In this document: positions 1-37,354 of the stretch, one piece after another
Numbering within the stretch: the first letter of the stretch is position 1
How the letters are laid out: every line of letters begins with the position of its first letter
Assembly (NCBI GenBank): GCA_900128565.1
Contig: LT635940.1
Coordinates: 1 to 37,354, forward strand
DNA from: Stramenopiles sp. TOSAG23-6
Lineage: Eukaryota
DNA length: 37,354 bases
Direction of reading: 5' to 3'
Notes under the pieces: generated by a model
What the model was told of the DNA's origin: nothing
The model's input: the letters and a program-made list of their open reading frames with translations, nothing else
Database searches by the model: none
Translations under genes and position numbers: made by a program

Positions 1-1
1 G

Positions 2-1803
2 ATGTCGGTATGGGTGAAGAGTTTTTCAAATATCTTTCTTTCATTGTATTTTCCAGGTAAAATATCAAGAGTTAGATCTGATGGTACTTTTGATATACGA
101 TATGATGATGGTGACTCAGAACAAAGAGTGAAACGATCTCTAATAAAAAAAGAAGAAGATGCTCCAACTGTTGATAAAAGGACGCGTTCGTCACACAGGC
201 ATTCTTCTCACAGCTCGAGTTCATCAGATACTAGTCATGAAAGTAACCATTATACGTCGAAAAAGAAATCACGAAGATCATCTATAAAGACATCTGCATC
301 ATTCTCATCATCTGACTCTTCACCGAGGAAATCAAAAGGTATTAACAAAAGGAAGAAAATATACAGACAAATAACAAGCGATAGATATAATAGAAATAAA
401 TCGTCTGATTCTAACCTTAGTGATCATACTAGTGCTACTTCTAATAGCTCAAATGCAATGAATTCATACTTCGAAAGTGAGTTTTTATTTGGTGATGTCG
501 TGCGTATTTTAAATGAGAAAAGTAGTAAATCAAAAAAGAATGAAAATCGTACAATCTATGGTGAAATTATTCTTGTGCGGTACGTTTTCATTATATTTCG
601 ATACACATTGTAAATATTTCCTTAATAATTATTGTTCTATCATATACAAACTTTTTCTCATGACAAAAACGATTTATATATGTCATTTTCTACAGCGCGG
701 ATGGGACATATGATGTTGAAGTTTTAGTAAATAGTCCTCAAAATAACTCAGATGAACCTAAAATTATTGAAAGACTGAATCGGAGTCAGCTGTCTATGAA
801 ATCACAACAAAGTAACGATGAATGCTCAAATGATGATAATATAAAGAATCGTAAGACAAAAACACATCAATTGAAGAATGCTACGGATTCTGAGAGCCCC
901 GATGTATCAGATGACAGTGAACGCATGAACATTTGGACTCATGTGGAATGCCGTAGCAAAACATACCCCAATGGGCCGTGGTCTTCAGCTCAGATAGTGG
1001 GTAAGAAGTTTCATTCCAAACTTACGAAAAAGTCCAGGAGTCACCACAAGAAGAAAAAAAAGACATCAAGATATAATCAGAGATCGAGTGATAGCGTTAG
1101 TTCTGAGAGTAAGAACAGAGAAAGTGATTCTTCTGCGAATAGTAGTGATAAAGGATCATATGTGTATGATCTATTTTTTGCCGATGGTCATTCAGAGGAA
1201 TCTGTTAGTGCACATAACATTCGCGCTGCTGGTGCCCGTCATGATGATATAAAGGATAATCCTGATGCCCCCCAAAATGCACCAACGTCAAAAATTGCGG
1301 CAAAAATTAGACGGCGAATTAAATATTTATCTGACGATGGTTTTGATTATCGACAACCATTCTTTGAAGCGGACTCTCTTCGTGTGGGAATAATTTCTAG
1401 AAAAGATTTTTTATCAGCTACAAGACAACTTAACTTAAATCTTTCGGACGAGGCTTTATCATTATTAATGGATCGATTTGTTTATGATGCCACAATGCCA
1501 GGATATGTTTGCTACGATTCATTCTTTGCATTCGTTTCTGCACCATTACCCCATGCTTGGTCAATGCCAAAAAAGTTGCAACGTGACAAACCTCTCCAAG
1601 ATTTGACTAAAGAATATCATCATAAAAAACAAAAAAAGAAACACCGCAAAAGTAAAGGCAAACATCGAAATATAAGAACGAGCTCTAAACATTCTTCAAG
1701 GAAAAAAAAAGCATCAAAATTAGACGTACATTTTATTGACCATTCAAATCCATCAGTAGTTGGTTATAAGGATGCAAGATTGGAATGGATAGATCATACA
1801 TAA
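2..1803 (+). CDS. Ser/Lys-rich protein with Tudor-like repeats and a C-terminal EF-hand-like region; probably 5'-partial; exons ~2-579 and 696-1803
   Basis: Tudor-like motifs YFPGKISRVRSDGTFDIRYDDGDSE, ILVRADGTYDV and YVYDLFFADGHSEE, plus an EF-hand-like segment (FFEADSLRVGIISRKDF...GYVCYDSF). Removing GT-AG intron 580-695 joins ORF 2..613 in frame to ORF 796..1803. Confidence 0.7.
580..695 (+). other. Canonical GT-AG spliceosomal intron (116 nt)
   Basis: GTACGT...TTTTCTACAG; splicing gives ...ILVR-ADGTYDVEV in frame. Confidence 0.85.
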
Positions 1804-1861
1804 AACATATTTAATACAGACGAATTTGAAATAGATTATATCTAGTTTAGTAAGATGTATT

Positions 1862-2551
1862 TTATTTAGTCTTGACAAATTTAGCCCAGTTTTCGAATAT
1901 TGGTTCACTGGATGCCAATTGGATACTTAATAATGCTTTTAAATCTATTGTATTATCCTTTACAAACCTAATAAAGTCCTCTTTTTCAATCATTCCATTA
2001 CTGTCTGGATCCATTTCACTAAAAGTTTGAATAACCTTTTCTTGTAATAGTTGCGGATCTGCGTTCGGATTTAACTCAGCTGCAATAGAGAAAATTTCGT
2101 CAGGATCTAGAGCACCATCTTCTGTCCCTCTGTCATATATTTTAAATATTATATCAAGTTTATCGTCAATACTTTTACTTTTCGTAAATTGACAAATAGT
2201 TTCAACGAAATCAATAAAAGTTATATGGTCATCCTCTCGCTTTTGGAAGACTACTAAAGTCTCCAAAGCTCCAGGATTTTTTGAAAAGAAATCAGTTGCC
2301 GCTAAACCTTGGGGTTCGAGATAACCTAAATGATATTCATCGAGAATTTCAAAGCGTGCATGTAGACGCTGCACTTCAGATAAACTTAACTTAAATTTCT
2401 CAGCAATGGAGCCAAGGTCAGCTACACTTAGTTCCACTGGAAGTTTTCCATTGTAGAGTGCGTCTTCTTCGCGTTTTTTCTGACGTTGCGTCAATTCTTT
2501 TGCAGACAAATTTTTACTGACCTTCAATTTAGAAGGAACAAATATAGACAT
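1862..2551 (-). CDS. Calcineurin B-like / NCS-type EF-hand calcium-binding protein
   Basis: 229 aa; EVQRLHARFEILD, ITFIDFV, KLDIIFKIYDRGTEDGALDPDE, QTFSEMDPDSNGMIEKEDF. Confidence 0.85.
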   Translation of the reverse strand: MSIFVPSKLKVSKNLSAKELTQRQKKREEDALYNGKLPVELSVADLGSIAEKFKLSLSEVQRLHARFEILDEYHLGYLEPQGLAATDFFSKNPGALETLVVFQKREDDHITFIDFVETICQFTKSKSIDDKLDIIFKIYDRGTEDGALDPDEIFSIAAELNPNADPQLLQEKVIQTFSEMDPDSNGMIEKEDFIRFVKDNTIDLKALLSIQLASSEPIFENWAKFVKTK

Positions 2552-2894
2552 TATGTCCGATTATTTTGAAAGAACAATCGATCGAGAGAGATGTTGAGAG
2601 ACGTTCTTTCGGTTACTAGTAGGATATTATCGACTTATTGTTTCCTGTGTCTTACTTAGAGGAGGACTTAATTTGCTACCCCCCGAAAACCCGACAGTTT
2701 CATCCTTTTTAAGTAAGCAAGTCATGCTCTAAGTAAGTAAGTCGCTCACTAGTATATCTTTTACGTCAATCTGAGCCAGGATTTCAGACTGATACTTGTT
2801 CCATTGCTATTACAGGCGTACAAACATAGTACAGCGAATGCTCCAGTTAAAAATGCATTTAGTTTTTTGAGAGTGAATTAAAACTAAACTAGCA

Positions 2895-4427
2895 ATGATT
2901 TCAAGAAGTTTTAACGAATTACCGTCACACGGTATGCTCTTGTATCAGTCACACATCAAACCACAACCTGAAACAGTACAGGATCAAGTACAGAAAGAGC
3001 TTCGCAAAGCCCTAGGCGAATCTTTACCTCCAAATAAAGGTGATGCCAGTATACCTTTAGATGTTTTAAATTTATGCTCACGTTTACATCCATATAATTG
3101 GAAAGTTTCAAACCATTCGAAAGAACGTCTTGGAAAGCTTATAAGTCAAAACATATCTTCAGGTGTACGGAGTAGTGGAGATCGATTCCAAAATTGTCCA
3201 GATCCAGTTTTGCCAGGAACATTTATTCAGGGTGAAAATCATAGAAAAGTAGCCAAAATAAGGAAACATTTTTCTGGGATATTTCGTTCCACAGCTCCAG
3301 GTAAATTGAACGAAACGGGAGATACAAAACGCGATAAAGCTGGTAATACATCACCCATGATGCCAGATATTACTAGACCTAATTACACAATGATAAGAAA
3401 CAATATCCATCTCATGCAAACACCAGCAGAACTTGCAGTGCATGTTTTAAATCGACGAAATAAAGCTTTAGCAGCTGCAAAGGCCTCTGAACTTCGTTCA
3501 ATATATCCGGCACCTCACTATATTTACGATATGTCTAATACAATGGAAAATACAATGAAAGAAAGATATTTGAAAAACTCTTCACCCATACCGACATCAA
3601 TTTCAAATAATACACATAAAAAAAAACGGGTTAAGAGTTCTCGCTTGCATTATACTCCAGAGATTCGATTAATAAATAATATACCAAGGAATTTGATGCA
3701 TCGAAACATTTCTACTGCACAGCGTAGATATTCTTACAATATAAAGCATGGAAATAAAAGAAAAAAACAGGGGGGAAATATTCACAAAACAAACTCTTTA
3801 TCTTCATCCAAAGTCGAATCTAAACGTTCGCATTGTGAAGACACGAATTCTAAAAGTTCGGATTCAAATGATGTGAATTCTAATGGTGGGAAAATACACT
3901 TTCGAGTACTAGGAAATACTGGAATCTCACAAAGACAAAGTAAAAATACAAAAACAGGGTTTTTAATAAATCGTAGTAAGCACACAGAGGCTGGTTTTTA
4001 TAAAAAACGGACTAACATTCCTAGATCAAATAATCTTTCTCGCTGGGCATCAACACAACGACAACCATCGAATATTTTTCGCCCTTTATCACAAAGATCG
4101 ATCCGTCCATTCAGTCCTGCACCATGGCATCATGTAGGTTTTCATCATTTCAATTTCATTTGATGTAAACAAAAACTTTGCACCTAACATTTTTTTGTTT
4201 TAAAACATTTTTTTTTCACATTACATGTACGTTTTCAAAATTAATTTCNAANTTAGNTTTTTTTTTCGTACGAAATTTTGTACCTAACAAATTTTGACTA
4301 TACTTTTTTTTTCACATAACATGATACTTCTAGAGGTTATAGTCATCCAGATTTTCCGGATTTTGATTTTCAATTACAAGGAAGTACGAAAGCACTTAAT
4401 GTTTCTGTACATGGACAGCACGAATAA
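2895..4427 (+). CDS. Hypothetical basic protein, ~447 aa after splicing; exons 2895-4133 and 4323-4427
   Basis: The long ORF runs into two tandem repeat elements; removing 4134-4322 continues in frame (PWHH-DTSRGYSHPDF...GQHE*) to TAA at 4425-4427. Confidence 0.7.
4134..4226 (+). mobile_element. Introner-like non-canonical intron, copy 1 (93 nt, GT...AT), diverged
   Basis: cat|GTAGGTTTTCATC...CTTTGCACCTAAC...TTTTTCACATTACAT; homologous to the other copies. Confidence 0.8.
4227..4322 (+). mobile_element. Introner-like non-canonical intron, copy 2 (96 nt, GT...AT), directly abutting copy 1
   Basis: GTACGTTTTC...TTTCGTACGAAATTTTGTACCTAAC...TTTTTCACATAACAT|gat; contains three N bases. Confidence 0.85.
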
Positions 4428-4480
4428 ATTCTAAAACAGTTTAACCAAATAAAAAAATATACATCATATATATATATATA

Positions 4481-6154
4481 TTATTTATTTTTTCCAAGAC
4501 AAACGATCGACATACAACTCAATTCAGGACCATTCTCCCCAATTAATTTATATCGACAACCTCCAGCCACCTTTTGTAATTGTTGATTACTCTTTTGAAA
4601 TTGAGAAAAAGGTGCAGTTACAAGGCGTTTGGAGGCAGAGTGTTGAGTGATTAGTAGCAGCGAACTGTACATATTATTCCTTGACGCAATTGAGTCCAAA
4701 TTTTGCTTCCATTTCGGATCACTTGAAGTACAAAATGTAAATCGATTCTCATTTCTTTGTAATACATTTGGCAAAGCTACACCAACAATAGTGCACCAGT
4801 GACTACGCCGTCCTTTGTTCAACACAGGCAAACATGATCCCGGTTCTGAATCATATGGTAAAAGAATCAGATTACCTTTTGTTATATTGGATATAATGCG
4901 TATAGGAGATATATTTTTCCATACTTGTGTTTGGACAATTTCAGATCGAAATGATGCAATATGTGCAAGATGGGCGGCGTTGAACATTTCTCCATCCATA
5001 GTATAACCAAATCGTATTCCTTTTGATAACACATTCTCATTTTCACCTTTTTCATTTTGTACAAATGTTTGAACTAGTGTTTCCTCTATATTACCAAGTA
5101 GTACAGAAGATTTGCTCAAAGACATGTCTTGAGGACTCACACTACATTGACTACTACACATTTTGTCATCGTTTTTTGTCATCACACTATTCGTTTTTGC
5201 CACCGAACCATTGGATTTTGAAATTGAAGTTGTGTACTGGGCGATATCTTCTATAACTCCCCAAATACCAATGGTGGCAGCTTCCCCATTCGTTTGAAAA
5301 TAACTTTGCCTCAATAATGATAATCTATAAAAATTTTCTACTGCAGAAATAGCACAAAATCCACACGTCGGTCCCATTTGATTATGATGGGGAGGAAGAC
5401 ATGTTATAATTCGCCAAGCTATTGGAGGAGGACACTTGAGAGTAGAACAATTTTTCACAAAAAAATTTATCCCAGAACAGATATCATCAATTATTTCTTG
5501 AAATGTTCGTTTTGTTGGCTGTTTTCTTTGGAAAACATGAGAAATACGCCGTTGTAGCCACACTTTCTCATCTCCAGTTTTCCCTGTATCATCAACAGAG
5601 AAAGTCAAATTATTTGACTTAGTGTATTTTCTTGACTTACTCTGAAGCATTGTTTGAAGTACCGCAAGGCCACTACTTTCACTATCTGGCTCTTTTGAAC
5701 GACGAAGAAAACGGAAAACTTTTTTTTTCGTAGTAAAAGAACTACTCTCTTCATAGCCACATGATTTGTAAAATCCATTTGCCAGTTTTGGTGAAGTACA
5801 AAGGCAAAGATGAGTCATACCTAACCTCTTTGCAACTACTTCTGCCTGAGAAAGTAGATAACGACCGATACCACGACGACGCCAATTGTTGTGTACAATT
5901 ACATTTGATAAAATTCCTTTTGCGCCTGAAATTTCACCTGCTCCATGTTTCAACCGAATATATCCAATGACAATGTTCTCAGGTGATACAAGAACATAAT
6001 GTCTACTTGATTTCACAGATTTCTGTAAACTTGATGTCCACGAAGAATGCGTCGGAGGCTGTTTCCATTGCTGAGCGAGAAGAGTTGCACAAGACGAAAT
6101 AAGAGGAAGGGTTAGCGGAAGAAATGAGAATTCCGACTCTATTCTCTTTGTCAT
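4481..6154 (-). CDS. Fusion of an NAA80-like GNAT N-acetyltransferase and an ACTMAP (C19orf54/UPF0692)-like cysteine protease
   Basis: N-terminal part: LISSCATLLAQQW, VIGYIRL, LSNVIVHNNWRRRGIGRYLL (acetyl-CoA motif A), FYKSCGY. C-terminal part: NQMGPTCGFCAI, GYTMDGEMF, LLPYDSEP, PVLNKGRRSHWC. One uninterrupted ORF; first ATG at 6154. Confidence 0.8.
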   Translation of the reverse strand: MTKRIESEFSFLPLTLPLISSCATLLAQQWKQPPTHSSWTSSLQKSVKSSRHYVLVSPENIVIGYIRLKHGAGEISGAKGILSNVIVHNNWRRRGIGRYLLSQAEVVAKRLGMTHLCLCTSPKLANGFYKSCGYEESSSFTTKKKVFRFLRRSKEPDSESSGLAVLQTMLQSKSRKYTKSNNLTFSVDDTGKTGDEKVWLQRRISHVFQRKQPTKRTFQEIIDDICSGINFFVKNCSTLKCPPPIAWRIITCLPPHHNQMGPTCGFCAISAVENFYRLSLLRQSYFQTNGEAATIGIWGVIEDIAQYTTSISKSNGSVAKTNSVMTKNDDKMCSSQCSVSPQDMSLSKSSVLLGNIEETLVQTFVQNEKGENENVLSKGIRFGYTMDGEMFNAAHLAHIASFRSEIVQTQVWKNISPIRIISNITKGNLILLPYDSEPGSCLPVLNKGRRSHWCTIVGVALPNVLQRNENRFTFCTSSDPKWKQNLDSIASRNNMYSSLLLITQHSASKRLVTAPFSQFQKSNQQLQKVAGGCRYKLIGENGPELSCMSIVCLGKNK

Positions 6155-6333
6155 CGTTTGGACTTTGAAAACACGTAAGTGAATGAAATTCAATGAATGA
6201 TTCAGAATGAATGAATTCAATCTTCAACGAAAATCATGACAGAAAGATTGAATTTGACAGAATCGTAAAAATGACAGCATTCATTCACAACATAAATATA
6301 ATAGAACACAAAGTAAAAACACAAAGAAACAAC

Positions 6334-7092
6334 ATGAATAAAATATGCCAAACTCATTTTGTTAGAAAGGGAAACCGGGTGATTCCCCCTTTCCCAGCGG
6401 GATTTAGAAGGCTCGTCGTTGGCACGGGTTGTTTCTGGGGAAGTGAGAAGGGTTTTTGGCGATTGCCAGGAGTGTATAGTACTTCTGTTGGTTATGCTGC
6501 TGGATTAACTCGAGATCCCACCTATGAACAAGTTTGTAGTGGAAAAACCGGACATAACGAAGTTGTTCAAGTAATATATGACCCGAATGTAATTGCTACA
6601 TGGGACTTGATGCGTTTCTTTTGGGAATCGCATGATCCCACTCAAGGAATGGGTCAAGGAAATGACCGAGGAACGCAATATCGTAGTGGTATATATTGCA
6701 CGTCTCATGACCAAAAAGTTGTGGCAGAAGCTTCGAGGAATTCATATCAAAAACTTATCGGATCGAAGAAGCAAATTACAACTGAAATTCTTATGATGGA
6801 TGAAAAGAATCCAAATAACTCTAATGTCGATTGCAAGTTCTATTTTGCTGAAGATTACCATCAACAATATTTGGCAAAACCAGGGGCACGGCCATATTGC
6901 TCAGCGCAACCTCTCGGTATTAGCTTACAAAGTGAAGAAGGTACATCATTCTTTCAAGGGAAAATTGGCATGGAATTAACCAAGAGAGGTGAAGGGCCAC
7001 CAAAGCTATCGGAAAGTTTCTGGGATTTACACGCTCCAAAGCCAGGTTGTTCTGTTGTGAGTGCGTCAAATAAACCGATACTATTTCTATGA
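6334..7092 (+). CDS. msrA: Peptide methionine sulfoxide reductase A (start uncertain: 6211, 6271 or 6334)
   Basis: GTGCFWGSE active site, PTYEQVCSGKTGHNEVVQV, HDPTQGMGQGNDRGTQYRSGIY, FYFAEDYHQQYL. Confidence 0.95.
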   Translation: MNKICQTHFVRKGNRVIPPFPAGFRRLVVGTGCFWGSEKGFWRLPGVYSTSVGYAAGLTRDPTYEQVCSGKTGHNEVVQVIYDPNVIATWDLMRFFWESHDPTQGMGQGNDRGTQYRSGIYCTSHDQKVVAEASRNSYQKLIGSKKQITTEILMMDEKNPNNSNVDCKFYFAEDYHQQYLAKPGARPYCSAQPLGISLQSEEGTSFFQGKIGMELTKRGEGPPKLSESFWDLHAPKPGCSVVSASNKPILFL

Positions 7093-7289
7093 TGTTGTAT
7101 AGTGAAATAAAAAAATATATATTATATGTAACACCACACATAGAAGTACTTTATTTTAAACTTATTATAAATGTCACTTAAAATTCCCTCTCATAAACTT
7201 CTTTCGTAAACACAAAAATGGCATACTTTCTCCATACAAGGGAACCAGAGAACAGGAGTTCAAAATATGCAGTAGTTTCATAAACTTTC

Positions 7290-10200
7290 TTAGGAAAATC
7301 GACTTTGTTCTTTTCGCATCACTTGCTCGATTGTCATTGTACCATTGATCTGAGAACCTGCAGCTACTTGCCACGCCTGTCGCTTGGCCTCTTCCGCTTG
7401 TTCAGTTTCACGTTTCGATGGGCATTTGAATAAGCCAAAGACCGACGGTCTGATGACAATGCGACAGAGAATTCCCCATACAAGTTGCCCTCCACCGATA
7501 CCAAACACAATTAACCAATTCGTCAAAGATAAACCTACAGTTTTCATAACAATTCCACCAAATTGAGTCATAAAAACTTGTACAACAAAAGTACCAACCC
7601 AAATAATACAGAATATTGGATTTTGAGTAATATATTTGAATACATTAACTTCATCCTGAAGCATCCTAGAATTAATTTCATTGAAAATCTGCATGAAAAC
7701 AAAGACAGTAAAAATCATAGAATAATGTACGGTAATGACACCTTTGTCGCCTTCCGCTCCGTTATCATCAATTCCCAGTGATTTTGGAGCAAAAAGAAAA
7801 ATTAACAACCACACAATTTGGTAAAGCGCTGAAGTACAAATAAATCTTCGAATACGAGTTGTTATTAATGGTTTGTCAGAACCAATTGGTTTGCGTTTCA
7901 GAAGTTCATCTTGTGGTGGCTCTGTCGCGAGGGCAAGTGAAGCAAATGAATCCATAATCATATTGACCCATAAAAGTTGTACAGCCGTAAGGGGAGATAC
8001 CCCTTCAGAGACAGCTCCAATGAAAGCAATACCAATAGCGGTGACATTTACAGTGAGTTGAAACTGGAGAAACTTCGAAATACTATCGTAAATATTTCTT
8101 CCCCATTTTACTGCCTGTACGATAGATGTAAAATTGTCATCCATGAGGACAATTTTTGAAGCAGCCTTGGCAACTTCAGTACCAGCAATACCCATTGCAA
8201 ATCCAACATCAGCCTTTGCGAGGGCAGGAGCGTCATTTGTTCCATCTCCGGTGACAGCAACAACTTCCTTGTATCGGCCAAATCCAGGTTTGTTATAATA
8301 TGGATTAATTGTACCATCTTCACGTGTTGGGCCCATTCTCTTTTTAAGATATAACTTTGATTCCATCATACCACGCACAAGAATATATTTATCTCGTGGT
8401 GCACATCGAGCCACCACACGTAACTGTGGCCATAGCTTGTCTAAGACACGCCTGTTAATATCGTTACCATCTTGCTCTGGCTCTTCAAGAGTTACCATTT
8501 CACGGAATAATTGGCCTTCCATACCTACAATTGGTCCATTTAAGACCTTTCGCTGGGGTTCTCCAAAATGTTGTGACATGGATGGTCCGAGTTCTTCTCC
8601 TTCAACGACAACCTTACTTGCTACTCCACTCTTCAACTTTGCATCCATCATATACGTTTCCGAAGGAATCAGGCAACACTTGATAGCAATTGCCCTAGCT
8701 GTACGGATGTTATCACCAGTGCACATACGTACCGTGATTCCAGCGCGTTTACAAACACGAATGGCTTCTGGTACTTCTGGGCGAACTGGATCACGAATAC
8801 CAAAAATTCCAACAAGAGTCAAATCCTTGACAACGTCTTCATCACCACATGAAAGTGAGTTTTCTTCGCCATCTTGATTTTTTTCTTCCATCGCTTTTTG
8901 ACGCTCCGTTTCAGCAGCCCACTGACTTGGTGTCTTACTCATATCACGAAACGCAACTCCAATGGTTCGCAATGCTTCATCGGCCATTGAACCGAGTTGG
9001 GCAGTGATTTTAGCACGCAATGCGTCATCAATATTTGATGTAGTACCATCAGCATTCATTACCTTAGTACAGTATTGTAAAATCTTTTCAGAAGCTCCTT
9101 TGGAGTACACACGAGATCCTGGTGTATCATCACTTTTGACAACAATCGTCATTCGTTTGAACTTTGAATTAAATGGAAATAATTTACAACCTGCTGGCCA
9201 ATTATATGCTGCTGGGTTACGAACGCGTTTTTTGAGTTCAGAAAATGGCTTATCAATACTTTTAACGTCTAGCTCGATTGCGCACTGAAGTAATGCACAT
9301 TCAGTTGCATTACCCATGCGTTCAAACCCAGATGTAAATTTTGGATCGTTTGTTTTTTTTACATCTGTTTGCTGCTGCGTATTGAGAATCAACGCATTAA
9401 GCATTGTTGTCGTCAGTTGCTGATTGAGCCCATTTTTTGATTGGACACTGTCCTTTAAATCTCTCATTTTCATACGAGTTCCGCCTACATAAACATCTGT
9501 AACAGTCATAATATTTTGAGTTAGAGTACCGGTTTTATCAGAACAAATCGCTGTTGCATTACCCATTGTTTCACAAGAGTTTAAGTTTCGTACAAAACAA
9601 TTATTTGGAGGTTTACTCATCATTCGTGAAGAGTATACTAATGCAAGTACAACAGCAAGCGGCAAACCTTCAGGTACTGCAACAACAAGAATGGTTATAC
9701 CAGTAATGAAGTATTCAAGTATATGTTTGAAATCAGATTCGGCAAATAAATCTCCTGGGCATGTATATCCCATCAAATTTTTAAAGTCCGATGCAGACAT
9801 CCATCGGTAATAAACCATTTCAGGTCCATATAACGATTTTGTTCCATCTTTTACATCGACATTTTTCCAAGCAACACCACAGCAATCATCAAAACCAGAG
9901 GTAGCTGCTGTAAAATGAGCTTTCGCATTGCATGCAGGAAGATTTTTTGATTCTTTCTTCCCATGTTCTTTGTATGTGATGGTTTCACCATTCGCATCTT
10001 TACATACAGTACCTTCAGCATTGCAAGTATACTTGGTTTTACTTCTGTCACAGAAACACATCTCTTCAGTAAAAAAACCTCGTTTTGCTCCAACACCATA
10101 TTTCTTTGAGCCAGGCACATTAGGATTTGTAATTAATTTATGACCATCTGGTTCGGTATTCATTGCATAACTTTCAATACTGAAGCGAGTGATCATTATA

Positions 10201-11402
10201 ACAACTGTTAGAAGAGCTACAGCAAATCCAAACTTTCCAATTTGAGTTGCCATTACTTCAAGTTTCGATTCCAACACAGACGCCGCAATTCCTTCATGTT
10301 TTTCAACGACATACAATCTCTCAAGTTTAGCTGATTCATTCGTCCACAGTTTATCTTTGAGTTCAATATGAAAAGTTCTGTCATCAATTTCATCTTGTTC
10401 CAATGAAGTAACGGCGAAAACCTGATCGCCAATCTTCAACTCCAAACCTAATCCATCCTCTTCATGTCCACCACAGCCACAACAACCAGAAACAGCATCT
10501 TTCGCTAACATAATACGATCATCGAAACGATCAGAAACTTCAATGGAATCCGCAGTAAACGTAACCTGATTGCTATTCTTCGTTGTGACGCACTCACCAT
10601 CAAAAGGTATGTAGAGTGAATCACCAGATACTGTTGAACTGATAATTCCTGCCTGTGAATTAAGACCAACTGCAACAATAACCATCGCACCAGTACCCTC
10701 TTTGACTCCTGTACCTGATAAAATAAATGGGTGTTTATCCGGATCTTTTTTACATAAGTCAGACTCTCCCGTTAGCGAAGCTTCGTCCATTTTCAGACCA
10801 TCGCATTCGATTACTATGCCATCAGCATCTACAAGATCCCCATATGTTAGCTTTACAATATCACCAACAACAAGATCACATGAGAAAACTGCCTCTTCGT
10901 CAGCTGCTTCGCTGCTGATAAACTGCCCGTCTCGCCAAACATTAACCTTTTTTCGGGACATTTCTGCTTGCTGAGCAGCAAAACTTAAATTTTTCTTATA
11001 GTTTGTTCCAGAATCAACATTAACAACAACAATAACTGATAAGAGAATTGCGAGACCTTCAACCCATCCTAAATCAGCGGGGTCTTCAACGAAGAGACCA
11101 ATAATAAGCGAAATTATGGCACACGCGTTTAAAAGCATAATAACAGGATCGTTCAAAGCTTCCTTACAGAGTTCGAAATATGTTGGTAACTTTGTTTTAG
11201 GCAATTCATTTCGGCCAAATTGGCCTTCTCTCACACCCCTTCCAGTTTGACCAGTTGAGTTGATACCTTTCTTCGGATCAACTTTAAGTAGCTTACAAAT
11301 ACCAACAGCTCCTCCAAGTTTTGCAACATCGTCTGCTCCCCCTTCAGAATGTGCACACGTAATTCTCTTAAGCTCCGCATCTGTAATATCAAAAGAAGCC
11401 AT
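7290..11402 (-). CDS. P-type ATPase subfamily 2B (PMCA-type Ca2+-transporting ATPase), intronless
   Basis: SLTGES, VAVPEGLPLAV, ICSDKTGTLT, KGASE, TGDN, VTGDGTNDAPAL, LLWVNMIMDSFASLALATEPP, MQIFNEINSR. Confidence 0.95.
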   Translation of the reverse strand: MASFDITDAELKRITCAHSEGGADDVAKLGGAVGICKLLKVDPKKGINSTGQTGRGVREGQFGRNELPKTKLPTYFELCKEALNDPVIMLLNACAIISLIIGLFVEDPADLGWVEGLAILLSVIVVVNVDSGTNYKKNLSFAAQQAEMSRKKVNVWRDGQFISSEAADEEAVFSCDLVVGDIVKLTYGDLVDADGIVIECDGLKMDEASLTGESDLCKKDPDKHPFILSGTGVKEGTGAMVIVAVGLNSQAGIISSTVSGDSLYIPFDGECVTTKNSNQVTFTADSIEVSDRFDDRIMLAKDAVSGCCGCGGHEEDGLGLELKIGDQVFAVTSLEQDEIDDRTFHIELKDKLWTNESAKLERLYVVEKHEGIAASVLESKLEVMATQIGKFGFAVALLTVVIMITRFSIESYAMNTEPDGHKLITNPNVPGSKKYGVGAKRGFFTEEMCFCDRSKTKYTCNAEGTVCKDANGETITYKEHGKKESKNLPACNAKAHFTAATSGFDDCCGVAWKNVDVKDGTKSLYGPEMVYYRWMSASDFKNLMGYTCPGDLFAESDFKHILEYFITGITILVVAVPEGLPLAVVLALVYSSRMMSKPPNNCFVRNLNSCETMGNATAICSDKTGTLTQNIMTVTDVYVGGTRMKMRDLKDSVQSKNGLNQQLTTTMLNALILNTQQQTDVKKTNDPKFTSGFERMGNATECALLQCAIELDVKSIDKPFSELKKRVRNPAAYNWPAGCKLFPFNSKFKRMTIVVKSDDTPGSRVYSKGASEKILQYCTKVMNADGTTSNIDDALRAKITAQLGSMADEALRTIGVAFRDMSKTPSQWAAETERQKAMEEKNQDGEENSLSCGDEDVVKDLTLVGIFGIRDPVRPEVPEAIRVCKRAGITVRMCTGDNIRTARAIAIKCCLIPSETYMMDAKLKSGVASKVVVEGEELGPSMSQHFGEPQRKVLNGPIVGMEGQLFREMVTLEEPEQDGNDINRRVLDKLWPQLRVVARCAPRDKYILVRGMMESKLYLKKRMGPTREDGTINPYYNKPGFGRYKEVVAVTGDGTNDAPALAKADVGFAMGIAGTEVAKAASKIVLMDDNFTSIVQAVKWGRNIYDSISKFLQFQLTVNVTAIGIAFIGAVSEGVSPLTAVQLLWVNMIMDSFASLALATEPPQDELLKRKPIGSDKPLITTRIRRFICTSALYQIVWLLIFLFAPKSLGIDDNGAEGDKGVITVHYSMIFTVFVFMQIFNEINSRMLQDEVNVFKYITQNPIFCIIWVGTFVVQVFMTQFGGIVMKTVGLSLTNWLIVFGIGGGQLVWGILCRIVIRPSVFGLFKCPSKRETEQAEEAKRQAWQVAAGSQINGTMTIEQVMRKEQSRFS

Positions 11403-11756
11403 TATTATTAATGGTAAATCCTTCTATAGAAACAATGATTATTCGCGAAACAAACACTTGCAGCCACACACCAGTCTGCAAACAAAAGAGATCAAATTAA
11501 AAGAGCAGCTTTCGTTTTGAAGGAGATCTCGTTTGTGTCTATTTTCGAAAAACGAGAGAGACGAGAGCAAGAGCAAATGCAAATGAGAATCTTAAAAAAG
11601 TACCGCGAAAAAAACTACACTTTTCAAAAAAATTGTTGTTTTTCGTGTGTCATCATATTATTTGCGTCACACGTGTCATTTCGATTCTTCTTTTTGCTAT
11701 TAAGTTGAACTTGAAGTTAAACTTGAACATACAAAATTTAATATATTACACTAATC

Positions 11757-12140
11757 ATGTATAGTAGATTCTTTATCAGATCAGGCATGGCTGTACATCA
11801 CTGTGTACGACAGTCTCTCAATGGAAATATGACACCCTTGCGTATGAATTTAAGTTTATCTGCGGATGTGTTACGAGCACGTCTCAATGAATTTCAAGAT
11901 TTATTCGTGGAGGCTAGACTATGTATCGAAGATGCTACTGAGTCTCTTGAAACGACATACTTCGAAGCTGACCTTGCTGAAGCGAAAACCAATGTCGATG
12001 CTGCTGTTGATGCATACAAGGCTTTATTGGCGGAAGCTGATGAAAATCAGCGCGGCGAAATAGATAGAGCAAATGGTATGAAAGTAAAACAGTTAGAGGC
12101 GGAGTTTAAATCTGTTGCAGAGACATATTTACATGAATGA
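11757..12140 (+). CDS. Small helical protein with a possible mitochondrial presequence
   Basis: 127 aa; Arg-rich N-terminus lacking acidic residues, then a helical FQDLFVEARLCIEDA.ES.ETTYF segment. Confidence 0.65.
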   Translation: MYSRFFIRSGMAVHHCVRQSLNGNMTPLRMNLSLSADVLRARLNEFQDLFVEARLCIEDATESLETTYFEADLAEAKTNVDAAVDAYKALLAEADENQRGEIDRANGMKVKQLEAEFKSVAETYLHE

Positions 12141-12250
12141 CCCCATAAAAATAAGTCTTACAAATTATCTATACATTATTTAGTACACACCCAATAAAAT
12201 GCAAATTATTTTAAATTTATTTAATGTGCCATATTCTTATAGTAAATTTA

Positions 12251-13720
12251 TTAATCACAAGCGGGGGTGGTGGTTGAAAAGAATGAAGTTATTTTTTTGG
12301 TTGCAACTCGAGGTCTTTTTGAATCTTTCGTTTTCTTTTTATTTTTTCGCTTCACCCCACCAATTTTAATTCCAGCGAATGTAAAAGCTTTACGTGCACA
12401 CGTTGTGACTCCAACATCAATGAGATCATTCATAGACATCCACTTAACATTTGCAGAAATATCACCGGAAGAAGAATTAATTTTCTCAGATAGAGGAATT
12501 TCTTCAGATATACTAATTTTTTCAACACTCATATGATGGCGACGATGTGAAAATGTATGTACAACAACACCTAAATCAGTAGCATTATCTTCATTATGAA
12601 ATACATCCCCAAATACTTTCTTAATTTGATTCATAGTAGCAGCTCGGCGAACCGTAATATTAGGTGGAGGTTGTAACTCTATTTTATCCAAATCTAATGA
12701 AGGAAAAGGCTCCCACTGTCCGGCTAATAAACCTGTTGGAGGTCGCTGTTGGGCAAGTACCCGTCCAGTTGAAGTTGCCTGAATGACACAAATAGCACGA
12801 CAAACATCCTTTGGTGGTTTTTTCTTTACGGGTAACGGAAATCTTGTTACTTTTAGTGAAGAAATATCGCCACTTGTGCTACTATCTGCAATGATTTTAG
12901 CTTTACATACATTTTGTAAAGGACATATTTCACATTGTGCTACTTTAGGTGTACATATAGTTGCTCCTAGCTCCATTAAAGCTTGGTTGAAAACTCCTGG
13001 GATATTCATATAGTTATTACTACCACGTTCTTGGTAAACTTCTTGTTCTTCAAGCTTTCGACTAGCAACAGCGGGAGGAGGGACTAGTTCAGCTGCTAAT
13101 CGCCAACAAAGCTTATGCATCATTGGATCTTTCTTTGTGAGGGCTATGGCTCGAAGCCTAGCAAATACTCTAATGACATTACCGTCTACAACTGGATCTG
13201 AATTTCCAAACGCAAGAGACGATATCGCCCCAGCAGTATAAGCACCAACACCAGGTATCGATTTTAGTTCCGTATTAGTTGAAGGAAACTTCCCATTCCA
13301 TTTCTCAACAATCATTTTAGCACCCTTGTGTAGATTCCTTGCACGTGAGTAATAACCCAATCCAGCCCATTGGCTATTTACTTGATCAGGGGTTGCTGTC
13401 GCCAAGGCCTCGACGGTGGGAAAGTGTTTCATCCAATTTCTGTAGTACTCTATTACGGTTGCTACGCGAGTCTGTTGAAGCATTACTTCAGAAATCCATG
13501 TTTCATAGGGAGAAATAGTACCATTAAGATTCGACGGCTGGTGCTCCACATTTACGGTACCAACCGAAGTACAGTTTTCATCACAAACGTCTCCCCTCCA
13601 AGGCATTTCACGACGATTTAACTTATACCAAGAGTGTAGCTGACTACGTATCATATCAACATCTTTTTTGCTAAAATTATTCGTGGCAACTAAATCTTCA
13701 ATATCCTTCATTCCAGACAT
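12251..13720 (-). CDS. MUTYH: A/G-specific adenine DNA glycosylase (MutY/MUTYH)
   Basis: PYETWISEVMLQQTRV, WAGLGYYSRARNL, helix-hairpin-helix PGVGAYTAGAI, VDGNVIRV, [4Fe-4S] motif CTPKVAQCEICPLQNVC, NUDIX-like GLLAGQWE and HTFSH, C-terminal PIP-box-like KKITSFF. Confidence 0.95.
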   Translation of the reverse strand: MSGMKDIEDLVATNNFSKKDVDMIRSQLHSWYKLNRREMPWRGDVCDENCTSVGTVNVEHQPSNLNGTISPYETWISEVMLQQTRVATVIEYYRNWMKHFPTVEALATATPDQVNSQWAGLGYYSRARNLHKGAKMIVEKWNGKFPSTNTELKSIPGVGAYTAGAISSLAFGNSDPVVDGNVIRVFARLRAIALTKKDPMMHKLCWRLAAELVPPPAVASRKLEEQEVYQERGSNNYMNIPGVFNQALMELGATICTPKVAQCEICPLQNVCKAKIIADSSTSGDISSLKVTRFPLPVKKKPPKDVCRAICVIQATSTGRVLAQQRPPTGLLAGQWEPFPSLDLDKIELQPPPNITVRRAATMNQIKKVFGDVFHNEDNATDLGVVVHTFSHRRHHMSVEKISISEEIPLSEKINSSSGDISANVKWMSMNDLIDVGVTTCARKAFTFAGIKIGGVKRKNKKKTKDSKRPRVATKKITSFFSTTTPACD

Positions 13721-14016
13721 TCTACGCTTTATAAAGGATAGAATGAACTCGTGCTACTTGAATATGCGGGCTGAGAACATTTGAAAATACATAAACTCTT
13801 GTATTTTGTGTCTCTAATACTTTTTTATACTTCATCAAAAAAAACATGTTGAATTTTTGATGATTTTTGATGTTTCCCATGACCGCGAACACGAAATATG
13901 CCTTTTTCGAGTCAGCGTTTCCTACCTGACTGGTAATTTTTGATTTCAGTCAGTGGTGGTTTCTCTCTCTCTCTCTCGTGTTGTCGTGTGCCGTCAAATA
14001 AACAAAACATATTAAA

Positions 14017-15846
14017 ATGAGCTACATACCCCCACATTTAAGAAATAAGTCCAAAGGTGGCGATGTATCTAGAAAAAGTGATAATTTAATGCGTGATGAC
14101 CGCCCTCAGCGAGATGACAGACGTGGTGGTGGTAGCTATCGTGACGATCGTCGCGATGACAGACGTGGAGGTCGTGATAATGGTGGTGGTCGTTATGGTG
14201 GCAAAGCGGGTGGTAATTCTCGCTGGAAAGATTTCGATGCTCCAACTCCTCAACGATATGGAGATAGTCGACGTGGTAGACGTGGATCTGGTCCTTGGAG
14301 TGGAGATACTCGTCCTGACAAGCGTTTGGAAAGTGAACTTTACAAAGGCTGCCTTAACAAGACAGGTATCAATTTTGACAAATACGATGATATTCCAGTT
14401 GAAACAAGTGGAGAGAATATTCCTACAGAAATTAAGGAGTTCGCTGAAGGAAATTTACCTGAACAAATGCTTACCAATTGTGCCCTTGCTGGTTTTGAAA
14501 GACCGACTCCTGTACAAAAATATTCAATTCCAATCGGCGCAGCTGGTCGTGATTTAATGGCTTGTGCTCAAACTGGTTCAGGTAAAACTGGTGGTTTTCT
14601 TTTCCCTGTTATTGCTGAGATGTTGAAGAACGGTCCTCGTGAAATTAATGACACTGCACCAAATACTAGCCGCCGTCGTAAGATTTATCCTGCATGTCTT
14701 ATCCTGGCACCAACACGTGAACTTGCTTCTCAGATTTACGAAGAAGCTCGAAAGTTCGTGTATTGTACTGGAATTGCAGCAGCGGTTGTATATGGTGGTG
14801 CTCGTGTAAGCGATCAACTTCGTCAACTTGAAAGATGTGGTTGTGACTTACTTGTAGCAACTCCTGGACGTCTCGTCGATCTCATTGAACGTGGTCGTAT
14901 ATCTTTAGCAGGTATTTCGTACTTGATTTTAGATGAAGCAGATCGTATGCTTGATATGGGATTCGAGCCACAGATTCGACGCATTGTTCAGGAAGAAGAC
15001 ATGCCAACAGACAACCGTCAAAGCTTTATGTTTTCTGCAACGTTCCCGCGAGAAATTCAGAGACTTGCAGGTGATTTTATGACTAATTATATTTTTTTGG
15101 CTGTAGGACGTGTTGGATCTGCAGCTAAAGACATTGTACAACGTGTAGAATATGTAGAGGAGAATGACAAAGAAGATTTTATTCTTCGCTTTTTAAGTAC
15201 TCTGGATGAAGGACAATTGACTCTTATCTTTGTTGCTACAAAACGATGTGCCGACTTTCTTGAAGAAATGCTCTGTCGTCAAGGACTTCCTGCTACATCA
15301 ATACATGGAGACCGAACTCAGCAAGAGCGAGAAGATGCCTTGTATGATTTCAAAAGTGGTCGCCGTCCTGTCCTCGTTGGTACTGATGTTGCTTCTCGTG
15401 GGCTTGATATTCCAAATGTATCATATGTAATTAATTTTGACATGTCAAGTAGCATAGATGACTATGTCCATCGTATTGGACGCACTGGTCGTGCTGGTAA
15501 TGTAGGAAATGCTATAACCTTGATAAATCGCAAAAACAGAAACGTTGCACGAGATTTATACGACTTACTTATGGAAAATGAACAAGACGTCCCAACTTGG
15601 CTTGAAGACATGTCTCGTAGTGGTTATAGCCGTGGTGGTGGTCGCCGTGGTGGTAGCAGTAGATTTGGAGGTCGAGACATTCGCCGGAAAGGTGGCGGTG
15701 GCGGCGGCGGTGGTGGCGGCGGTGGTGGCTACCGTGGTGGTGGTGGTGGTGGAAACCGTTCTTATTCAAGAGGTAATGGTGGATCCGCGAATTTTCACTC
15801 ACGAGCTGATCGTTCAGGAGGATCAAATGATAACTCTGCCTGGTAA
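14017..15846 (+). CDS. DDX3: DEAD-box RNA helicase DDX3/Ded1
   Basis: [71 protein letters not shown]-rich tail ending in W. Confidence 0.95.
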
Positions 15847-15888
15847 TTTATTTAATAAATAACTTTGCCTGGTAATTGATTGAATAAA
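15831..15888 (+). repeat. Imperfect 29-bp tandem duplication spanning the DDX3 stop codon
   Basis: TAACTCTGCCTGGTAATTTATTTAATAAA then TAACTTTGCCTGGTAATTGATTGAATAAA (3 mismatches). Confidence 0.9.
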
Positions 15889-16164
15889 TAGCATATCCTG
15901 GTTGAAAGAAGTATAAAGAAAAACATTCAAAGAAAAGCATGAAGTGTGATTGGGCATGTTTTAACATCTATTTCAATACTGTTCATGTATAAAACAGTAG
16001 TAATATATACATTGCTTGTGCGAAAACATATAGATAGAAAAAAGTCTAAATTATTCAGATTAATAAAAACTTTGTCTTCAAATTGTACATTAATTATATT
16101 TTATAACAAAATCAAATGAAAGAAAATGTATCGTTGATGATGTATGTTTTGGCTACATAAGTCA

Positions 16165-19100
16165 TCACTTTTTTTTCTTTTTTCCTCTTTTTTTCCCTTT
16201 CTTTCCTTTTTGTGGTACTTTTGGTTCATCTTTTGGTTTCCCTTGCAACGACGCTAGCTCCTCTCCTCGCTTCAGAGCTCGCTTTTCTTTATTTGTCAAT
16301 GGTTTTCCTCGTTTTCCTAGTTTTCCTGGCCCTACTTCTGCTGACTGTTGTCCTCTTGCCCGCGGATTCACTCTTGCCGAGCGTGGTAATTGTGCCAACG
16401 GATTTCTCCTAAGCAGAGATTCCAATTCTTCATGACTTGCTTCTTTTAGGTTAGACAACAAATATTCAAGTCTTTGTTCATCTGTTCGTGCCTGCTCTAC
16501 ATCTTGTTTATATTTCATAAGGTCTTCTTCAGGTACAGAAGATAAAAATTGAAAAATTTGTACAAGCGACCCAATTTCACCATGAAATTTTCCACATCTT
16601 ACTCGTTCCAAAGCTACCCTCAATTTATAATTCTTAATGATCTTGTCGAGCAGATCCTTTTGATGTTGTTTTGATAGAGATTCTCCCGCTTCTGTCATAA
16701 TTTTTGATAGAAATGTGTTCGCTTGTGTTGTAACTTGTTTCAATTTATCCTTCGTATCAAATGTAAATGCATCTCGATCTGAAACTCCGAGGGTCACTTT
16801 CTGTCCTCTTGCGATAGATGGGGTTACATGACGACCTAAACCTGTAAGAAATATTAGCCTATCATGTTCACTCATATATCCTTTCAGAAAATCTTTATAC
16901 AAACTTAATACGTCACCAGATTCATCTATTCTCTTATTATAACAAATATATACAGGATCCCGCAACTCTTTATTTGTAGGTAAGGTAGGTTTCTCACTTT
17001 TTCCAAACACGAGTTGTATTCCAAAGTACCTATCGCATGGATGATCTTCCCCATCCACTACCCATTTATCAGCAAATTTCAGATTTGGCTGTATATCTTT
17101 TGGTAACTCGGACATATAATTTATGATTAACGGAAGAATTTGTGCCATTAATGTTAAGACGGTATTTTCATATACTGGATCTGTCTCCTTATAACCCGCA
17201 TCCTTCACCGATTGAATGGCAGAAAACGCGGCTGCCATGTAAGGGTCGTCGTCAACATTGAATTGAACTTTCAAATCATAATCGGAATTTTCTCTCAAAT
17301 GATAATGGAAAACACTGGTAACATGGAATCCTTCAGATTTTATAAGATATTTTCTTTCATCAAGAGGAGGGATACTCCTGAATTGTCTGGTTTTTTTCTC
17401 GGAATGTAATACTTCAACTTCATTCTCACTAATTAAAGTATTTATATGTCGTGCCGCTAAAATATTTCGAGCGATTCGATTTGGTATATGTTGATGCTCT
17501 AATGACCCTGTAACCCATTTATATTCCATTTGCCTAGTAAATGCTATAAAATCGCGCATTATTTGCATACAATTATGCACACTTCTCAAAACCTTCTGTA
17601 TGGAATCTTGAAATTCTTTTAATTCAACATCGTCTGTAATGAGTATTTGAAACATGTTTTTNATTTCCATATCAGTTCCAGCTTTGGTCAGTTCAAATAA
17701 AGCTTCGAAATCATGTAAGTTCATCATATCATTCTTCCATGCGTTTGCGTATCTTTCTTTATACTCAATATTTACACCAGCGTCAATAGGATTAGACTGA
17801 AATGAGTTTAAAATTTCTCTTTGTTTGGTCAGAGTATAATTCATCATTTCAACAGCAAAAAAAATATTAATCATTGTTTCTTCCCATACAAGATAATGTT
17901 CTTCCCCCCATTTCAAAATTGCACCATGAATAGGACTTTCCTTGCGCTTGATTACCCTGCTGTCAAAGGTTACCGCTGATAACACAAAAAAATCTTGCAA
18001 ATTTTTTGAATAATCATTATAATATTCGTAGACACGCTCTTTCATTTTTTCCATTATATGAAGGTCCCAAGTCGTATTTTCTTCACCTATCTGATATCCC
18101 GAGTCTACCATCACAGCGCTCGCGGGAACGGCGGGAACAGCGGGTTCTGCGTGTATATCATCTAATGGAGTATCATCACCTGGAGTATCATCACCGGCCG
18201 GCAGAGTGTCATCTTCTTCCCGTCTATCTGACGCGATTTGTGTAATGTGCTCATCCGTGAAGCGCTGTGGCATTAGAAGGACATCACTTATTTTGGAACC
18301 ATTGCACTGATCGATAGGAGATCCGATCAATTTTTGAATTACAACATGGAGCTCCTGAGTCGCTCTTAATAGAGCACTATCACTAAAGTCTTCACCAATC
18401 GAACTTAATTTCTGTCTTAAAAACTTTGCGGCCAAACTAGATTTCTTTTTTTTGTAGCGAAATAAAGTGTGCCATGTTTCAAATGCTTCCATTAGTGTCT
18501 CTTCTTTAGCTCTTATTGCAATCCCATTAGTTATTGATGATTCTTGCAAATAGTATCCGGCAGGATAATGAAATTTATGGGGTGATTCATTACGCCATAT
18601 GTAGGCGCCATTACTTTCCCCTTTGTATTGCTTTCTTGTCACAAAAACATTACCAGATCCTTCCCTATCACCAGCGACGGATTTTTCATTGTGAGCTGCT
18701 TTTAGTTCATGAGCTGGCGCTTCTGTGATTTTTGCCAGGACACCACATGAATGCTTCCTTGATGTAGAGCTCGATTGTGCTTCCAGCTCAAAGAGAGTCC
18801 ATAAAATGGACTTATCCTTACTCTCGGAACAAACCCAGTCATCAGAATTATATTCAAACGCAGTTTCCCTATTGAATTGTATGGTAACGCCTACTTTTTG
18901 CCATTCATCTAAAGCATCTTCAAGGGAAGAAAATAAAATTTTCATCTGAGGAAAATCTGTCAAGTTTTCTTTGTAAGGAGAAGTCCACAGAGCATTTCCT
19001 TTTCCTACTGAGCAAGAAAGATGTATCACAAGCGCTGATTTAACTGCAAGCCAAAGCTTGTTCATTTTTTCTATTGCAGATGGATACTTTTGTGCAATTG

Positions 19101-19518
19101 ATAGTGGCCATTGATCAACTTCAAAAAGCGATCGATGTCGGTCGTTGTCGTCTCCAGGGTCATTCAGACGAACATTTGAAAGCGGTCCAAAAAATAAATT
19201 CACGTTGANGTATATGAATTCTTCTTTGTTTGGAACACTATAACTGCAGCAACCAGTAAATCTATGCATCATTTCTCGAAAACGTTCGTAATCAGCAATC
19301 GTCATTAAGTTGAAGGCAGCCCTTAGCGCTGGTCTAGGAATGAAATGATGCGCACTTTGTTCATCATCACTAAGTTTAGGTATTTTCAATTGGGACCCAT
19401 TTTGCCTTGGAGTAAACCAGTTCCCTTGGGCTTCAGGTGGAGCTGCTAATGCAGCAGATGAGCATGTAAAAACAGTAAACAGAGTCAGCACTAGTATTAA
19501 GTAATGTATGTCGACCAT
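16165..19518 (-). CDS. Large orphan protein (~1117 aa) with a probable signal peptide and a Lys-rich C-terminal tail
   Basis: Long uninterrupted ORF; hydrophobic MVDIHYLILVLTLFTVFTCSSAALA from ATG 19518; no domain recognised. Confidence 0.7.
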   Translation of the reverse strand: MVDIHYLILVLTLFTVFTCSSAALAAPPEAQGNWFTPRQNGSQLKIPKLSDDEQSAHHFIPRPALRAAFNLMTIADYERFREMMHRFTGCCSYSVPNKEEFIYXNVNLFFGPLSNVRLNDPGDDNDRHRSLFEVDQWPLSIAQKYPSAIEKMNKLWLAVKSALVIHLSCSVGKGNALWTSPYKENLTDFPQMKILFSSLEDALDEWQKVGVTIQFNRETAFEYNSDDWVCSESKDKSILWTLFELEAQSSSTSRKHSCGVLAKITEAPAHELKAAHNEKSVAGDREGSGNVFVTRKQYKGESNGAYIWRNESPHKFHYPAGYYLQESSITNGIAIRAKEETLMEAFETWHTLFRYKKKKSSLAAKFLRQKLSSIGEDFSDSALLRATQELHVVIQKLIGSPIDQCNGSKISDVLLMPQRFTDEHITQIASDRREEDDTLPAGDDTPGDDTPLDDIHAEPAVPAVPASAVMVDSGYQIGEENTTWDLHIMEKMKERVYEYYNDYSKNLQDFFVLSAVTFDSRVIKRKESPIHGAILKWGEEHYLVWEETMINIFFAVEMMNYTLTKQREILNSFQSNPIDAGVNIEYKERYANAWKNDMMNLHDFEALFELTKAGTDMEXKNMFQILITDDVELKEFQDSIQKVLRSVHNCMQIMRDFIAFTRQMEYKWVTGSLEHQHIPNRIARNILAARHINTLISENEVEVLHSEKKTRQFRSIPPLDERKYLIKSEGFHVTSVFHYHLRENSDYDLKVQFNVDDDPYMAAAFSAIQSVKDAGYKETDPVYENTVLTLMAQILPLIINYMSELPKDIQPNLKFADKWVVDGEDHPCDRYFGIQLVFGKSEKPTLPTNKELRDPVYICYNKRIDESGDVLSLYKDFLKGYMSEHDRLIFLTGLGRHVTPSIARGQKVTLGVSDRDAFTFDTKDKLKQVTTQANTFLSKIMTEAGESLSKQHQKDLLDKIIKNYKLRVALERVRCGKFHGEIGSLVQIFQFLSSVPEEDLMKYKQDVEQARTDEQRLEYLLSNLKEASHEELESLLRRNPLAQLPRSARVNPRARGQQSAEVGPGKLGKRGKPLTNKEKRALKRGEELASLQGKPKDEPKVPQKGKKGKKRGKKKKK

Positions 19519-19791
19519 TCTATATATATACTCCAACAATAAAAGACGTCGAATGATATATTCCAAGGTTCTGTGTATAATTTGAAATTTAAAACCGTTC
19601 GTCGTCCGCCGATACGGTATTTTATTTAATCGCATCCAGGAGCTGAAGCAGCTCTGGCGCTAGTACCGGGTATCCAAAATATTATATATCCGTTACACGA
19701 CACTATGACGACCAACAGCCAGTCAATCTGCAGTCAATCTTCTTTTAAACAAGGTTTTTTTTTGTCTCAAGAATGTATGAGTTAATATAGA

Positions 19792-20520
19792 ATGCCAACA
19801 CTTCGACGAACCTCCCAGTCCAAAAAGCAGTATGGAGAAGAAAACATATTTGGCCAACCCCAAAGTCTCGTCGTGGGGCAAGATATTTGTGTTGCTACAG
19901 GTCTTCCCTTGCCTGCTGATGCTATTCCGGGAGAGGATTGGGGAGTTATGCAAAGCGACTGAACTGGAAGGTTGCGGTGCGCCTATCCATCAAACTGTTT
20001 AACGAAAGAAGGTAATTACGGTTGTTCGAACCCTTCTTTGGATATTTATGGATGCAGAATTCACAGGTCAAAACGTTTGGAGTCCAAGTCAAATGATTCA
20101 GAATATCCCAGCCTTCCATACAAAAATAGCAATAATCGATCACTAAGCACCCACGAGCTTCTTCTCCAAAGTGGGTGGCTTCCAAACGTTTCTCTTAACT
20201 CTCCAACAAAGAAACGTAAAAGTCAAGTAGAAATTCCAATGAGTCAGTACTATCGTACAGAATTATATAAAAAACTTATAGATACGAAAAAGTCACGATC
20301 TGGTAGGATAATTATTCCGTCTACAAAACAAATTAACAATTCTATTCAGCGGATTCAGCAAAACGCAATTCGAAAAAGAAAGAGGTTAGTTAAAAAGACT
20401 TTAAAAAAGAAAAAACCAAGTGTCATTGGGGTAAATAGATCCATCAGGCACCCTCCTTTTATAGAAAACTCAAAAAATAATAATAATAAACGCCACAGGA
20501 AGAAGAGAAAGTCTAAATAA
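19792..20520 (+). CDS. Hypothetical basic protein with one in-frame TGA at 19960-19962 (recoded gene or pseudogene)
   Basis: ATG 19792 opens 56 codons, then TGA, then the same frame stays open to TAA 20518-20520. Confidence 0.45.
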
Positions 20521-21064
20521 TTGGCTACATTCCGAGGATAAATTGATAAATTGATAGAGGTATTATTTTCGTTGATGTATGAGCGACAATCCTTTCAAAA
20601 AGAATCGTATTACATACTGAGAAATTGTAAGATATTTAAATTTTAATTTTGTCATGTATTATTACTTATTTTATTATTTCGTTGTCAATCTCTAGAAAAA
20701 ATCTAAATCAAGACATTATTTTTTGTTTTTTCCCTCCTCTCATTCATCCCTATCATTTTATCACCTTCCCCGTCGTCATATATCTAAAAGGTTAAACTAC
20801 AAAAGATTTTTTACTCACACGCACAGCTTTCATATACATTTAGTCAATGCTCATGCTGAACATGCAATAAACATGTAATAAATCATTCATATTCTATTCA
20901 ATTCGTTATTCCATTTCCTTTTGCGTTTAATCATACTAAATACAAAGTAATTGAAAAATAATTCACTAGATCAATACATAATAAATTTGAAACACCATGT
21001 GCACAAATACAGTCTATTAAACTAAACAAATTAATCCAAGAACTTTTAAATGTTCTATGTCATA

Positions 21065-23914
21065 TTAACGCCACGCACCACCAGTAGATGAAGTGCGTTC
21101 ACCTCGTCGATCATCTTTTCGGTCACGGCGATTATCTCGAATCCGTCTTTCATTAGTTTCGCGATTAGAAGAATTACGACGTTCCTCATCACGACCTTCA
21201 CGAGAGTCTCCAGGCGATGCTGCTGGTGAACGAGCTTTGCGTGCAGCAAGAACTCGCGCGCGACGCGAAGCACGCTCCTTCTGTTCCGGGGTTTGCTCTC
21301 TTGCAAGCATACTCGCAAAAGAAGCTTTAACGCCCCATGTGCCAGTATTATCATTTGTTGTTTCATTATTATTCGTATCGCCTGCAGGTTTAATAGTATT
21401 TGCAACGACATCGTCAGAAGCACTGACTGAAATCGTATTTTCATCTTTCGCGTTCTTCTTTTTCGGAGATTTTACCTTTGAAACTTCGCCTTTCAAATGT
21501 GTAAAAGCTTTTTTCTTCGCATCCAAATAAGCAGCACCACTCACTTTCGAATTAGAAGAAGTTTCAGTCGTCTGCGAAGGATCACTAGCGGCAATCGATC
21601 GTGTTTTTTCCCACCCTCTAGGAGCGCGAGTTGATTTTGTACCAGTCGTTGTAGAATCGGTCTTTGAACTTAATTTAATAGAAGTCGTCTCTTTTCCTCC
21701 TTTTACTCCAGAAGATTTACTTTTCTTCTTTTCTGCGGACTTAGAAACCTTTCTGGTGGGTACCGAAGTATTAAGTTCGGACGCATTTTTGGAGCTGGTA
21801 TTCTTCAATAACGCAGCTGCGTATCTGTAATTTATATGCGGATATTAAAATAGATTCAATCGTAAGAATATGTTTGTATAGTAAATAGAGGGAAACATAA
21901 ACAAATCATATATTGTTATTCTGTTGTAAAACACTAGTACAATAATTACACTTCTTCAGACATGAAGATAAAATTGCTTCGTTTCGGAAGAAAATTATAC
22001 AAGTATAATGTATAGCATAGTACATGGTCCCTATTCTCAAAAGATACCATCAAAGGACATCACTCCTTATCAAAATATCTCAGATAGCAGGAAATACAAT
22101 CTAGCTCTTTTTCCTTATAAGCAAAAGCAATGGTTATGTGCTTCGTTATTACACAAAAGAAAGAGCAGGGAAATACACAAATGTGATTCATATGATAATA
22201 TAATTGTTAAAATAAATTGTACTTACCCTCCCCAAGCATTACGAGCTTTGTTGTTACTTCCATTCTTCAATTCTACGCCATTCGATTTGTTCTTGTCACC
22301 TGATTTTGATGACGCATTGACATTTTGTGCTCCTCCTTCCATCATTGACGTCATCATCGATGTGTAATCTGAACTTTCAGCACGGTCAACTCGAATAGGC
22401 TTACCCTTCAAAACTGCTTCATTCACTTGATCCATTGACAATGTACGCTGTCGATTAAGATACTCAGAATGAGGTTTGTCCATGACGATGTCTTTCGCCT
22501 GTTCTTTTAACAAATCTTTCGAAAACGATTTCGGAGGCGTGATTTCAGATTGTGGCATTTTACGTACAATATTTAGTAAATCTTTATGCTGGTAACGCTG
22601 AAATTGTCTCTGATATCCAGATTCTACACCTTGAGATGGAAGTGATGGGAAATCTGTTGCAGAATTGACAGCTGGAGCAGGAATTACAGTTTTTTTTGCA
22701 GAATCTTTCTTGTCCTGAGATTTTTTCTGATTATTTCTTTGTTTATTCTTCCCTTGGCCTTGCTTGCTATCTTTGTTTCCATCATTATTGTTCTTCTTAG
22801 ACTTCTTTCCCTGTTTATTTTGTTGCTTTACTTGCTGCTGATTGTGTTGCTTAGGTCGATTGCCGTGCTTATTTTGTCGCGAGTTTGGAAGTGCTCGACC
22901 ATTCGATTGGCCAGCAAAGTGTCCATTGTTTCCACCTCTTTGCTGTCGATGCTGTTGATTAAACGCGGGCTTTTGTTGGCCTTGTCCATTGTATTGACGC
23001 TGCTGAAAACGACCTGGAGGGCCTCCAAACTGTCGTTGCTGATTAGGATCAAAATGAACTCCTTGCTGTCTGAACATCATCATATTGTTCATTCCGACAG
23101 TGTTCCCATATGGACCACCATACATTTGACCTGGATAAAACATACCCATTGGAGCTATCATACCATACGGAGAGTAACCACGACCAGGAAATCCAGGCTG
23201 TTGTCTCACTATATTGTTCGCATCATTCTGAACTTTATCTCTGTTGTTCGAAGGAACAGCATCAGGTTGACCATTTGGAGAGTTATTACCATTTGACACA
23301 CCATTAGATTTATAAACGCTGCGAAGTAAGTTTTCACTCTTGAGACGCCCTTTAATCGCTTTGCCACCGATTTCTTTACCAGCTAACTTAGCTTGGAGTA
23401 GCGCATTTTTTGCACTTTCTTCGTCCTTCATGGTGACAAACCAAGTGTTACCCACGTCACTTCGGACTTCTTCAACAATACCGAATTCTGCGAATATTTG
23501 CTCAATTTCAACCTTTTCTGTGTTAGCCGGTACATCGCGCAATATGATTTTATTGCGCTTTGGCTTCGAAAAGGCTGGTTTTAGAGTTTGGCTTGCTTCA
23601 TCTAAAGTGACAATAGTCGAGTCTTTCACAGATTTGGCAATGAGAGCTACGTCGTTCGTTAACGCGCGCACTTTGCGGAATTGGGAAATCACGTAAATAG
23701 GAACTTGCATATCCGCATTCATCTGCGATACAAGGTGTGCATCGACGGACAAATTGGCACGCGAGAAATAGAATTCTACTTGTTTCTTTAGTGCAGCTAA
23801 CAGTGCAGCACCTTCCAACTTTGTGGTGGGTTGCGCGATGCCGTTTTTATCATAAGAATTTATTTGAGGCTGCTGCTCAAGTACAGCACCACCATCTTGT
23901 TGCTGCGGCTGCAT
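21065..23914 (-). CDS. La-related RNA-binding protein (LARP4-like); exons 23914-22227 and 21824-21065
   Basis: La motif LKKQVEFYFSRANL, adjacent RRM (IILRDVP...NTWFVTM), Q/N-rich region, DFPSL; the intron joins AWGG-YAAALLKN in frame. Confidence 0.85.
21825..22226 (-). other. Canonical GT-AG intron (402 nt)
   Basis: GTAAGT...TTACAG on the minus strand; restores frame between ORFs 22223..23929 and 21065..21808. Confidence 0.85.
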
Positions 23915-24262
23915 TGCAAAACTATTCAACGTTGCCGGTGGTTATTGCGTTCTTTCTGCCAAGCGCCCAGCTGCTTGGTCGTATCGCGAGTACACGAGGT
24001 GTGTATGTACACAAAAGAAGAGACAACAACAACCACCGCAACAACATCGTGGTCAGATTGTCGTGTTTTCGAACGCGCACTGAATAATTTCTACATTACC
24101 GGGTTCCAATATGGAACAAACCTGCTCGTTGTGTTTTTAATTTTGTTTTTATTTATTTTATTTCTTTTGAAAATGTTTTCATTTCATTAAATTTTAAATA
24201 ATTTCATATTATAAAACCGAGTATGAAAAATAGAGTCACAATTCCATTGAGTAATCATTCTT

Positions 24263-25565
24263 TTATTTTTCTAGTAATTCTTTTGAAAACATAGCGTTCT
24301 GTTTATCATCATTCGCAGTTGCCACTTGGGAACAATCTCCAATGATATAGTTCAGTTTTTTTTTTGATTCTACAGCAATCGGATGGTCAAAAATACAAAT
24401 AGGTAACTGATAAGTATCATTGTAAAAATACTTTCGTTTTACACCTTTCCAAACCTTTTTATCCTGGACTTCAGCAATTGGACAGGGTATATAAGTGGTA
24501 GTAAAACCAAGAGCATCAAGCTCCTGTTGAGCTATTTGAGCGTACACATGTATTTTGGAAAAATATTTCAATTGTTTTTTCGTTAGGTACAAAATTTCGT
24601 ACGAAAAAAAAAATCGATTTTTTTGTTAAAAAAAAAATAAAACATCCACCATGAAAAATAATGTTATCTGGACAAAGTCCATTAAAAAATGAATAACATC
24701 CACCAGGTCTTAAAATCCTAGGCAATTTATGGTGAAACTCTGATTGCTCCCCATAATTCTCTCCATATGTATCAAAATATATACCATCAAAACTTCTATT
24801 ATCAATTTTTTCCATCATATCCTGCCAACGACCATGTAAAATCGTCACTCCTGGTTTCTTATCCCAACCCTCTTTTAACATATAAGCATAGACTTGAGGA
24901 TGGGCTTCAATGATTGTGTGACTACGTGGCTTGCGATCCTGAATATAATTATCAATTATTCCCATTCCAAAACCTACATTTAAAACATCTGCTCCTCGTT
25001 TTTGTTCCCGATTTTTACCAAGGCTAGTGATAACGTCAGCAGAAGCCTCCATCAATGGGCTTTCCCAAGACATCATAACACCGTCTTTGTCCGAGTCTAA
25101 TAGTTGTTTTCCGTCCTCAGTATATTTTACATCTCGTTTAAGATAATCATTGCTATACTTGTTTGGTTCCGCCTTTAAGGTCTCTTTAGAAGTAGACTCG
25201 TTCGTGTGCTCACCAGGTCTGGTACTCATGGAACTTTTTTTCTTCAAGCACGCTAATAAAAGCTCAGAAGTTACCCCAGCATTAACGATACGATCGACAC
25301 ATTTTTGATGTCCAGCTTCTAATGCATAATCACCAGCACATTTATACTGGCGGTCCACTGCGTTCCATGGAGCACCTCTATAGAGCAACTCATTCATAAC
25401 CTCCAAATGACCATGTTGAGCTGCAGCCATTAAAACTGAGGTACCCGTTTCACTTCGCTGATAAAATTGCTCGGCTCCGTCCTTCAGTAACTGACGAACT
25501 AATTTAAAATTACCTGTTACAGCTGCATCCCATAACTGCTCATTTAATACATTGATTTCTGTCAT
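24263..25565 (-). CDS. RMT2: Protein arginine N-methyltransferase RMT2 (ankyrin + GAMT-like domain), 400 aa; exons 25565-24648 and 24547-24263
   Basis: Ankyrin repeats, GAPWNAVD, VMMSWESPLM, VLNVGFGMGIID, HTIIEAHPQV, FDGIYFDTY, YSFFNGLCPDNIIFHG-VYAQI, WKGVKRKYF. Confidence 0.9.
24548..24647 (-). mobile_element. Introner-like non-canonical intron, copy 3 (100 nt, GG...AT)
   Basis: ggt|GGATGTTTTATTT...TTTCGTACGAAATTTTGTACCTAAC...TTTTCCAAAATACAT|gtg; nearly identical to 30181-30279; removal restores the RMT2 frame. Confidence 0.9.
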
Positions 25566-25924
25566 GATATACTATTAAATTTCTTCTTCTACTATCGTAG
25601 TTATAGTACCTATACGTAGTACAGTTGTGGCAAAAAAAGACGCTTGAAAAGAAATTTCATGAGACTGGCTCCAAAATATTAGCTAGGGTTGGGGGTTATA
25701 TTAGCTACTATGGTATACCGTAGTCAGAAAGAAAACTCGAACAAACACGAAAAATCAACGCGCTGCAACAACAACAACAATTTCATATATCCTATTTGGT
25801 ATAATAGTTTTACTTTCGGCTCTCATCTAAGTTGATTAATATATTATATAATAAAGTGAATGTAACAATTTCTTAGGTTCATGAAAATTCATGGAACACG
25901 TAACAAAATACTTGAAGTGTTACA

Positions 25925-25963
25925 ATTTTTTTAATGGATTTTTTTAATGGATTTTTTTAATGG
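25925..25963 (+). repeat. 13-bp tandem repeat x3 (ATTTTTTTAATGG)
   Basis: Seen directly, just downstream of the transporter stop codon. Confidence 0.8.
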
Positions 25964-26006
25964 AATGAAAGAAAAAAAGTTAATGAAAAAATTGTAATAG
26001 TCCATA

Positions 26007-27374
26007 TCAAGATCCCTTCACTTCCTTATTTGCACCATACGCAAAAATTAGAAGTCCAGTACATACAACGGACAATCCACCCCAACAGTAGATTGGAGAA
26101 ATTCCAGCCTCACCTTTCCCTCCCATAATCCATGGAATTGACAGAAAAAAGTTTTGTAGGGGTAGTGAAAATGCACTCGTTAAAAAACTAATGAGAGCTC
26201 CGTTACCACCAGTAATACCTGCATGTGTACCATAATTCACTAATATCAAAGCACCAACGATAAACGCAGCACCTAAAGGTGAAAATTGTAATACAAGTGC
26301 AAGTGATTGCTGACAATGCACATTTTTTGATGAGAACAGACACTTTGCTCCTTTACTATAGTCATTAGAAAAATGTTCTTGAAGACCAATGAATCCGCTA
26401 TTTGTTAGCACATATGTACTCTCTACAGCAATATTGACAGGTACTGATACACTATTCACTAAAGCAACAAGTAACGAAATCCGCATAAGAACTCCTGGAA
26501 CACTTCGCCTAGCTTCTTGTTCAGCCCGGCGACGTAAACGTTGACTACGAGCTACAGCTCTACTCGAATCAACAGTTTCATCCATTAAACCATCGCTTTC
26601 TACATCGCTAGTATCTAAATTACGCACTGATGCAACCACTGCCTCCGCAGTTACCCAAGCTGAACTAGTAGAAGCTGCTAAATTAGCTTCTGCATCATCA
26701 ATCTCTGCTGCAATACTTTCTTTTTCAAATGCAGATTCCACCAAGACAAAAAATAAAGCTTGTGGAATGGTACTCAAAATGTAAACAATTACCCATATGA
26801 TATCAATATGATTTAATGAATTCAACTGCGAAGAAGAAAACACAGAAACTGCAACACCAACACAAATGATGAATGGCCCTAATAGCATCATTTTTGTATA
26901 GTACTCAGAAGGGCATCCTCGAATAATCCACGCAATCAATAAAGTAAAAGGTATAACAGATTGACCTGCGACAACAAGTATATTTGAAAATTCGTTATCT
27001 AACCGATCAATACAAAGAATCATCAGAGTATTTTGTAATCCATTCAAACCACCAAGTAAAAGTATTGTTTTCCTATGAAGTAGAAGTCCCCTAGTTGCAT
27101 GTAATGCGGATATTTTTAAGGACGTTGCTTTTGATATACGGTAGTGCACAAAAGGAATTAATAAAAATGCAAATACGAGGCACACCAGAATAATTGACAC
27201 TGTATTAAGAGTGTTGACAAAGAATGGAAATGACTTCAAAGCATGAAGCTCCTTGTACATCCAAATAGTACTAATAACGGAAACAATTACATATAAGACA
27301 GACGAAACTATGAGAGCAAAGTTTCCAGACGGTACCGAATTTGATGAAGAGTTTCCTAGCAAAGAAGAATGCAT
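26007..27374 (-). CDS. CRT-like (drug/metabolite superfamily) membrane transporter
   Basis: About 10 hydrophobic segments; GQSVIPFTLL, STIPQAL...ESAF, GAKCLF, SAFSLPLQNFFLSIPW resemble the CRT/CLT family. Confidence 0.7.
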   Translation of the reverse strand: MHSSLLGNSSSNSVPSGNFALIVSSVLYVIVSVISTIWMYKELHALKSFPFFVNTLNTVSIILVCLVFAFLLIPFVHYRISKATSLKISALHATRGLLLHRKTILLLGGLNGLQNTLMILCIDRLDNEFSNILVVAGQSVIPFTLLIAWIIRGCPSEYYTKMMLLGPFIICVGVAVSVFSSSQLNSLNHIDIIWVIVYILSTIPQALFFVLVESAFEKESIAAEIDDAEANLAASTSSAWVTAEAVVASVRNLDTSDVESDGLMDETVDSSRAVARSQRLRRRAEQEARRSVPGVLMRISLLVALVNSVSVPVNIAVESTYVLTNSGFIGLQEHFSNDYSKGAKCLFSSKNVHCQQSLALVLQFSPLGAAFIVGALILVNYGTHAGITGGNGALISFLTSAFSLPLQNFFLSIPWIMGGKGEAGISPIYCWGGLSVVCTGLLIFAYGANKEVKGS

Positions 27375-27970
27375 TGTATATCTGTGAAAATATCTATGAA
27401 GAAGAAGTCATACTTTAAAATTGAGCACGAAGTCGAAGTCGCAAAGTGCAAAAACCGACTTTTGTTTTGACCGGGGCTTTTGTGTTGACCTTTCGTTTTT
27501 TTTATTTGAAAATCATGTGTTTTTTTTCTTACATTAAAATTTGTCGAGAAAAGCGAGAAAAGATTATAAAATGTCAAAATTATAGAAAAAAGTACTTGTA
27601 TAATATTGCATATAGCCAATACTGTAACTTTAGTTCAAGCATAATAAAAACCACTGGCAACAATACAGGAAATTGCTTTCGATTAATTATGGAATGTTCT
27701 ATTGAAAAGGTAAAAATTTTTGTGTGTTGATTGATAAAAGATTTAAATAAATGTGATTATTATGTTTGGTTATATTTATATAGATTTTTGTAAAAGAAAT
27801 GTTGTTCTATTAAAAACACCTATCAATCATGTAAAGCATTGATTAAAACCTATGGCTCATGAAAGGTGTGTGTGTTTTTAACCAAACAGTAGACTCAAAG
27901 TGGGGACTCTCATCTCAGCGCAAGTAAAACACGACTTGTCACGAAATCCGACGTTTTCACTCACCTGGAG

Positions 27971-28651
27971 TTAGACTTTATATTCCGTACTCGCGAGCCA
28001 AGATTGATACAAGTCCTTATCATCCCTATAATTTTTAGGAGCCTTAGGATCTTCTTCGAGCTGCTGCTGTTGTCTGGCAAAATCCCGCAGTTGTTTGAAA
28101 GACAATGTACGCGCTGTCTTTTCTGCTACGTCTGCATTGTCGCCAAGTTTGTTCAATCCGAATTGAGTAGCTAGGCGTTGTCGTGCTTGTAGCATTTTCA
28201 TGTGAGTTACCAATTCTTCTTCCAAAGAGATCCTCCGTCGGCTTAGCTGATCGCTAAAACGTTCATTTTCAATACCCCACCCTTCTACGAGAACCCTCAT
28301 CATGGCACTAAGTAGTGGCTGGAATTCCAATCGAACACGTTCAATAAGAGTTGTTGGCGCAAGTGCCGCATTTTCAAGAGGTTTGGGCATACGACCGAAC
28401 TGTTCAAGGTCCGAAGGGCTAACGGGATAACGCATAAGACCATGCCGTTCATTTCCTGGTATTTTCCGAACAGCAACAAAACCGTCCACTTCGTCGTCCG
28501 TTGGTTGCACCTCCGGTTCTGGAGCCAAAGCGCCGCCTCCCAATCCAAGGCTTTCCTGTAATCCCCGGATGTATTTCATGGCTGATACGTTATTGAAACA
28601 TGTTACAAGCATACTGATCATGATAAGTGTTACTGATTTCATATTTGTCAT
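27971..28651 (-). CDS. Hypothetical protein with a probable signal peptide
   Basis: 226 aa ORF with a hydrophobic N-terminus (SVTLIMISMLVTCFNNVSA). Confidence 0.65.
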   Translation of the reverse strand: MTNMKSVTLIMISMLVTCFNNVSAMKYIRGLQESLGLGGGALAPEPEVQPTDDEVDGFVAVRKIPGNERHGLMRYPVSPSDLEQFGRMPKPLENAALAPTTLIERVRLEFQPLLSAMMRVLVEGWGIENERFSDQLSRRRISLEEELVTHMKMLQARQRLATQFGLNKLGDNADVAEKTARTLSFKQLRDFARQQQQLEEDPKAPKNYRDDKDLYQSWLASTEYKV

Positions 28652-28911
28652 TGTGGATATTGTTAAAAATGCCGTAAAATGTTTCCACTTGTAGATACCT
28701 TAACTCATGAACTGGACACGAACANACACCAATAAATACAAAACTTTAAACGGTTCAGTCAATTGTTACCCGGTACCCACGAAATCGTGTCAAAAGAAAA
28801 CAAAAATTCAGCGTGACGAAACCTCGTGTAGACTGTGGCTTACTTACAACACTTTCACCTTTCCATTACCTTTTTCTCAAGGTGGTAAAGTGAATTGCCG
28901 TCGTGCTTAGA

Positions 28912-31900
28912 ATGACAAATACCCCTCGTGGTACTCAGGCGCGTTTTGGTAGTAGTGGCTATGAAAAGTCATTATACGGGCGAAAAAACTATTCTTTTGG
29001 AGACCAGAAGAAAAAGCTCGTCTATCATGAGGACCGACCTTCACGAATAGCGTGTGTGAAATTTGGTTTGCTGTCTGGTCTAGAAATGGCGCGTATGTCT
29101 GAGATGCATGTATGTTCGAGCGAGCTTTATCAGCTTTCAACTCGTGAGCCCAGCCGTAATGGTTGCATAGATAGACGTCTAGGTGTCTCTGATAAGCGAA
29201 GTAAGTGTGAAACATGCGGTAAAAATTTAGCAGATTGCATTGGTCACTTTGGTCACATACAGCTCGCTCTCCCAGTGTTTCATATAGGATATTTTAACAC
29301 CATTATCAAAGTGCTTCAAAACATATGCAAAACTTGCTCTCGTACGCTCCTCGATGATAAAGAAAGAACATCATATCTTGCTCAAATGAGATCAAAATCC
29401 ACACATGTTTTAAGAAAACAACAAATAATTAAAAAGATCACAGCTCGATGTCGTCGTGTAACTCGGTGTCCTCACTGTGGTGCAATCAACGGCCCTGTAA
29501 AAAAGATAGCAGGTGCTCGTGGATTACGTGTTATTCATGAAATATTTAAAGTTAAGCAAGCTGTAGAACTAAAGCAGGAGTTTCGTGAAGAATTCGAGGA
29601 GGCTTGTCAAGCGAATCCAGAAATTGAACAACATATTAACAAAGCTCAACATGATCTTGACCCTGCGTATGTATATAACTTATTCAAAACCATTAAAGAC
29701 CACGAATTGGATCTATTTTGGTTGTCTCCTGAACTATCTAGACCAGAGAATTTATTACTCACACATATTTTAGTGCCCCCCGTGTGTATAAGACCTTCCG
29801 TCCAGATGATGGCTGGTGCATCCAATGAAGATGATTTGACCATGGCTTTGAGAGGTATAATAGAAGCTAATCAAGAACTTCAGTTTCATTTAGAAAAAGG
29901 TGCTGCAACAAAACATGTTGTTGAAGCGTGGGACCATTTATCTATGCAAACAGCCCAATATATTAACGGGGCATTACCCGGTTTACCTCCTGCTGTACGA
30001 AAAAGTATAAAACCTATCCGAGGCCTGTGCCAAAGACTCAAAGGTAAACAAGGCCGTTTTCGAGGCAATCTTTCTGGTAAACGAGTAGATTTTTCTGGTC
30101 GAACAGTCATTTCTCCTGATCCTAATTTGCAAATTGACCAAGTAGCCATTCCAAGGCGTGTAGCGATTCGATTGACCTATGTATGTTTTATTTTTTTTTT
30201 AACAAAAAAATCGAGTTTTTTTTTCGTACGAAATTTTGTACCTAACGTTTTTTTTTTGAAATATTTTTCCAAAATACATCCAGAACGAGTCAATAATCGA
30301 AATATTAAAAAAATGAGAGCTGCCGTTCTAAATGGTGAACTTAACTGGCCTGGTGCAAATTTTGTAAGAAAGAAAGGCAAACGTCCAATATCATTGTTGT
30401 ATGCAGATAAAAAGCGAACTGCTAAAGATCTTAAAATTGGTGATATTGTTGAACGTCATTTAATTGATGGTGATGTAGTTTTGTTTAATCGCCAACCTTC
30501 CCTTCATAAGATGTCAATTATGTCTCATTGTGTAAAGGTAATGCCATGGAGAACTTTTCGATTTAATGAATGTGTATGCTCTCCATATAATGCCGATTTT
30601 GATGGTGATGAGATGAATATTCATGTGCGTTTTTATCATTCATTCCAAATTTAAATGTTTTTTTTTCATAGATAATTTTGTACCTAACAAATTTGAAATT
30701 TTTGAAATATTTTTTATTACACATGTTCCACAAACTGAAGAAGCGCGTGCTGAAGCATTTACTCTGATGAATGTGAAAAGAAATTTAATTACACCTAAAA
30801 ATGGTGAGCCTCTAGTAACGGCAACACAAGATTTTCTCACGGCGTCATTTTTAATGACTGCGCGTGACAATTTTCTTGATCGGGATGCGATGTGTCAAGC
30901 TTGTTCCCATATGCAAGACGCTGGCTTTCACGTTGTCTTACCTCCACCTACGATTGTTGCACCAGTTACATTATGGACGGGTAAACAATTATGGTCAGTT
31001 TTATTACGTGCGTGTATCGGAAAATCCAAAGAATTGAACATTATTGCCAGAGGCAAATGTTTTGTAAGTCCGAATGAACGCGTGGGGTATCAAGACTTGG
31101 ATAATTGTTTATGCCCAAAAGATGGTTGGGTAATTGTTCGTAATTGTGAAGTTTTATGTGGCAGACTAGGAAAGGGGATTTTAGGTGGGAAGAAACAAGG
31201 AATTATTTTCACTATTGTTCGTGATCATAGTGTTGAAGCTGCTGCAATGATGATGGTAATGATGACAAAATGTGTCACACGCTGGCTGACAGGTCACGGA
31301 TTTTCTATTGGAATCGATGACGTTTCACCAACACAGCAACTGACAAAGCGTAAAGCGAAAGTATTGGAAGAGAATTTTGAAAAATGTCGTGTTAAAATTG
31401 ATAAATACAAAGCAGGAACGCTGCAAATGAAGCCAGGTTGTAACATGGATGAGTCGCTTGAAGCTGATGTAAAAGGTATACTTAGTGCTGTTCGTGAAGA
31501 AATGGGTTCTATGTTGATGGCAACTCTGCCTAATTATAATTCACCTTTTATTATGGCTACATGTGGTTCTAAAGGATCTGCCTTAAATATATGTCAGATG
31601 GTTGCGTGTGTTGGTCAGCAGGTAGTAAATGGTGAACGTGCTCCTGAAGGTTTTGTTCAACGTACTTTACCGCATTTTGGTATTAATGCTCGCGAACCTG
31701 AGGCAAAAGGTTTTGTAGCTAGTTCATTTTATACCGGACTCGATGCAATGGAGTTTTTCTTTCATACAATGGGGGGTCGAGAAGGTCTTGTCGATACTGC
31801 AGTAAAGACAGCTGAAACAGGATATATGTATGTTTTATTTTTTTTTCAAATTCGATTTTTTTTTTTTGAAAATTTTGTACCTAACGAATTTTTTTCTGAA

Positions 31901-34003
31901 ATATTTTTCCAAAATACATGCAACGTCGTTTAATGAAAGCTTTAGAAGATTTATCTTTACAATACGATGGTACAGTGCGAAGCAGTACCAAACAAGTAGT
32001 GCAATTTACATATGGTGATGATGGTCTGAATGTTTGTTTCCATCATGAATTTTTTATCTAATTTTTTTCATACGAAATTTTGTACCTAACAAACATTTTG
32101 AATTTTTTTTAAATATTTTTTCACAACACATCCATCCTGTATGGAAGATAATGAACGACCTGTAGATTTGAATCGTTTATTACGAATTGTTAGTGCTGAG
32201 TTTTCCGTTGGGCAAAAGTTTTCTTTAAGTGGACCAGGGATGTCACCAGAACAAATTTCTGCATCAGCAGAGTCGTTTATTGCATCACCAAAATTAAATA
32301 TATTACCCCACATTCGTAAATTTGTGGAAGAAATTAGAGAATTTAGCAAAAATCTGTGTGATAAAGTGAACAAAGGTGTACTGTCCTGCGGTTTACAAAA
32401 TTTTAATAATAGTAAAAGTTCAAAGAAAAAGAGTAAATCAAAACAAACGAAACCATCGTGGGGCAGTTGGCCTACTGTGTCAAAAATAAGAGCCGATTGG
32501 CAGCACGAACTATCTGCATTTGAGGCATCATCAAAATGGCGCGCACAAGCTGCAGATAAAACAAAACAAGCTTGGATGGAAGAAGGATCTCGAATCTTTG
32601 AGAACGTACACGCGATTCATACGGAAGTATTAGATGAAGTATGGAAACGTGCATTAATTAAGTATACTATGGCTACAATGGAATCAGGTGAGGCAGTTGG
32701 TGCTGTTGCTGCTCAAAGTATTGGTGAACCTGGTACACAAATGACATTGAAGACATTTCATTTTGCTGGTGTTGCTAGTATGAATGTCACTTTAGGTGTT
32801 CCTCGTATTAAGGAAATAATCAATGCTACAAAAAATATATCAACCCCAATTATTACAGCAGAATTGCAATCTGATCAAAGTGAAATTGCTGCGAGAATTG
32901 TGAAAGCTCAAATTGAAAAAACTACTTTAGGTGAAGTATCAAAATCTATGAAGGAAGTGATTGGTCCTGGTTTGTATTGTATTGAAATTACTCTAGACAT
33001 GGAAGCGATCCGTAAATTGTATCTACAAGTGGATGCATTCTCTGTTTGTCAAGCAATTATAAATGATTCTAAACTAAAATTGAAAGCTCAACACTTAGAG
33101 CGTGAAGGTGATGACGTCATTCGTATATATACACCATCGGAAATTGTGAGGATGGCACGCGCAAAAACGCATGGTCCAAAGCCTCCTGTCAACGGTAATC
33201 GTAATAGTCAATATTTTAATAGTCAAATATTGAAAGAGCATTTACCAAGTGTCATAGTTCAAGGTATTAAAGATGTTACTCGTGCTGTTATTAACAAAAT
33301 TGATGCTACAGCAGGAAATCGAGCTCGTTATAATTTGCTTGTTGAAGGAAACAATATGCTTGATGTCTTAGGTACAGATGGTATAGCTGGTACAAAAACT
33401 ACAAGTAATCATATCATGGAAGTTGAAATTACTCTTGGTATCGAAGCGGCGCGAACAAAAATTATTCATGAAATTAAGTATACATACGGCAGTTATGGAA
33501 TCACCGTCGATGAACGTCATTTGATGCTTCTTGCAGATGTTATGACGTATAAAGGTGAAGTTCTTGGTATTACTCGATTTGGTATAGCAAAAATGAAAGA
33601 TAGTGTTCTAATGCTTGCATCTTTTGAAAAAACGAGTGATCATTTATTTGATGCAGCTGTACATGCGAGAGAAGATGAGATTGAAGGTGTATCAGAATGC
33701 ATAATCATGGGTATTCCAATGCCAGTCGGTACCGGCCTTGCCAAGTTAGTCCATAACCCAGAAAGGTGTGCGTTAGATAGTATGCCATACCCGGTAATGA
33801 GAGATGTTACACCATTAACTATTGGTGCTAGAAATCAGAAGTTATGTGCTTATAAAGCTAAAGAAGAGGAGTACCATAGAAATAGACGACCAGACTTATT
33901 ACTCAATATGGATAAAGATGATTTGATGTTGAACGCTCATCACAATGAATCGAAAAATATTAAAATTGAAAACACAATTGTAAAGGAAGAACCAGTACTA
34001 TAA
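28912..34003 (+). CDS. RPC1: DNA-directed RNA polymerase III largest subunit, 1566 aa; exons 28912-30180, 30280-30624, 30725-31827, 31920-32031, 32132-34003
   Basis: CETC...[105 protein letters not shown]; no heptad CTD. Exon lengths sum to 4701 nt, a multiple of 3. Confidence 0.95.
30181..30279 (+). mobile_element. Introner-like non-canonical intron, copy 4 (99 nt, GT...AT, in frame and stop-free)
   Basis: tat|GTATGTTTT...AAAATACAT|cca; splits the conserved LTY-PERV. Confidence 0.95.
30625..30724 (+). mobile_element. Introner-like non-canonical intron, copy 5 (100 nt, GT...AT)
   Basis: cat|GTGCGTTTT...TTTTGTACCTAAC...TTACACAT|gtt; splits [17 protein letters not shown]. Confidence 0.95.
31828..31919 (+). 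mobile_element. Introner-like non-canonical intron, copy 6 (92 nt, GT...AT)
   Basis: at|GTATGTTTT...AAAATACAT|g; splits the bridge helix [17 protein letters not shown]. Confidence 0.95.
32032..32131 (+). mobile_element. Introner-like non-canonical intron, copy 7 (100 nt, GT...AT)
   Basis: aat|GTTTGTTTCCATCATG...TTTTGTACCTAAC...TTCACAACACAT|cca; splits [15 protein letters not shown]. Confidence 0.95.
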
Positions 34004-34094
34004 TGTGTGCAATTATTTAATTATATTTATAAATGTACATCGAACGATAATGTGTGCAATTATTTAATTATATTTATAAATGTACATCGAACGA
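34001..34094 (+). repeat. Perfect 47-bp tandem duplication at the convergent ends of RPC1 and the methyltransferase
   Basis: TAATGTGTGCAATTATTTAATTATATTTATAAATGTACATCGAACGA at 34001-34047 and again at 34048-34094. Confidence 0.95.
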
Positions 34095-35000
34095 ATCGTC
34101 ATCACATGCATTTTTTACATGTTCAGGAGTAATCCAACCTAATAAGCTCTTCCCTTGTTTAAATTCCTCAGTGCGGCGTAAAATCGGGCTAATAATTTCA
34201 GGTGCATATATATCAAGTTCCTCGCACAAATCTGCAAATGCACAGCCTGAAAGAGAATATGGTATATTTGTTTGTACTCCTTCAGTGTCTTTTAAATCAT
34301 TTTTCTTTTTATAACCCCAAAATAGTAAATTTGGATTAATGGCTAATATCATTACTTTATCAAAAACTTCTAGATATCTATCCGTGACAATTTTCATCAT
34401 TTCCCGATTTGCAATGACATTGCACAAACATGATCCTCCAGGTTCAAGTACCGAATATGCTGCATACAGAGTTGTCATCTTCACCACACTTGCTGGTGGT
34501 AATTCAAGAGGAGCATTATCTATTGCGTTTTCTGCAGCTATATCGAGTATAATCAAATTATATCGGTGTCTTGAATGAACATGTCTATTCATTCTCTTCC
34601 AATCGCAACCAAAAGAGGTAGGAAAAGATGTTTTTGATTTTTTCGAACTTTCCGAACTCTTTGAAATTATATCAATTTCATTTTCTACAGCAGAGGCTGC
34701 ATCTTTCAAAAAGGAAACACCACATTGACAGATTACTTTAATTTGTGATCCAACAGCCATACCAAAAAAGTTGACAGCAGCATAAATGACTTCAGGCGAT
34801 AGATCTACAACATTTATTTGACAAAACGGAAAAGATGCCGCAATTGCATTCGGTACAGCCCCACCACCACATCCAAGAACAGCCACTCGTAATTGCTCTT
34901 TTTCTTCATACCTACAGGAATTATCTTTCGTCAATGCACCATGTTGTTCTAATAATGTCACGATACTAAGAGCAAATGCCTGGTTAATTTCGAATGGTGC
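34074..35000 (-). CDS. Class I SAM-dependent methyltransferase / spermidine-synthase-like domain (METTL13 C-terminal-like); terminal exon, own 5' exons not evident
   Basis: VAVLGCGGGAVP, VVDLSPEVIYAAVNFFG, YNLIILD, LEPGGSCLCNV; no in-frame ATG before the SAM-binding motif. Confidence 0.75.
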   Translation of the reverse strand, partial: APFEINQAFALSIVTLLEQHGALTKDNSCRYEEKEQLRVAVLGCGGGAVPNAIAASFPFCQINVVDLSPEVIYAAVNFFGMAVGSQIKVICQCGVSFLKDAASAVENEIDIISKSSESSKKSKTSFPTSFGCDWKRMNRHVHSRHRYNLIILDIAAENAIDNAPLELPPASVVKMTTLYAAYSVLEPGGSCLCNVIANREMMKIVTDRYLEVFDKVMILAINPNLLFWGYKKKNDLKDTEGVQTNIPYSLSGCAFADLCEELDIYAPEIISPILRRTEEFKQGKSLLGWITPEHVKNACDDDSFDVHL

Positions 35001-35090
35001 ATGTATTTTGGAAAAATATTTCAAAAAAAATCGTTAGGTACAAAATTTACTATAAAACAAAATTCGAATTTAAAAAAAAATAAAACATAC
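35001..35090 (-). mobile_element. Introner-like non-canonical intron, copy 8 (90 nt, GT...AT)
   Basis: agt|GTATGTTTTATTT...TTTTGTACCTAAC...TTTTCCAAAATACAT|gca. Confidence 0.9.
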
Positions 35091-36679
35091 ACTCATTTGG
35101 AAAATTCTCGTAATCAAACCATTGTCCCAATTCACAAAATTTGTATTGTGAAAAAATATTTTACATACGAAATTCGTTAGGTACAAAATTTCAATGAAAA
35201 AATATAAATTCGAAATTCATGATGAAAACATACTGTTTGTGTTCTTGTGGGTAATTATATGTACTCCATGACCCAGTGTATGTTGTTTTCGCAGACATTG
35301 CAGCAATCGCAGCGGATTTATGTATTGTGAAAAAATATTTCAAAAAAAAACGTTAGGTACGAAATTTCGTACGAAAAAAACCTTAAATAAGAAATTCATA
35401 TAAAACGTACATCATCTGCTACTTTCAGAATTCGATCTTTAATCGCAACGCTTCCTTCTACAAATAAAGGCATAATTGTAGATTTTAACCACTCACAGCA
35501 GGTACATGATGGTGCCATTTTGGCGTAAATATACCATTGCATGAAAGGGCCAAAGACGACGAAAATGACTAAACAATTTAAAAGCATTATAGGAGGCATC
35601 CACATCAAAACTTTACTACGATTATTGTTTGGATCATATACACGTTCAAGTTGTCCATGGAAATCTAGATTTGGGCGGAGTTCAAATTCAGGTTCGTATG
35701 GATTAGGAATCTCTTCGTTGACACCTTGACGAGGTAAATTCCATCGATGACAAATGACATGACAATATCTTGTCCAATATTGTTTTAGTAAAGGTCCCCA
35801 AACACACGTAATCAATATACCTGTTATAGTTAATAACATCACATAAGCATTCCAATGAAAAAGAGAAACCACCCATAGACATGCACCAGTAATTCCTATA
35901 GGTACTATAAGAATTGTGTAGAATTGCACAAATGCAAAGTATAAAGCTACACGTTCGCCAAAATGATTTCGGATTTCGTCAACAAGCCAATCCGCACGAG
36001 CCCGAGCAACAGATGGAAATAAAGTACAATTTTTATTCATATACATTTTATGTAGCCACTTATTCCAGATTTGATCTTGTAGCGGATACATTGCTTTTAT
36101 ACCCAATTCAGGGCAAGAGTGTGCTAAAATTTCAGATTCACTGCCGACAACTGTGCCTAGTGCACGGCGTATAATTCTATCAGTTAAACGCAATTCCTCA
36201 GCATGAGAAAATGTCTGATGTTCAACTTCACCCATTGAACTATCGGTATCTATAATTCCGTATTTAATACGTCTGGCGCGTTCTACTCGCCTTCTCTCGT
36301 GCCTCAAAAGATTATGATCATCAATGCGCCGTTTACCTTTTCGACCGGTAGCCGATAAAAGGACTGTCAGTGTGTGTGCTGTTTCAACAGTTTTTTCTAA
36401 GAGACCGATATGAATTCCAGCTCTACACATTGTTTGTAAGGTCAAAATATGTCGTTCGATAGTATCATGGTCGATATATATATGAGCATCCTGTCCATCT
36501 TTCTGTTTTAGTTTCGACTTTGGTACACAATCTAAAATTAGCGCTATACTATAGCGTAGCCTGTCTTTTGGTGAAGTATCTAAAATATCAAAAAGAGAAC
36601 CGCTGCCGATTTTGCCTACATCAGTTGTTGGTGGCTTCTTTTGTGAAGCCAAAGACATTCCACGCAAAATTTTTGGCAT
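35091..36679 (-). CDS. Anoctamin/TMEM16-like protein, N-terminal half only; exons 36679-35411, 35319-35234, 35140-35091
   Basis: YPLQD, VDEIRNHFGERVALYFAFVQFYT, TM1-TM2, WTRY...RWNL, TM3; the C-terminal TM bundle is absent. Confidence 0.75.
35141..35233 (-). mobile_element. Introner-like non-canonical intron, copy 9 (93 nt, GT...AA)
   Basis: ca|GTATGTTTTCATCATG...TTTTGTACCTAAC...TTCACAATACAA|a; removal reads HKQFCELGQW in frame. Confidence 0.85.
35320..35410 (-). mobile_element. Introner-like non-canonical intron, copy 10 (91 nt, GT...AT)
   Basis: gat|GTACGTTTTATATG...TTTCGTACGAAATTTCGTACCTAAC...TTCACAATACAT|aaa. Confidence 0.9.
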
Positions 36680-36993
36680 TTTAAATGTTCCAGATGAAAT
36701 TACGACATATTAGTTCATTCTTCGTGGTTGTTCTTTTGAATGCCCGGAACTTCAAGAGAGAATATAACTAATAGCTACTTGTTAACGTTACGTGTTAGCG
36801 TTACTATGTAGACTAGACGACATAGGTCGGACATAAAAAACCGTTTCATCGGTGTTTTTCTCGGTTTCGTATATTTTTTCTAAGTCACACACAAGTCATC
36901 ATAGTGCGTAAACCTACTATAGGCAAGGTGTCATTGATATATATATATATTCTATATACTTAAAATGGATTAGTTTTATGAATAAATCGAAAG

Positions 36994-37255
36994 ATGAGTA
37001 GACGTGGGCTAGAAAAAGATAGATTACCAGCAATTAGAAGAGGAGATCACCATCCCCGATCCCAAGCAACCAAAGAAGAATGGTCTCAGTTTCTACGGAA
37101 AAGGTACAACAGAAAAAGTACAAAGAATGGTGTTCGAAATGCATTAATGGACACCAATAGAACTACAGAGCAACTTCGTGTTCTTTCTATATGGCTGCGA
37201 GGAAGTAGTATTTGTCCAGATAGCGTCAGCGACAAAGCTATCTTGAAAGTTGCTT
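36994..37255 (+). CDS. First exon of a hypothetical protein (3'-partial)
   Basis: ATG-initiated ORF that runs into element copy 11. Confidence 0.55.
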
Positions 37256-37354
37256 GTACATTTTATATGAATTTCTAATTTATTTTATTTTTGGTTTTCA
37301 TACGAAATTTCGTACCTAACGATTTTTTTGTTGAAATATTTTTTCACAATACTT
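37256..37354 (+). mobile_element. Introner-like non-canonical intron, copy 11 (99 nt if complete, GT...TT), ending at the window edge
   Basis: tt|GTACATTTTATATG...TTCATACGAAATTTCGTACCTAAC...TTCACAATACTT. Confidence 0.85.

Follow-up and report, generated by a model that had tools for sequence, protein, structure and literature searches.

Introduction

Introner elements, as found in Micromonas and Aureococcus, are short repeats that each make up a whole intron and lie within genes in the sense orientation. Our comparisons with these and other unusual introns draw on the cited sections of PMC11282704, PMC9860276, PMC7789003, PMC3935182, PMC1557818 and a Physarum preprint (10.1101/2020.10.12.336362), and are bounded by what those sections describe. 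According to these, one splice site of an introner lies in the element and part of the other comes from the duplicated target, as in M. pusilla IE1, whose 3′ AG is taken from the target-site duplication (TSD) (PMC11282704). Micromonas and Aureococcus introners are reported with AG ends, TSDs of 3–9 bp and clear terminal inverted repeats (PMC9860276). One curation of introners accepts GT, GC, GA or AT at the 5′ end and AG or AC at the 3′ end (PMC12130899).

In the animal Fritillaria borealis, introns derived from MITEs have AG-AC and AG-AT termini, GT-AG introns are rarer, and an adapted major spliceosome is thought to be responsible (PMC11282704). The marine protist Amoebophrya has repeated introns with direct repeats of 3–5 nt over the exon/intron borders, inverted repeats of 8–20 nt joining the ends, inconsistent terminal dinucleotides and a U1 snRNA reported as undetectable (PMC7789003). 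Euglenid nonconventional introns have non-canonical borders, TSD-like junction repeats and end-to-end pairing (PMC11282704), and euglenid intermediate introns mix conventional and nonconventional features (PMC3935182). The U12-type machinery splices GT-AT introns, and one U2-type example, in DGCR2, is conserved in both human and mouse (PMC1557818). For Physarum, transposon spread of U12-type introns with a TA target has been proposed (10.1101/2020.10.12.336362).

Here we describe a family of 11 related inserts, each 90–100 nt long, in a 37,354-nt stretch of DNA (the window) from a MAST-3 stramenopile. Our preferred explanation, to which we assign a probability of roughly 0.65, is that a short, non-autonomous, introner-like mobile element gave rise to them, that each insertion is an intron removed by a U2-type spliceosome, and that bases duplicated at insertion give these introns their AT end.

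A family of sense-oriented inserts within genes

A first-pass annotation of this DNA had listed 11 related inserts, all genic and sense to their hosts, and each was found where it had been placed. Pairwise identity among the copies is 61–92%. The 16-nt core AAATTTTGTACCTAAC matches the window 12 times at three or fewer mismatches, versus 1.02 expected (the largest number in 100 shuffles was 4); within the copies, seven matches are exact, three have one mismatch and one has two. The twelfth match (22559–22574, three mismatches) was rejected as a family copy. A profile made from the copies recovers exactly these 11 in the window (E 6.5e-18 to 6.6e-10; next match E 0.12), with none intergenic or antisense, and all 11 are sense to the ORF that they interrupt (two-sided p for a single orientation, 0.001). 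Genes split by this repeated insert of ~95 bases include essential ones, RNA polymerase III among them.

The U2-like donor and branch motifs that the annotation had pointed out are present: 10 of the 11 copies start with GT, 10 have G at +5, and all contain CTAAC, followed by T-rich tails that place the branch A 33–42 nt from the copy end. The longer shared start that it had given, GTAYGTTTT, is exact in six copies, and 24548–24647 begins GG. Its tally of 3′ ends was reproduced (CAT in nine copies, CAA in one and CTT in one), as was the absence of any AG between CTAAC and the end in all 11 copies; from the tails alone this absence is weak evidence, because they contain only 1–3 G each. Compared with U2-type introns, the family has a GTRNGT-like 5′ site with +5 G and a CTRAY branch site with a pyrimidine tract, and lacks the 3′ AG. 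Known major spliceosomes handle a 3′ AT poorly, which counts against a U2-type assignment.

Exact removal restores conserved proteins

Four copies interrupt the gene for RPC1, the largest subunit of RNA polymerase III, an identity supported by Pfam domains and homologues:

28894..34003, forward strand, RPC1: five exons with four family copies between them
30181..30279, forward strand, family copy, RPC1 intron 1: 99 nt, phase 0, no in-frame stops
30625..30724, forward strand, family copy, RPC1 intron 2: 100 nt, phase 0, GTGCGT...CACAT
31828..31919, forward strand, family copy, RPC1 intron 3: 92 nt, phase 2
32032..32131, forward strand, family copy, RPC1 intron 4: 100 nt, phase 0, GTTTGT...CACAT

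Taking out the four inserts gives RPC1 a single 1572-codon frame that is open up to its terminal stop, whereas 111 and 166 stops interrupt the other frames. Exact removal rebuilds four invariant motifs with no gap relative to six homologues. The intron 1 junction reads LTY|PERV, gap-free against all six, although an ORF (28894–30654) runs straight through this copy. At intron 2, removal restores a 17-residue stretch conserved in 6/6 homologues; at intron 3, an 18-residue stretch; and at intron 4, YGDDGLN|PS.

The remaining copies reside in other genes or ORFs:

4134..4226, forward strand, family copy: 93 nt, GTAGGT...CTAAC...ACAT, E 6.6e-10; first of a head-to-tail pair
4227..4322, forward strand, family copy: 96 nt including 3 N; second of the tandem pair
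24263..25571, reverse strand, protein arginine N-methyltransferase 2 (RMT2): one 402-aa ORF once copy 24548 is removed
24548..24647, reverse strand, family copy: 100 nt, GGATGT...ACAT; phase-0 intron of RMT2
35320..35410, reverse strand, family copy: 91 nt, phase 0; separates anoctamin-like exon 1 (35411–36709) from exon 2 (35234–35319)
35141..35233, reverse strand, family copy: 93 nt, phase 2, ends ACAA; separates anoctamin-like exon 2 from exon 3 (35091–35140)
35001..35090, reverse strand, family copy: 90 nt; at the end of the anoctamin-like frame
37256..37354, forward strand, family copy: 99 nt, GTACAT...ACTT, E 8.3e-16; in ORF 36982–37255

In the anoctamin-like gene, exon 2 (frame 0) carries on the homology to P0361, and exon 3 is in the P0361-aligning frame 1 only with the 93-nt removal (..WFDYENFPNEC versus ..WFDYTNFPESC), such that both exons agree in frame with P0361 only if 91 nt are taken out before exon 2 and 93 nt before exon 3. 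One RNA contig piece ends exactly at 35411, the exon 1 border with copy 35320–35410. Beyond copy 35001–35090 lies an unrelated methyltransferase-like ORF (34074–35000) in a different frame, and P0361 continues for ~110 residues with no counterpart in the window; the join at this copy is probably chimeric.

The tandem copies at 4134 and 4227 have zero exon bases between them. The ORF upstream (2877–4133) has no Pfam match; past the pair an ORF picks up at 4323 with a stop at 4425–4427, and excision of both copies (189 nt) leaves the frame open up to that stop. ORF 36982–37255 likewise has no Pfam match, and the exon 3′ of its copy is out of sight because the copy ends on the last base of the window. 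The homology test of junctions thus covers seven of the 11 copies (four in RPC1, one in RMT2 and two in the anoctamin-like gene), with 4134, 4227, 35001 and 37256 outside its reach, and exact removal restores a conserved protein at all seven. For these seven members of the repeat family, homology across the junctions shows that the inserts are intervening sequences whose removal has to be exact.

Ordinary introns are also present, as the annotation had stated:

580..695, forward strand, GT-AG intron: joins ORFs 2–613 and 664–1803 in frame
21825..22226, reverse strand, GT-AG intron of a La-domain gene: spliced in one RNA contig; internal control

The second is seen as a joint from 21824 to 22227 that skips 402 nt and has CT..AC ends on the forward strand, in one contig of the X3 RNA set whose shorter side is 126 letters. 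The 5′ end of intron 580–695, GTACGTTTTCAT, resembles that of the family; this intron is without CTAAC and ends ACAG.

Borders and a short direct repeat

Each border is ambiguous by 1–3 nt, and the possible termini are GT-AT, TG-CA or AT-AC depending on the choice made. No AG-ending choice is compatible with the conserved proteins. Because of this ambiguity, AT-AC termini are possible for seven copies, and the same family might be read with its borders two bases upstream: these seven combine an exon end AT with an insert end ACAT, so AT-AC borders would yield an identical mRNA. This pair is already accepted in U12-type and some U2-type introns (PMC1557818; PMC11282704, sections cited). We nevertheless consider such borders improbable. 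In RMT2, whose exon 1 otherwise ends with the Gly codon GGT, the AT-AC register would convert this conserved codon to Asp, and homologues have Gly at this site in 78 of 120 cases and Asp in two. The same register makes GT-AC, CA-AC and TT-AC termini in three other copies and leaves the GTAYGT motif two bases off the cut. The RMT2 homologues therefore favour the GT...AT register, in which the 3′ end would be AT in nine copies, AA in one and TT in one, none of which is among the 3′ ends accepted in PMC12130899.

In this register, each of the 11 copies ends on the same base as the exon before it, the single A/A case included, and eight repeat the final two exon bases, among them the single TT/TT case; the two-base repeat is broken in three copies (GT/AT twice, CA/AA once). 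At 6 of 10 sites the left flank in the host is AT, a dinucleotide with a background frequency of 0.094 (p 1e-4). This direct repeat looks like a TSD that provides the intron end. Terminal inverted repeats, by contrast, span only 4–6 nt, and their covariation is not significant, since 54 of 500 shuffles score at least as high.

RNA contigs and gene models

Three seawater metatranscriptome runs from two studies each provided 1060–1197 contigs that lie on the window. Summed depth reaches 24–2485 in bins that hold copies and is at most 7.4 elsewhere, and contig similarity ends at the same borders (31826/31827 and 30279/30280). The annotation's description of the element as recently spreading rests on this very high depth of family sequence together with the 61–92% identity. 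The same libraries contain unspliced or DNA-derived contigs, and so the depth is no proof that the copies are transcribed. Depth on the genes is low, and among the joints listed (15 of 38) none joins exons across any of nine copies. For this reason, where the annotation had proposed spliceosomal introns with a non-AG 3′ end, the restoration of the protein at seven of 11 copies and the absence of an AG-ending solution stand as observations, and we infer both the splicing of the copies and the spliceosome as its agent.

No further family members were found in 272 loci from three public collections. EukProt gene models from GSMAST32 (MAST-3) match the host, and in these all five RPC1 and RMT2 introns are mis-modelled and the conserved catalytic region of RPC1 is dropped or garbled.

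Proposed mechanism and alternatives

Under the introner-like explanation, the element would bring its own 5′ splice site (GTAYGT), branch site (TACCTAAC), T-rich tract and terminal ..TAC. The final one or two intron bases would be a copy of the exon bases 5′ of the insertion, usually AT, and the intron would end in AT rather than AG because these bases repeat the upstream exon. The first cut would fall ahead of the G in GTAYGT, and the second after the duplicated dinucleotide, 33–42 nt past the branch A, thereby restoring the original coding sequence. A bolder form of this proposal, to which we give somewhat less than even odds, is that the MAST-3 major spliceosome needs no AG for the second cut and takes whichever TSD dinucleotide follows a constant ..TAC, some 35 nt beyond the branch point, such that one element could have seeded hundreds to thousands of GT-AT introns.

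Pairing between the two ends has been proposed to guide the removal of euglenid nonconventional introns, and a similar non-spliceosomal or auxiliary route might act on the MAST-3 inserts; this too we regard as unlikely. Exon −2 to intron +4 pairs with intron −6 to −1 in 55 of 66 cells (83%), copy 30625 has one compensatory G:C in the terminal helix, and the helix is closed in the minimum-energy fold of five of the eight copies folded. However, the pairing is mostly due to conserved sequence: shuffled sets average 77.5% paired, their covariation scores match or exceed the observed one as often as noted above for the inverted repeats, and fold energies in most copies are no lower than in shuffles (z +1.0 to −2.2). 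Some RNA contigs link the 3′ end of a copy to the 5′ start of a copy, as excised circles would (joints 30277 to 31825/31826), but tandem copies such as 4134/4227 explain these equally well. Introns of the euglenid class would not be expected to have a conserved 5′ splice site, a branch box and a T tract, and the cited sections of PMC11282704 describe them as without a pyrimidine tract. They pair +4..+6 with −8..−6, are highly variable in length and do not form a single sequence family.

We give still less weight to the idea that a transposon, as suggested for Physarum, has spread U12-type (minor-spliceosome) introns whose consensus has shifted. GT-AT ends are tolerated in U12-type splicing, where they account for 7 of 66 non-canonical introns (Table 2 of PMC1557818), and make up 17% of 1,425 non-canonical introns in Physarum, most of them U12-type (10.1101/2020.10.12.336362); the GTAT start and the CCTAAC of the branch box also loosely resemble RTATCCTT and TTCCTTRAC. 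Yet the RTATCCTT-like CC at +5 and +6 occurs in none of the 11 copies, whereas the U2-type +5 G occurs in 10, and a T-rich tract follows the branch A, whose distance to the end is 33–42 nt, compared with 9–12 nt for Physarum U12 introns in the preprint sections cited. Moreover, the GT-AG intron at 580–695 shares the 5′ motif. No snRNA genes were found in the window.

That the inserts are never removed (pseudogenes or assembly artefacts), or are excised from DNA instead of RNA, is the least credible alternative: the Ns in copy 4227, the probable chimeric join at copy 35001 and the bulk of unspliced family sequence in the RNA contig sets agree with it, but the RPC1 frame opens only by exact removal, the family is present in contigs of independent runs from both studies, and strict sense orientation with splice-like conserved motifs is not expected of DNA excision or artefacts.

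Comparison with described introns

Like introners, the MAST-3 family consists of many similar whole-intron copies that are genic and sense, with the coding sequence restored on removal, and the element appears to carry one splice site while a copy of the target contributes to the other. It differs from the introners of the cited reports in its repeat of 1–2 nt, usually AT, its AT end and its inverted termini of only ~4–6 nt. With Fritillaria it would share transposon-derived introns and shares non-AG 3′ ends, AT included, and GT-AG introns alongside; in that animal, as described in the cited sections, the 5′ GT is also missing, whereas in the stramenopile family a strong GTAYGT is retained, as is the branch box with CTAAC. 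Amoebophrya, also a marine protist, similarly has repeated introns with direct repeats at their borders and inverted ends, but the termini of the MAST-3 family are uniform, its 5′ site is canonical, and its inverted and direct repeats are shorter than those described there. The likeness to euglenid nonconventional introns comprises the border and junction-repeat features noted in the Introduction and, putatively, the end-to-end pairing.

The same terminal pair is found in animal and Physarum GT-AT introns, which the cited sections present as isolated introns or as a minority class that bears U12-type motifs, whereas here GT-AT would be the rule throughout a repeat family with U2-type motifs. 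The first-pass annotation did not recognise the architecture as a described family. The architecture is indeed unusual; it has precedent, however, because GT-AT termini are known from rare single introns (PMC1557818; Physarum preprint). What we read as new is a non-AG 3′ site variant among transposon-derived non-canonical introns that would be handled by the major spliceosome.

Implications

If the copies are spliced as we propose, they would be a naturally occurring intron family in which every member joins standard 5′ and branch signals to a 3′ site other than AG, and would offer a clean test of site choice in the second splicing step. They would also be a stramenopile example of a transposon target duplication that fixes the terminal bases of an intron.

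Gene finders that allow only GT-AG introns misread the genes that bear these copies, and an AG-free second cut, if true, would also explain the fragmentary published MAST-3 gene models. Two MAST-3 assemblies of about 19–21 Mb have 3289 and 2694 predicted genes, compared with 8018 in 31.8 Mb for MAST-4A1 (PMC5778133), and we conjecture that the low MAST-3 counts are tied to non-AG introns. Protein catalogues of MAST-3, which are abundant uncultured protists of the ocean, may be systematically damaged.

Eleven inserts of one family

The first-pass annotation had placed 11 related inserts within genes of this MAST-3 contig, and inserts of 90-100 nt with a common layout are indeed found at every one of these positions. 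A profile built from the copies returns exactly these 11 matches in the window (E ≤6.6e-10; next match E 0.12). None of them is antisense or intergenic and all 11 are sense to the open reading frame that they interrupt (two-sided p 0.001), which upholds the proposed orientation within the window. The 16-nt conserved core, with up to three mismatches, has 12 matches in the window versus 1.02 expected. The surrounding DNA is gene-dense and AT-rich (34-43% G+C). Pairwise identity among copies, named here by start coordinate, is 61-92%, and the closest pairs reside in separate genes (31828/35001, 92%; 24548/30181, 89%).

The copies start with a GTAYGT-like sequence, followed by a T-rich stretch, a conserved branch box ending GTACCTAAC (CTAAC in 11 of 11), a spacer, a AAATATTTTT box, and a terminus that is ACAT in nine copies, ACAA in one and ACTT in one, as originally reported for the last three bases. 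The shared start GTAYGTTTT proposed earlier is exact in 6 of 11 copies, but the other five deviate from it; GT opens 10 of 11, and the copy at 24548 begins GG.

Four copies (4227, 24548, 30181 and 35320) carry a 12-nt perfect palindrome (TTTCGTACGAAA) just 5′ of the branch box. Together with the following TTTYGTAC, it could form a hairpin ending at CTAAC, and in the copy at 35320 a G:C replaces a G.U pair in the stem of this hairpin.

Exact removal of the inserts restores host genes

The genes used to evaluate the insert borders are as follows.

28894-34003, plus strand: RPC1, with copies at 30181, 30625, 31828 and 32032
24263-25571, minus strand: RMT2, with the copy at 24548
35411-36709, minus strand: exon 1 of an anoctamin-like gene
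35234-35319, minus strand: exon 2 of the same gene, separated from exon 1 by the copy at 35320
35091-35140, minus strand: exon 3, separated from exon 2 by the copy at 35141

When its four inserts are taken out, RPC1 becomes a single frame of 1572 codons with a terminal stop only; the remaining two frames hold 111 and 166 stops. At the junctions, the joined protein runs without gaps through motifs common to six distant homologues, including YGDDGLN/PS. Likewise, RMT2 without its copy is one 402-residue frame whose junction agrees with 120 homologues. For the anoctamin-like protein, a related protein of 714 residues (P0361, 61% identical) aligns to exon 2 in frame 0 and to exon 3 in frame 1, which is the outcome of removing 91 nt (35320) and 93 nt (35141). 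Because the junctions in these three genes match homologues, 7 of 11 junctions are supported by homology and, judged by such comparisons of sequence, the inserts must be removed, and removed exactly. The other four copies are the two of the tandem pair 4134/4227, that at 35001 and that at 37256, whose last base is also the last base of the window.

Exons 1-4 of 34074-36709 would share one frame if the copy at 35141 were taken as 94 nt long and that at 35320 as 89 nt long with GT..AC ends. We rejected both versions because the alignment with P0361 puts exon 2 in frame 0 but exon 3 in frame 1.

RPC1 intron 1 (30181-30279) is 99 nt long and has no in-frame stops. Its retention would add 33 residues to the protein with no truncation.

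Intron termini and putative splicing signals

Every one of the 11 copies ends in the same base as the exon before it, and in 8 of them this holds for both final bases. The borders can therefore slide by 1-3 bases and leave the mRNA unchanged. The permissible termini are GT-AT, TG-CA or AT-AC and never AG, so the absence of an AG acceptor, as first proposed, does not depend on the choice of border. The nearest AG downstream of RPC1 intron 1 lies 4 nt inside the exon, and its use as a 3′ splice site would destroy a conserved PE.

The RMT2 copy tells the registers apart because the exon ends GT and the insert ends AT. A GT...AT register yields the junction codon GGT (Gly), and an AT-AC register yields GAT (Asp). 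At this position the 120 homologues have Gly (78), Leu (12), Val (11), Ala (6), Thr (3), Ser (3), Met (2), Asp (2), Lys (1), Glu (1) and one gap, and the closest relative (66% identity) has Gly. From the Gly codon preserved at this junction, we therefore read the introns as GT...AT, with a predicted start at the G of GTAYGT and a predicted end after AT.

Other signals are like those of U2-type introns, with G at +5 in 10 of 11 copies, CTAAC, a T-rich tail, and a branch A located 33-42 nt from the end. As putative splicing signals, these fit U2-type rather than U12-type introns. GT-AT is a known rare pair: PMC1557818 describes it as a U12-type variant and also in DGCR2, where the intron is U2-type and conserved, and a preprint records it for Physarum introns (10.1101/2020.10.12.336362). 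Across the whole 37-kb window, every Rfam family stays below its gathering score.

Conventional GT-AG introns coexist with the family, as had been noted for 580-695 and 21825-22226. The latter is spliced in one contig of the RNA contig set X3, and its border is crossed unspliced by other contigs, so precursor RNA or DNA must be present in these libraries. The intron at 580-695 opens with GTACGTTTTCAT, like several family copies, and is without CTAAC. This start is either the general 5′ splice-site context of the organism or a sign that this intron is related to the family but is old and has decayed.

Family sequences in seawater metatranscriptomes

RNA contigs from three seawater metatranscriptome runs (two studies; 5-10% of sampled words present) were aligned to 17355-37354, where uncovered parts are not evidence. 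Each run gave 1060-1197 aligned contigs, of which 533-671 fit two places. Summed depth is 24-2485 in bins holding copies versus ≤7.4 elsewhere, and position 30248 is covered by 35-40 contigs per run at a depth of 10,474-22,275. Although summed depth does not measure copy number, these communities clearly contain the family in abundance.

Contig similarity stops at 30279/30280 and starts at 31826/31827, which are the borders AT/GT...ACAT/ of the copies. One X3 contig, 153 letters long, matches 35411-35487 with its letters 2-78, and this match ends on the final base of the exon. None of the 15 joints listed, out of 38, spans a copy of the family; the exons of these genes are covered to a depth of 0-7. 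Other joints run from the ..ATAC of one copy to the ATGT.. of another (30277 to 31825/31826), and these could be tandem copies or circles. A 3′-end-to-5′-start junction like that of the tandem pair 4134-4322 is present in RNA contigs from two runs. For transcript-derived RPC1 fragments, the best match to an exon 2 query is 66% identical, and thus no such fragment is from this organism.

A short repeat at the borders

At 6 of 10 sites the host left flank is AT, whose frequency among dinucleotides is 0.094 (p 1e-4). Only two copies have an intron end other than AT, namely AA (35141) and TT (37256), and in both the deviant intron-end base matches a deviant exon flank (CA and TT, respectively). 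At the three mismatches at position -2, the intron base is always A. For these 11 copies, the pattern is consistent with a target-site duplication of 1-2 nt, the right-hand copy of which would serve as the intron end under selection for A at -2. The same logic applies to Micromonas introners, whose 3′ AG derives from the target-site duplication according to the Fig. 2 legend of PMC11282704. An element inserted at an AG target would give an ordinary GT-AG intron ending ACAG; both canonical introns of the window end in ACAG.

The tandem pair 4134/4227 reads AT-copy-AT-copy-AT, head to tail, with no exon bases between the copies, and the second copy contains three N. Within a set of 11 copies, this is the pattern to be expected if the second copy landed in the duplication of the first.

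The two ends could pair, with intron positions -6 to -1 against the stretch from exon -2 to intron +4, in 55 of 66 cells (83%, versus a shuffled mean of 77.5%), one of them a compensatory G:C; the covariation score is matched by 54 of 500 shuffles. This terminal helix closes the minimum-energy fold in five of the eight copies folded, and overall energies are not unusual. Across whole copies, we found no convincing overall RNA structure (fold z-scores +1.0 to -2.2).

Comparison with known systems

The family works as introners do, but its splice sites are not among the accepted ones. It is also similar to non-canonical introns of transposon origin in Fritillaria, Amoebophrya and euglenids (section 6 of PMC11282704; PMC7789003). 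Unlike all of those introns, the family keeps a canonical 5′ site and the branch box and loses the terminal G only.

Core-motif matches in metagenome contigs (at least 117 loci) show the family layout in none of those listed, the 35 loci in viral contigs include no members, and a two-box pattern in genome contigs gave 120 loci, all in prokaryotic records. Against all 272 loci, the family profile gave only five partial matches (E 0.005-0.009). These public-contig matches are chance and do not bear on the absence of the family elsewhere.

In the main texts of the open-access literature, we found no paper that connects introners or non-canonical splicing with MAST-3 or with marine stramenopiles. 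Neither there nor in the main texts of three MAST genome papers is this family described: the word 'intron' occurs zero times in the Incisomonas paper (PMC12614181) and in PMC8163842, and twice, both in methods, in PMC5778133. Their supplements may carry intron statistics.

Host gene models, a probable chimeric join and uninterrupted relatives

RPC1 exon 3 matches the EukProt model GSMAST32.ASY1.ANO1.927.1 (P0001) at 1153 of 1167 aligned residues, with labyrinthulids and other stramenopiles as the next matches, and RMT2 matches the adjacent model GSMAST32.ASY1.ANO1.926.1 (P0241). The window is therefore from, or conspecific with, the GSMAST32 MAST-3 assembly, which from its name we infer to be that of PMC5778133. 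The RPC1 model runs into intron 1, where 11 residues are insert read in frame, and at the RMT2 junction and the remaining junctions of RPC1 the models omit residues that are conserved. Over their aligned parts both models are identical to the proteins of the window. Both have many stretches of continuous exon deleted and misread every family intron, and the proteome published for this organism seems to be damaged systematically.

The anoctamin-like open reading frame (34074-36709 region, minus strand) covers only positions 1-141 of 460 of Pfam Anoctamin, and its frame stops five codons beyond the copy at 35001-35090. P0361 extends about 110 residues past this break, and those residues are absent from the window; 3′ of the break is an unrelated methyltransferase-like open reading frame in a different frame. 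Assembly or recombination has probably produced a chimeric join here, at the copy that occupies 35001-35090, and the simplest account is a mis-join at a repeated element.

Finally, the relatives P0242 (RMT2; a JGI contig of 2994 nt, 66% identity) and P0361 (anoctamin-like protein; EukProt g3546.t1, 61% identity) have uninterrupted coding at the sites where the window carries copies (24548, 35320 and 35141). If the sources of both are genomic DNA, then the introns at these three sites are lineage-specific.

Follow-up and report, generated by a model that had tools for sequence, protein, structure and literature searches.

Both merged introners and zero-length exons have been published before. 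Introner elements nested in or merged with one another are known from Micromonas CCMP1545 (Verhelst et al. 2013, PMC3879977), and introners of the Chrysochromulina type carry their own 5' splice site, the 3' site being supplied by the duplicated target (Gozashti et al. 2022, PMC9860276). In Drosophila, zero-nucleotide ratchet points of the form AG/GT occur in long introns and are conserved (Duff et al., bioRxiv 10.1101/006163), and in S. pombe a zero-length exon lies within a 336-nt intron (bioRxiv 10.1101/226894); both cases were demonstrated by splicing intermediates or lariats. In fungal stwintrons one of the splice signals of the outer intron is usually interrupted by the inner intron, which fixes the order of removal (PMC8469720).

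The window analysed here (the whole 37,354-nt stretch of DNA) carries two copies of a repeated intron placed back to back ahead of the last exon of a gene, an arrangement which we call a twin (Table 1). As in Micromonas CCMP1545, copies of a repeated intron are found inside, or merged with, another copy; unlike the description given for Micromonas (PMC3879977), the copies of the twin meet exactly at a 2-nt duplication which they share, and have AT ends. With the introners of the Chrysochromulina type the family shares repeated introns, a locus-specific duplication, a donor that is carried and an acceptor that comes from the duplication, but the duplication is of 2 nt and mostly AT, instead of the 4 nt supplying AG described there; the available text of PMC9860276 contains no mention of twins.

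The 3' and 5' splice sites adjoin with no exon between them, as at a ratchet point, in the form AT/GT if the introns are read as GT..AT. As in Drosophila and S. pombe, an acceptor abuts a donor and the donor is rebuilt after the first cut, and the S. pombe intron is also short. Unlike the Drosophila AG/GT points, the twin has AT/GT, is made of two mobile copies and shows no intermediate among the RNA contigs. The AG/GT feature, absent here, was present in one of 26 twins of this genome (L178). The twin works like a ratchet-capable unit but lacks AG/GT, and is not classed as a ratchet point. Like fungal stwintrons, some of which have spread as repeats, it consists of two short U2 units within one intervening sequence; unlike them, both copies are whole, either order of removal gives the same join and a short duplication is present (PMC8469720). 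Identity as a stwintron was rejected: neither copy interrupts the donor, the branch motif or the acceptor of the other. Many non-canonical U2 introns of Fritillaria also lack a terminal AG (PMC13326754); the available text of that paper contains neither 'recursive' nor 'nested', and looking for such terms revealed no twins there. No description of GT-AT introners or of twins in marine stramenopiles was found in the literature covered, which lay mostly outside subscription journals.

Table 1. Positions, in the window, of the host-gene exons and of the parts of the twin (a slash marks the point where two splice sites adjoin).
Feature	Positions	Strand	Description	Basis
Host-gene exon 1	2895..4133	+	413 codons	ORF list, parts covered by RNA contigs
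Left AT	4132..4133	+	Exonic copy of the 2-nt target duplication	Sequence
Copy 1	4134..4226	+	93-nt family intron, GTAGGT donor, end ..CACATTACAT	
Copy 1 branch motif	4181..4188	+	CACCTAAC, 38 nt upstream of the copy end; putative branch role	
Zero-length junction AT/GT	4225..4228	+	Copy 1 end abuts copy 2 donor	Sequence, X3 DNA contig
Copy 2	4227..4322	+	96-nt family intron, GTACGT donor, end ..CACATAACAT, three Ns	
Copy 2 branch motif	4281..4288	+	TACCTAAC; putative branch role	
Host-gene last exon	4323..4427	+	34 codons and TAA	Translation, joined to exon 1 in X8 contig

The first-pass annotation of this DNA had described two elements back to back around a zero-length exon, each with its own CCTAAC, and this description holds. 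Copy 1 (GTAGG..TTACAT) ends at 4226 and copy 2 (GTACG..TAACAT) begins at 4227; both begin with a GT donor, contain YACCTAAC and end in ..ACAT, and ACCTAAC starts at 4182 in copy 1 and at 4282 in copy 2. Also as predicted, removal of the 189 nt leaves the gene in frame, giving a protein of 447 aa (...APWHH/DTSRGY...HE, then the stop). By translation, retention of copy 1 leads to a stop at 4161-4163 after 422 aa, and retention of copy 2 only to a stop after 418 aa, so that either copy left in produces a stop at most 10 codons downstream.

The assembly comprises 21.1 Mb in 6236 contigs, and its DNA is found in seawater metagenomes. A search with the host protein among 6008 candidates (lengths 227-723) returned one match, the same gene from another individual, and no other homologue against which the last exon could be compared. 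No Pfam family was found in the host gene when the public gene call P0001 was searched; P0001, from the contig of the other individual, runs into copy 1 and stops early. The neighbouring gene (4481-6148, minus strand) contains a GNAT domain and an ACTMAP-like domain within one frame.

Assembled contigs of four sequencing runs were aligned to positions 400-4248. A polyadenylated RNA contig of run X8 (152 nt, depth 3.9) matched 4069-4134 with zero differences and continued in an 86-nt loose end, of which the 30 letters shown are those of 4324-4353. Since G is common to 4134 and 4323, this contig joins 4133 to 4323 exactly and represents the precise removal of 189 nt, in one contig from one study. 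It lacks both copies, which speaks against an mRNA that retains copy 1, the outcome that the first-pass annotation had named as contrary to its reading. As both ends carry CATG, the RNA establishes how many nucleotides were removed and not the register of the cut. In RNA runs X5 and X9 the junction is uncovered, which was counted as no evidence either way. Forms lacking only one unit were not seen among the RNA contigs, of which only those of run X8 reach the junction and which drop rare forms. Records of 31 nt at 4171-4202 in X3 and X8, considered as intron retention, turned out to be other copies of the family (with 3 differences apiece among the rows shown).

In run X3, one DNA contig (2585 nt) spans 1651-4248 with 14 differing letters and therefore comes from another individual. 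It crosses 4226/4227 with zero insertion, so that the other individual carries copy 1 followed by the beginning of copy 2; the aligned stretch includes the first 22 letters of copy 2, which supports the junction but is below the bar of 31 letters for formal 'bridging', and ends upstream of the Ns (4249, 4252 and 4257, all within copy 2) and of the 3' half.

The same data bear on an artefact, in which an amplification chimera or a collapsed assembly would hide an exon between the copies, or the mRNA would retain copy 1. The assembly does contain inversions of the amplification type and duplicates: positions 1-55 of the window are a perfect inverted copy of 3544-3598 in the host gene, probably an amplification chimera, and some contigs are repeated. 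In addition, copy 2 contains Ns and the X3 contig extends only 22 letters past the junction. Against this, an independent DNA contig shows the same junction, with no intervening sequence of the kind that collapse would have concealed, and the RNA contig joins 4133 to 4323 with nothing in between. The artefact is largely refuted already and we consider it extremely improbable; the locus adds direct RNA support for the exact excision of two AT-ending copies. Contigs C2 and C4 look mirror-symmetric over their whole length in the list of branch motifs.

The intron family is not a product of chance, since its branch motif had 10,342 matches in the genome against 39 for a reversed control. Many similar introns at unrelated gene positions are what is expected of introners, as is precise removal from the mRNA, seen here in the X8 join of 4133 to 4323 (one contig, one study). 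In the RPC1 gene, motifs of the protein were restored on removing four family copies. Solitary copies (n = 188, called from fetched loci and not a random sample) had a median length of 100 nt; 145 of the 188 ended in AT, 9 in AG, and 139 had AT on the left. The same non-AT dinucleotide was found on both sides of 16 of the 188, whereas 10,000 shuffles gave 1.8 on average and at most 8. The dinucleotide match is thus locus-specific, as for a target-site duplication. The family prefers insertion at (C)AT/G, and its 2-nt duplications are mostly AT. The only terminal inverted repeat in the consensus is GTAT..ATAC, of 4 nt (6 including AT); such repeats are known in some introner families only. In three minus-strand copies (24550-24647, 35003-35090 and 35143-35233) the left and right flanking dinucleotides differ, and the first of these begins with GG when read as GT..AT.

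At most family sites, including the twin, the cut can be written as GT..AT or as AT..AC. We infer the GT..AT register, since a GT..AG intron of the window spliced in X8 begins with the same GTACGTTTTC, AG is commoner at the right end than at the left (9 vs 3), and the genome contains a U2 snRNA with GTAGTA, the usual stretch for pairing with the branch site. The intron at 580-695, GT..AG and spliced in X8, begins with the family's GTACGTTTTCATTAT and lacks the family branch motif; it is possibly an old family copy that gained AG. Introns of the U12-type AT-AC class have AT..AC ends, the donor ATATCCTT and a branch site 10-20 nt from the end. The RNA join is equally compatible with AT..AC, yet in that register the donor would read ATGTAGG or ATGTACG; the end is also 31-48 nt away from the branch motif, and this identity was rejected. 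A search for U12 snRNA in the incomplete assembly gave zero matches, as it did in the control genomes. The AT-ending family is itself a more striking matter than the twin, and constitutes a separate finding.

Tandem pairs were counted, as the first-pass annotation had proposed, and the arrangement proved to be frequent and expected in this genome. A search of the fetched loci starting from the junction gave 35 candidates, among which 26 are clear family-family twins, including 4134-4322. This is a lower bound, the loci being drawn from the first 100 of 153 pattern matches in one case and from a minority of 132 in another. The nine excluded candidates were five exons starting with GTAYGTT, two cases with a decayed second end and two with a longer, non-family second intron; the GTAYGTT exons account for 5 of the 19 distinct junction-pattern matches (L067 with two duplicates, L068, L081, L086 and L087). 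Five further twins (L004, L083, L110, L201 and L205) have decayed or are truncated at the edge of a contig, and all of these together bring the genome to about thirty.

Under a strict pattern there were 9 matches with a zero-length exon, 13 (8 distinct) with an exon of 2-32 nt between the copies and 94 with an exon of 64-94 nt. According to target weights, the two edges of a copy surpass an average coding position as targets by factors of approximately 16 and 17. With these weights, 8-12 twins were expected from the rate of 2-32-nt exons and 90 from that of 64-94-nt exons, in a simple position-weight model with the background taken from this window only. A special excess of zero-length exons was accordingly rejected (9 observed vs 8-12 expected). 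The target preference, by which the edges offer (C)AT/G, produces a spike of twins at zero exon length, and this spike sits inside a zone in which neighbouring insertions are scarce. Exons of 2-32 nt are about seven times rarer than those of 64-94 nt (13 vs 94), which could be due to nucleosome-spaced insertion or to selection against microexons. Apparent microexons of 3 and 5 nt separate two copies at L092 (C78) and L161 (C1597).

The best explanation for the locus, with a probability of roughly 0.55, is that of a neutral twin of the introner family, mostly removed in two ordinary steps. The donor, the branch motif and the 3' end are normal in both units and spaced as usual, so that the U2 spliceosome would most often remove the twin in two ordinary reactions. 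Excision of copy 1 first would place the donor of copy 2 next to the left AT and rebuild CAT/GTACG (the recursive route), excision of copy 2 first would rebuild ..TACAT/GATAC, and a single jump from the donor at 4134 to the end at 4322 would give the same join. Since every route leads to one mRNA, the twin can be tolerated and no function is needed. The four splice-site scores of the twin all lie within the span seen in 287 solitary copies. This favours a pair of normal reactions under intron definition; a preference for the smallest possible intron has been stated for fungi whose introns are short (PMC8469720). Removal of the whole pair as one unit opened the frame in 8 of 8 testable twins (4 and 4 in the controls). 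Stepwise removal is somewhat favoured as the main route. The two routes offered by the first-pass annotation, recursive splicing or a single composite intron, are not exclusive of each other; removal of copy 2 first, which it had not listed, gives the same mRNA, and the routes are indistinguishable in the contig data.

As a single composite intron, the twin would be spliced by one reaction from the donor at 4134, by way of the second branch motif, to the end at 4322, and the inner junction would be a decaying relic. Close pairs of branch motifs bear on this. Among the first 100 of 153 matches listed there were 93 distinct pairs: 16 rows (15 loci) had an intact zero-exon junction, one a scored short exon and one a gap, and 75 had no complete inner junction, a few of these being true short exons or chance motifs in exons. 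When junction-less pairs, filtered by flank length and outer sites, were removed as one unit of 151-212 nt, the frame opened in 19 of 22 (6 and 9 of 22 in the shifted controls). A single step over 150-210 nt is thus evidently workable in this genome, and the greater number of junction-less double introns of equal length indicates that an inner junction is dispensable. The absence of a one-unit intermediate from the RNA contigs points weakly the same way, as contigs drop rare forms. These observations nevertheless establish an ability and not a preference: many of the junction-less pairs are products of internal duplication and were without a junction from the start, several rows being identical after both branch motifs, and the inner sites of the twin score within the normal range. 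The preference for the smallest intron in fungi also argues against a single reaction, and we regard it as less likely than stepwise removal to be the main route. Double copies at L170, L172, L183 and L195 (C2061, C2186, C2747 and C3175) are fused via short shared words, with both the inner end and the donor lost; three of the four are identical after both branch motifs.

Alternatively, selection could maintain the twin as an obligatory ratchet point of the Drosophila type, removal in steps being either required or under regulation. An acceptor and a donor adjoin, their signals are intact and the arrangement was seen in two individuals; yet twins are not enriched over expectation, the intron is only 189 nt long and junction-less doubles of such length are common. 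Selection of this kind is very unlikely. Most likely, the twin is a tolerated by-product of the spread of an unusual intron family.

As to its origin, the first-pass annotation had proposed that one element inserted at the terminal AT of another. That both elements are family introns, and that both are removed, was borne out; insertion at the terminal AT is not established, as local copying fits the 3' features which the copies share. Family copies sit at 2-nt duplications and both edges of a resident copy would offer (C)AT/G, so that a second copy, probably copy 2, may have arrived at the shared AT. The best genome matches are 88% over approximately 100 nt for copy 2 and 80% over 92 nt for copy 1, and the 5' half of copy 1 is more decayed than that of copy 2; for these reasons copy 2 is probably the later part. 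We give an origin from a second insertion an even chance. The statement that the twin is not a simple recent tandem duplication stood up well: 76% of random family pairs score as high as the two 5' halves and 26% as high as the two 3' halves, the copies differ in 5' subtype, and a recent whole-element duplication was rejected.

Local DNA copying in place of a second transposition, which bears on the origin alone and agrees with both splicing routes, is a somewhat less likely alternative. In this scheme a strand ending at the terminal AT of copy 1 would switch to the start of another family copy, copy a fresh 5' half as far as the branch motif, return to its own motif and recopy the old 3' end; in a variant, later gene conversion would have made the two 3' tips alike. 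Both copies have T at -6, found in 4% of 247 solitary copies, and a run of 9 T (at least 8 T in 24 of the 247), and a shared 3' tip counts against two independent insertions. Across the genome, an uncommon 3' allele was common to both copies in 4 of 26 twins, compared with 2.4% of random pairs (p 0.003), and two of the 26 (L080 and L178) have identical last 30 nt and different 5' halves. Five twins have shared 3' features (L002, L080, L096, L175 and L178), and in all of them the second 5' half was the one closer to the family sample. Compared with exon-separated neighbours in the same gene, however, the difference was not significant (4 of 26 vs 8 of 155, p 0.074); the features were chosen after looking, 22 of the 26 twins lack such sharing, and the 3' halves of the present twin, taken whole, resemble each other no more than those of random pairs do. 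An initial test, on 17 pairs picked by hand, had given p 0.0005, and was weakened by the wider set and by the neighbour control.

A more speculative reading, which we judge improbable, is that mobile introns build recursive-splicing points from scratch, with twins removed stepwise via AT/GT in a 190-nt intron and part of them arising by a transposase-free template switch. If so, about 30 twins with intact junctions and dozens of junction-less doubles would form a natural series showing the birth and loss of such points. The present twin is a clean test case. Should one-unit intermediates exist, an acceptor without AG can serve as a ratchet point although the intron is very short, and such points can originate from mobile introns; should there be none, the spliceosome passes a complete upstream intron end, which would inform the choice of the 3' end in a family without AG.

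Unusual junctions were seen at L151, L178, L201 and L205, where the dinucleotide common to both copies is TT, AG or GT, or where the junction is AC/GT; at L205 the AC of the first copy is followed directly by the next GT. At L010 (C4072) and L194 (C3159), the region of the branch motif is repeated at least three times with a spacing of approximately 47 nt.

Follow-up and report, generated by a model that had tools for sequence, protein, structure and literature searches.

Are the two enzymes that mature the N-terminus of actin joined in one protein outside animals? The question is raised by a gene at positions 4481..6154 of a contig from a marine stramenopile (Stramenopiles sp. TOSAG23-6; the window analysed here is the whole stretch of 37,354 nucleotides). 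In animals, the protease ACTMAP and the acetyltransferase NAA80 are reported to act consecutively on actin. Reviews treat ACTMAP/NAA80-dependent actin maturation as exclusive to animals, and the original NAA80 paper extends NAA80 to some Amoebozoa only (Drazic et al., 2018). A first-pass annotation of the locus had proposed that an NAA80-like acetyltransferase is fused here to an ACTMAP-like protease.

The locus carries a single reading frame

The interval 4481..6154 is, as first described, one uninterrupted open reading frame (ORF) on the minus strand, where all features discussed below also lie. It forms a single exon of 557 codons that begins at the first ATG, at 6154, and ends in a stop codon at 4481-4483, and it encodes the fused protein P0001 of 557 residues. 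An in-frame stop is present 23 codons upstream of the ATG, and no minus-strand copy of the window's intron family was found inside the ORF. The neighbouring genes on the contig are eukaryotic and the host, being a marine stramenopile, is the non-animal eukaryote that had been surmised.

An independent contig of 11 kb, assembled in another study of seawater, spans 4496-6400 with an identical frame. Over this interval it departs from the window by nine substitutions and one 2-nt deletion, the latter upstream of the start codon. Seven of the substitutions fall within the ORF, six of them at codon position 3; together they change three residues and cause no frameshift. One third-position substitution, at 5195, is located within a lineage-specific insertion (5039..5287, see below). 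Since the substitutions are biased towards third positions and the frame is intact, we conclude that the ORF is a single reading frame under selection.

Of four sequencing runs compared with the window, the two RNA-seq runs, from one sample, each yielded one contig of ~150 nt (5398-5558 and 4640-4790), both inside the ORF. A contig at 5304-5546 came from a third run, which carries a metatranscriptomic label but is probably of DNA. No contig bridging both domains was found in the RNA-seq runs examined and the remainder of the ORF had no RNA cover; the metatranscriptome contigs are too thin to count for or against one transcript. The AlphaFold model of full-length P0001 had a pLDDT of 80.3 and a pTM of 0.78.

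The N-terminal half resembles NAA80

The NAA80-like GNAT domain occupies residues ~14-204 (5543..6115), as delimited by Pfam GNAT matches, by comparison of a family profile with the PDB and by VIA-align over the model range 1-204. Pfam GNAT families matched P0001 with E values from 2e-12 to 1e-8 (Acetyltransf_7 at residues 50-136, E 2.4e-12). A GNAT domain had originally been placed at ~6115-5740; its presence was borne out, but its end was set too early, as the domain runs to ~5543 and includes the VWLQRR strand that follows a long loop.

When the family profile, an alignment of 78 fused proteins, was compared with the PDB, the best matches were Drosophila NAA80 (E 8.8e-32) and human NAA80 (E 2.2e-27). 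The next solved GNAT scored 8.8e-13 and others 1e-10 or weaker (the third-best match being a Bacteroides GNAT), which places NAA80 ~15-19 orders of magnitude ahead of other solved GNATs. Compared singly with solved GNATs, P0001 set NAA80 (E 1.4e-3) only narrowly ahead of a GNA1 (1.7e-3), so that the strong NAA80 signal comes from the family profile and not from P0001 singly. With the full-length model, the best five Foldseek matches in the PDB were all NAA80 entries, and in VIA-align the GNAT model gave Z scores of 20.0 and 19.9 with NAA80 compared with 17.6 for the next chain. Profile and structure thus support the assignment of the N-terminal half to the NAA80 family rather than to an unrelated group of GNATs.

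The first-pass annotation had stated that NAA80 begins with a CADLIN.QW helix, and the human enzyme (PDB 6nas) indeed has ACADLINDQW opposite the helix α1 motif CATLLAQQW of the ORF (residues 22-30, 6065..6091). W30 (codon 6065-6067) is the equivalent of the conserved Trp of the α1-α2 region, W36 in the fly protein, and is Trp in 75 of the 78 family members. In Goris et al. (2018), both W36, an essential substrate contact, and R43, an essential contact to actin residue 2, are described as indispensable, the W36A and R43A variants being inactive. The column of R43, an assignment that is uncertain because the loop alignment is gapped, contains Trp instead of Arg in P0001 (W39, 6038..6040) and R, Y and W in 39, 29 and 2 of the 78 members, respectively. 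Two further fly residues contact substrate residue 3. At the first, K73, P0001 has R67 (family: R in 52, K in 8 of 78) and at the second, S88, it has N84 (S in 41, Y in 20, F in 12); the adjoining E87 column is Ser. Because the R43, S88 and E87 columns are Trp, Asn and Ser, P0001 may recognise acidic residues at the second or third position differently from the fly enzyme.

The acetyl-CoA-binding R/Q-x-x-G-x-G motif is intact as RRRGIG (residues 92-97, 5864..5881; R92, G95 and G97). Across the 78 members G97 is invariant, while R92 and G95 are found in 72 and 71, respectively. The long β6-β7 loop (residues ~150-197, 5564..5707) is poorly conserved, with a predicted helix at 161-179 and predicted disorder at 182-192. 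It is followed by VWLQRR, the last GNAT strand (β7, residues 198-203, 5546..5563), which is a strand in the model (E198-203) and falls inside the NAA80-aligned range. The corresponding family motif, VWLRKRL, is strongly retained (W199 in 75, K202 in 74 and R203 in 75 of 78).

The C-terminal half resembles ACTMAP

A domain of the ACTMAP-like papain/C39-type cysteine peptidase kind covers residues ~245-556 (4487..5422), as judged from Pfam, from matches to animal C19orf54 and from a domain model. ACTMAP-like_C (PF21646) matched residues 363-459 over profile positions 21-120 of 121 (E 3.7e-19); its score of 69.8 bits, for a cut-off of 27, greatly exceeds what chance would give. Searched against a database of 5.8 billion proteins, the family profile found an annotated animal protein, 'C19orf54 (predicted) [Pycnogonum litorale]' (E 1.3e-32), and in the local profile the animal protein matched at positions 239-463 (E 5e-40). 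Pairwise alignment of P0001 with this sea spider C19orf54 (P0169) gave 27% identity over 175 residues (E 3e-13), and a second matching segment covers the Cys motif. The two proteins have GPTCG, GEMF, PYD, KG..HW and SN in common. The sea spider sequence reads GPTCGL, GEMFS, PYD and KGHKAHW, and hence contains the ACTMAP motifs GEMFS, PYD and KGHKAHW that had been cited in the first-pass annotation. The motifs first picked out in the ORF itself (CATLLAQQW, QMGPTCG, GYTMDGEMF, PYD and KGRRSHW) were likewise all in place, with the Cys codon exactly at 5363-5365.

QMGPTCG (residues 259-265, 5360..5380) lines up with QDGPTCG in animal ACTMAP. Presumably, Q259 is the Gln of the oxyanion hole and C264, at the start of helix 264-289, the nucleophile; for human ACTMAP, the nucleophile C132 is reported to have been established by mutagenesis. 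Q259, G261 and C264 are invariant in 78 of 78 family members. The presumed catalytic His, H452 (4799-4801), stands at the start of strand 451-463 in KGRRSHW (residues 447-453, 4796..4816), which aligns with the KGHKAHW of animal ACTMAP, and is His in 77 of 78. Further invariant residues are G388 and E389 in GYTMDGEMF (residues 383-391, 4982..5008) and D435 in PYD (residues 433-435, 4850..4858). S522-N523 (4586..4591) is nearly invariant (S in 75, N in 72 of 78) and is aligned to the SN of animal ACTMAP; N523 may be the third catalytic residue. The insertion mentioned above (about residues 290-372) separates the nucleophile helix from DGEMF and is ~85 residues long, rich in Ser, Thr and Asn, and predicted to be disordered (pLDDT < 50 at residues 294-353). 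The spacing from Cys to DGE is 123 residues in P0001, compared with 32-90 in five other fusions.

The protease domain model was nearest to the C39-like peptidases PeiR, Alr0975 and PCAT1 (Z 12.7-14.2). No ACTMAP structure was present in the PDB copy searched; the papain/C39-like fold of the human enzyme is reported from AlphaFold. A second family alignment aimed at the protease half gave PDB matches that were again dominated by GNAT columns. Overall, the Pfam, profile and pairwise matches and the retained Gln/Cys/His core support the view that the C-terminal half is an ACTMAP-family protease, with a predicted C39/papain-like fold.

The fusion constitutes a protist family

About 100 of the 150 best representatives in a library of 1.8 billion proteins have the same two-domain layout. 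Both domains were detected in 48 of the first 50 representatives scanned and, with local phmmer, in 103 of 151; all 78 aligned members carry PF21646 together with GNAT, and none carries DUF3335. Diplonema papillatum and an MMETSP transcript are among the named members. The NAA80-ACTMAP fusion is a large protist family, not a singular event. Neither these representatives nor the frame, which is open throughout and kept in an independent contig, gives any sign of two genes at the locus. The distribution of the family is patchy, since supplementary Table S2 of Drazic et al. (2018) shows no NAA80 for Plasmodium, Tetrahymena, Emiliania, trypanosomes or plants.

A domain tree grouped the stand-alone proteases, which came from an animal, a chytrid and an amoebozoan, in one clade apart from the fused forms. 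The first domain tree left out P0002, cluster members P0152-P0168 and rows with <60% of domain columns. The second combined the nine proteins of the stand-alone clade with 56 fused rows (55 drawn at random from those at >85% coverage, with P0001 and P0024), leaving aside 11 other proteins that appeared to stand alone and three doubtful fragments. No animal NAA80 was listed among the 150 best representatives. P0115 and P0133 were considered as stand-alone NAA80-type GNATs and rejected; they are 95% and 79% identical to the GNAT halves of fused proteins, of which they are probably fragments. NAA80 was their sole match in the PDB (4e-22 and 9e-15, respectively).

Word-indexed homologue searches recovered only a near-copy of P0001 when P0001 was the query, and only this near-copy and one animal C19orf54 when the family alignment was used. 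Such searches say little on distribution, and the exhaustive representative search was used for the layout counts. The searchable literature contains no mention of an NAA80-ACTMAP fusion, though Haahr et al. (2022, Science) and Arnesen and Aksnes (2023) may have one. Within that literature, the fused protein is a real and new form of a known pathway and its family is previously undescribed.

A proposed route for actin maturation and its alternatives

P0001 thus consists of two halves homologous to NAA80 and ACTMAP, with intact catalytic and cofactor motifs, in a single selected frame and in a fusion of wide occurrence. The GNAT half is not of an unrelated family, the C-terminal half does match ACTMAP and nothing points to two genes, so that the interpretation offered in the first-pass annotation is supported, with action on actin as its inferred part. 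We consider it likely that P0001 is one cytosolic polypeptide uniting an NAA80-family N-terminal acetyltransferase with an ACTMAP-family cysteine aminopeptidase, which would work as in the animal pathway. New actin would be acetylated co-translationally by the general NAT machinery, presumably encoded outside the P0001 gene. The C-terminal papain/C39-like domain would remove the acetylated first residue of actin via Gln259, Cys264 and His452; this residue would be Ac-Met, or Ac-Ala or Ac-Cys after Met removal. The N-terminal GNAT domain, kept on the same substrate by the fusion, would then use acetyl-CoA to acetylate the amino group uncovered by this cleavage. It is by analogy with the animal enzymes that we propose actin as the substrate, this order of steps and a hand-over between the two active sites.

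An alternative that we regard as unlikely is that the fusion, though genuine and active in both halves, works on a substrate that is not, or not only, actin, either in this host or in the whole protist family. Other acetylated N-termini or actin-related proteins would then be the substrates, and the animal enzymes would have become actin-specific later. In its favour, P0001 lacks the Arg of fly R43 and the Ser of S88; against it, both W30 and a basic residue at column 67 have been retained. Across the family, the contact columns co-vary: most of the 39 members with R also have S, and 29 of the 29 with Y have Y or F, a pattern (R/S versus Y/Y-F) that suggests diverged specificity. Fly NAA80 is reported to acetylate Met-starting acidic peptides in vitro, which implies that its narrow range in vivo is set by the cellular context; yet neither parent family has known substrates other than actins, and a fusion of exactly the NAA80 and ACTMAP families is hard to explain without a common substrate. 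Sequential trimming and re-acetylation of actin remains our preferred reading.

It is far less probable that P0001 belongs with the bacterial GNAT plus DUF3335/peptidase C39 fusions and serves peptide modification or processing unrelated to actin, perhaps following acquisition from bacteria. A protein-atlas (protein-language-model) feature search returned only bacterial GNAT-DUF3335/C39 clusters (score 0.93), but these matches share 136-145 of 256 features, whereas same-family matches typically share 170. When the bacterial GNAT-DUF3335 families were skipped, the atlas gave nothing above 0.77, and both atlas searches count as leads only. The bacterial fusions, which are noted in the literature, have the identical domain order; however, PF11814 (DUF3335) was not found on P0001 at E up to 1 or in any of the 78 members at E up to 1e-3. 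Peptidase_C39_2 was likewise absent from P0001 at E up to 1 and was weak in two of the 78. PF21646 and animal C19orf54, by contrast, match strongly. A Bacteroides GNAT does rank third in the PDB profile comparison, but NAA80 leads the GNAT matches by far, and the gene is flanked by eukaryotic genes on a stramenopile contig.

Although the source runs are very small, ambiguous bases occur nearby (~4260-4275) and no transcript among the RNA contigs examined spans the domain junction, we see hardly any chance that the ORF is an artefact (a chimeric contig, a pseudogene in decay, or two genes joined through an error in assembly or sequencing), given that the separate-study seawater contig keeps the frame with its third-position bias, that the family-invariant residues are all intact in P0001, that ~100 independent representatives have the same layout, that the would-be linker contains the conserved last GNAT strand and that the whole chain is modelled with a pTM of 0.78.

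Age and significance of the fused form

Because this fusion occurs commonly among other protists, the pathway of actin N-terminal maturation is probably much older than animals. More tentatively, the fused NAA80-ACTMAP protein might be the ancestral eukaryotic form, kept in stramenopiles and diplonemids and split once on the stem of Amorphea (animals, fungi and Amoebozoa), a history that we put forward as possible rather than likely. If so, trimming and re-acetylation of actin would date to about the last eukaryotic common ancestor, and whether the two genes are fused or split would, like DHFR-TS, serve as a rare genomic character with a bearing on the root of the eukaryotes. The states of the contact residues (R/S or Y/Y-F) would, in that case, track lineage-specific actin N-termini.

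The existence of the fused family moves the pathway's origin well beyond the animals, and the gene fusion is an independent confirmation that both steps form one functional unit. A compact natural 'two-in-one' enzyme lends itself to study of how actin is handed over from protease to acetyltransferase, and might be used in heterologous hosts to obtain actin with its native processing. The family also provides testable candidates for actin maturation in the protists that bear the fusion, some of which are parasites or ecologically dominant grazers.

Comparison with known systems

Among all solved GNATs, NAA80/NatH (fly, PDB 5wjd/5wje; human, 6nas/6nbe/6nbw) is the best match of the GNAT half by both profile and structure. 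The two share the GNAT fold, the α1 'QW' helix with its Trp (W36 in the fly, W30 in P0001), a basic residue at the column of fly K73 (R67) and the acetyl-CoA R-x-x-G-x-G motif, and the long β6-β7 loop of P0001 is like that reported for human NAA80. P0001 differs from fly NAA80 in having Trp for R43, Asn for S88 and Ser for E87, and from NAA80 generally in that its GNAT is not a separate protein but makes up the N-terminal part of a polypeptide with two enzymes. Human NAA80 contains a proline-rich profilin-binding stretch, whereas the longest proline run in P0001 is three residues and a stretch of the profilin-binding type is not evident. The host is a stramenopile, in contrast to the animal-specific occurrence described in reviews.

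The protease half is like ACTMAP/C19orf54 in passing ACTMAP-like_C, in having the Q-x-G-P-x-C-G nucleophile motif, GEMF, PYD, KG..HW and SN, and in a modelled papain/C39-like fold such as that reported for the human enzyme. Unlike ACTMAP, it sits behind a GNAT domain and carries the long, predicted-disordered insertion after the nucleophile helix; the stand-alone animal, chytrid and amoebozoan proteases are set apart from the fused forms by their own clade in the domain tree.

Bacterial fusions of GNAT with DUF3335/C39-like domains, found in Pseudomonadota and others, also place a GNAT before a clan-CA C39-like cysteine peptidase. Their peptidase, however, is PF11814, which matches 0 of the 78 protist members, whereas that of the protist fusions is PF21646; the GNAT of the bacterial DUF3335 fusions is not known as NAA80-like. 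A parallel in logic comes from plants, where AMPP2 and GNAT7 are reported to act on the Rubisco large subunit, the acetylated N-terminal residue of a very abundant protein being cut off and the new N-terminus re-acetylated. AMPP2 and GNAT7 belong to unrelated families, are encoded by separate genes and work in the plastid, so that the analogy with P0001 is one of logic only.

The two halves of the fusion protein

The fusion gene is a single open frame on the minus strand, with its ATG at 6154 and its stop at 4481–4483; an in-frame stop lies 23 codons 5' of the ATG. The motifs that the first-pass annotation had quoted from the 557-residue product (P0001) were all recovered in place, including the cysteine codon at 5363–5365. 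Its claim that one ORF joins a GNAT and an ACTMAP-type domain was also borne out, since the frame is uninterrupted and carries two significant, independent Pfam assignments: GNAT acetyltransferase models at residues ~41–143 (best E 2.4e-12) and ACTMAP-like_C (PF21646) at residues 363–459, which scores 69.8 bits (E 3.7e-19) where the curated cut-off is 27.

When P0001 alone was compared with the PDB, human NAA80 was its best solved relative, at a marginal E of 1.4e-3 that is about level with GNA1. When 1.84 billion representatives were searched exhaustively with HMMER, 332 proteins scored E ≤ 1e-3, and we aligned P0001 with 77 two-domain matches among them. Against the PDB, the profile of this alignment (A1) reached E 8.8e-32 with Drosophila NAA80 and 2.2e-27 with the human enzyme, in matches that span the entire domain and take in the N-terminal helix; the next GNAT scored 8.8e-13 and all others 1e-10 or weaker. 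That third-best solved match, PDB 9y12, is a stand-alone GNAT from Bacteroides fragilis, and it too takes in the N-terminal helix; judging from this profile match, NAA80-like GNATs may have bacterial cousins.

The full-chain AlphaFold2 model of P0001, built with the family alignment as input, has a mean pLDDT of 80.3 and a pTM of 0.78, low confidence being limited to a GNAT loop (182–192) and an insertion (294–353). The top five PDB entries in a Foldseek search with this model were all NAA80. Structure alignment against all representatives placed fly NAA80 first (Z 20.0, rmsd 2.5 Å, 152 residues), then human NAA80 (Z 19.9, 1.8 Å, 147 residues), with the next chain at Z 17.6. Because the NAA80 alignment runs to residue 204, VWLQRR (198–203) is assigned as the last GNAT strand. 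It corresponds to a nearly invariant family motif, VWLRKRL, and follows a long, variable β6–β7 loop; human NAA80 is also reported to have a long β6–β7 loop (Goris et al.). With profile and structure comparison both ranking NAA80 first, the proposed membership of the GNAT half in the NAA80 family is solid.

The C-terminal half is likewise ACTMAP-like, as first proposed. The A1 profile finds P0169, a sea spider protein (Pycnogonum litorale) that NCBI names 'C19orf54 (predicted)', at E 1.3e-32. P0001 and P0169 are 27% identical over 175 residues (E 3e-13), with a second segment spanning the nucleophile motif, and have in common Q.GPTCG, GEMF, PYD, KG..HW and SN. Q259, G261, C264, G388, E389 and D435 are invariant in the 78 members of A1 and H452 is present in 77, so that the active site is intact; the nucleophile of human ACTMAP, C132, is reported as confirmed by mutagenesis. 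Residues 205–557 were also modelled separately (pLDDT 78.9). This model matched a pseudomurein endoisopeptidase at Z 14.2 and, at Z 13.9, a C39-like peptidase that also led the Foldseek list (E 2.3e-3); Alr0975, which is phytochelatin-synthase-like, followed at Z 13.8 and C39 domains of the PCAT1 type at Z 12.3–12.7. The PDB entries searched contain no ACTMAP structure; the AlphaFold model of the human enzyme has been reported to be similar to bacterial cysteine proteases. P0001 carries an insertion of ~85 residues after the nucleophile helix and before the DGEMF motif; it is rich in Ser, Thr and Asn and predicted to be disordered.

Substrate-contact residues and proposed function

In animals, ACTMAP and NAA80 are reported to act consecutively on actin. 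By analogy, the best-supported reading is that P0001 is a bifunctional enzyme of actin N-terminal maturation, in which the peptidase domain would take off the acetylated first residue of actin and the GNAT domain would then acetylate the new N-terminus. Actin as the substrate, this order of steps and any channelling between the domains are inferred; what the data show is the homology, the intact active sites, one selected frame and a fusion that recurs.

The main rival to this reading is that substrate specificity has shifted, in P0001 or in parts of the family. Goris et al. name the fly NAA80 residues that hold the actin peptide: W36 and R43 contact substrate residue 2, and mutation of either is inactivating; K73 and S88 contact residue 3, and E87 is the putative general base. 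W36 is conserved in P0001 as W30 and K73 is conserved as a basic residue, R67. R43, S88 and E87 are not conserved, being replaced by W39, N84 and S83. The first two of these changes favour a shift, as does the variation of the contact columns among family members, and P0001 may differ in how it recognises an acidic residue 2. The columns of R43 and S88 change together: 39 members of A1 have Arg in the former and mostly Ser in the latter, as in animals, and 29, forming one large clade, have Tyr with either Tyr or Phe, P0001 itself having Trp with Asn. From the alignment, this co-variation may track differences in the actin N-terminus.

Recurrence of the fusion

The fusion recurs well beyond P0001. 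Both PF21646 and GNAT are present in 48 of the 50 best representatives, counted after a near-copy of P0001, and in all 78 members of A1. In a local phmmer comparison of 151 rows (the best of the 332), 103 had both parts, 33 the protease only and 15 the GNAT only. Few fusion members are named, among them one MMETSP transcriptome protein and, from the euglenozoan Diplonema papillatum, a 'hypothetical protein'. Pfam does not support kinship with bacterial GNAT–DUF3335 fusions, either for P0001 or for the family (DUF3335 in 0/78).

Of the stand-alone proteases, three have named sources: an animal, the chytrid Blyttiomyces and the amoebozoan Clastostelium. They group with six unnamed stand-alone proteins in a single clade (SH-aLRT 98) of a tree built from the protease domains of 134 rows, where P0001 belongs to a clade of seven rows, all of them fused (SH-aLRT 95). 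The stand-alone clade was found again in a more careful 65-row tree (ultrafast bootstrap 95, SH-aLRT 99, 97% of bootstrap trees). Eleven other 'stand-alone' rows are dispersed among fused rows in the 134-row tree; four of the five examined sit on contigs of 1–2 kb and are probably truncated models. P0073 lies on a contig of 11.6 kb and may represent a genuine secondary split. We hypothesise a single transition between fused and split states, between Amorphea and other lineages, on an unrooted tree with few named rows.

Integrity of the frame and genomic setting

An assembly artefact as the origin of the single ORF is very unlikely, since an independent contig of 11 kb, which stems from another seawater study and spans 4496–6400, keeps the frame with substitutions mainly at third positions. 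The ORF differs from it by seven substitutions (six at codon position 3; three residue changes), scattered across the GNAT loop, the insertion and the protease domain, and the single indel precedes the start codon. The frame is thus under selection, and every family-invariant residue is intact. RNA support is weak: a metatranscriptome sample contained two contigs of ~150 nt within the ORF, neither bridging the domain boundary.

The window is gene-dense and AT-rich (G+C 31–44% per kb). Head-to-head with the fusion gene lies a peptide-methionine sulfoxide reductase (MsrA) gene (6211–7092), followed by genes for a plasma-membrane-type Ca-ATPase, a MutY-like glycosylase, a DEAD-box helicase, La protein, a CRT-like transporter and the largest subunit of RNA polymerase III. 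Only 56 nt (6155–6210) separate the fusion start codon from the listed MsrA ORF start. As the Pfam domain of MsrA starts only at residue 68 of that ORF, translation may in fact begin further in; with either start the divergent promoter region is very short. Four long ORFs, at 16165–19635(−), 796–1803(+), 2895–4163(+) and 34074–35024(−), one of 1156 residues, matched no Pfam model at E ≤ 1e-5.

The Pol III fragment best matches P0170, a EukProt protein with a MAST-3-type label in its source name (75% identity overall, identical across the compared stretches), with oomycete proteins next at ~54%. Since the window DNA also recurs in seawater metagenomes of several studies, the host is a marine stramenopile, in agreement with the earlier placement of the fusion in a non-animal eukaryote.

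An intron-like element family

The window contains eleven copies of one intron-like element, ~92–115 nt long and alike end to end, with the shared sequence GTATGTTTT ... TTTGTACCTAAC ... GAAATATTTTTYCAMAATACAT; the motif TACCTAAC is found 11 times where 0.85 would be expected. Copies lie on the plus strand at 4135–4229, 4227–4336, 30176–30291, 30622–30735, 31824–31927, 32028–32145 and 37253–37352, and on the minus strand at 24536–24651, 34989–35095, 35129–35237 and 35304–35415. A search for this family found none on the coding strand within the fusion ORF. The first two stand in tandem directly after ORF 2895–4163(+), whose gene therefore probably extends past 4336; ambiguous bases (~4255–4275) fall within one element, just past the 3' end of the fusion gene.

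For the Pol III gene, candidate excisions were ranked by how well they restored colinearity with four homologues from stramenopiles. The highest scores went to excisions of 92–100 nt with ends GT..AT, equivalent to AT..AC after a 2-nt slide, rather than GT..AG (151.5 against 123.5, 240 against 213.8, 225.2 against 138.8 and 146 against 108.8). The elements resemble an introner-type family whose splice ends are non-canonical. In public databases the gene model of P0170, from a (near-)identical organism, forces GT–AG introns at 30622–30740 and 32028–32147, which drop conserved polymerase residues such as PQTE; gene models of this lineage may be systematically wrong at such introns.

Comparison with known systems

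No description of a NAA80–ACTMAP fusion was found in a full-text literature search whose coverage excludes the ACTMAP discovery paper; the pairing of GNAT with PF21646 is already visible in precomputed Pfam annotations. The fusion is relevant to the actin and N-terminal acetylation fields, where reviews and recent papers call the pathway animal-specific. Drazic et al. (2018; see also their Table S2) list no NAA80 in yeast, plants, trypanosomes, Emiliania, Tetrahymena or Plasmodium, and report an orthologue in some Amoebozoa too.

Follow-up and report, generated by a model that had tools for sequence, protein, structure and literature searches.

Introns that derive from transposons and lack GT/AG borders have been described in Fritillaria borealis and in Amoebophrya, where they carry inverted termini and short repeats at their borders (PMC11282704; PMC7789003; PMC13326754). 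Blastocystis is reported to have 253 minor introns, of which 77% are AT-AC and half lie in phase 0 (PMC10639083). In the window, as we call the whole 37,354-nt stretch of DNA analysed here, four inserts interrupt the gene for RPC1, the largest subunit of RNA polymerase III, and seven relatives of these inserts interrupt four other genes. Their 3' ends break the GT-AG rule, so the cell must excise them exactly by some unusual route.

Exact restoration of the RPC1 frame

The large exons of the gene matched the RPC1 chains 5fj8_A (yeast) and 7a6h_A (human) in phmmer searches with E-values of 1e-152 to 1e-107 per exon. The best PDB match for every exon was yeast or human RPC1, with RPB1 and RPA1 scoring lower, and the match is full-length and collinear and includes the catalytic and bridge-helix motifs. 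Joined, the five exons (Table 1) make 4701 nt, or 1566 codons and a terminal stop, with no internal stop. The initial annotation had given the same product length, and its insert coordinates and lengths proved right on re-measurement, which gave 99, 100, 92, and 100 nt. The 99-nt insert is in frame and the other three (100, 92, and 100 nt) shift the frame, also as first described.

The chain coordinates of 5fj8_A and 7a6h_A are contiguous across every exon junction. Exon 1 meets exon 2 at Y404/P405 of yeast 5fj8_A and exon 4 meets exon 5 at N908/P909 of human 7a6h_A; in the PDB RPC1 alignment, exon 2 meets exon 3 at H520/V521, and exon 3 ends with Y884, followed by the split codon of M885 and by Q886 at the start of exon 4. 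At all four junctions, the residues brought together are neighbours in yeast or human RPC1, with none gained or lost, which bears out the earlier claim that excision rebuilds the motifs without a change of residue. RPC1 is essential and the interrupted motifs are highly conserved. Insert r3 splits the Met codon (AT/G) of the bridge-helix motif TAETGYMQRRL. Insert r1 is free of stops and reads through as 33 extra residues, a peptide that phmmer shows inserted between Y404 and P405 of yeast RPC1. The 3' junction of r4 is covered by an independent metagenome contig spanning 32076-34029.

Direct repeats of 2-5 nt lie at the borders of the RPC1 inserts (the 5-nt CATGT on both sides of r2). The GT...AT borders proposed at first do restore the mRNA, but they are one choice among several, as cuts at AT..AC or TG..CA yield the same mRNA for all four inserts. 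The first AGs downstream of r1 to r4 end 4, 16, 20, and 16 nt past the insert, respectively, and each would shift the frame. A frameshift had been expected from a CCAG 4 nt past the fourth insert; this AG would indeed shift the frame, but it follows the first insert.

We compared the window with contigs from a seawater DNA run of 2024 that is independent of it. All 13 differences listed inside the joined CDS, which lie in exons 1, 3, and 5, are synonymous, against 22% expected at random (binomial p = 2.7e-9). The joined RPC1 frame is under purifying selection.

Table 1. Positions of the RPC1 gene and of the family copies in the window (r1 to r4 given in the GT..AT register).
Feature	Position	Strand	Termini or flank	Evidence or detail
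RPC1 (RNA polymerase III largest subunit) gene	28912..34003	+		phmmer against PDB chains; translation of joined CDS
RPC1 exons	28912-30180, 30280-30624, 30725-31827, 31920-32031, 32132-34003 (stop included)	+		
RPC1 insert r1, 99 nt	30181..30279	+	GTATGT...ATACAT	phase 0; TACCTAAC box at 30239-30246
RPC1 insert r2, 100 nt	30625..30724	+	GTGCGT...ACACAT	box at 30681-30688
RPC1 insert r3, 92 nt	31828..31919	+	GTATGT...ATACAT	box at 31878-31885
RPC1 insert r4, 100 nt	32032..32131	+	GTTTGT...ACACAT	box at 32083-32090; interrupts YGDDGLN/P
Copy, first of two abutting, in unnamed 419-codon ORF (2877-4133)	4134..4226	+		nhmmer E 5e-9
Copy adjoining the previous one, zero-length exon between	4227..4322	+	...ACAT/GTACG... 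at shared border	nhmmer E 1e-14
Copy in ankyrin + methyltransferase gene	24548..24650	-		nhmmer E 2e-15
Copy just upstream of SAM-methyltransferase exon	35001..35090	-	GT (not AT) before it	nhmmer E 1.5e-13
Copy	35140..35233	-	ends ...ATACAA(A), CA before it	nhmmer E 7.5e-15; 3' border 35141 or 35140
Copy at end of anoctamin-like ORF (35411-36709)	35320..35410	-	GTACGT...ATACAT	nhmmer E 7.5e-18
Copy after 91-codon ORF (36982-37255), to last window base	37256..37354	+		nhmmer E 3e-16

A family of short elements in five genes of the window

Searched with an nhmmer profile of the family, the window yielded 11 copies at E-values of 7e-18 to 5e-9 and no further match with E below 0.1. The copies are 90-103 nt long, share 54-93% pairwise identity (mean 72%), and are spread over five host genes within 37 kb, RPC1 and four others. 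The initial annotation had called the RPC1 inserts copies; the likeness holds, but the scope fell short, as the four other genes are interrupted too. All 11 copies are sense to their host ORF, which has a chance probability of 2^-11 if the copies are independent and 2^-5 if counted by gene.

Open frames are also kept outside RPC1. When 4134-4322 is removed, the frame of the 2877-4133 ORF runs on for 34 codons to a TAA, and removal of the copy at 35320..35410 keeps the frame open through the following 86-nt exon. Four of the seven non-RPC1 copies have borders that homology does not pin. The copy at 24548..24650 has GG in place of the donor GT, and its 5' border may be 24650, 24647, or 24644, all of which keep the frame. 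The borders of the copies at 35090 and 35233 have two frame-consistent solutions, which scored 177.3 and 178.0 bits against a profile of nine homologues and which a hand-made alignment did not separate either. The copy at 37256..37354 ends in ...ATACTT, and TT also precedes it.

GT stands at the homologous first position in 10 of the 11 copies, with GTAYGTTT as the donor consensus. An ACCTAAC box, 33-42 nt before the end, is invariant in all of them, and the stretch from box to end is free of AG in every copy, with T making up 29-61% of it. The copies usually end in ...ACAT and have an AG at the 3' end in no register, which sets them apart from canonical GY-AG introns. Their GC content is 17-23% against 39% in the RPC1 exons, their termini are inverted over 4-6 nt (GTAT..ATAC), and RNAalifold found no conserved pairs in the family.

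The base preceding the element is the same as the element's last base in all 11 copies, and two bases match in eight (seven AT, one TT). Because a direct repeat of 1-2 nt flanks each copy, most of them yield one and the same mRNA whether cut in the GT..AT, TG..CA, or AT..AC register; counted over both ends of the 11 copies, GT..AT fits 19 of 22 ends, AT..AC 19, and TG..CA 20. As the repeat is this short and mostly AT, the evidence for a target-site duplication comes from two co-varying cases, the copies with CA..AA (35233) and TT..TT (37256). A candidate ordinary GT-AG intron lies at 580-695. Its first 11 bases are identical to those of the copy at 4227, so the donor type is probably the normal one of the organism.

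Proposed removal of the inserts from RNA

We compared three RNA runs and one DNA run with window positions 17400-37354. The RNA contigs are short pieces in all three runs and none bridges an insert junction (those on RPC1 are 151-nt pieces of exon 1 and a few pieces from relatives), so it is from sequence that we infer removal at the RNA level. Summed contig depth in the DNA metagenome was 175 to 9746 in bins with a copy and 6-12 in bins without one, and element-bearing bins were 20- to 1000-fold deeper than single-copy bins. In the two poly(A)/oligo-dT runs, element bins were not deeper than exon bins (0-0.7). Removal from mRNA would produce this pattern, but the runs contributed 5 and 9 contigs, so that the values reflect missing cover and are no evidence. 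The third RNA run shows a DNA-like excess of elements and thus probably holds DNA or precursors.

In a public proteome, one further host protein contains three read-through copies; Pfam assigns it one LMF1_C stretch, which does not separate the insert borders. A 15-base pattern gave at least 118 loci in metagenome contigs, and a gapped family pattern gave 118 loci in genome contigs and 14 in viral contigs, all chance matches only; the nhmmer family profile found nothing below E 0.003 at all 250 pattern loci. A search with exon 2 for a transcript-derived protein that spans a junction gave no match above 81% identity among those listed. For several exon-sized fragments from other organisms, the end is ...NIHLP, which marks an intron at another position.

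We think it probable that the inserts form an introner-like, MITE-like family whose copies the spliceosome cuts out at a 3' site other than AG. On this view, an AT-rich element of 90-103 nt would have spread into many protein-coding genes of a marine protist that is uncultured and probably a heterotrophic stramenopile, with each copy bringing its own putative signals: the donor-like GTAYGT, the branch-site-like ACCTAAC, and 33-42 nt of U-rich sequence free of AG. Cleavage at the 3' end would follow ...AC plus two nucleotides, usually ...ACAT, and not AG. The 1-2 nt repeat that brackets each copy, mostly AT, and the GTAT...ATAC termini would be those of a MITE with a tiny target-site duplication, so that taking out the element together with one copy of the repeat would leave the coding sequence exactly as it was before the insertion. 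The element would spread as DNA, and the major spliceosome, with the GT as donor, would remove the copies. Judged from the sequence, removal at the RNA level is favoured over excision from DNA by the sense orientation of all 11 copies, by the combination of GTAYGT, CTAAC box, and U-rich AG-free tail, and by the absence of a conserved fold. The hedged view of the initial annotation, in which a functional gene is restored exactly and probably at the RNA level, fits everything that could be tested.

Some points count against this proposal. The major spliceosome does not normally process introns with a 3' end other than AG. Should the GT-AG intron at 580-695 prove genuine, the organism still recognises AG and would need a second rule for 3' sites. 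Neither an autonomous element nor an empty site was seen. We hold a bolder version as a tentative possibility, namely that nearly all introns of the lineage are one mobile element with a complete, self-sufficient splicing cassette, for which the spliceosome would pick a 3' cut without AG, fixed two bases past the terminal ...AC, so that the duplicated AT, AA, or TT leaves too. Acceptor choice would then follow a new rule in a protist whose GT donor is still classical, and the transposon would be harmless in any coding site, with the flanks irrelevant.

In U12-type introns the consensus donor is RTATCCTT, and the consensus branch site, TCCTTAAC, normally precedes the 3' end by about 10-20 nt. 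It is unlikely that the inserts are such minor-spliceosome introns, of an AT-AC or non-canonical subtype, which multiplied in the lineage. Their ACCTAAC box is like the U12 branch consensus, and a leftward shift of the register by two bases gives every one of the 11 copies an AC end and eight of them an AT start, the RPC1 four among these. Unusual 3' ends, as in AT-AA and AT-AT, are tolerated in minor introns, and expansions have been reported for Physarum and, mostly AT-AC, for the stramenopile Blastocystis. However, GTATGTTT matches RTATCCTT at six of eight positions and the AT-register ATGTATGT at fewer, and the family departs from the consensus both in its GTAYGTTT donor and in the 33-42 nt between box and 3' end, a spacing found in all 11 copies. 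Three of the 11 copies lack the AT start, and an Rfam search of the window found no family and no snRNA gene.

Removal from RNA by a non-spliceosomal machinery guided by the ends of the element, as proposed for euglenid nonconventional introns and suggested for Amoebophrya introners, seems quite improbable to us. The non-GT-AG borders that overlap a short direct repeat and the inverted termini would suit it, and the 3' dinucleotide seems to follow the flank (AT, AA, TT), as though the cut site were set by distance along the element and not by a dinucleotide. Stable end pairing and the lack of a polypyrimidine tract characterise the euglenid introns, whereas this family has no conserved pairs in RNAalifold, terminal pairing limited to four bases without consistent co-variation, and its T-containing tail (29-61%). 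The U-rich tract and CTAAC box seen here are described as absent from euglenid nonconventional introns (PMC11282704).

We give little credence to excision from DNA in the manner of ciliate internal eliminated sequences (IESs), in which the 1-2 nt repeat would be a pointer of which one copy stays. Taking out the element and one repeat copy would restore the gene exactly, as with TA-bounded IESs, and the inverted termini are transposon-like. However, DNA excision does not require that all 11 copies be sense, and the copies carry signals of the RNA kind, namely the donor, the branch-like box, and the U-tract. Under the standard code the frame stays open, and the best relatives that are named, among them diatoms, a streptophyte alga, and an oomycete, comprise no ciliate. 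Independent metagenome contigs keep the insert-exon junctions at 24548, 32131/32132, and 35001, and no joint skipping exactly one insert was among the 15 of 247 DNA contig joints listed, in contigs that drop rare forms.

The last alternative is that nothing is removed, this RPC1 copy being a pseudogene riddled with transposons or a product of misassembly while an intact copy lies elsewhere. It is close to refuted, and the initial annotation had already argued against a pseudogene: length-limited protein searches would miss an intact 1566-aa paralogue elsewhere, but the exons are open over 1566 codons without stop or frameshift while the RPC1 inserts have diverged to 66-87% identity, the 13 listed differences are all synonymous where 22% would be expected, the same three junctions recur in the independent metagenome, four poly(A) or oligo-dT RNA contigs match exon 1 without mismatch, and among the proteins listed none exceeds 59% identity for exon 5 or 81% for exon 2 (partial).

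Spliceosomal removal of an introner-like element at a non-AG site, if correct, would give a second example, from a protist, besides the tunicate Fritillaria, of an intron class cut at a non-AG 3' end. Because the donor looks normal, the question of how acceptors are recognised could be treated apart from the question for donors. It would also mean that one element can refill an intron-poor genome and enter even the bridge helix and catalytic loop of a polymerase that is essential. Gene callers restricted to GT-AG would read the elements as coding or break the gene, as the public protein with three copies already illustrates, so the protein sets of such uncultured marine grazers are likely corrupted at many loci. 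A family with such a 3' end would have been invisible to annotation-based introner surveys, which are blind to non-AG families and may therefore underestimate their frequency.

Comparison with known intron systems

Several described systems share part of this anatomy. U12-type AT-AC introns, including those of Blastocystis, have in common with the family a register that is open to eight of the 11 copies, and they tolerate non-AG 3' ends; their recent gain in a stramenopile is a precedent (PMC10639083). They differ from the family, whose donor and branch-to-3' distance are off their consensus.

Introners, known from Micromonas, Aureococcus, Symbiodinium, Polarella, and others, are short repeated elements that recur as similar introns in large numbers of unrelated genes (Gozashti et al., 2022, PMC9860276; PMC11282704). 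Here, 11 similar copies lie in five genes within 37 kb, and in both cases GC content is low relative to exons. Some introner families are described with short inverted termini, target-site duplications, and one or both splice sites carried by the element, and with splicing of the element and one duplication copy that leaves mRNA length unchanged (PMC9860276; PMC11282704), as we propose here. The published introners were found among annotated GY-AG introns and have AG acceptors (PMC9860276), whereas our copies lack AG both at the 3' end and close to it. Their flanking repeats measure 1-2 nt, against the 3-8 nt named for introners (PMC9860276; PMC11282704).

We rate the transposon-derived non-canonical introns of Fritillaria and Amoebophrya as the closest kin of the RPC1 inserts. 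In the marine protist Amoebophrya, over 60% of introns are reported as non-canonical, with MITE-like repeated introns whose 3-5 nt direct repeats overlap the borders and make the exact cut ambiguous, as in our family (Farhat et al., 2021, PMC7789003). Its introns have inverted repeats of 8-20 nt and a predicted hairpin that joins the exon ends, in contrast to 4-6 nt and no conserved fold here; they are described as having no dominant border dinucleotides, and U1 snRNA as absent, whereas the donor here looks U1-compatible (PMC7789003).

The MITE-derived introns of Fritillaria borealis have inverted termini and border repeats, as here (Henriet et al., 2019, via PMC11282704; Soo et al., 2026, PMC13326754). 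They also end in AC or AT instead of AG, and they are reported to be removed by a modified major spliceosome in a genome with few old canonical introns (PMC11282704; PMC13326754). Fritillaria is an animal in which 3' recognition is attributed to duplicated U2AF subunits, whereas our source is a protist. Fritillaria introns start mostly with AG (AG-AC, AG-AT), whereas the family described here starts with the classical GTAYGT (PMC11282704; PMC13326754).

Restoration of the RPC1 reading frame

The gene for RPC1, the largest subunit of RNA polymerase III, is split into five exons by four inserts (inserts 1 to 4), and joining these exons by coordinates gives 4701 nt, corresponding to 1566 codons and one terminal stop. 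We checked motif rebuilding at the junctions with phmmer against solved structures. Exons 1 and 2 meet at Y404/P405 of yeast RPC1 (5fj8_A), relative to which the 33 residues read through insert 1 are a pure insertion, exons 2 and 3 at H520/V521, and exons 4 and 5 at N908/P909 of human RPC1 (7a6h_A). Exon 3 ends with Y884, a split ATG supplies M885, and exon 4 starts with Q886. No residue was added or missing at any of the four junctions after removal of the inserts. The residue-exact rebuilding proposed in the initial annotation is thus confirmed by the yeast and human proteins and by the joined frame. The first AG past inserts 1 to 4 ends 4, 16, 20, and 16 nt into the following exon, respectively, and its use as the cut site would shift the frame in every case; the CCAG that the initial annotation placed 4 nt downstream of insert 4 actually follows insert 1. 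The best named relatives of exon 5 included diatoms, a streptophyte alga, and an oomycete (45-59% identity). At the 3' end of the gene, a 47-nt tandem duplication (33997-34090, forward strand, 98% identical) starts within the coding region, of which it includes the final 7 bases (ACTATAA) with the last sense codon and the TAA stop; the stop region thus occurs in two copies, as does the beginning of the 3' UTR.

Of the words sampled from the studied stretch, 88% occur in an independent seawater DNA metagenome run from 2024 (X3). Contigs from this run differ from the window at 14 listed positions within 28900-33955, which are among the 40 best-supported of 109 differences over 20 kb, a selection unrelated to codon position. 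One precedes the RPC1 start codon; exons 1, 3, and 5 contain the remaining 13, all of which are synonymous in the joined frame (random expectation 22%; binomial p = 2.7e-9), and purifying selection therefore acts on this frame. Exon 1 is matched perfectly by four RNA contigs of 151 nt, drawn from two poly(A)/oligo-dT libraries that belong to separate studies; this is a weak sign of expression given that DNA can occur in RNA libraries. The insert-exon junctions at 32131/32132, 35001, and 24548 recur in X3 contigs, so the inserts are not an artefact of one assembly. Together, the synonymous-only differences, the RNA contigs, and the recurring junctions remove the pseudogene reading, which the initial annotation had likewise rejected. 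The cell must discard at least the three frame-shifting inserts from RPC1, and must do so exactly.

A family of intron-like inserts across the window

A profile built from the four inserts, and later from all copies, identified 11 family copies in the window (E 7e-18 to 5e-9), with no further match below E 0.1. Each is oriented in the sense of the ORF it interrupts, and pairwise identity ranges from 54 to 93% (mean 72%). The interpretation of the RPC1 inserts in the initial annotation, exact removal that is probably at the RNA level, is supported. The finding reaches beyond RPC1: the inserts belong to an intron family that has invaded several genes and does not end in AG.

Features of the RPC1 gene, copies of the insert family, and a candidate intron of ordinary type
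Feature	Position	Strand	Remarks
Candidate ordinary GT-AG intron	580-695	+	116 nt; only basis is frame continuity
Family copies	4134-4226 and 4227-4322	+	Head to tail, 0 bases between; unnamed ORF
Family copy	24548-24650	-	In ankyrin/methyltransferase gene
RPC1 coding region	28912-34003	+	Split by four inserts
Insert 1	30181-30279	+	99 nt, in RPC1
Insert 2	30625-30724	+	100 nt, in RPC1
Insert 3	31828-31919	+	92 nt, in RPC1
Insert 4	32032-32131	+	100 nt, in RPC1
Family copies	35001-35090, 35140-35233, 35320-35410	-	Between anoctamin-like ORF and methyltransferase exon
Family copy	37256-37354	+	Reaches window end

Outside RPC1, removal of the abutting pair at 4134-4322 lets the host frame run on for 34 codons to a stop, and removal of the copy at 35320-35410 leaves the host frame open. 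The pair (...ACAT/GTACG...) encloses a zero-length exon; its removal has to proceed in one piece of 189 nt or sequentially. The middle AT is common to both copies, and it looks as if one had inserted into the border-repeat AT of the other.

The remaining long ORFs of the window are uninterrupted, with the exception of the candidate GT-AG intron, whose removal joins ORFs 2-579 and 696-1803 in frame, for a product of 562 codons. This candidate intron shares its first 11 bases (GTACGTTTTCA) with the family copy starting at 4227, and the remainder is unlike the family profile. Alternatively, a 29-nt piece with the end ...ACACAT may lead into an early stop, with an independent gene lying downstream.

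Two other loci deserve comment. In the region 34074-36709 (reverse strand), the anoctamin-like ORF covers only positions 1-141 of a 460-position profile; 3' of it lie three family copies and two tiny exons, and then a SAM-methyltransferase exon in which the 140 N-terminal positions present in homologues are missing. The arrangement reflects an odd fusion, a pair of genes whose ends contain elements, or an assembly misjoin at the repeated element. A DEAD-box helicase ORF (14002-15846) has Arg/Gly-rich repeat blocks at either end (14110-14193 and 15619-15735, forward strand), which resemble common low-complexity RGG tails.

The element is very abundant in the X3 seawater: summed contig depth, which is not a copy number, was 175 to 9746 in copy-bearing bins vs. 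6-12 elsewhere. In an RNA metatranscriptome (X9, library type "other"), the element exceeded single-copy sequence several-hundred-fold, as in the DNA run; X9 probably contains DNA or much unspliced precursor. No such excess was seen in the two poly(A)/oligo-dT runs, which comprise only 5 and 9 contigs. Our search with the read-through peptide found one public protein, "GSMAST32.ASY1.ANO1.1708.1 assembled CDS", whose label points to a heterotrophic marine stramenopile; the relatives of exon 5 named above offer the only further hint of placement. Because this 283-aa CDS, annotated with an LMF1_C domain, contains three read-through copies, at least one public protein set already includes translated family sequence.

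Splice-like signals, borders, and proposed mode of removal

Alignment of the 11 copies revealed a start of GTAYGTTT, a variable T-rich middle, an invariant, branch-site-like ACCTAAC box within TTTYGTACCTAAC, and a T-rich tail ending in GAAATATTTTTYCAMAATACAT. The initial GT is present in 10 copies; in the copy bordered at 24650 the homologous position is occupied by GG, and a GT lies three bases upstream of it. The distance from box to end is 33-42 nt, and no AG occurs between the two in any of the 11 copies. GC content is 17-23% in the copies vs. 39% in the exons. RNAalifold detected no conserved base pairing among the copies, and Rfam gave no match. A GT donor and a CTAAC box are signals read by the major spliceosome.

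In all 11 copies the element ends in the base that also precedes it; the match extends to two bases in eight of them (seven AT, one TT), and the termini are inverted (GTAT...ATAC). Because a short direct repeat flanks the borders, cuts at GT..AT, TG..CA, and AT..AC are equivalent in most copies (with both ends of the 11 copies counted singly, 19, 20, and 19 of 22 ends fitted, respectively). The GT..AT borders of the initial annotation fit, but represent one of three registers that yield the same product in most copies; we prefer them solely because they keep a classical donor. Two copies depart from AT: the one bordered at 35233 has CA before it and AA at its end, a candidate border with two solutions, and the one starting at 37256 has TT before it and ends in TT, the last bases of the window. 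Target-site duplication would yield exactly such flank-following ends.

We consider it probable, inferring every step, that a MITE-like element is spliced from its own GT to a non-AG end. Such DNA would target AT (or xT) and duplicate 1-2 nt on insertion. Splicing of the transcript would start at the element's GT and run through the downstream repeat copy, which would restore the original message. Recognition of the acceptor would rest on a position or motif (...YCAMAATAC+2), rather than on AG, after a normal branch site and U-tract. The proposal has three main weaknesses: no contig of the three RNA runs bridges an insert junction, no factor is known to read such an acceptor outside Fritillaria, and an AG-type intron probably coexists in the same genome.

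U12-type introns are an unlikely alternative to splicing of this kind: the AT..AC register is available, and the stramenopile Blastocystis has AT-AC-rich, recently gained minor introns (PMC10639083), but neither the donor consensus nor the branch-to-end distance is matched. It is very unlikely that the inserts leave the RNA by a non-spliceosomal, end-guided route, which would fit the flank-dependent 3' dinucleotide but would have to operate without any conserved pairing. Excision from DNA would account for the exactness and the border repeat, yet leaves both the strand bias and the RNA signals unaccounted for, and we give it very little credence. The reading of RPC1 as a dead copy or artefact conflicts with the synonymous-only variation and has next to no probability.

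Relation to known intron families

Introners are repeated introns, often resembling MITEs, that bring splice sites with them or recruit them, and their presence does not alter the mRNA (PMC9860276, PMC11282704). Catalogued families are GY-AG-bordered because they were found among annotated introns. Our full-text search found no paper joining GT-AT with introners, or introners with marine stramenopiles, and no such family appeared in the titles or abstract openings of the papers listed on non-canonical introns in stramenopiles. The accessible part of PMC5778133, on single-cell genomes of the group named by the GSMAST32 label, makes no mention of unusual introns, and the word "intron" is absent from a later comparative paper (PMC8163842). 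As far as these searches reach, the present family is not yet in print.

Two other cases of transposon-derived introns without GT/AG borders are on record. Transposon-derived introns of Fritillaria borealis have AG-AC and AG-AT borders, inverted termini, and border repeats (PMC11282704), and their non-AG acceptor is read by duplicated U2AF subunits (PMC13326754). Those of Amoebophrya have no dominant border, inverted repeats of 8-20 nt, and border repeats of 3-5 nt, in a lineage without U1 snRNA (PMC7789003). The present family probably resembles these non-GT/AG introns in its manner of working. Unlike them, it has very short inverted ends and no hairpin, and its uniform end, which is not AG, goes together with a classical donor and a branch box.

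Follow-up and report, generated by a model that had tools for sequence, protein, structure and literature searches.

Putative GT-AT introners with a two-base target duplication and a U1 snRNA predicted to match their donors in Stramenopiles sp. TOSAG23-6

The insert studied here raises two questions: by what route did it enter its host gene, and at which of several equivalent pairs of splice sites is it removed? It lies in the gene for the largest subunit of RNA polymerase III (RPC1), within a 37,354-nt stretch of the TOSAG23-6 assembly (the window), and it is flanked by duplicated AT at 30179–30180 and 30278–30279. When retained, the insert stays in frame without a stop, and the 33 codons that it adds split residues that are adjacent in aligned yeast and human RPC1; the exon frames of the gene join once its four such copies are taken out. 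The 11 copies in the window (Table 1) are members of one non-autonomous introner family, AT-rich and about 98 nt long, that occupies unrelated host genes. We consider it highly probable, on genomic evidence, that these are mobile GT-AT introners that duplicate two target bases and are excised by the major spliceosome from a donor matched by the host U1 snRNA.

Table 1. Introner copies and associated features in the window
Feature	Position	Strand	Ends and context
First copy of head-to-tail pair	4134..4226	+	zero exon between the two copies
Second copy of head-to-tail pair	4227..4322	+	at terminal AT of first copy
Introner copy in RMT2-type arginine methyltransferase gene	24548..24647	-	GG...AT, exon end GT
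Host gene RPC1 (RNA polymerase III largest subunit)	28912..34003	+	five exons
Focal introner copy, RPC1 intron 1	30181..30279	+	GT...AT, 99 nt, phase 0
Family core	30226..30246	+	16-nt near-palindrome running into ACCTAAC, putative branch-point motif
Introner copy, RPC1 intron 2 (copy 5 of the initial annotation)	30625..30724	+	GT...AT, 100 nt
Introner copy, RPC1 intron 3	31828..31919	+	GT...AT, 92 nt, phase 2
Introner copy, RPC1 intron 4	32032..32131	+	GT...AT, 100 nt
Introner copy	35001..35090	-	GT...AT, preceding exon end GT (1-nt match)
Introner copy	35141..35233	-	GT...AA, preceding exon end CA
Introner copy	35320..35410	-	GT...AT
Introner copy	37256..37354	+	GT...TT, preceding exon end TT, reaches window edge

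The core motif of the family has 8,766 exact matches in the 21.1-Mb assembly, against one for a reversed control pattern; because the assembly, fragmented into 6,236 contigs, is partly duplicated, this figure is not a copy number. The source genome appears to be a MAST-3-like stramenopile: two host proteins are 86–93% identical to EukProt records labelled GSMAST32, a label that we read in this sense, and the closest relatives of the host DDX3 include oomycete proteins. A contig from seawater DNA run X3 (record 7) spans 56 nt of the copy at 32032–32131 together with the following exon, so this junction exists outside the TOSAG23-6 assembly, and a metagenome pattern scan yielded one contig (L139), which carries a typical AT/AT copy.

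The ends of the copies bear directly on the mode of insertion. In the window, our recount agrees with the initial annotation that the base preceding the donor G equals the last base of the insert in all 11 copies (T in ten, A in one), that two bases match in eight (AT in seven and TT in one, where the TT copy at 37256–37354 has an unbounded 3′ end that stops at the window edge and the copy at 4227–4322 has the end of its predecessor, 4134–4226, as its left flank), and that G+5/T+6 is present in ten. For a larger sample, 371 distinct core matches were taken from 111 partly overlapping stretches (0.92 Mb, window included). Both ends were called in 209; the other 162 were dropped before counting (92 with weak 5′ ends, 54 with weak 3′ ends, 8 nested, and 8 with N). 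Termini among the 209 are GT-AT (160), GT-TT (10), GT-AG (10), GT-GT (8), and other (21). The 5′ matrix was built without exon positions and the 3′ matrix without the last two intron bases, and comparison of the flanks is therefore not circular.

Exon and intron ends are strongly associated across these copies. Exon and intron share their final base in 192/209 (null 175.9, P < 0.001) and their second-last base in 172/209 (null 147.8, P < 0.001). Both bases match in 164 copies, where about 20 are expected from base composition, and 143 show an AT/AT duplication. Positions −3 and +1 have no significant mutual information among the 209 copies, with identity at −3 marginal (P = 0.02). Because only the last two intron bases covary with the last two exon bases, the target duplication is, statistically, 2 nt long; it is mostly AT, usually of a (C)AT^G site, and C (35%) and G (51%) predominate in its flanks, with A at −3 in 28% and T at +1 in 20%. 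The earlier estimate of a 1–2-nt duplication is thus real in substance and refined to two bases, and the covariation supports the earlier idea of a small non-autonomous element whose 5′ terminus serves as donor while the target gives the last intron bases. Flank-end identity exceeded base composition over genomic copies, as that idea had anticipated, while the terminal complementarity proposed along with it stayed at chance.

The exceptions to AT follow the same rule, in part. Among the 37 copies without an AT end, 21 repeat the exon end (1.9 expected from exon-end frequencies). Conversely, of the 56 copies whose exon ends in a dinucleotide other than AT, 21 repeat both of its bases, yet 29 have AT at the intron end; in copies with two different dinucleotides, AT occupies the intron end 29 times and the exon end 10 times. 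Imperfect duplication persists in the least diverged third of copies (7 vs 6). AT ends at non-AT targets may reflect either fast selection toward an AT acceptor or a donor element that sometimes supplies AT. Head-to-tail pairs with no exon between them, at 4134–4322 in the window and at L003:1443, fit insertion into the duplicated AT of an earlier copy; since removal of the first copy of such a pair recreates a full donor, recursive splicing is possible.

Statistically, then, a pair of target bases, in most cases the AT of (C)AT^G, is duplicated on insertion. We propose that this happens through a staggered cut by a predicted DNA transposase; the 5′ end of the element would provide the GT donor and its 3′ end plus the duplicated AT would provide the acceptor. 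The terminal inverted repeat described earlier exists inside the duplication, with a length of only 3–5 nt (at least three perfect pairs in 129/209 copies and at least four in 110/209) and without compensatory changes; by itself, such a repeat does not show the DDE substrate that had been suggested. The "compensated" G+3/C−5 combination of the copy at 30625, which fell below the 3′-end threshold and is left out of the 209, is present but a one-off: none of the five G+3 copies in the set has C−5, and all four C−5 copies carry A+3. A profile search for one transposase family, PF13359, gave five matches on two elements. One is a complete Harbinger-type transposon (L120:502-3610, on G000:C2432) with two converging genes, 28-nt terminal repeats, and a TAA duplication, whose termini are unlike introner ends; for the second, which lies on a contig of 2.5 kb, terminal repeats were not seen. 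A long transposase-encoding element with introner termini, for which the initial annotation had suggested a search, was not found among these PF13359 matches. Separately, a short introner-core motif sits between the two genes of the Harbinger-type element.

The same introns in the same register might alternatively have spread at the RNA level, either by reverse splicing or through a circular intermediate, or by a recombinase with a 2-nt overlap, instead of a cut-and-paste transposase. This is unlikely, although several observations favor it: the frame-assigned copies all lie on the sense strand, the terminal repeat is short and uncompensated, about half of the non-AT targets end in the family AT as if it were donor-supplied, and the PF13359 matches include no matching transposase. 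However, plain reverse splicing predicts no duplication, in conflict with the 21/37 non-AT ends that copy the exon end, and sense orientation is equally expected from selection. Transposition with a 2-nt duplication remains our preferred route.

The strongest new element of our analysis is the matched U1 snRNA. A U1 gene at G000:C1146:349-508 gives a full-length Rfam match (E = 6.6e-13), and its 5′ arm reads AAACGUACAUG where the Rfam consensus is AUACUUACCUG, a difference at three positions (U2A, U5G, and C9A). All three changes match the introner donor CAT|GTAYGTTT: A2 faces intron T+7 (99%), G5 faces C/T+4 (96%), and A9 faces exon T−1 (90%). Over the 209 copies, the host U1 forms on average 9.2 of 11 Watson-Crick pairs versus 6.96 of 11 for the consensus arm, figures that are inflated at +1 to +8, and not at −3 to −1, because GT donors served as the seed of the donor matrix. 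Exon position −1 pairs in 90% of copies with the host U1 versus 3% with a canonical U1, and the median duplex energy is −9.5 kcal/mol versus −1.9. From this complementarity we infer co-adaptation, in which a host U1 of predicted expression was altered to match introner donors, each of the three substitutions putatively restoring pairing. An origin of the U1 arm as a reversed introner fragment was also considered and rejected, as the neighboring sequence is unlike the family.

A less favorable interpretation of this U1 is that it is a minor or dead paralogue and that a canonical U1 works with loosened protein factors, as in Fritillaria. The candidate scores 54.1 bits, under the Rfam cut-off of 69.5, the loops of stems I and II are altered, and a canonical U1 could be absent merely because the assembly is fragmented (6,236 contigs); in this incomplete assembly no second U1 sequence was found, the single sequence lying on two identical contigs. 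Yet the fold and Sm site are intact, the gene is clustered with ordinary U5, U2, and U4 genes (U5-U2-U1-U4, head to tail in one 640-bp cluster, L071:9-645 on G000:C1146, with U6 elsewhere), and the donor logo agrees with every one of the three arm changes. We regard this interpretation as quite improbable and retain the matched U1.

Several lines of evidence address the splice register. Excision in the GT register leaves the own-strand frame open in 195/209 copies, compared with 31 for the antisense strand, 51 and 41 when the cut is displaced by 1 or 2 nt, and 38 for unspliced copies (intron phases 86/56/50; 17 unassigned). Homologues of three genes were compared at the junctions, and three of three favor GT. 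Among signal peptide peptidase homologues the Ala of the GT register occurs in 97/120 and the slid Val and Met in none; among RMT2 homologues, where the copy at 24548–24647 tests the 2-nt slide only, Gly (GT register) occurs in 79/120 versus Asp (2-nt slide) in 2/120; and among homologues of an MFSD5-type transporter Gly (GT register) occurs in 96 of the 112 aligned, of 149 tried. Furthermore, sliding by 2 nt introduces stop codons into 2 of the 41 informative copies (none in the GT register or the other slide), and the slid registers pair with the host U1 at 2.6 and 3.4 of 11. Because U1 pairing, homologue residues, and stop codons agree, the register is not really ambiguous, contrary to the initial annotation, whose leaning toward GT is nevertheless borne out; GT...AT is supported as the register in which the major spliceosome is predicted to remove the copies. 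Public protein models P0121, P0241, and P0361 deviate from homologous proteins at the tested junctions or beyond them, errors that GT-AT introns would explain.

In an alternative raised by the initial annotation, the insert would be a TG...CA element that entered at A^T, duplicated nothing, and is spliced one base further left. This can be written for 9 of 11 window copies, a count that we reproduce, and the 110 copies with at least four perfect terminal pairs are compatible with it. It is nevertheless largely refuted, and we consider it very improbable: position −1 and the second-last base do not covary (complementarity in 169/209, null 169.8), TT/TT, GT/GT, and AG/AG copies break the pattern and, like CT/CT pairs, obey the duplication instead, U1 pairing falls to just 2.6/11 in the 1-nt-slid register, and homologues reject the slid residue in both genes able to distinguish it. 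Least probable of all are AT...AC introns (a 2-nt slide) of a minor spliceosome, which are writable for most copies and could draw on a branch motif, CCTAAC, that we take to resemble the minor-type branch, but whose donor is presumably unlike the minor consensus, whose slide yields stops and wrong residues, and for which U12 and U6atac, the two components searched, gave no match at E ≤ 1 in the incomplete assembly.

Apart from U1, the major-spliceosome components compared are ordinary. The donor pairs with U1, and U2, U4, U5, U6, and Prp8 are all present. The branch-pairing region of U2, the U5 loop, and the U6 ACAGAGA box equal the Rfam consensus, and Prp8 is about as in human across the 501 residues compared; with U2, U5, U6, and this stretch of Prp8 ordinary, catalysis is probably unchanged and specificity moved. 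A U2AF2-like gene is present at G000:C433 (L142, 20300-21700), and the other U2AF2 candidate examined, of 18 rows, is most like hnRNP A. U2AF1 was absent from the 16 CCCH matches of a weak search, which is no evidence of loss. Both RNA-binding repeats of the U2AF2-like protein match the first-repeat part of the model.

At the 3′ end, the family departs from the usual AG of major-type introns. The acceptor is YAT in 171/209 copies, with exact CAT|G in 66/209, and AG in 10/209 (6/153 with the strict end pattern versus 130 for AT); genome-wide, 155 strict matches end in AG, which suggests that AG is still acceptable. The branch motif, with a putative branch A, lies at a median of 38 nt before the intron end. 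An AG occurs between this A and the end in 58/209 copies (in 49 it lies no more than 15 nt from the branch), and at least one earlier YAT is passed over in 194/209. Neither the first AG nor the first YAT therefore suffices to define the end. A conserved 13-nt terminal block is the likely acceptor signal, and we suggest that the acceptor is probably set by this block together with the strong branch motif, rather than by scanning for the first AG. Directly before the branch motif, a 16-nt near-palindrome (30226–30241 in the window and in most copies) forms a 6-bp hairpin in two of the five copies folded; it may act as a hairpin or could be a protein-binding site on DNA. Structured ends of the euglenid kind were rejected, as the five copies tested are no more stably folded than their shuffled versions (z −0.47 to 1.10).

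A rough scan for core-less introns gave 19 candidates, and the real-looking ones seem to be decayed family members. Two apparent copies (L047 and L095) have both ends and no branch motif, and represent either real deletions or assembly collapse between T runs. In the window, 582–695 (+) resembles a GT-AG intron with a family-like donor and no core motif. Long conserved genes without introns, including a Prp8 frame of 2,021 codons (L138, G000:C84) and a P-type ATPase (window 7290–11423), suggest that few older introns remain.

We also compared all contigs of two metatranscriptomes from one sample (X7 and X9) and two seawater DNA runs from one study (X3 and X4) with window positions 17400–37354. 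Among the 15 of 278 joints shown, none was a clean copy removal in the RNA or DNA runs, and none was an empty site in X3 or X4. The RNA pieces listed among 32 of the 16,118 pieces of all runs include none that bridges an introner junction. X7 and X9, which may contain DNA, hold introner sequence with foreign flanks.

Few features of splicing are as strongly conserved as the near-universal 3′ AG and the 5′ arm of U1. AT acceptors (in Fritillaria) and changes in the U1 arm (in Archamoebae) are each known separately, and in TOSAG23-6 both occur together, tied to one mobile family. In the accessible text on Fritillaria borealis and F. pellucida (PMC13326754), transposon-derived introns have 3′ AT acceptors in 34% and 44% of introns. 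Like that system, TOSAG23-6 combines AT acceptors at genome scale with a YAY triplet that recurs ahead of the donor and at the end of the intron, and with predicted removal by the major spliceosome. The main classes of F. borealis start with AG, unlike the GT donors retained here. As far as the same portion goes, F. borealis has two U1 versions with identical 5′ ends, a dedicated U1 was not the route taken, and the authors credit U2AF duplication and m6A, whereas in TOSAG23-6 the U1 arm itself is altered. A U1 arm fitted to an atypical donor is also described for Entamoeba and Mastigamoeba balamuthi in the consulted part of bioRxiv 10.1101/2022.06.08.495308, where Mastigamoeba carries the G5 variant and Entamoeba includes A2; the changes given there face intron positions only, with none facing exon −1, and that part describes no AT acceptor or introner link.

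Among introners, the family resembles those of Micromonas, Aureococcus, dinoflagellates, and other lineages in comprising thousands of short, similar, mostly non-autonomous introns (PMC11282704; PMC12130899, in part) and in taking one splice site from the element and the other from the target duplication (PMC11282704). It differs from the Micromonas model in co-opting AT with a 2-nt duplication in place of AG with 3 nt (PMC11282704), and the available sections of PMC12130899 list AG and AC as the usual introner 3′ sites. ISL2EU elements (PHIS superfamily) likewise duplicate a 2-nt AT; their target in the excerpt of PMC4482050 is A|AT|T, unlike the C and G that mostly flank introners, and no element of their THAP/HTH/DDE plus YqaJ type was seen in TOSAG23-6. 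Our literature search, with supplements and most subscription journals lying outside it, found no report of GT-AT introns or of an altered U1 in MAST lineages.

Through target duplication, exon and intron come to end in the same dinucleotide, and this offers a concrete model of a transposon reshaping a spliceosomal RNA of its host. The canonical CAG|G junction motif would have become CAT|G at both intron ends. A tentative extension, to which we give a modest chance, is that C9A re-reads both ends, as U1 positions 8–11 are CAUG, complementary to the exon end and to the acceptor CAT|G. If true, a transposon invasion would have driven a change in the splice code that is encoded in an snRNA and that turned AG acceptors into AT, and the system would provide a natural test of pairing between U1 and the 3′ splice site, which Reich et al. 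(1992) reportedly proposed. Two old questions become testable: whether U1 contacts the acceptor, and whether protosplice motifs reflect preferred insertion sites or pairing with U1. Relative to the canonical donor (A/C)AG|GU and acceptor (C,U)AG|G given in the part of PMC3488318 consulted, T replaces G before the junction at both ends of the introners.

Two further features of the assembly were observed. Tandem pairs of the telomere-type hexamer CCCTAA occur 88 times in 0.84 Mb versus 0–2 for nine other arrangements of the same letters (e.g., L090:3777, L065:8651, and L100:6465); many appear to fall inside coding regions, a few stand in place of part of an introner 5′ end, and they may be telomerase-type repair scars. 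Finally, a perfect inverted repeat at the contig start (window 1–55 and 3544–3598) and the self-inverted or duplicated contigs C2, C4, and C13/C14 are probably products of amplification or assembly artefacts.
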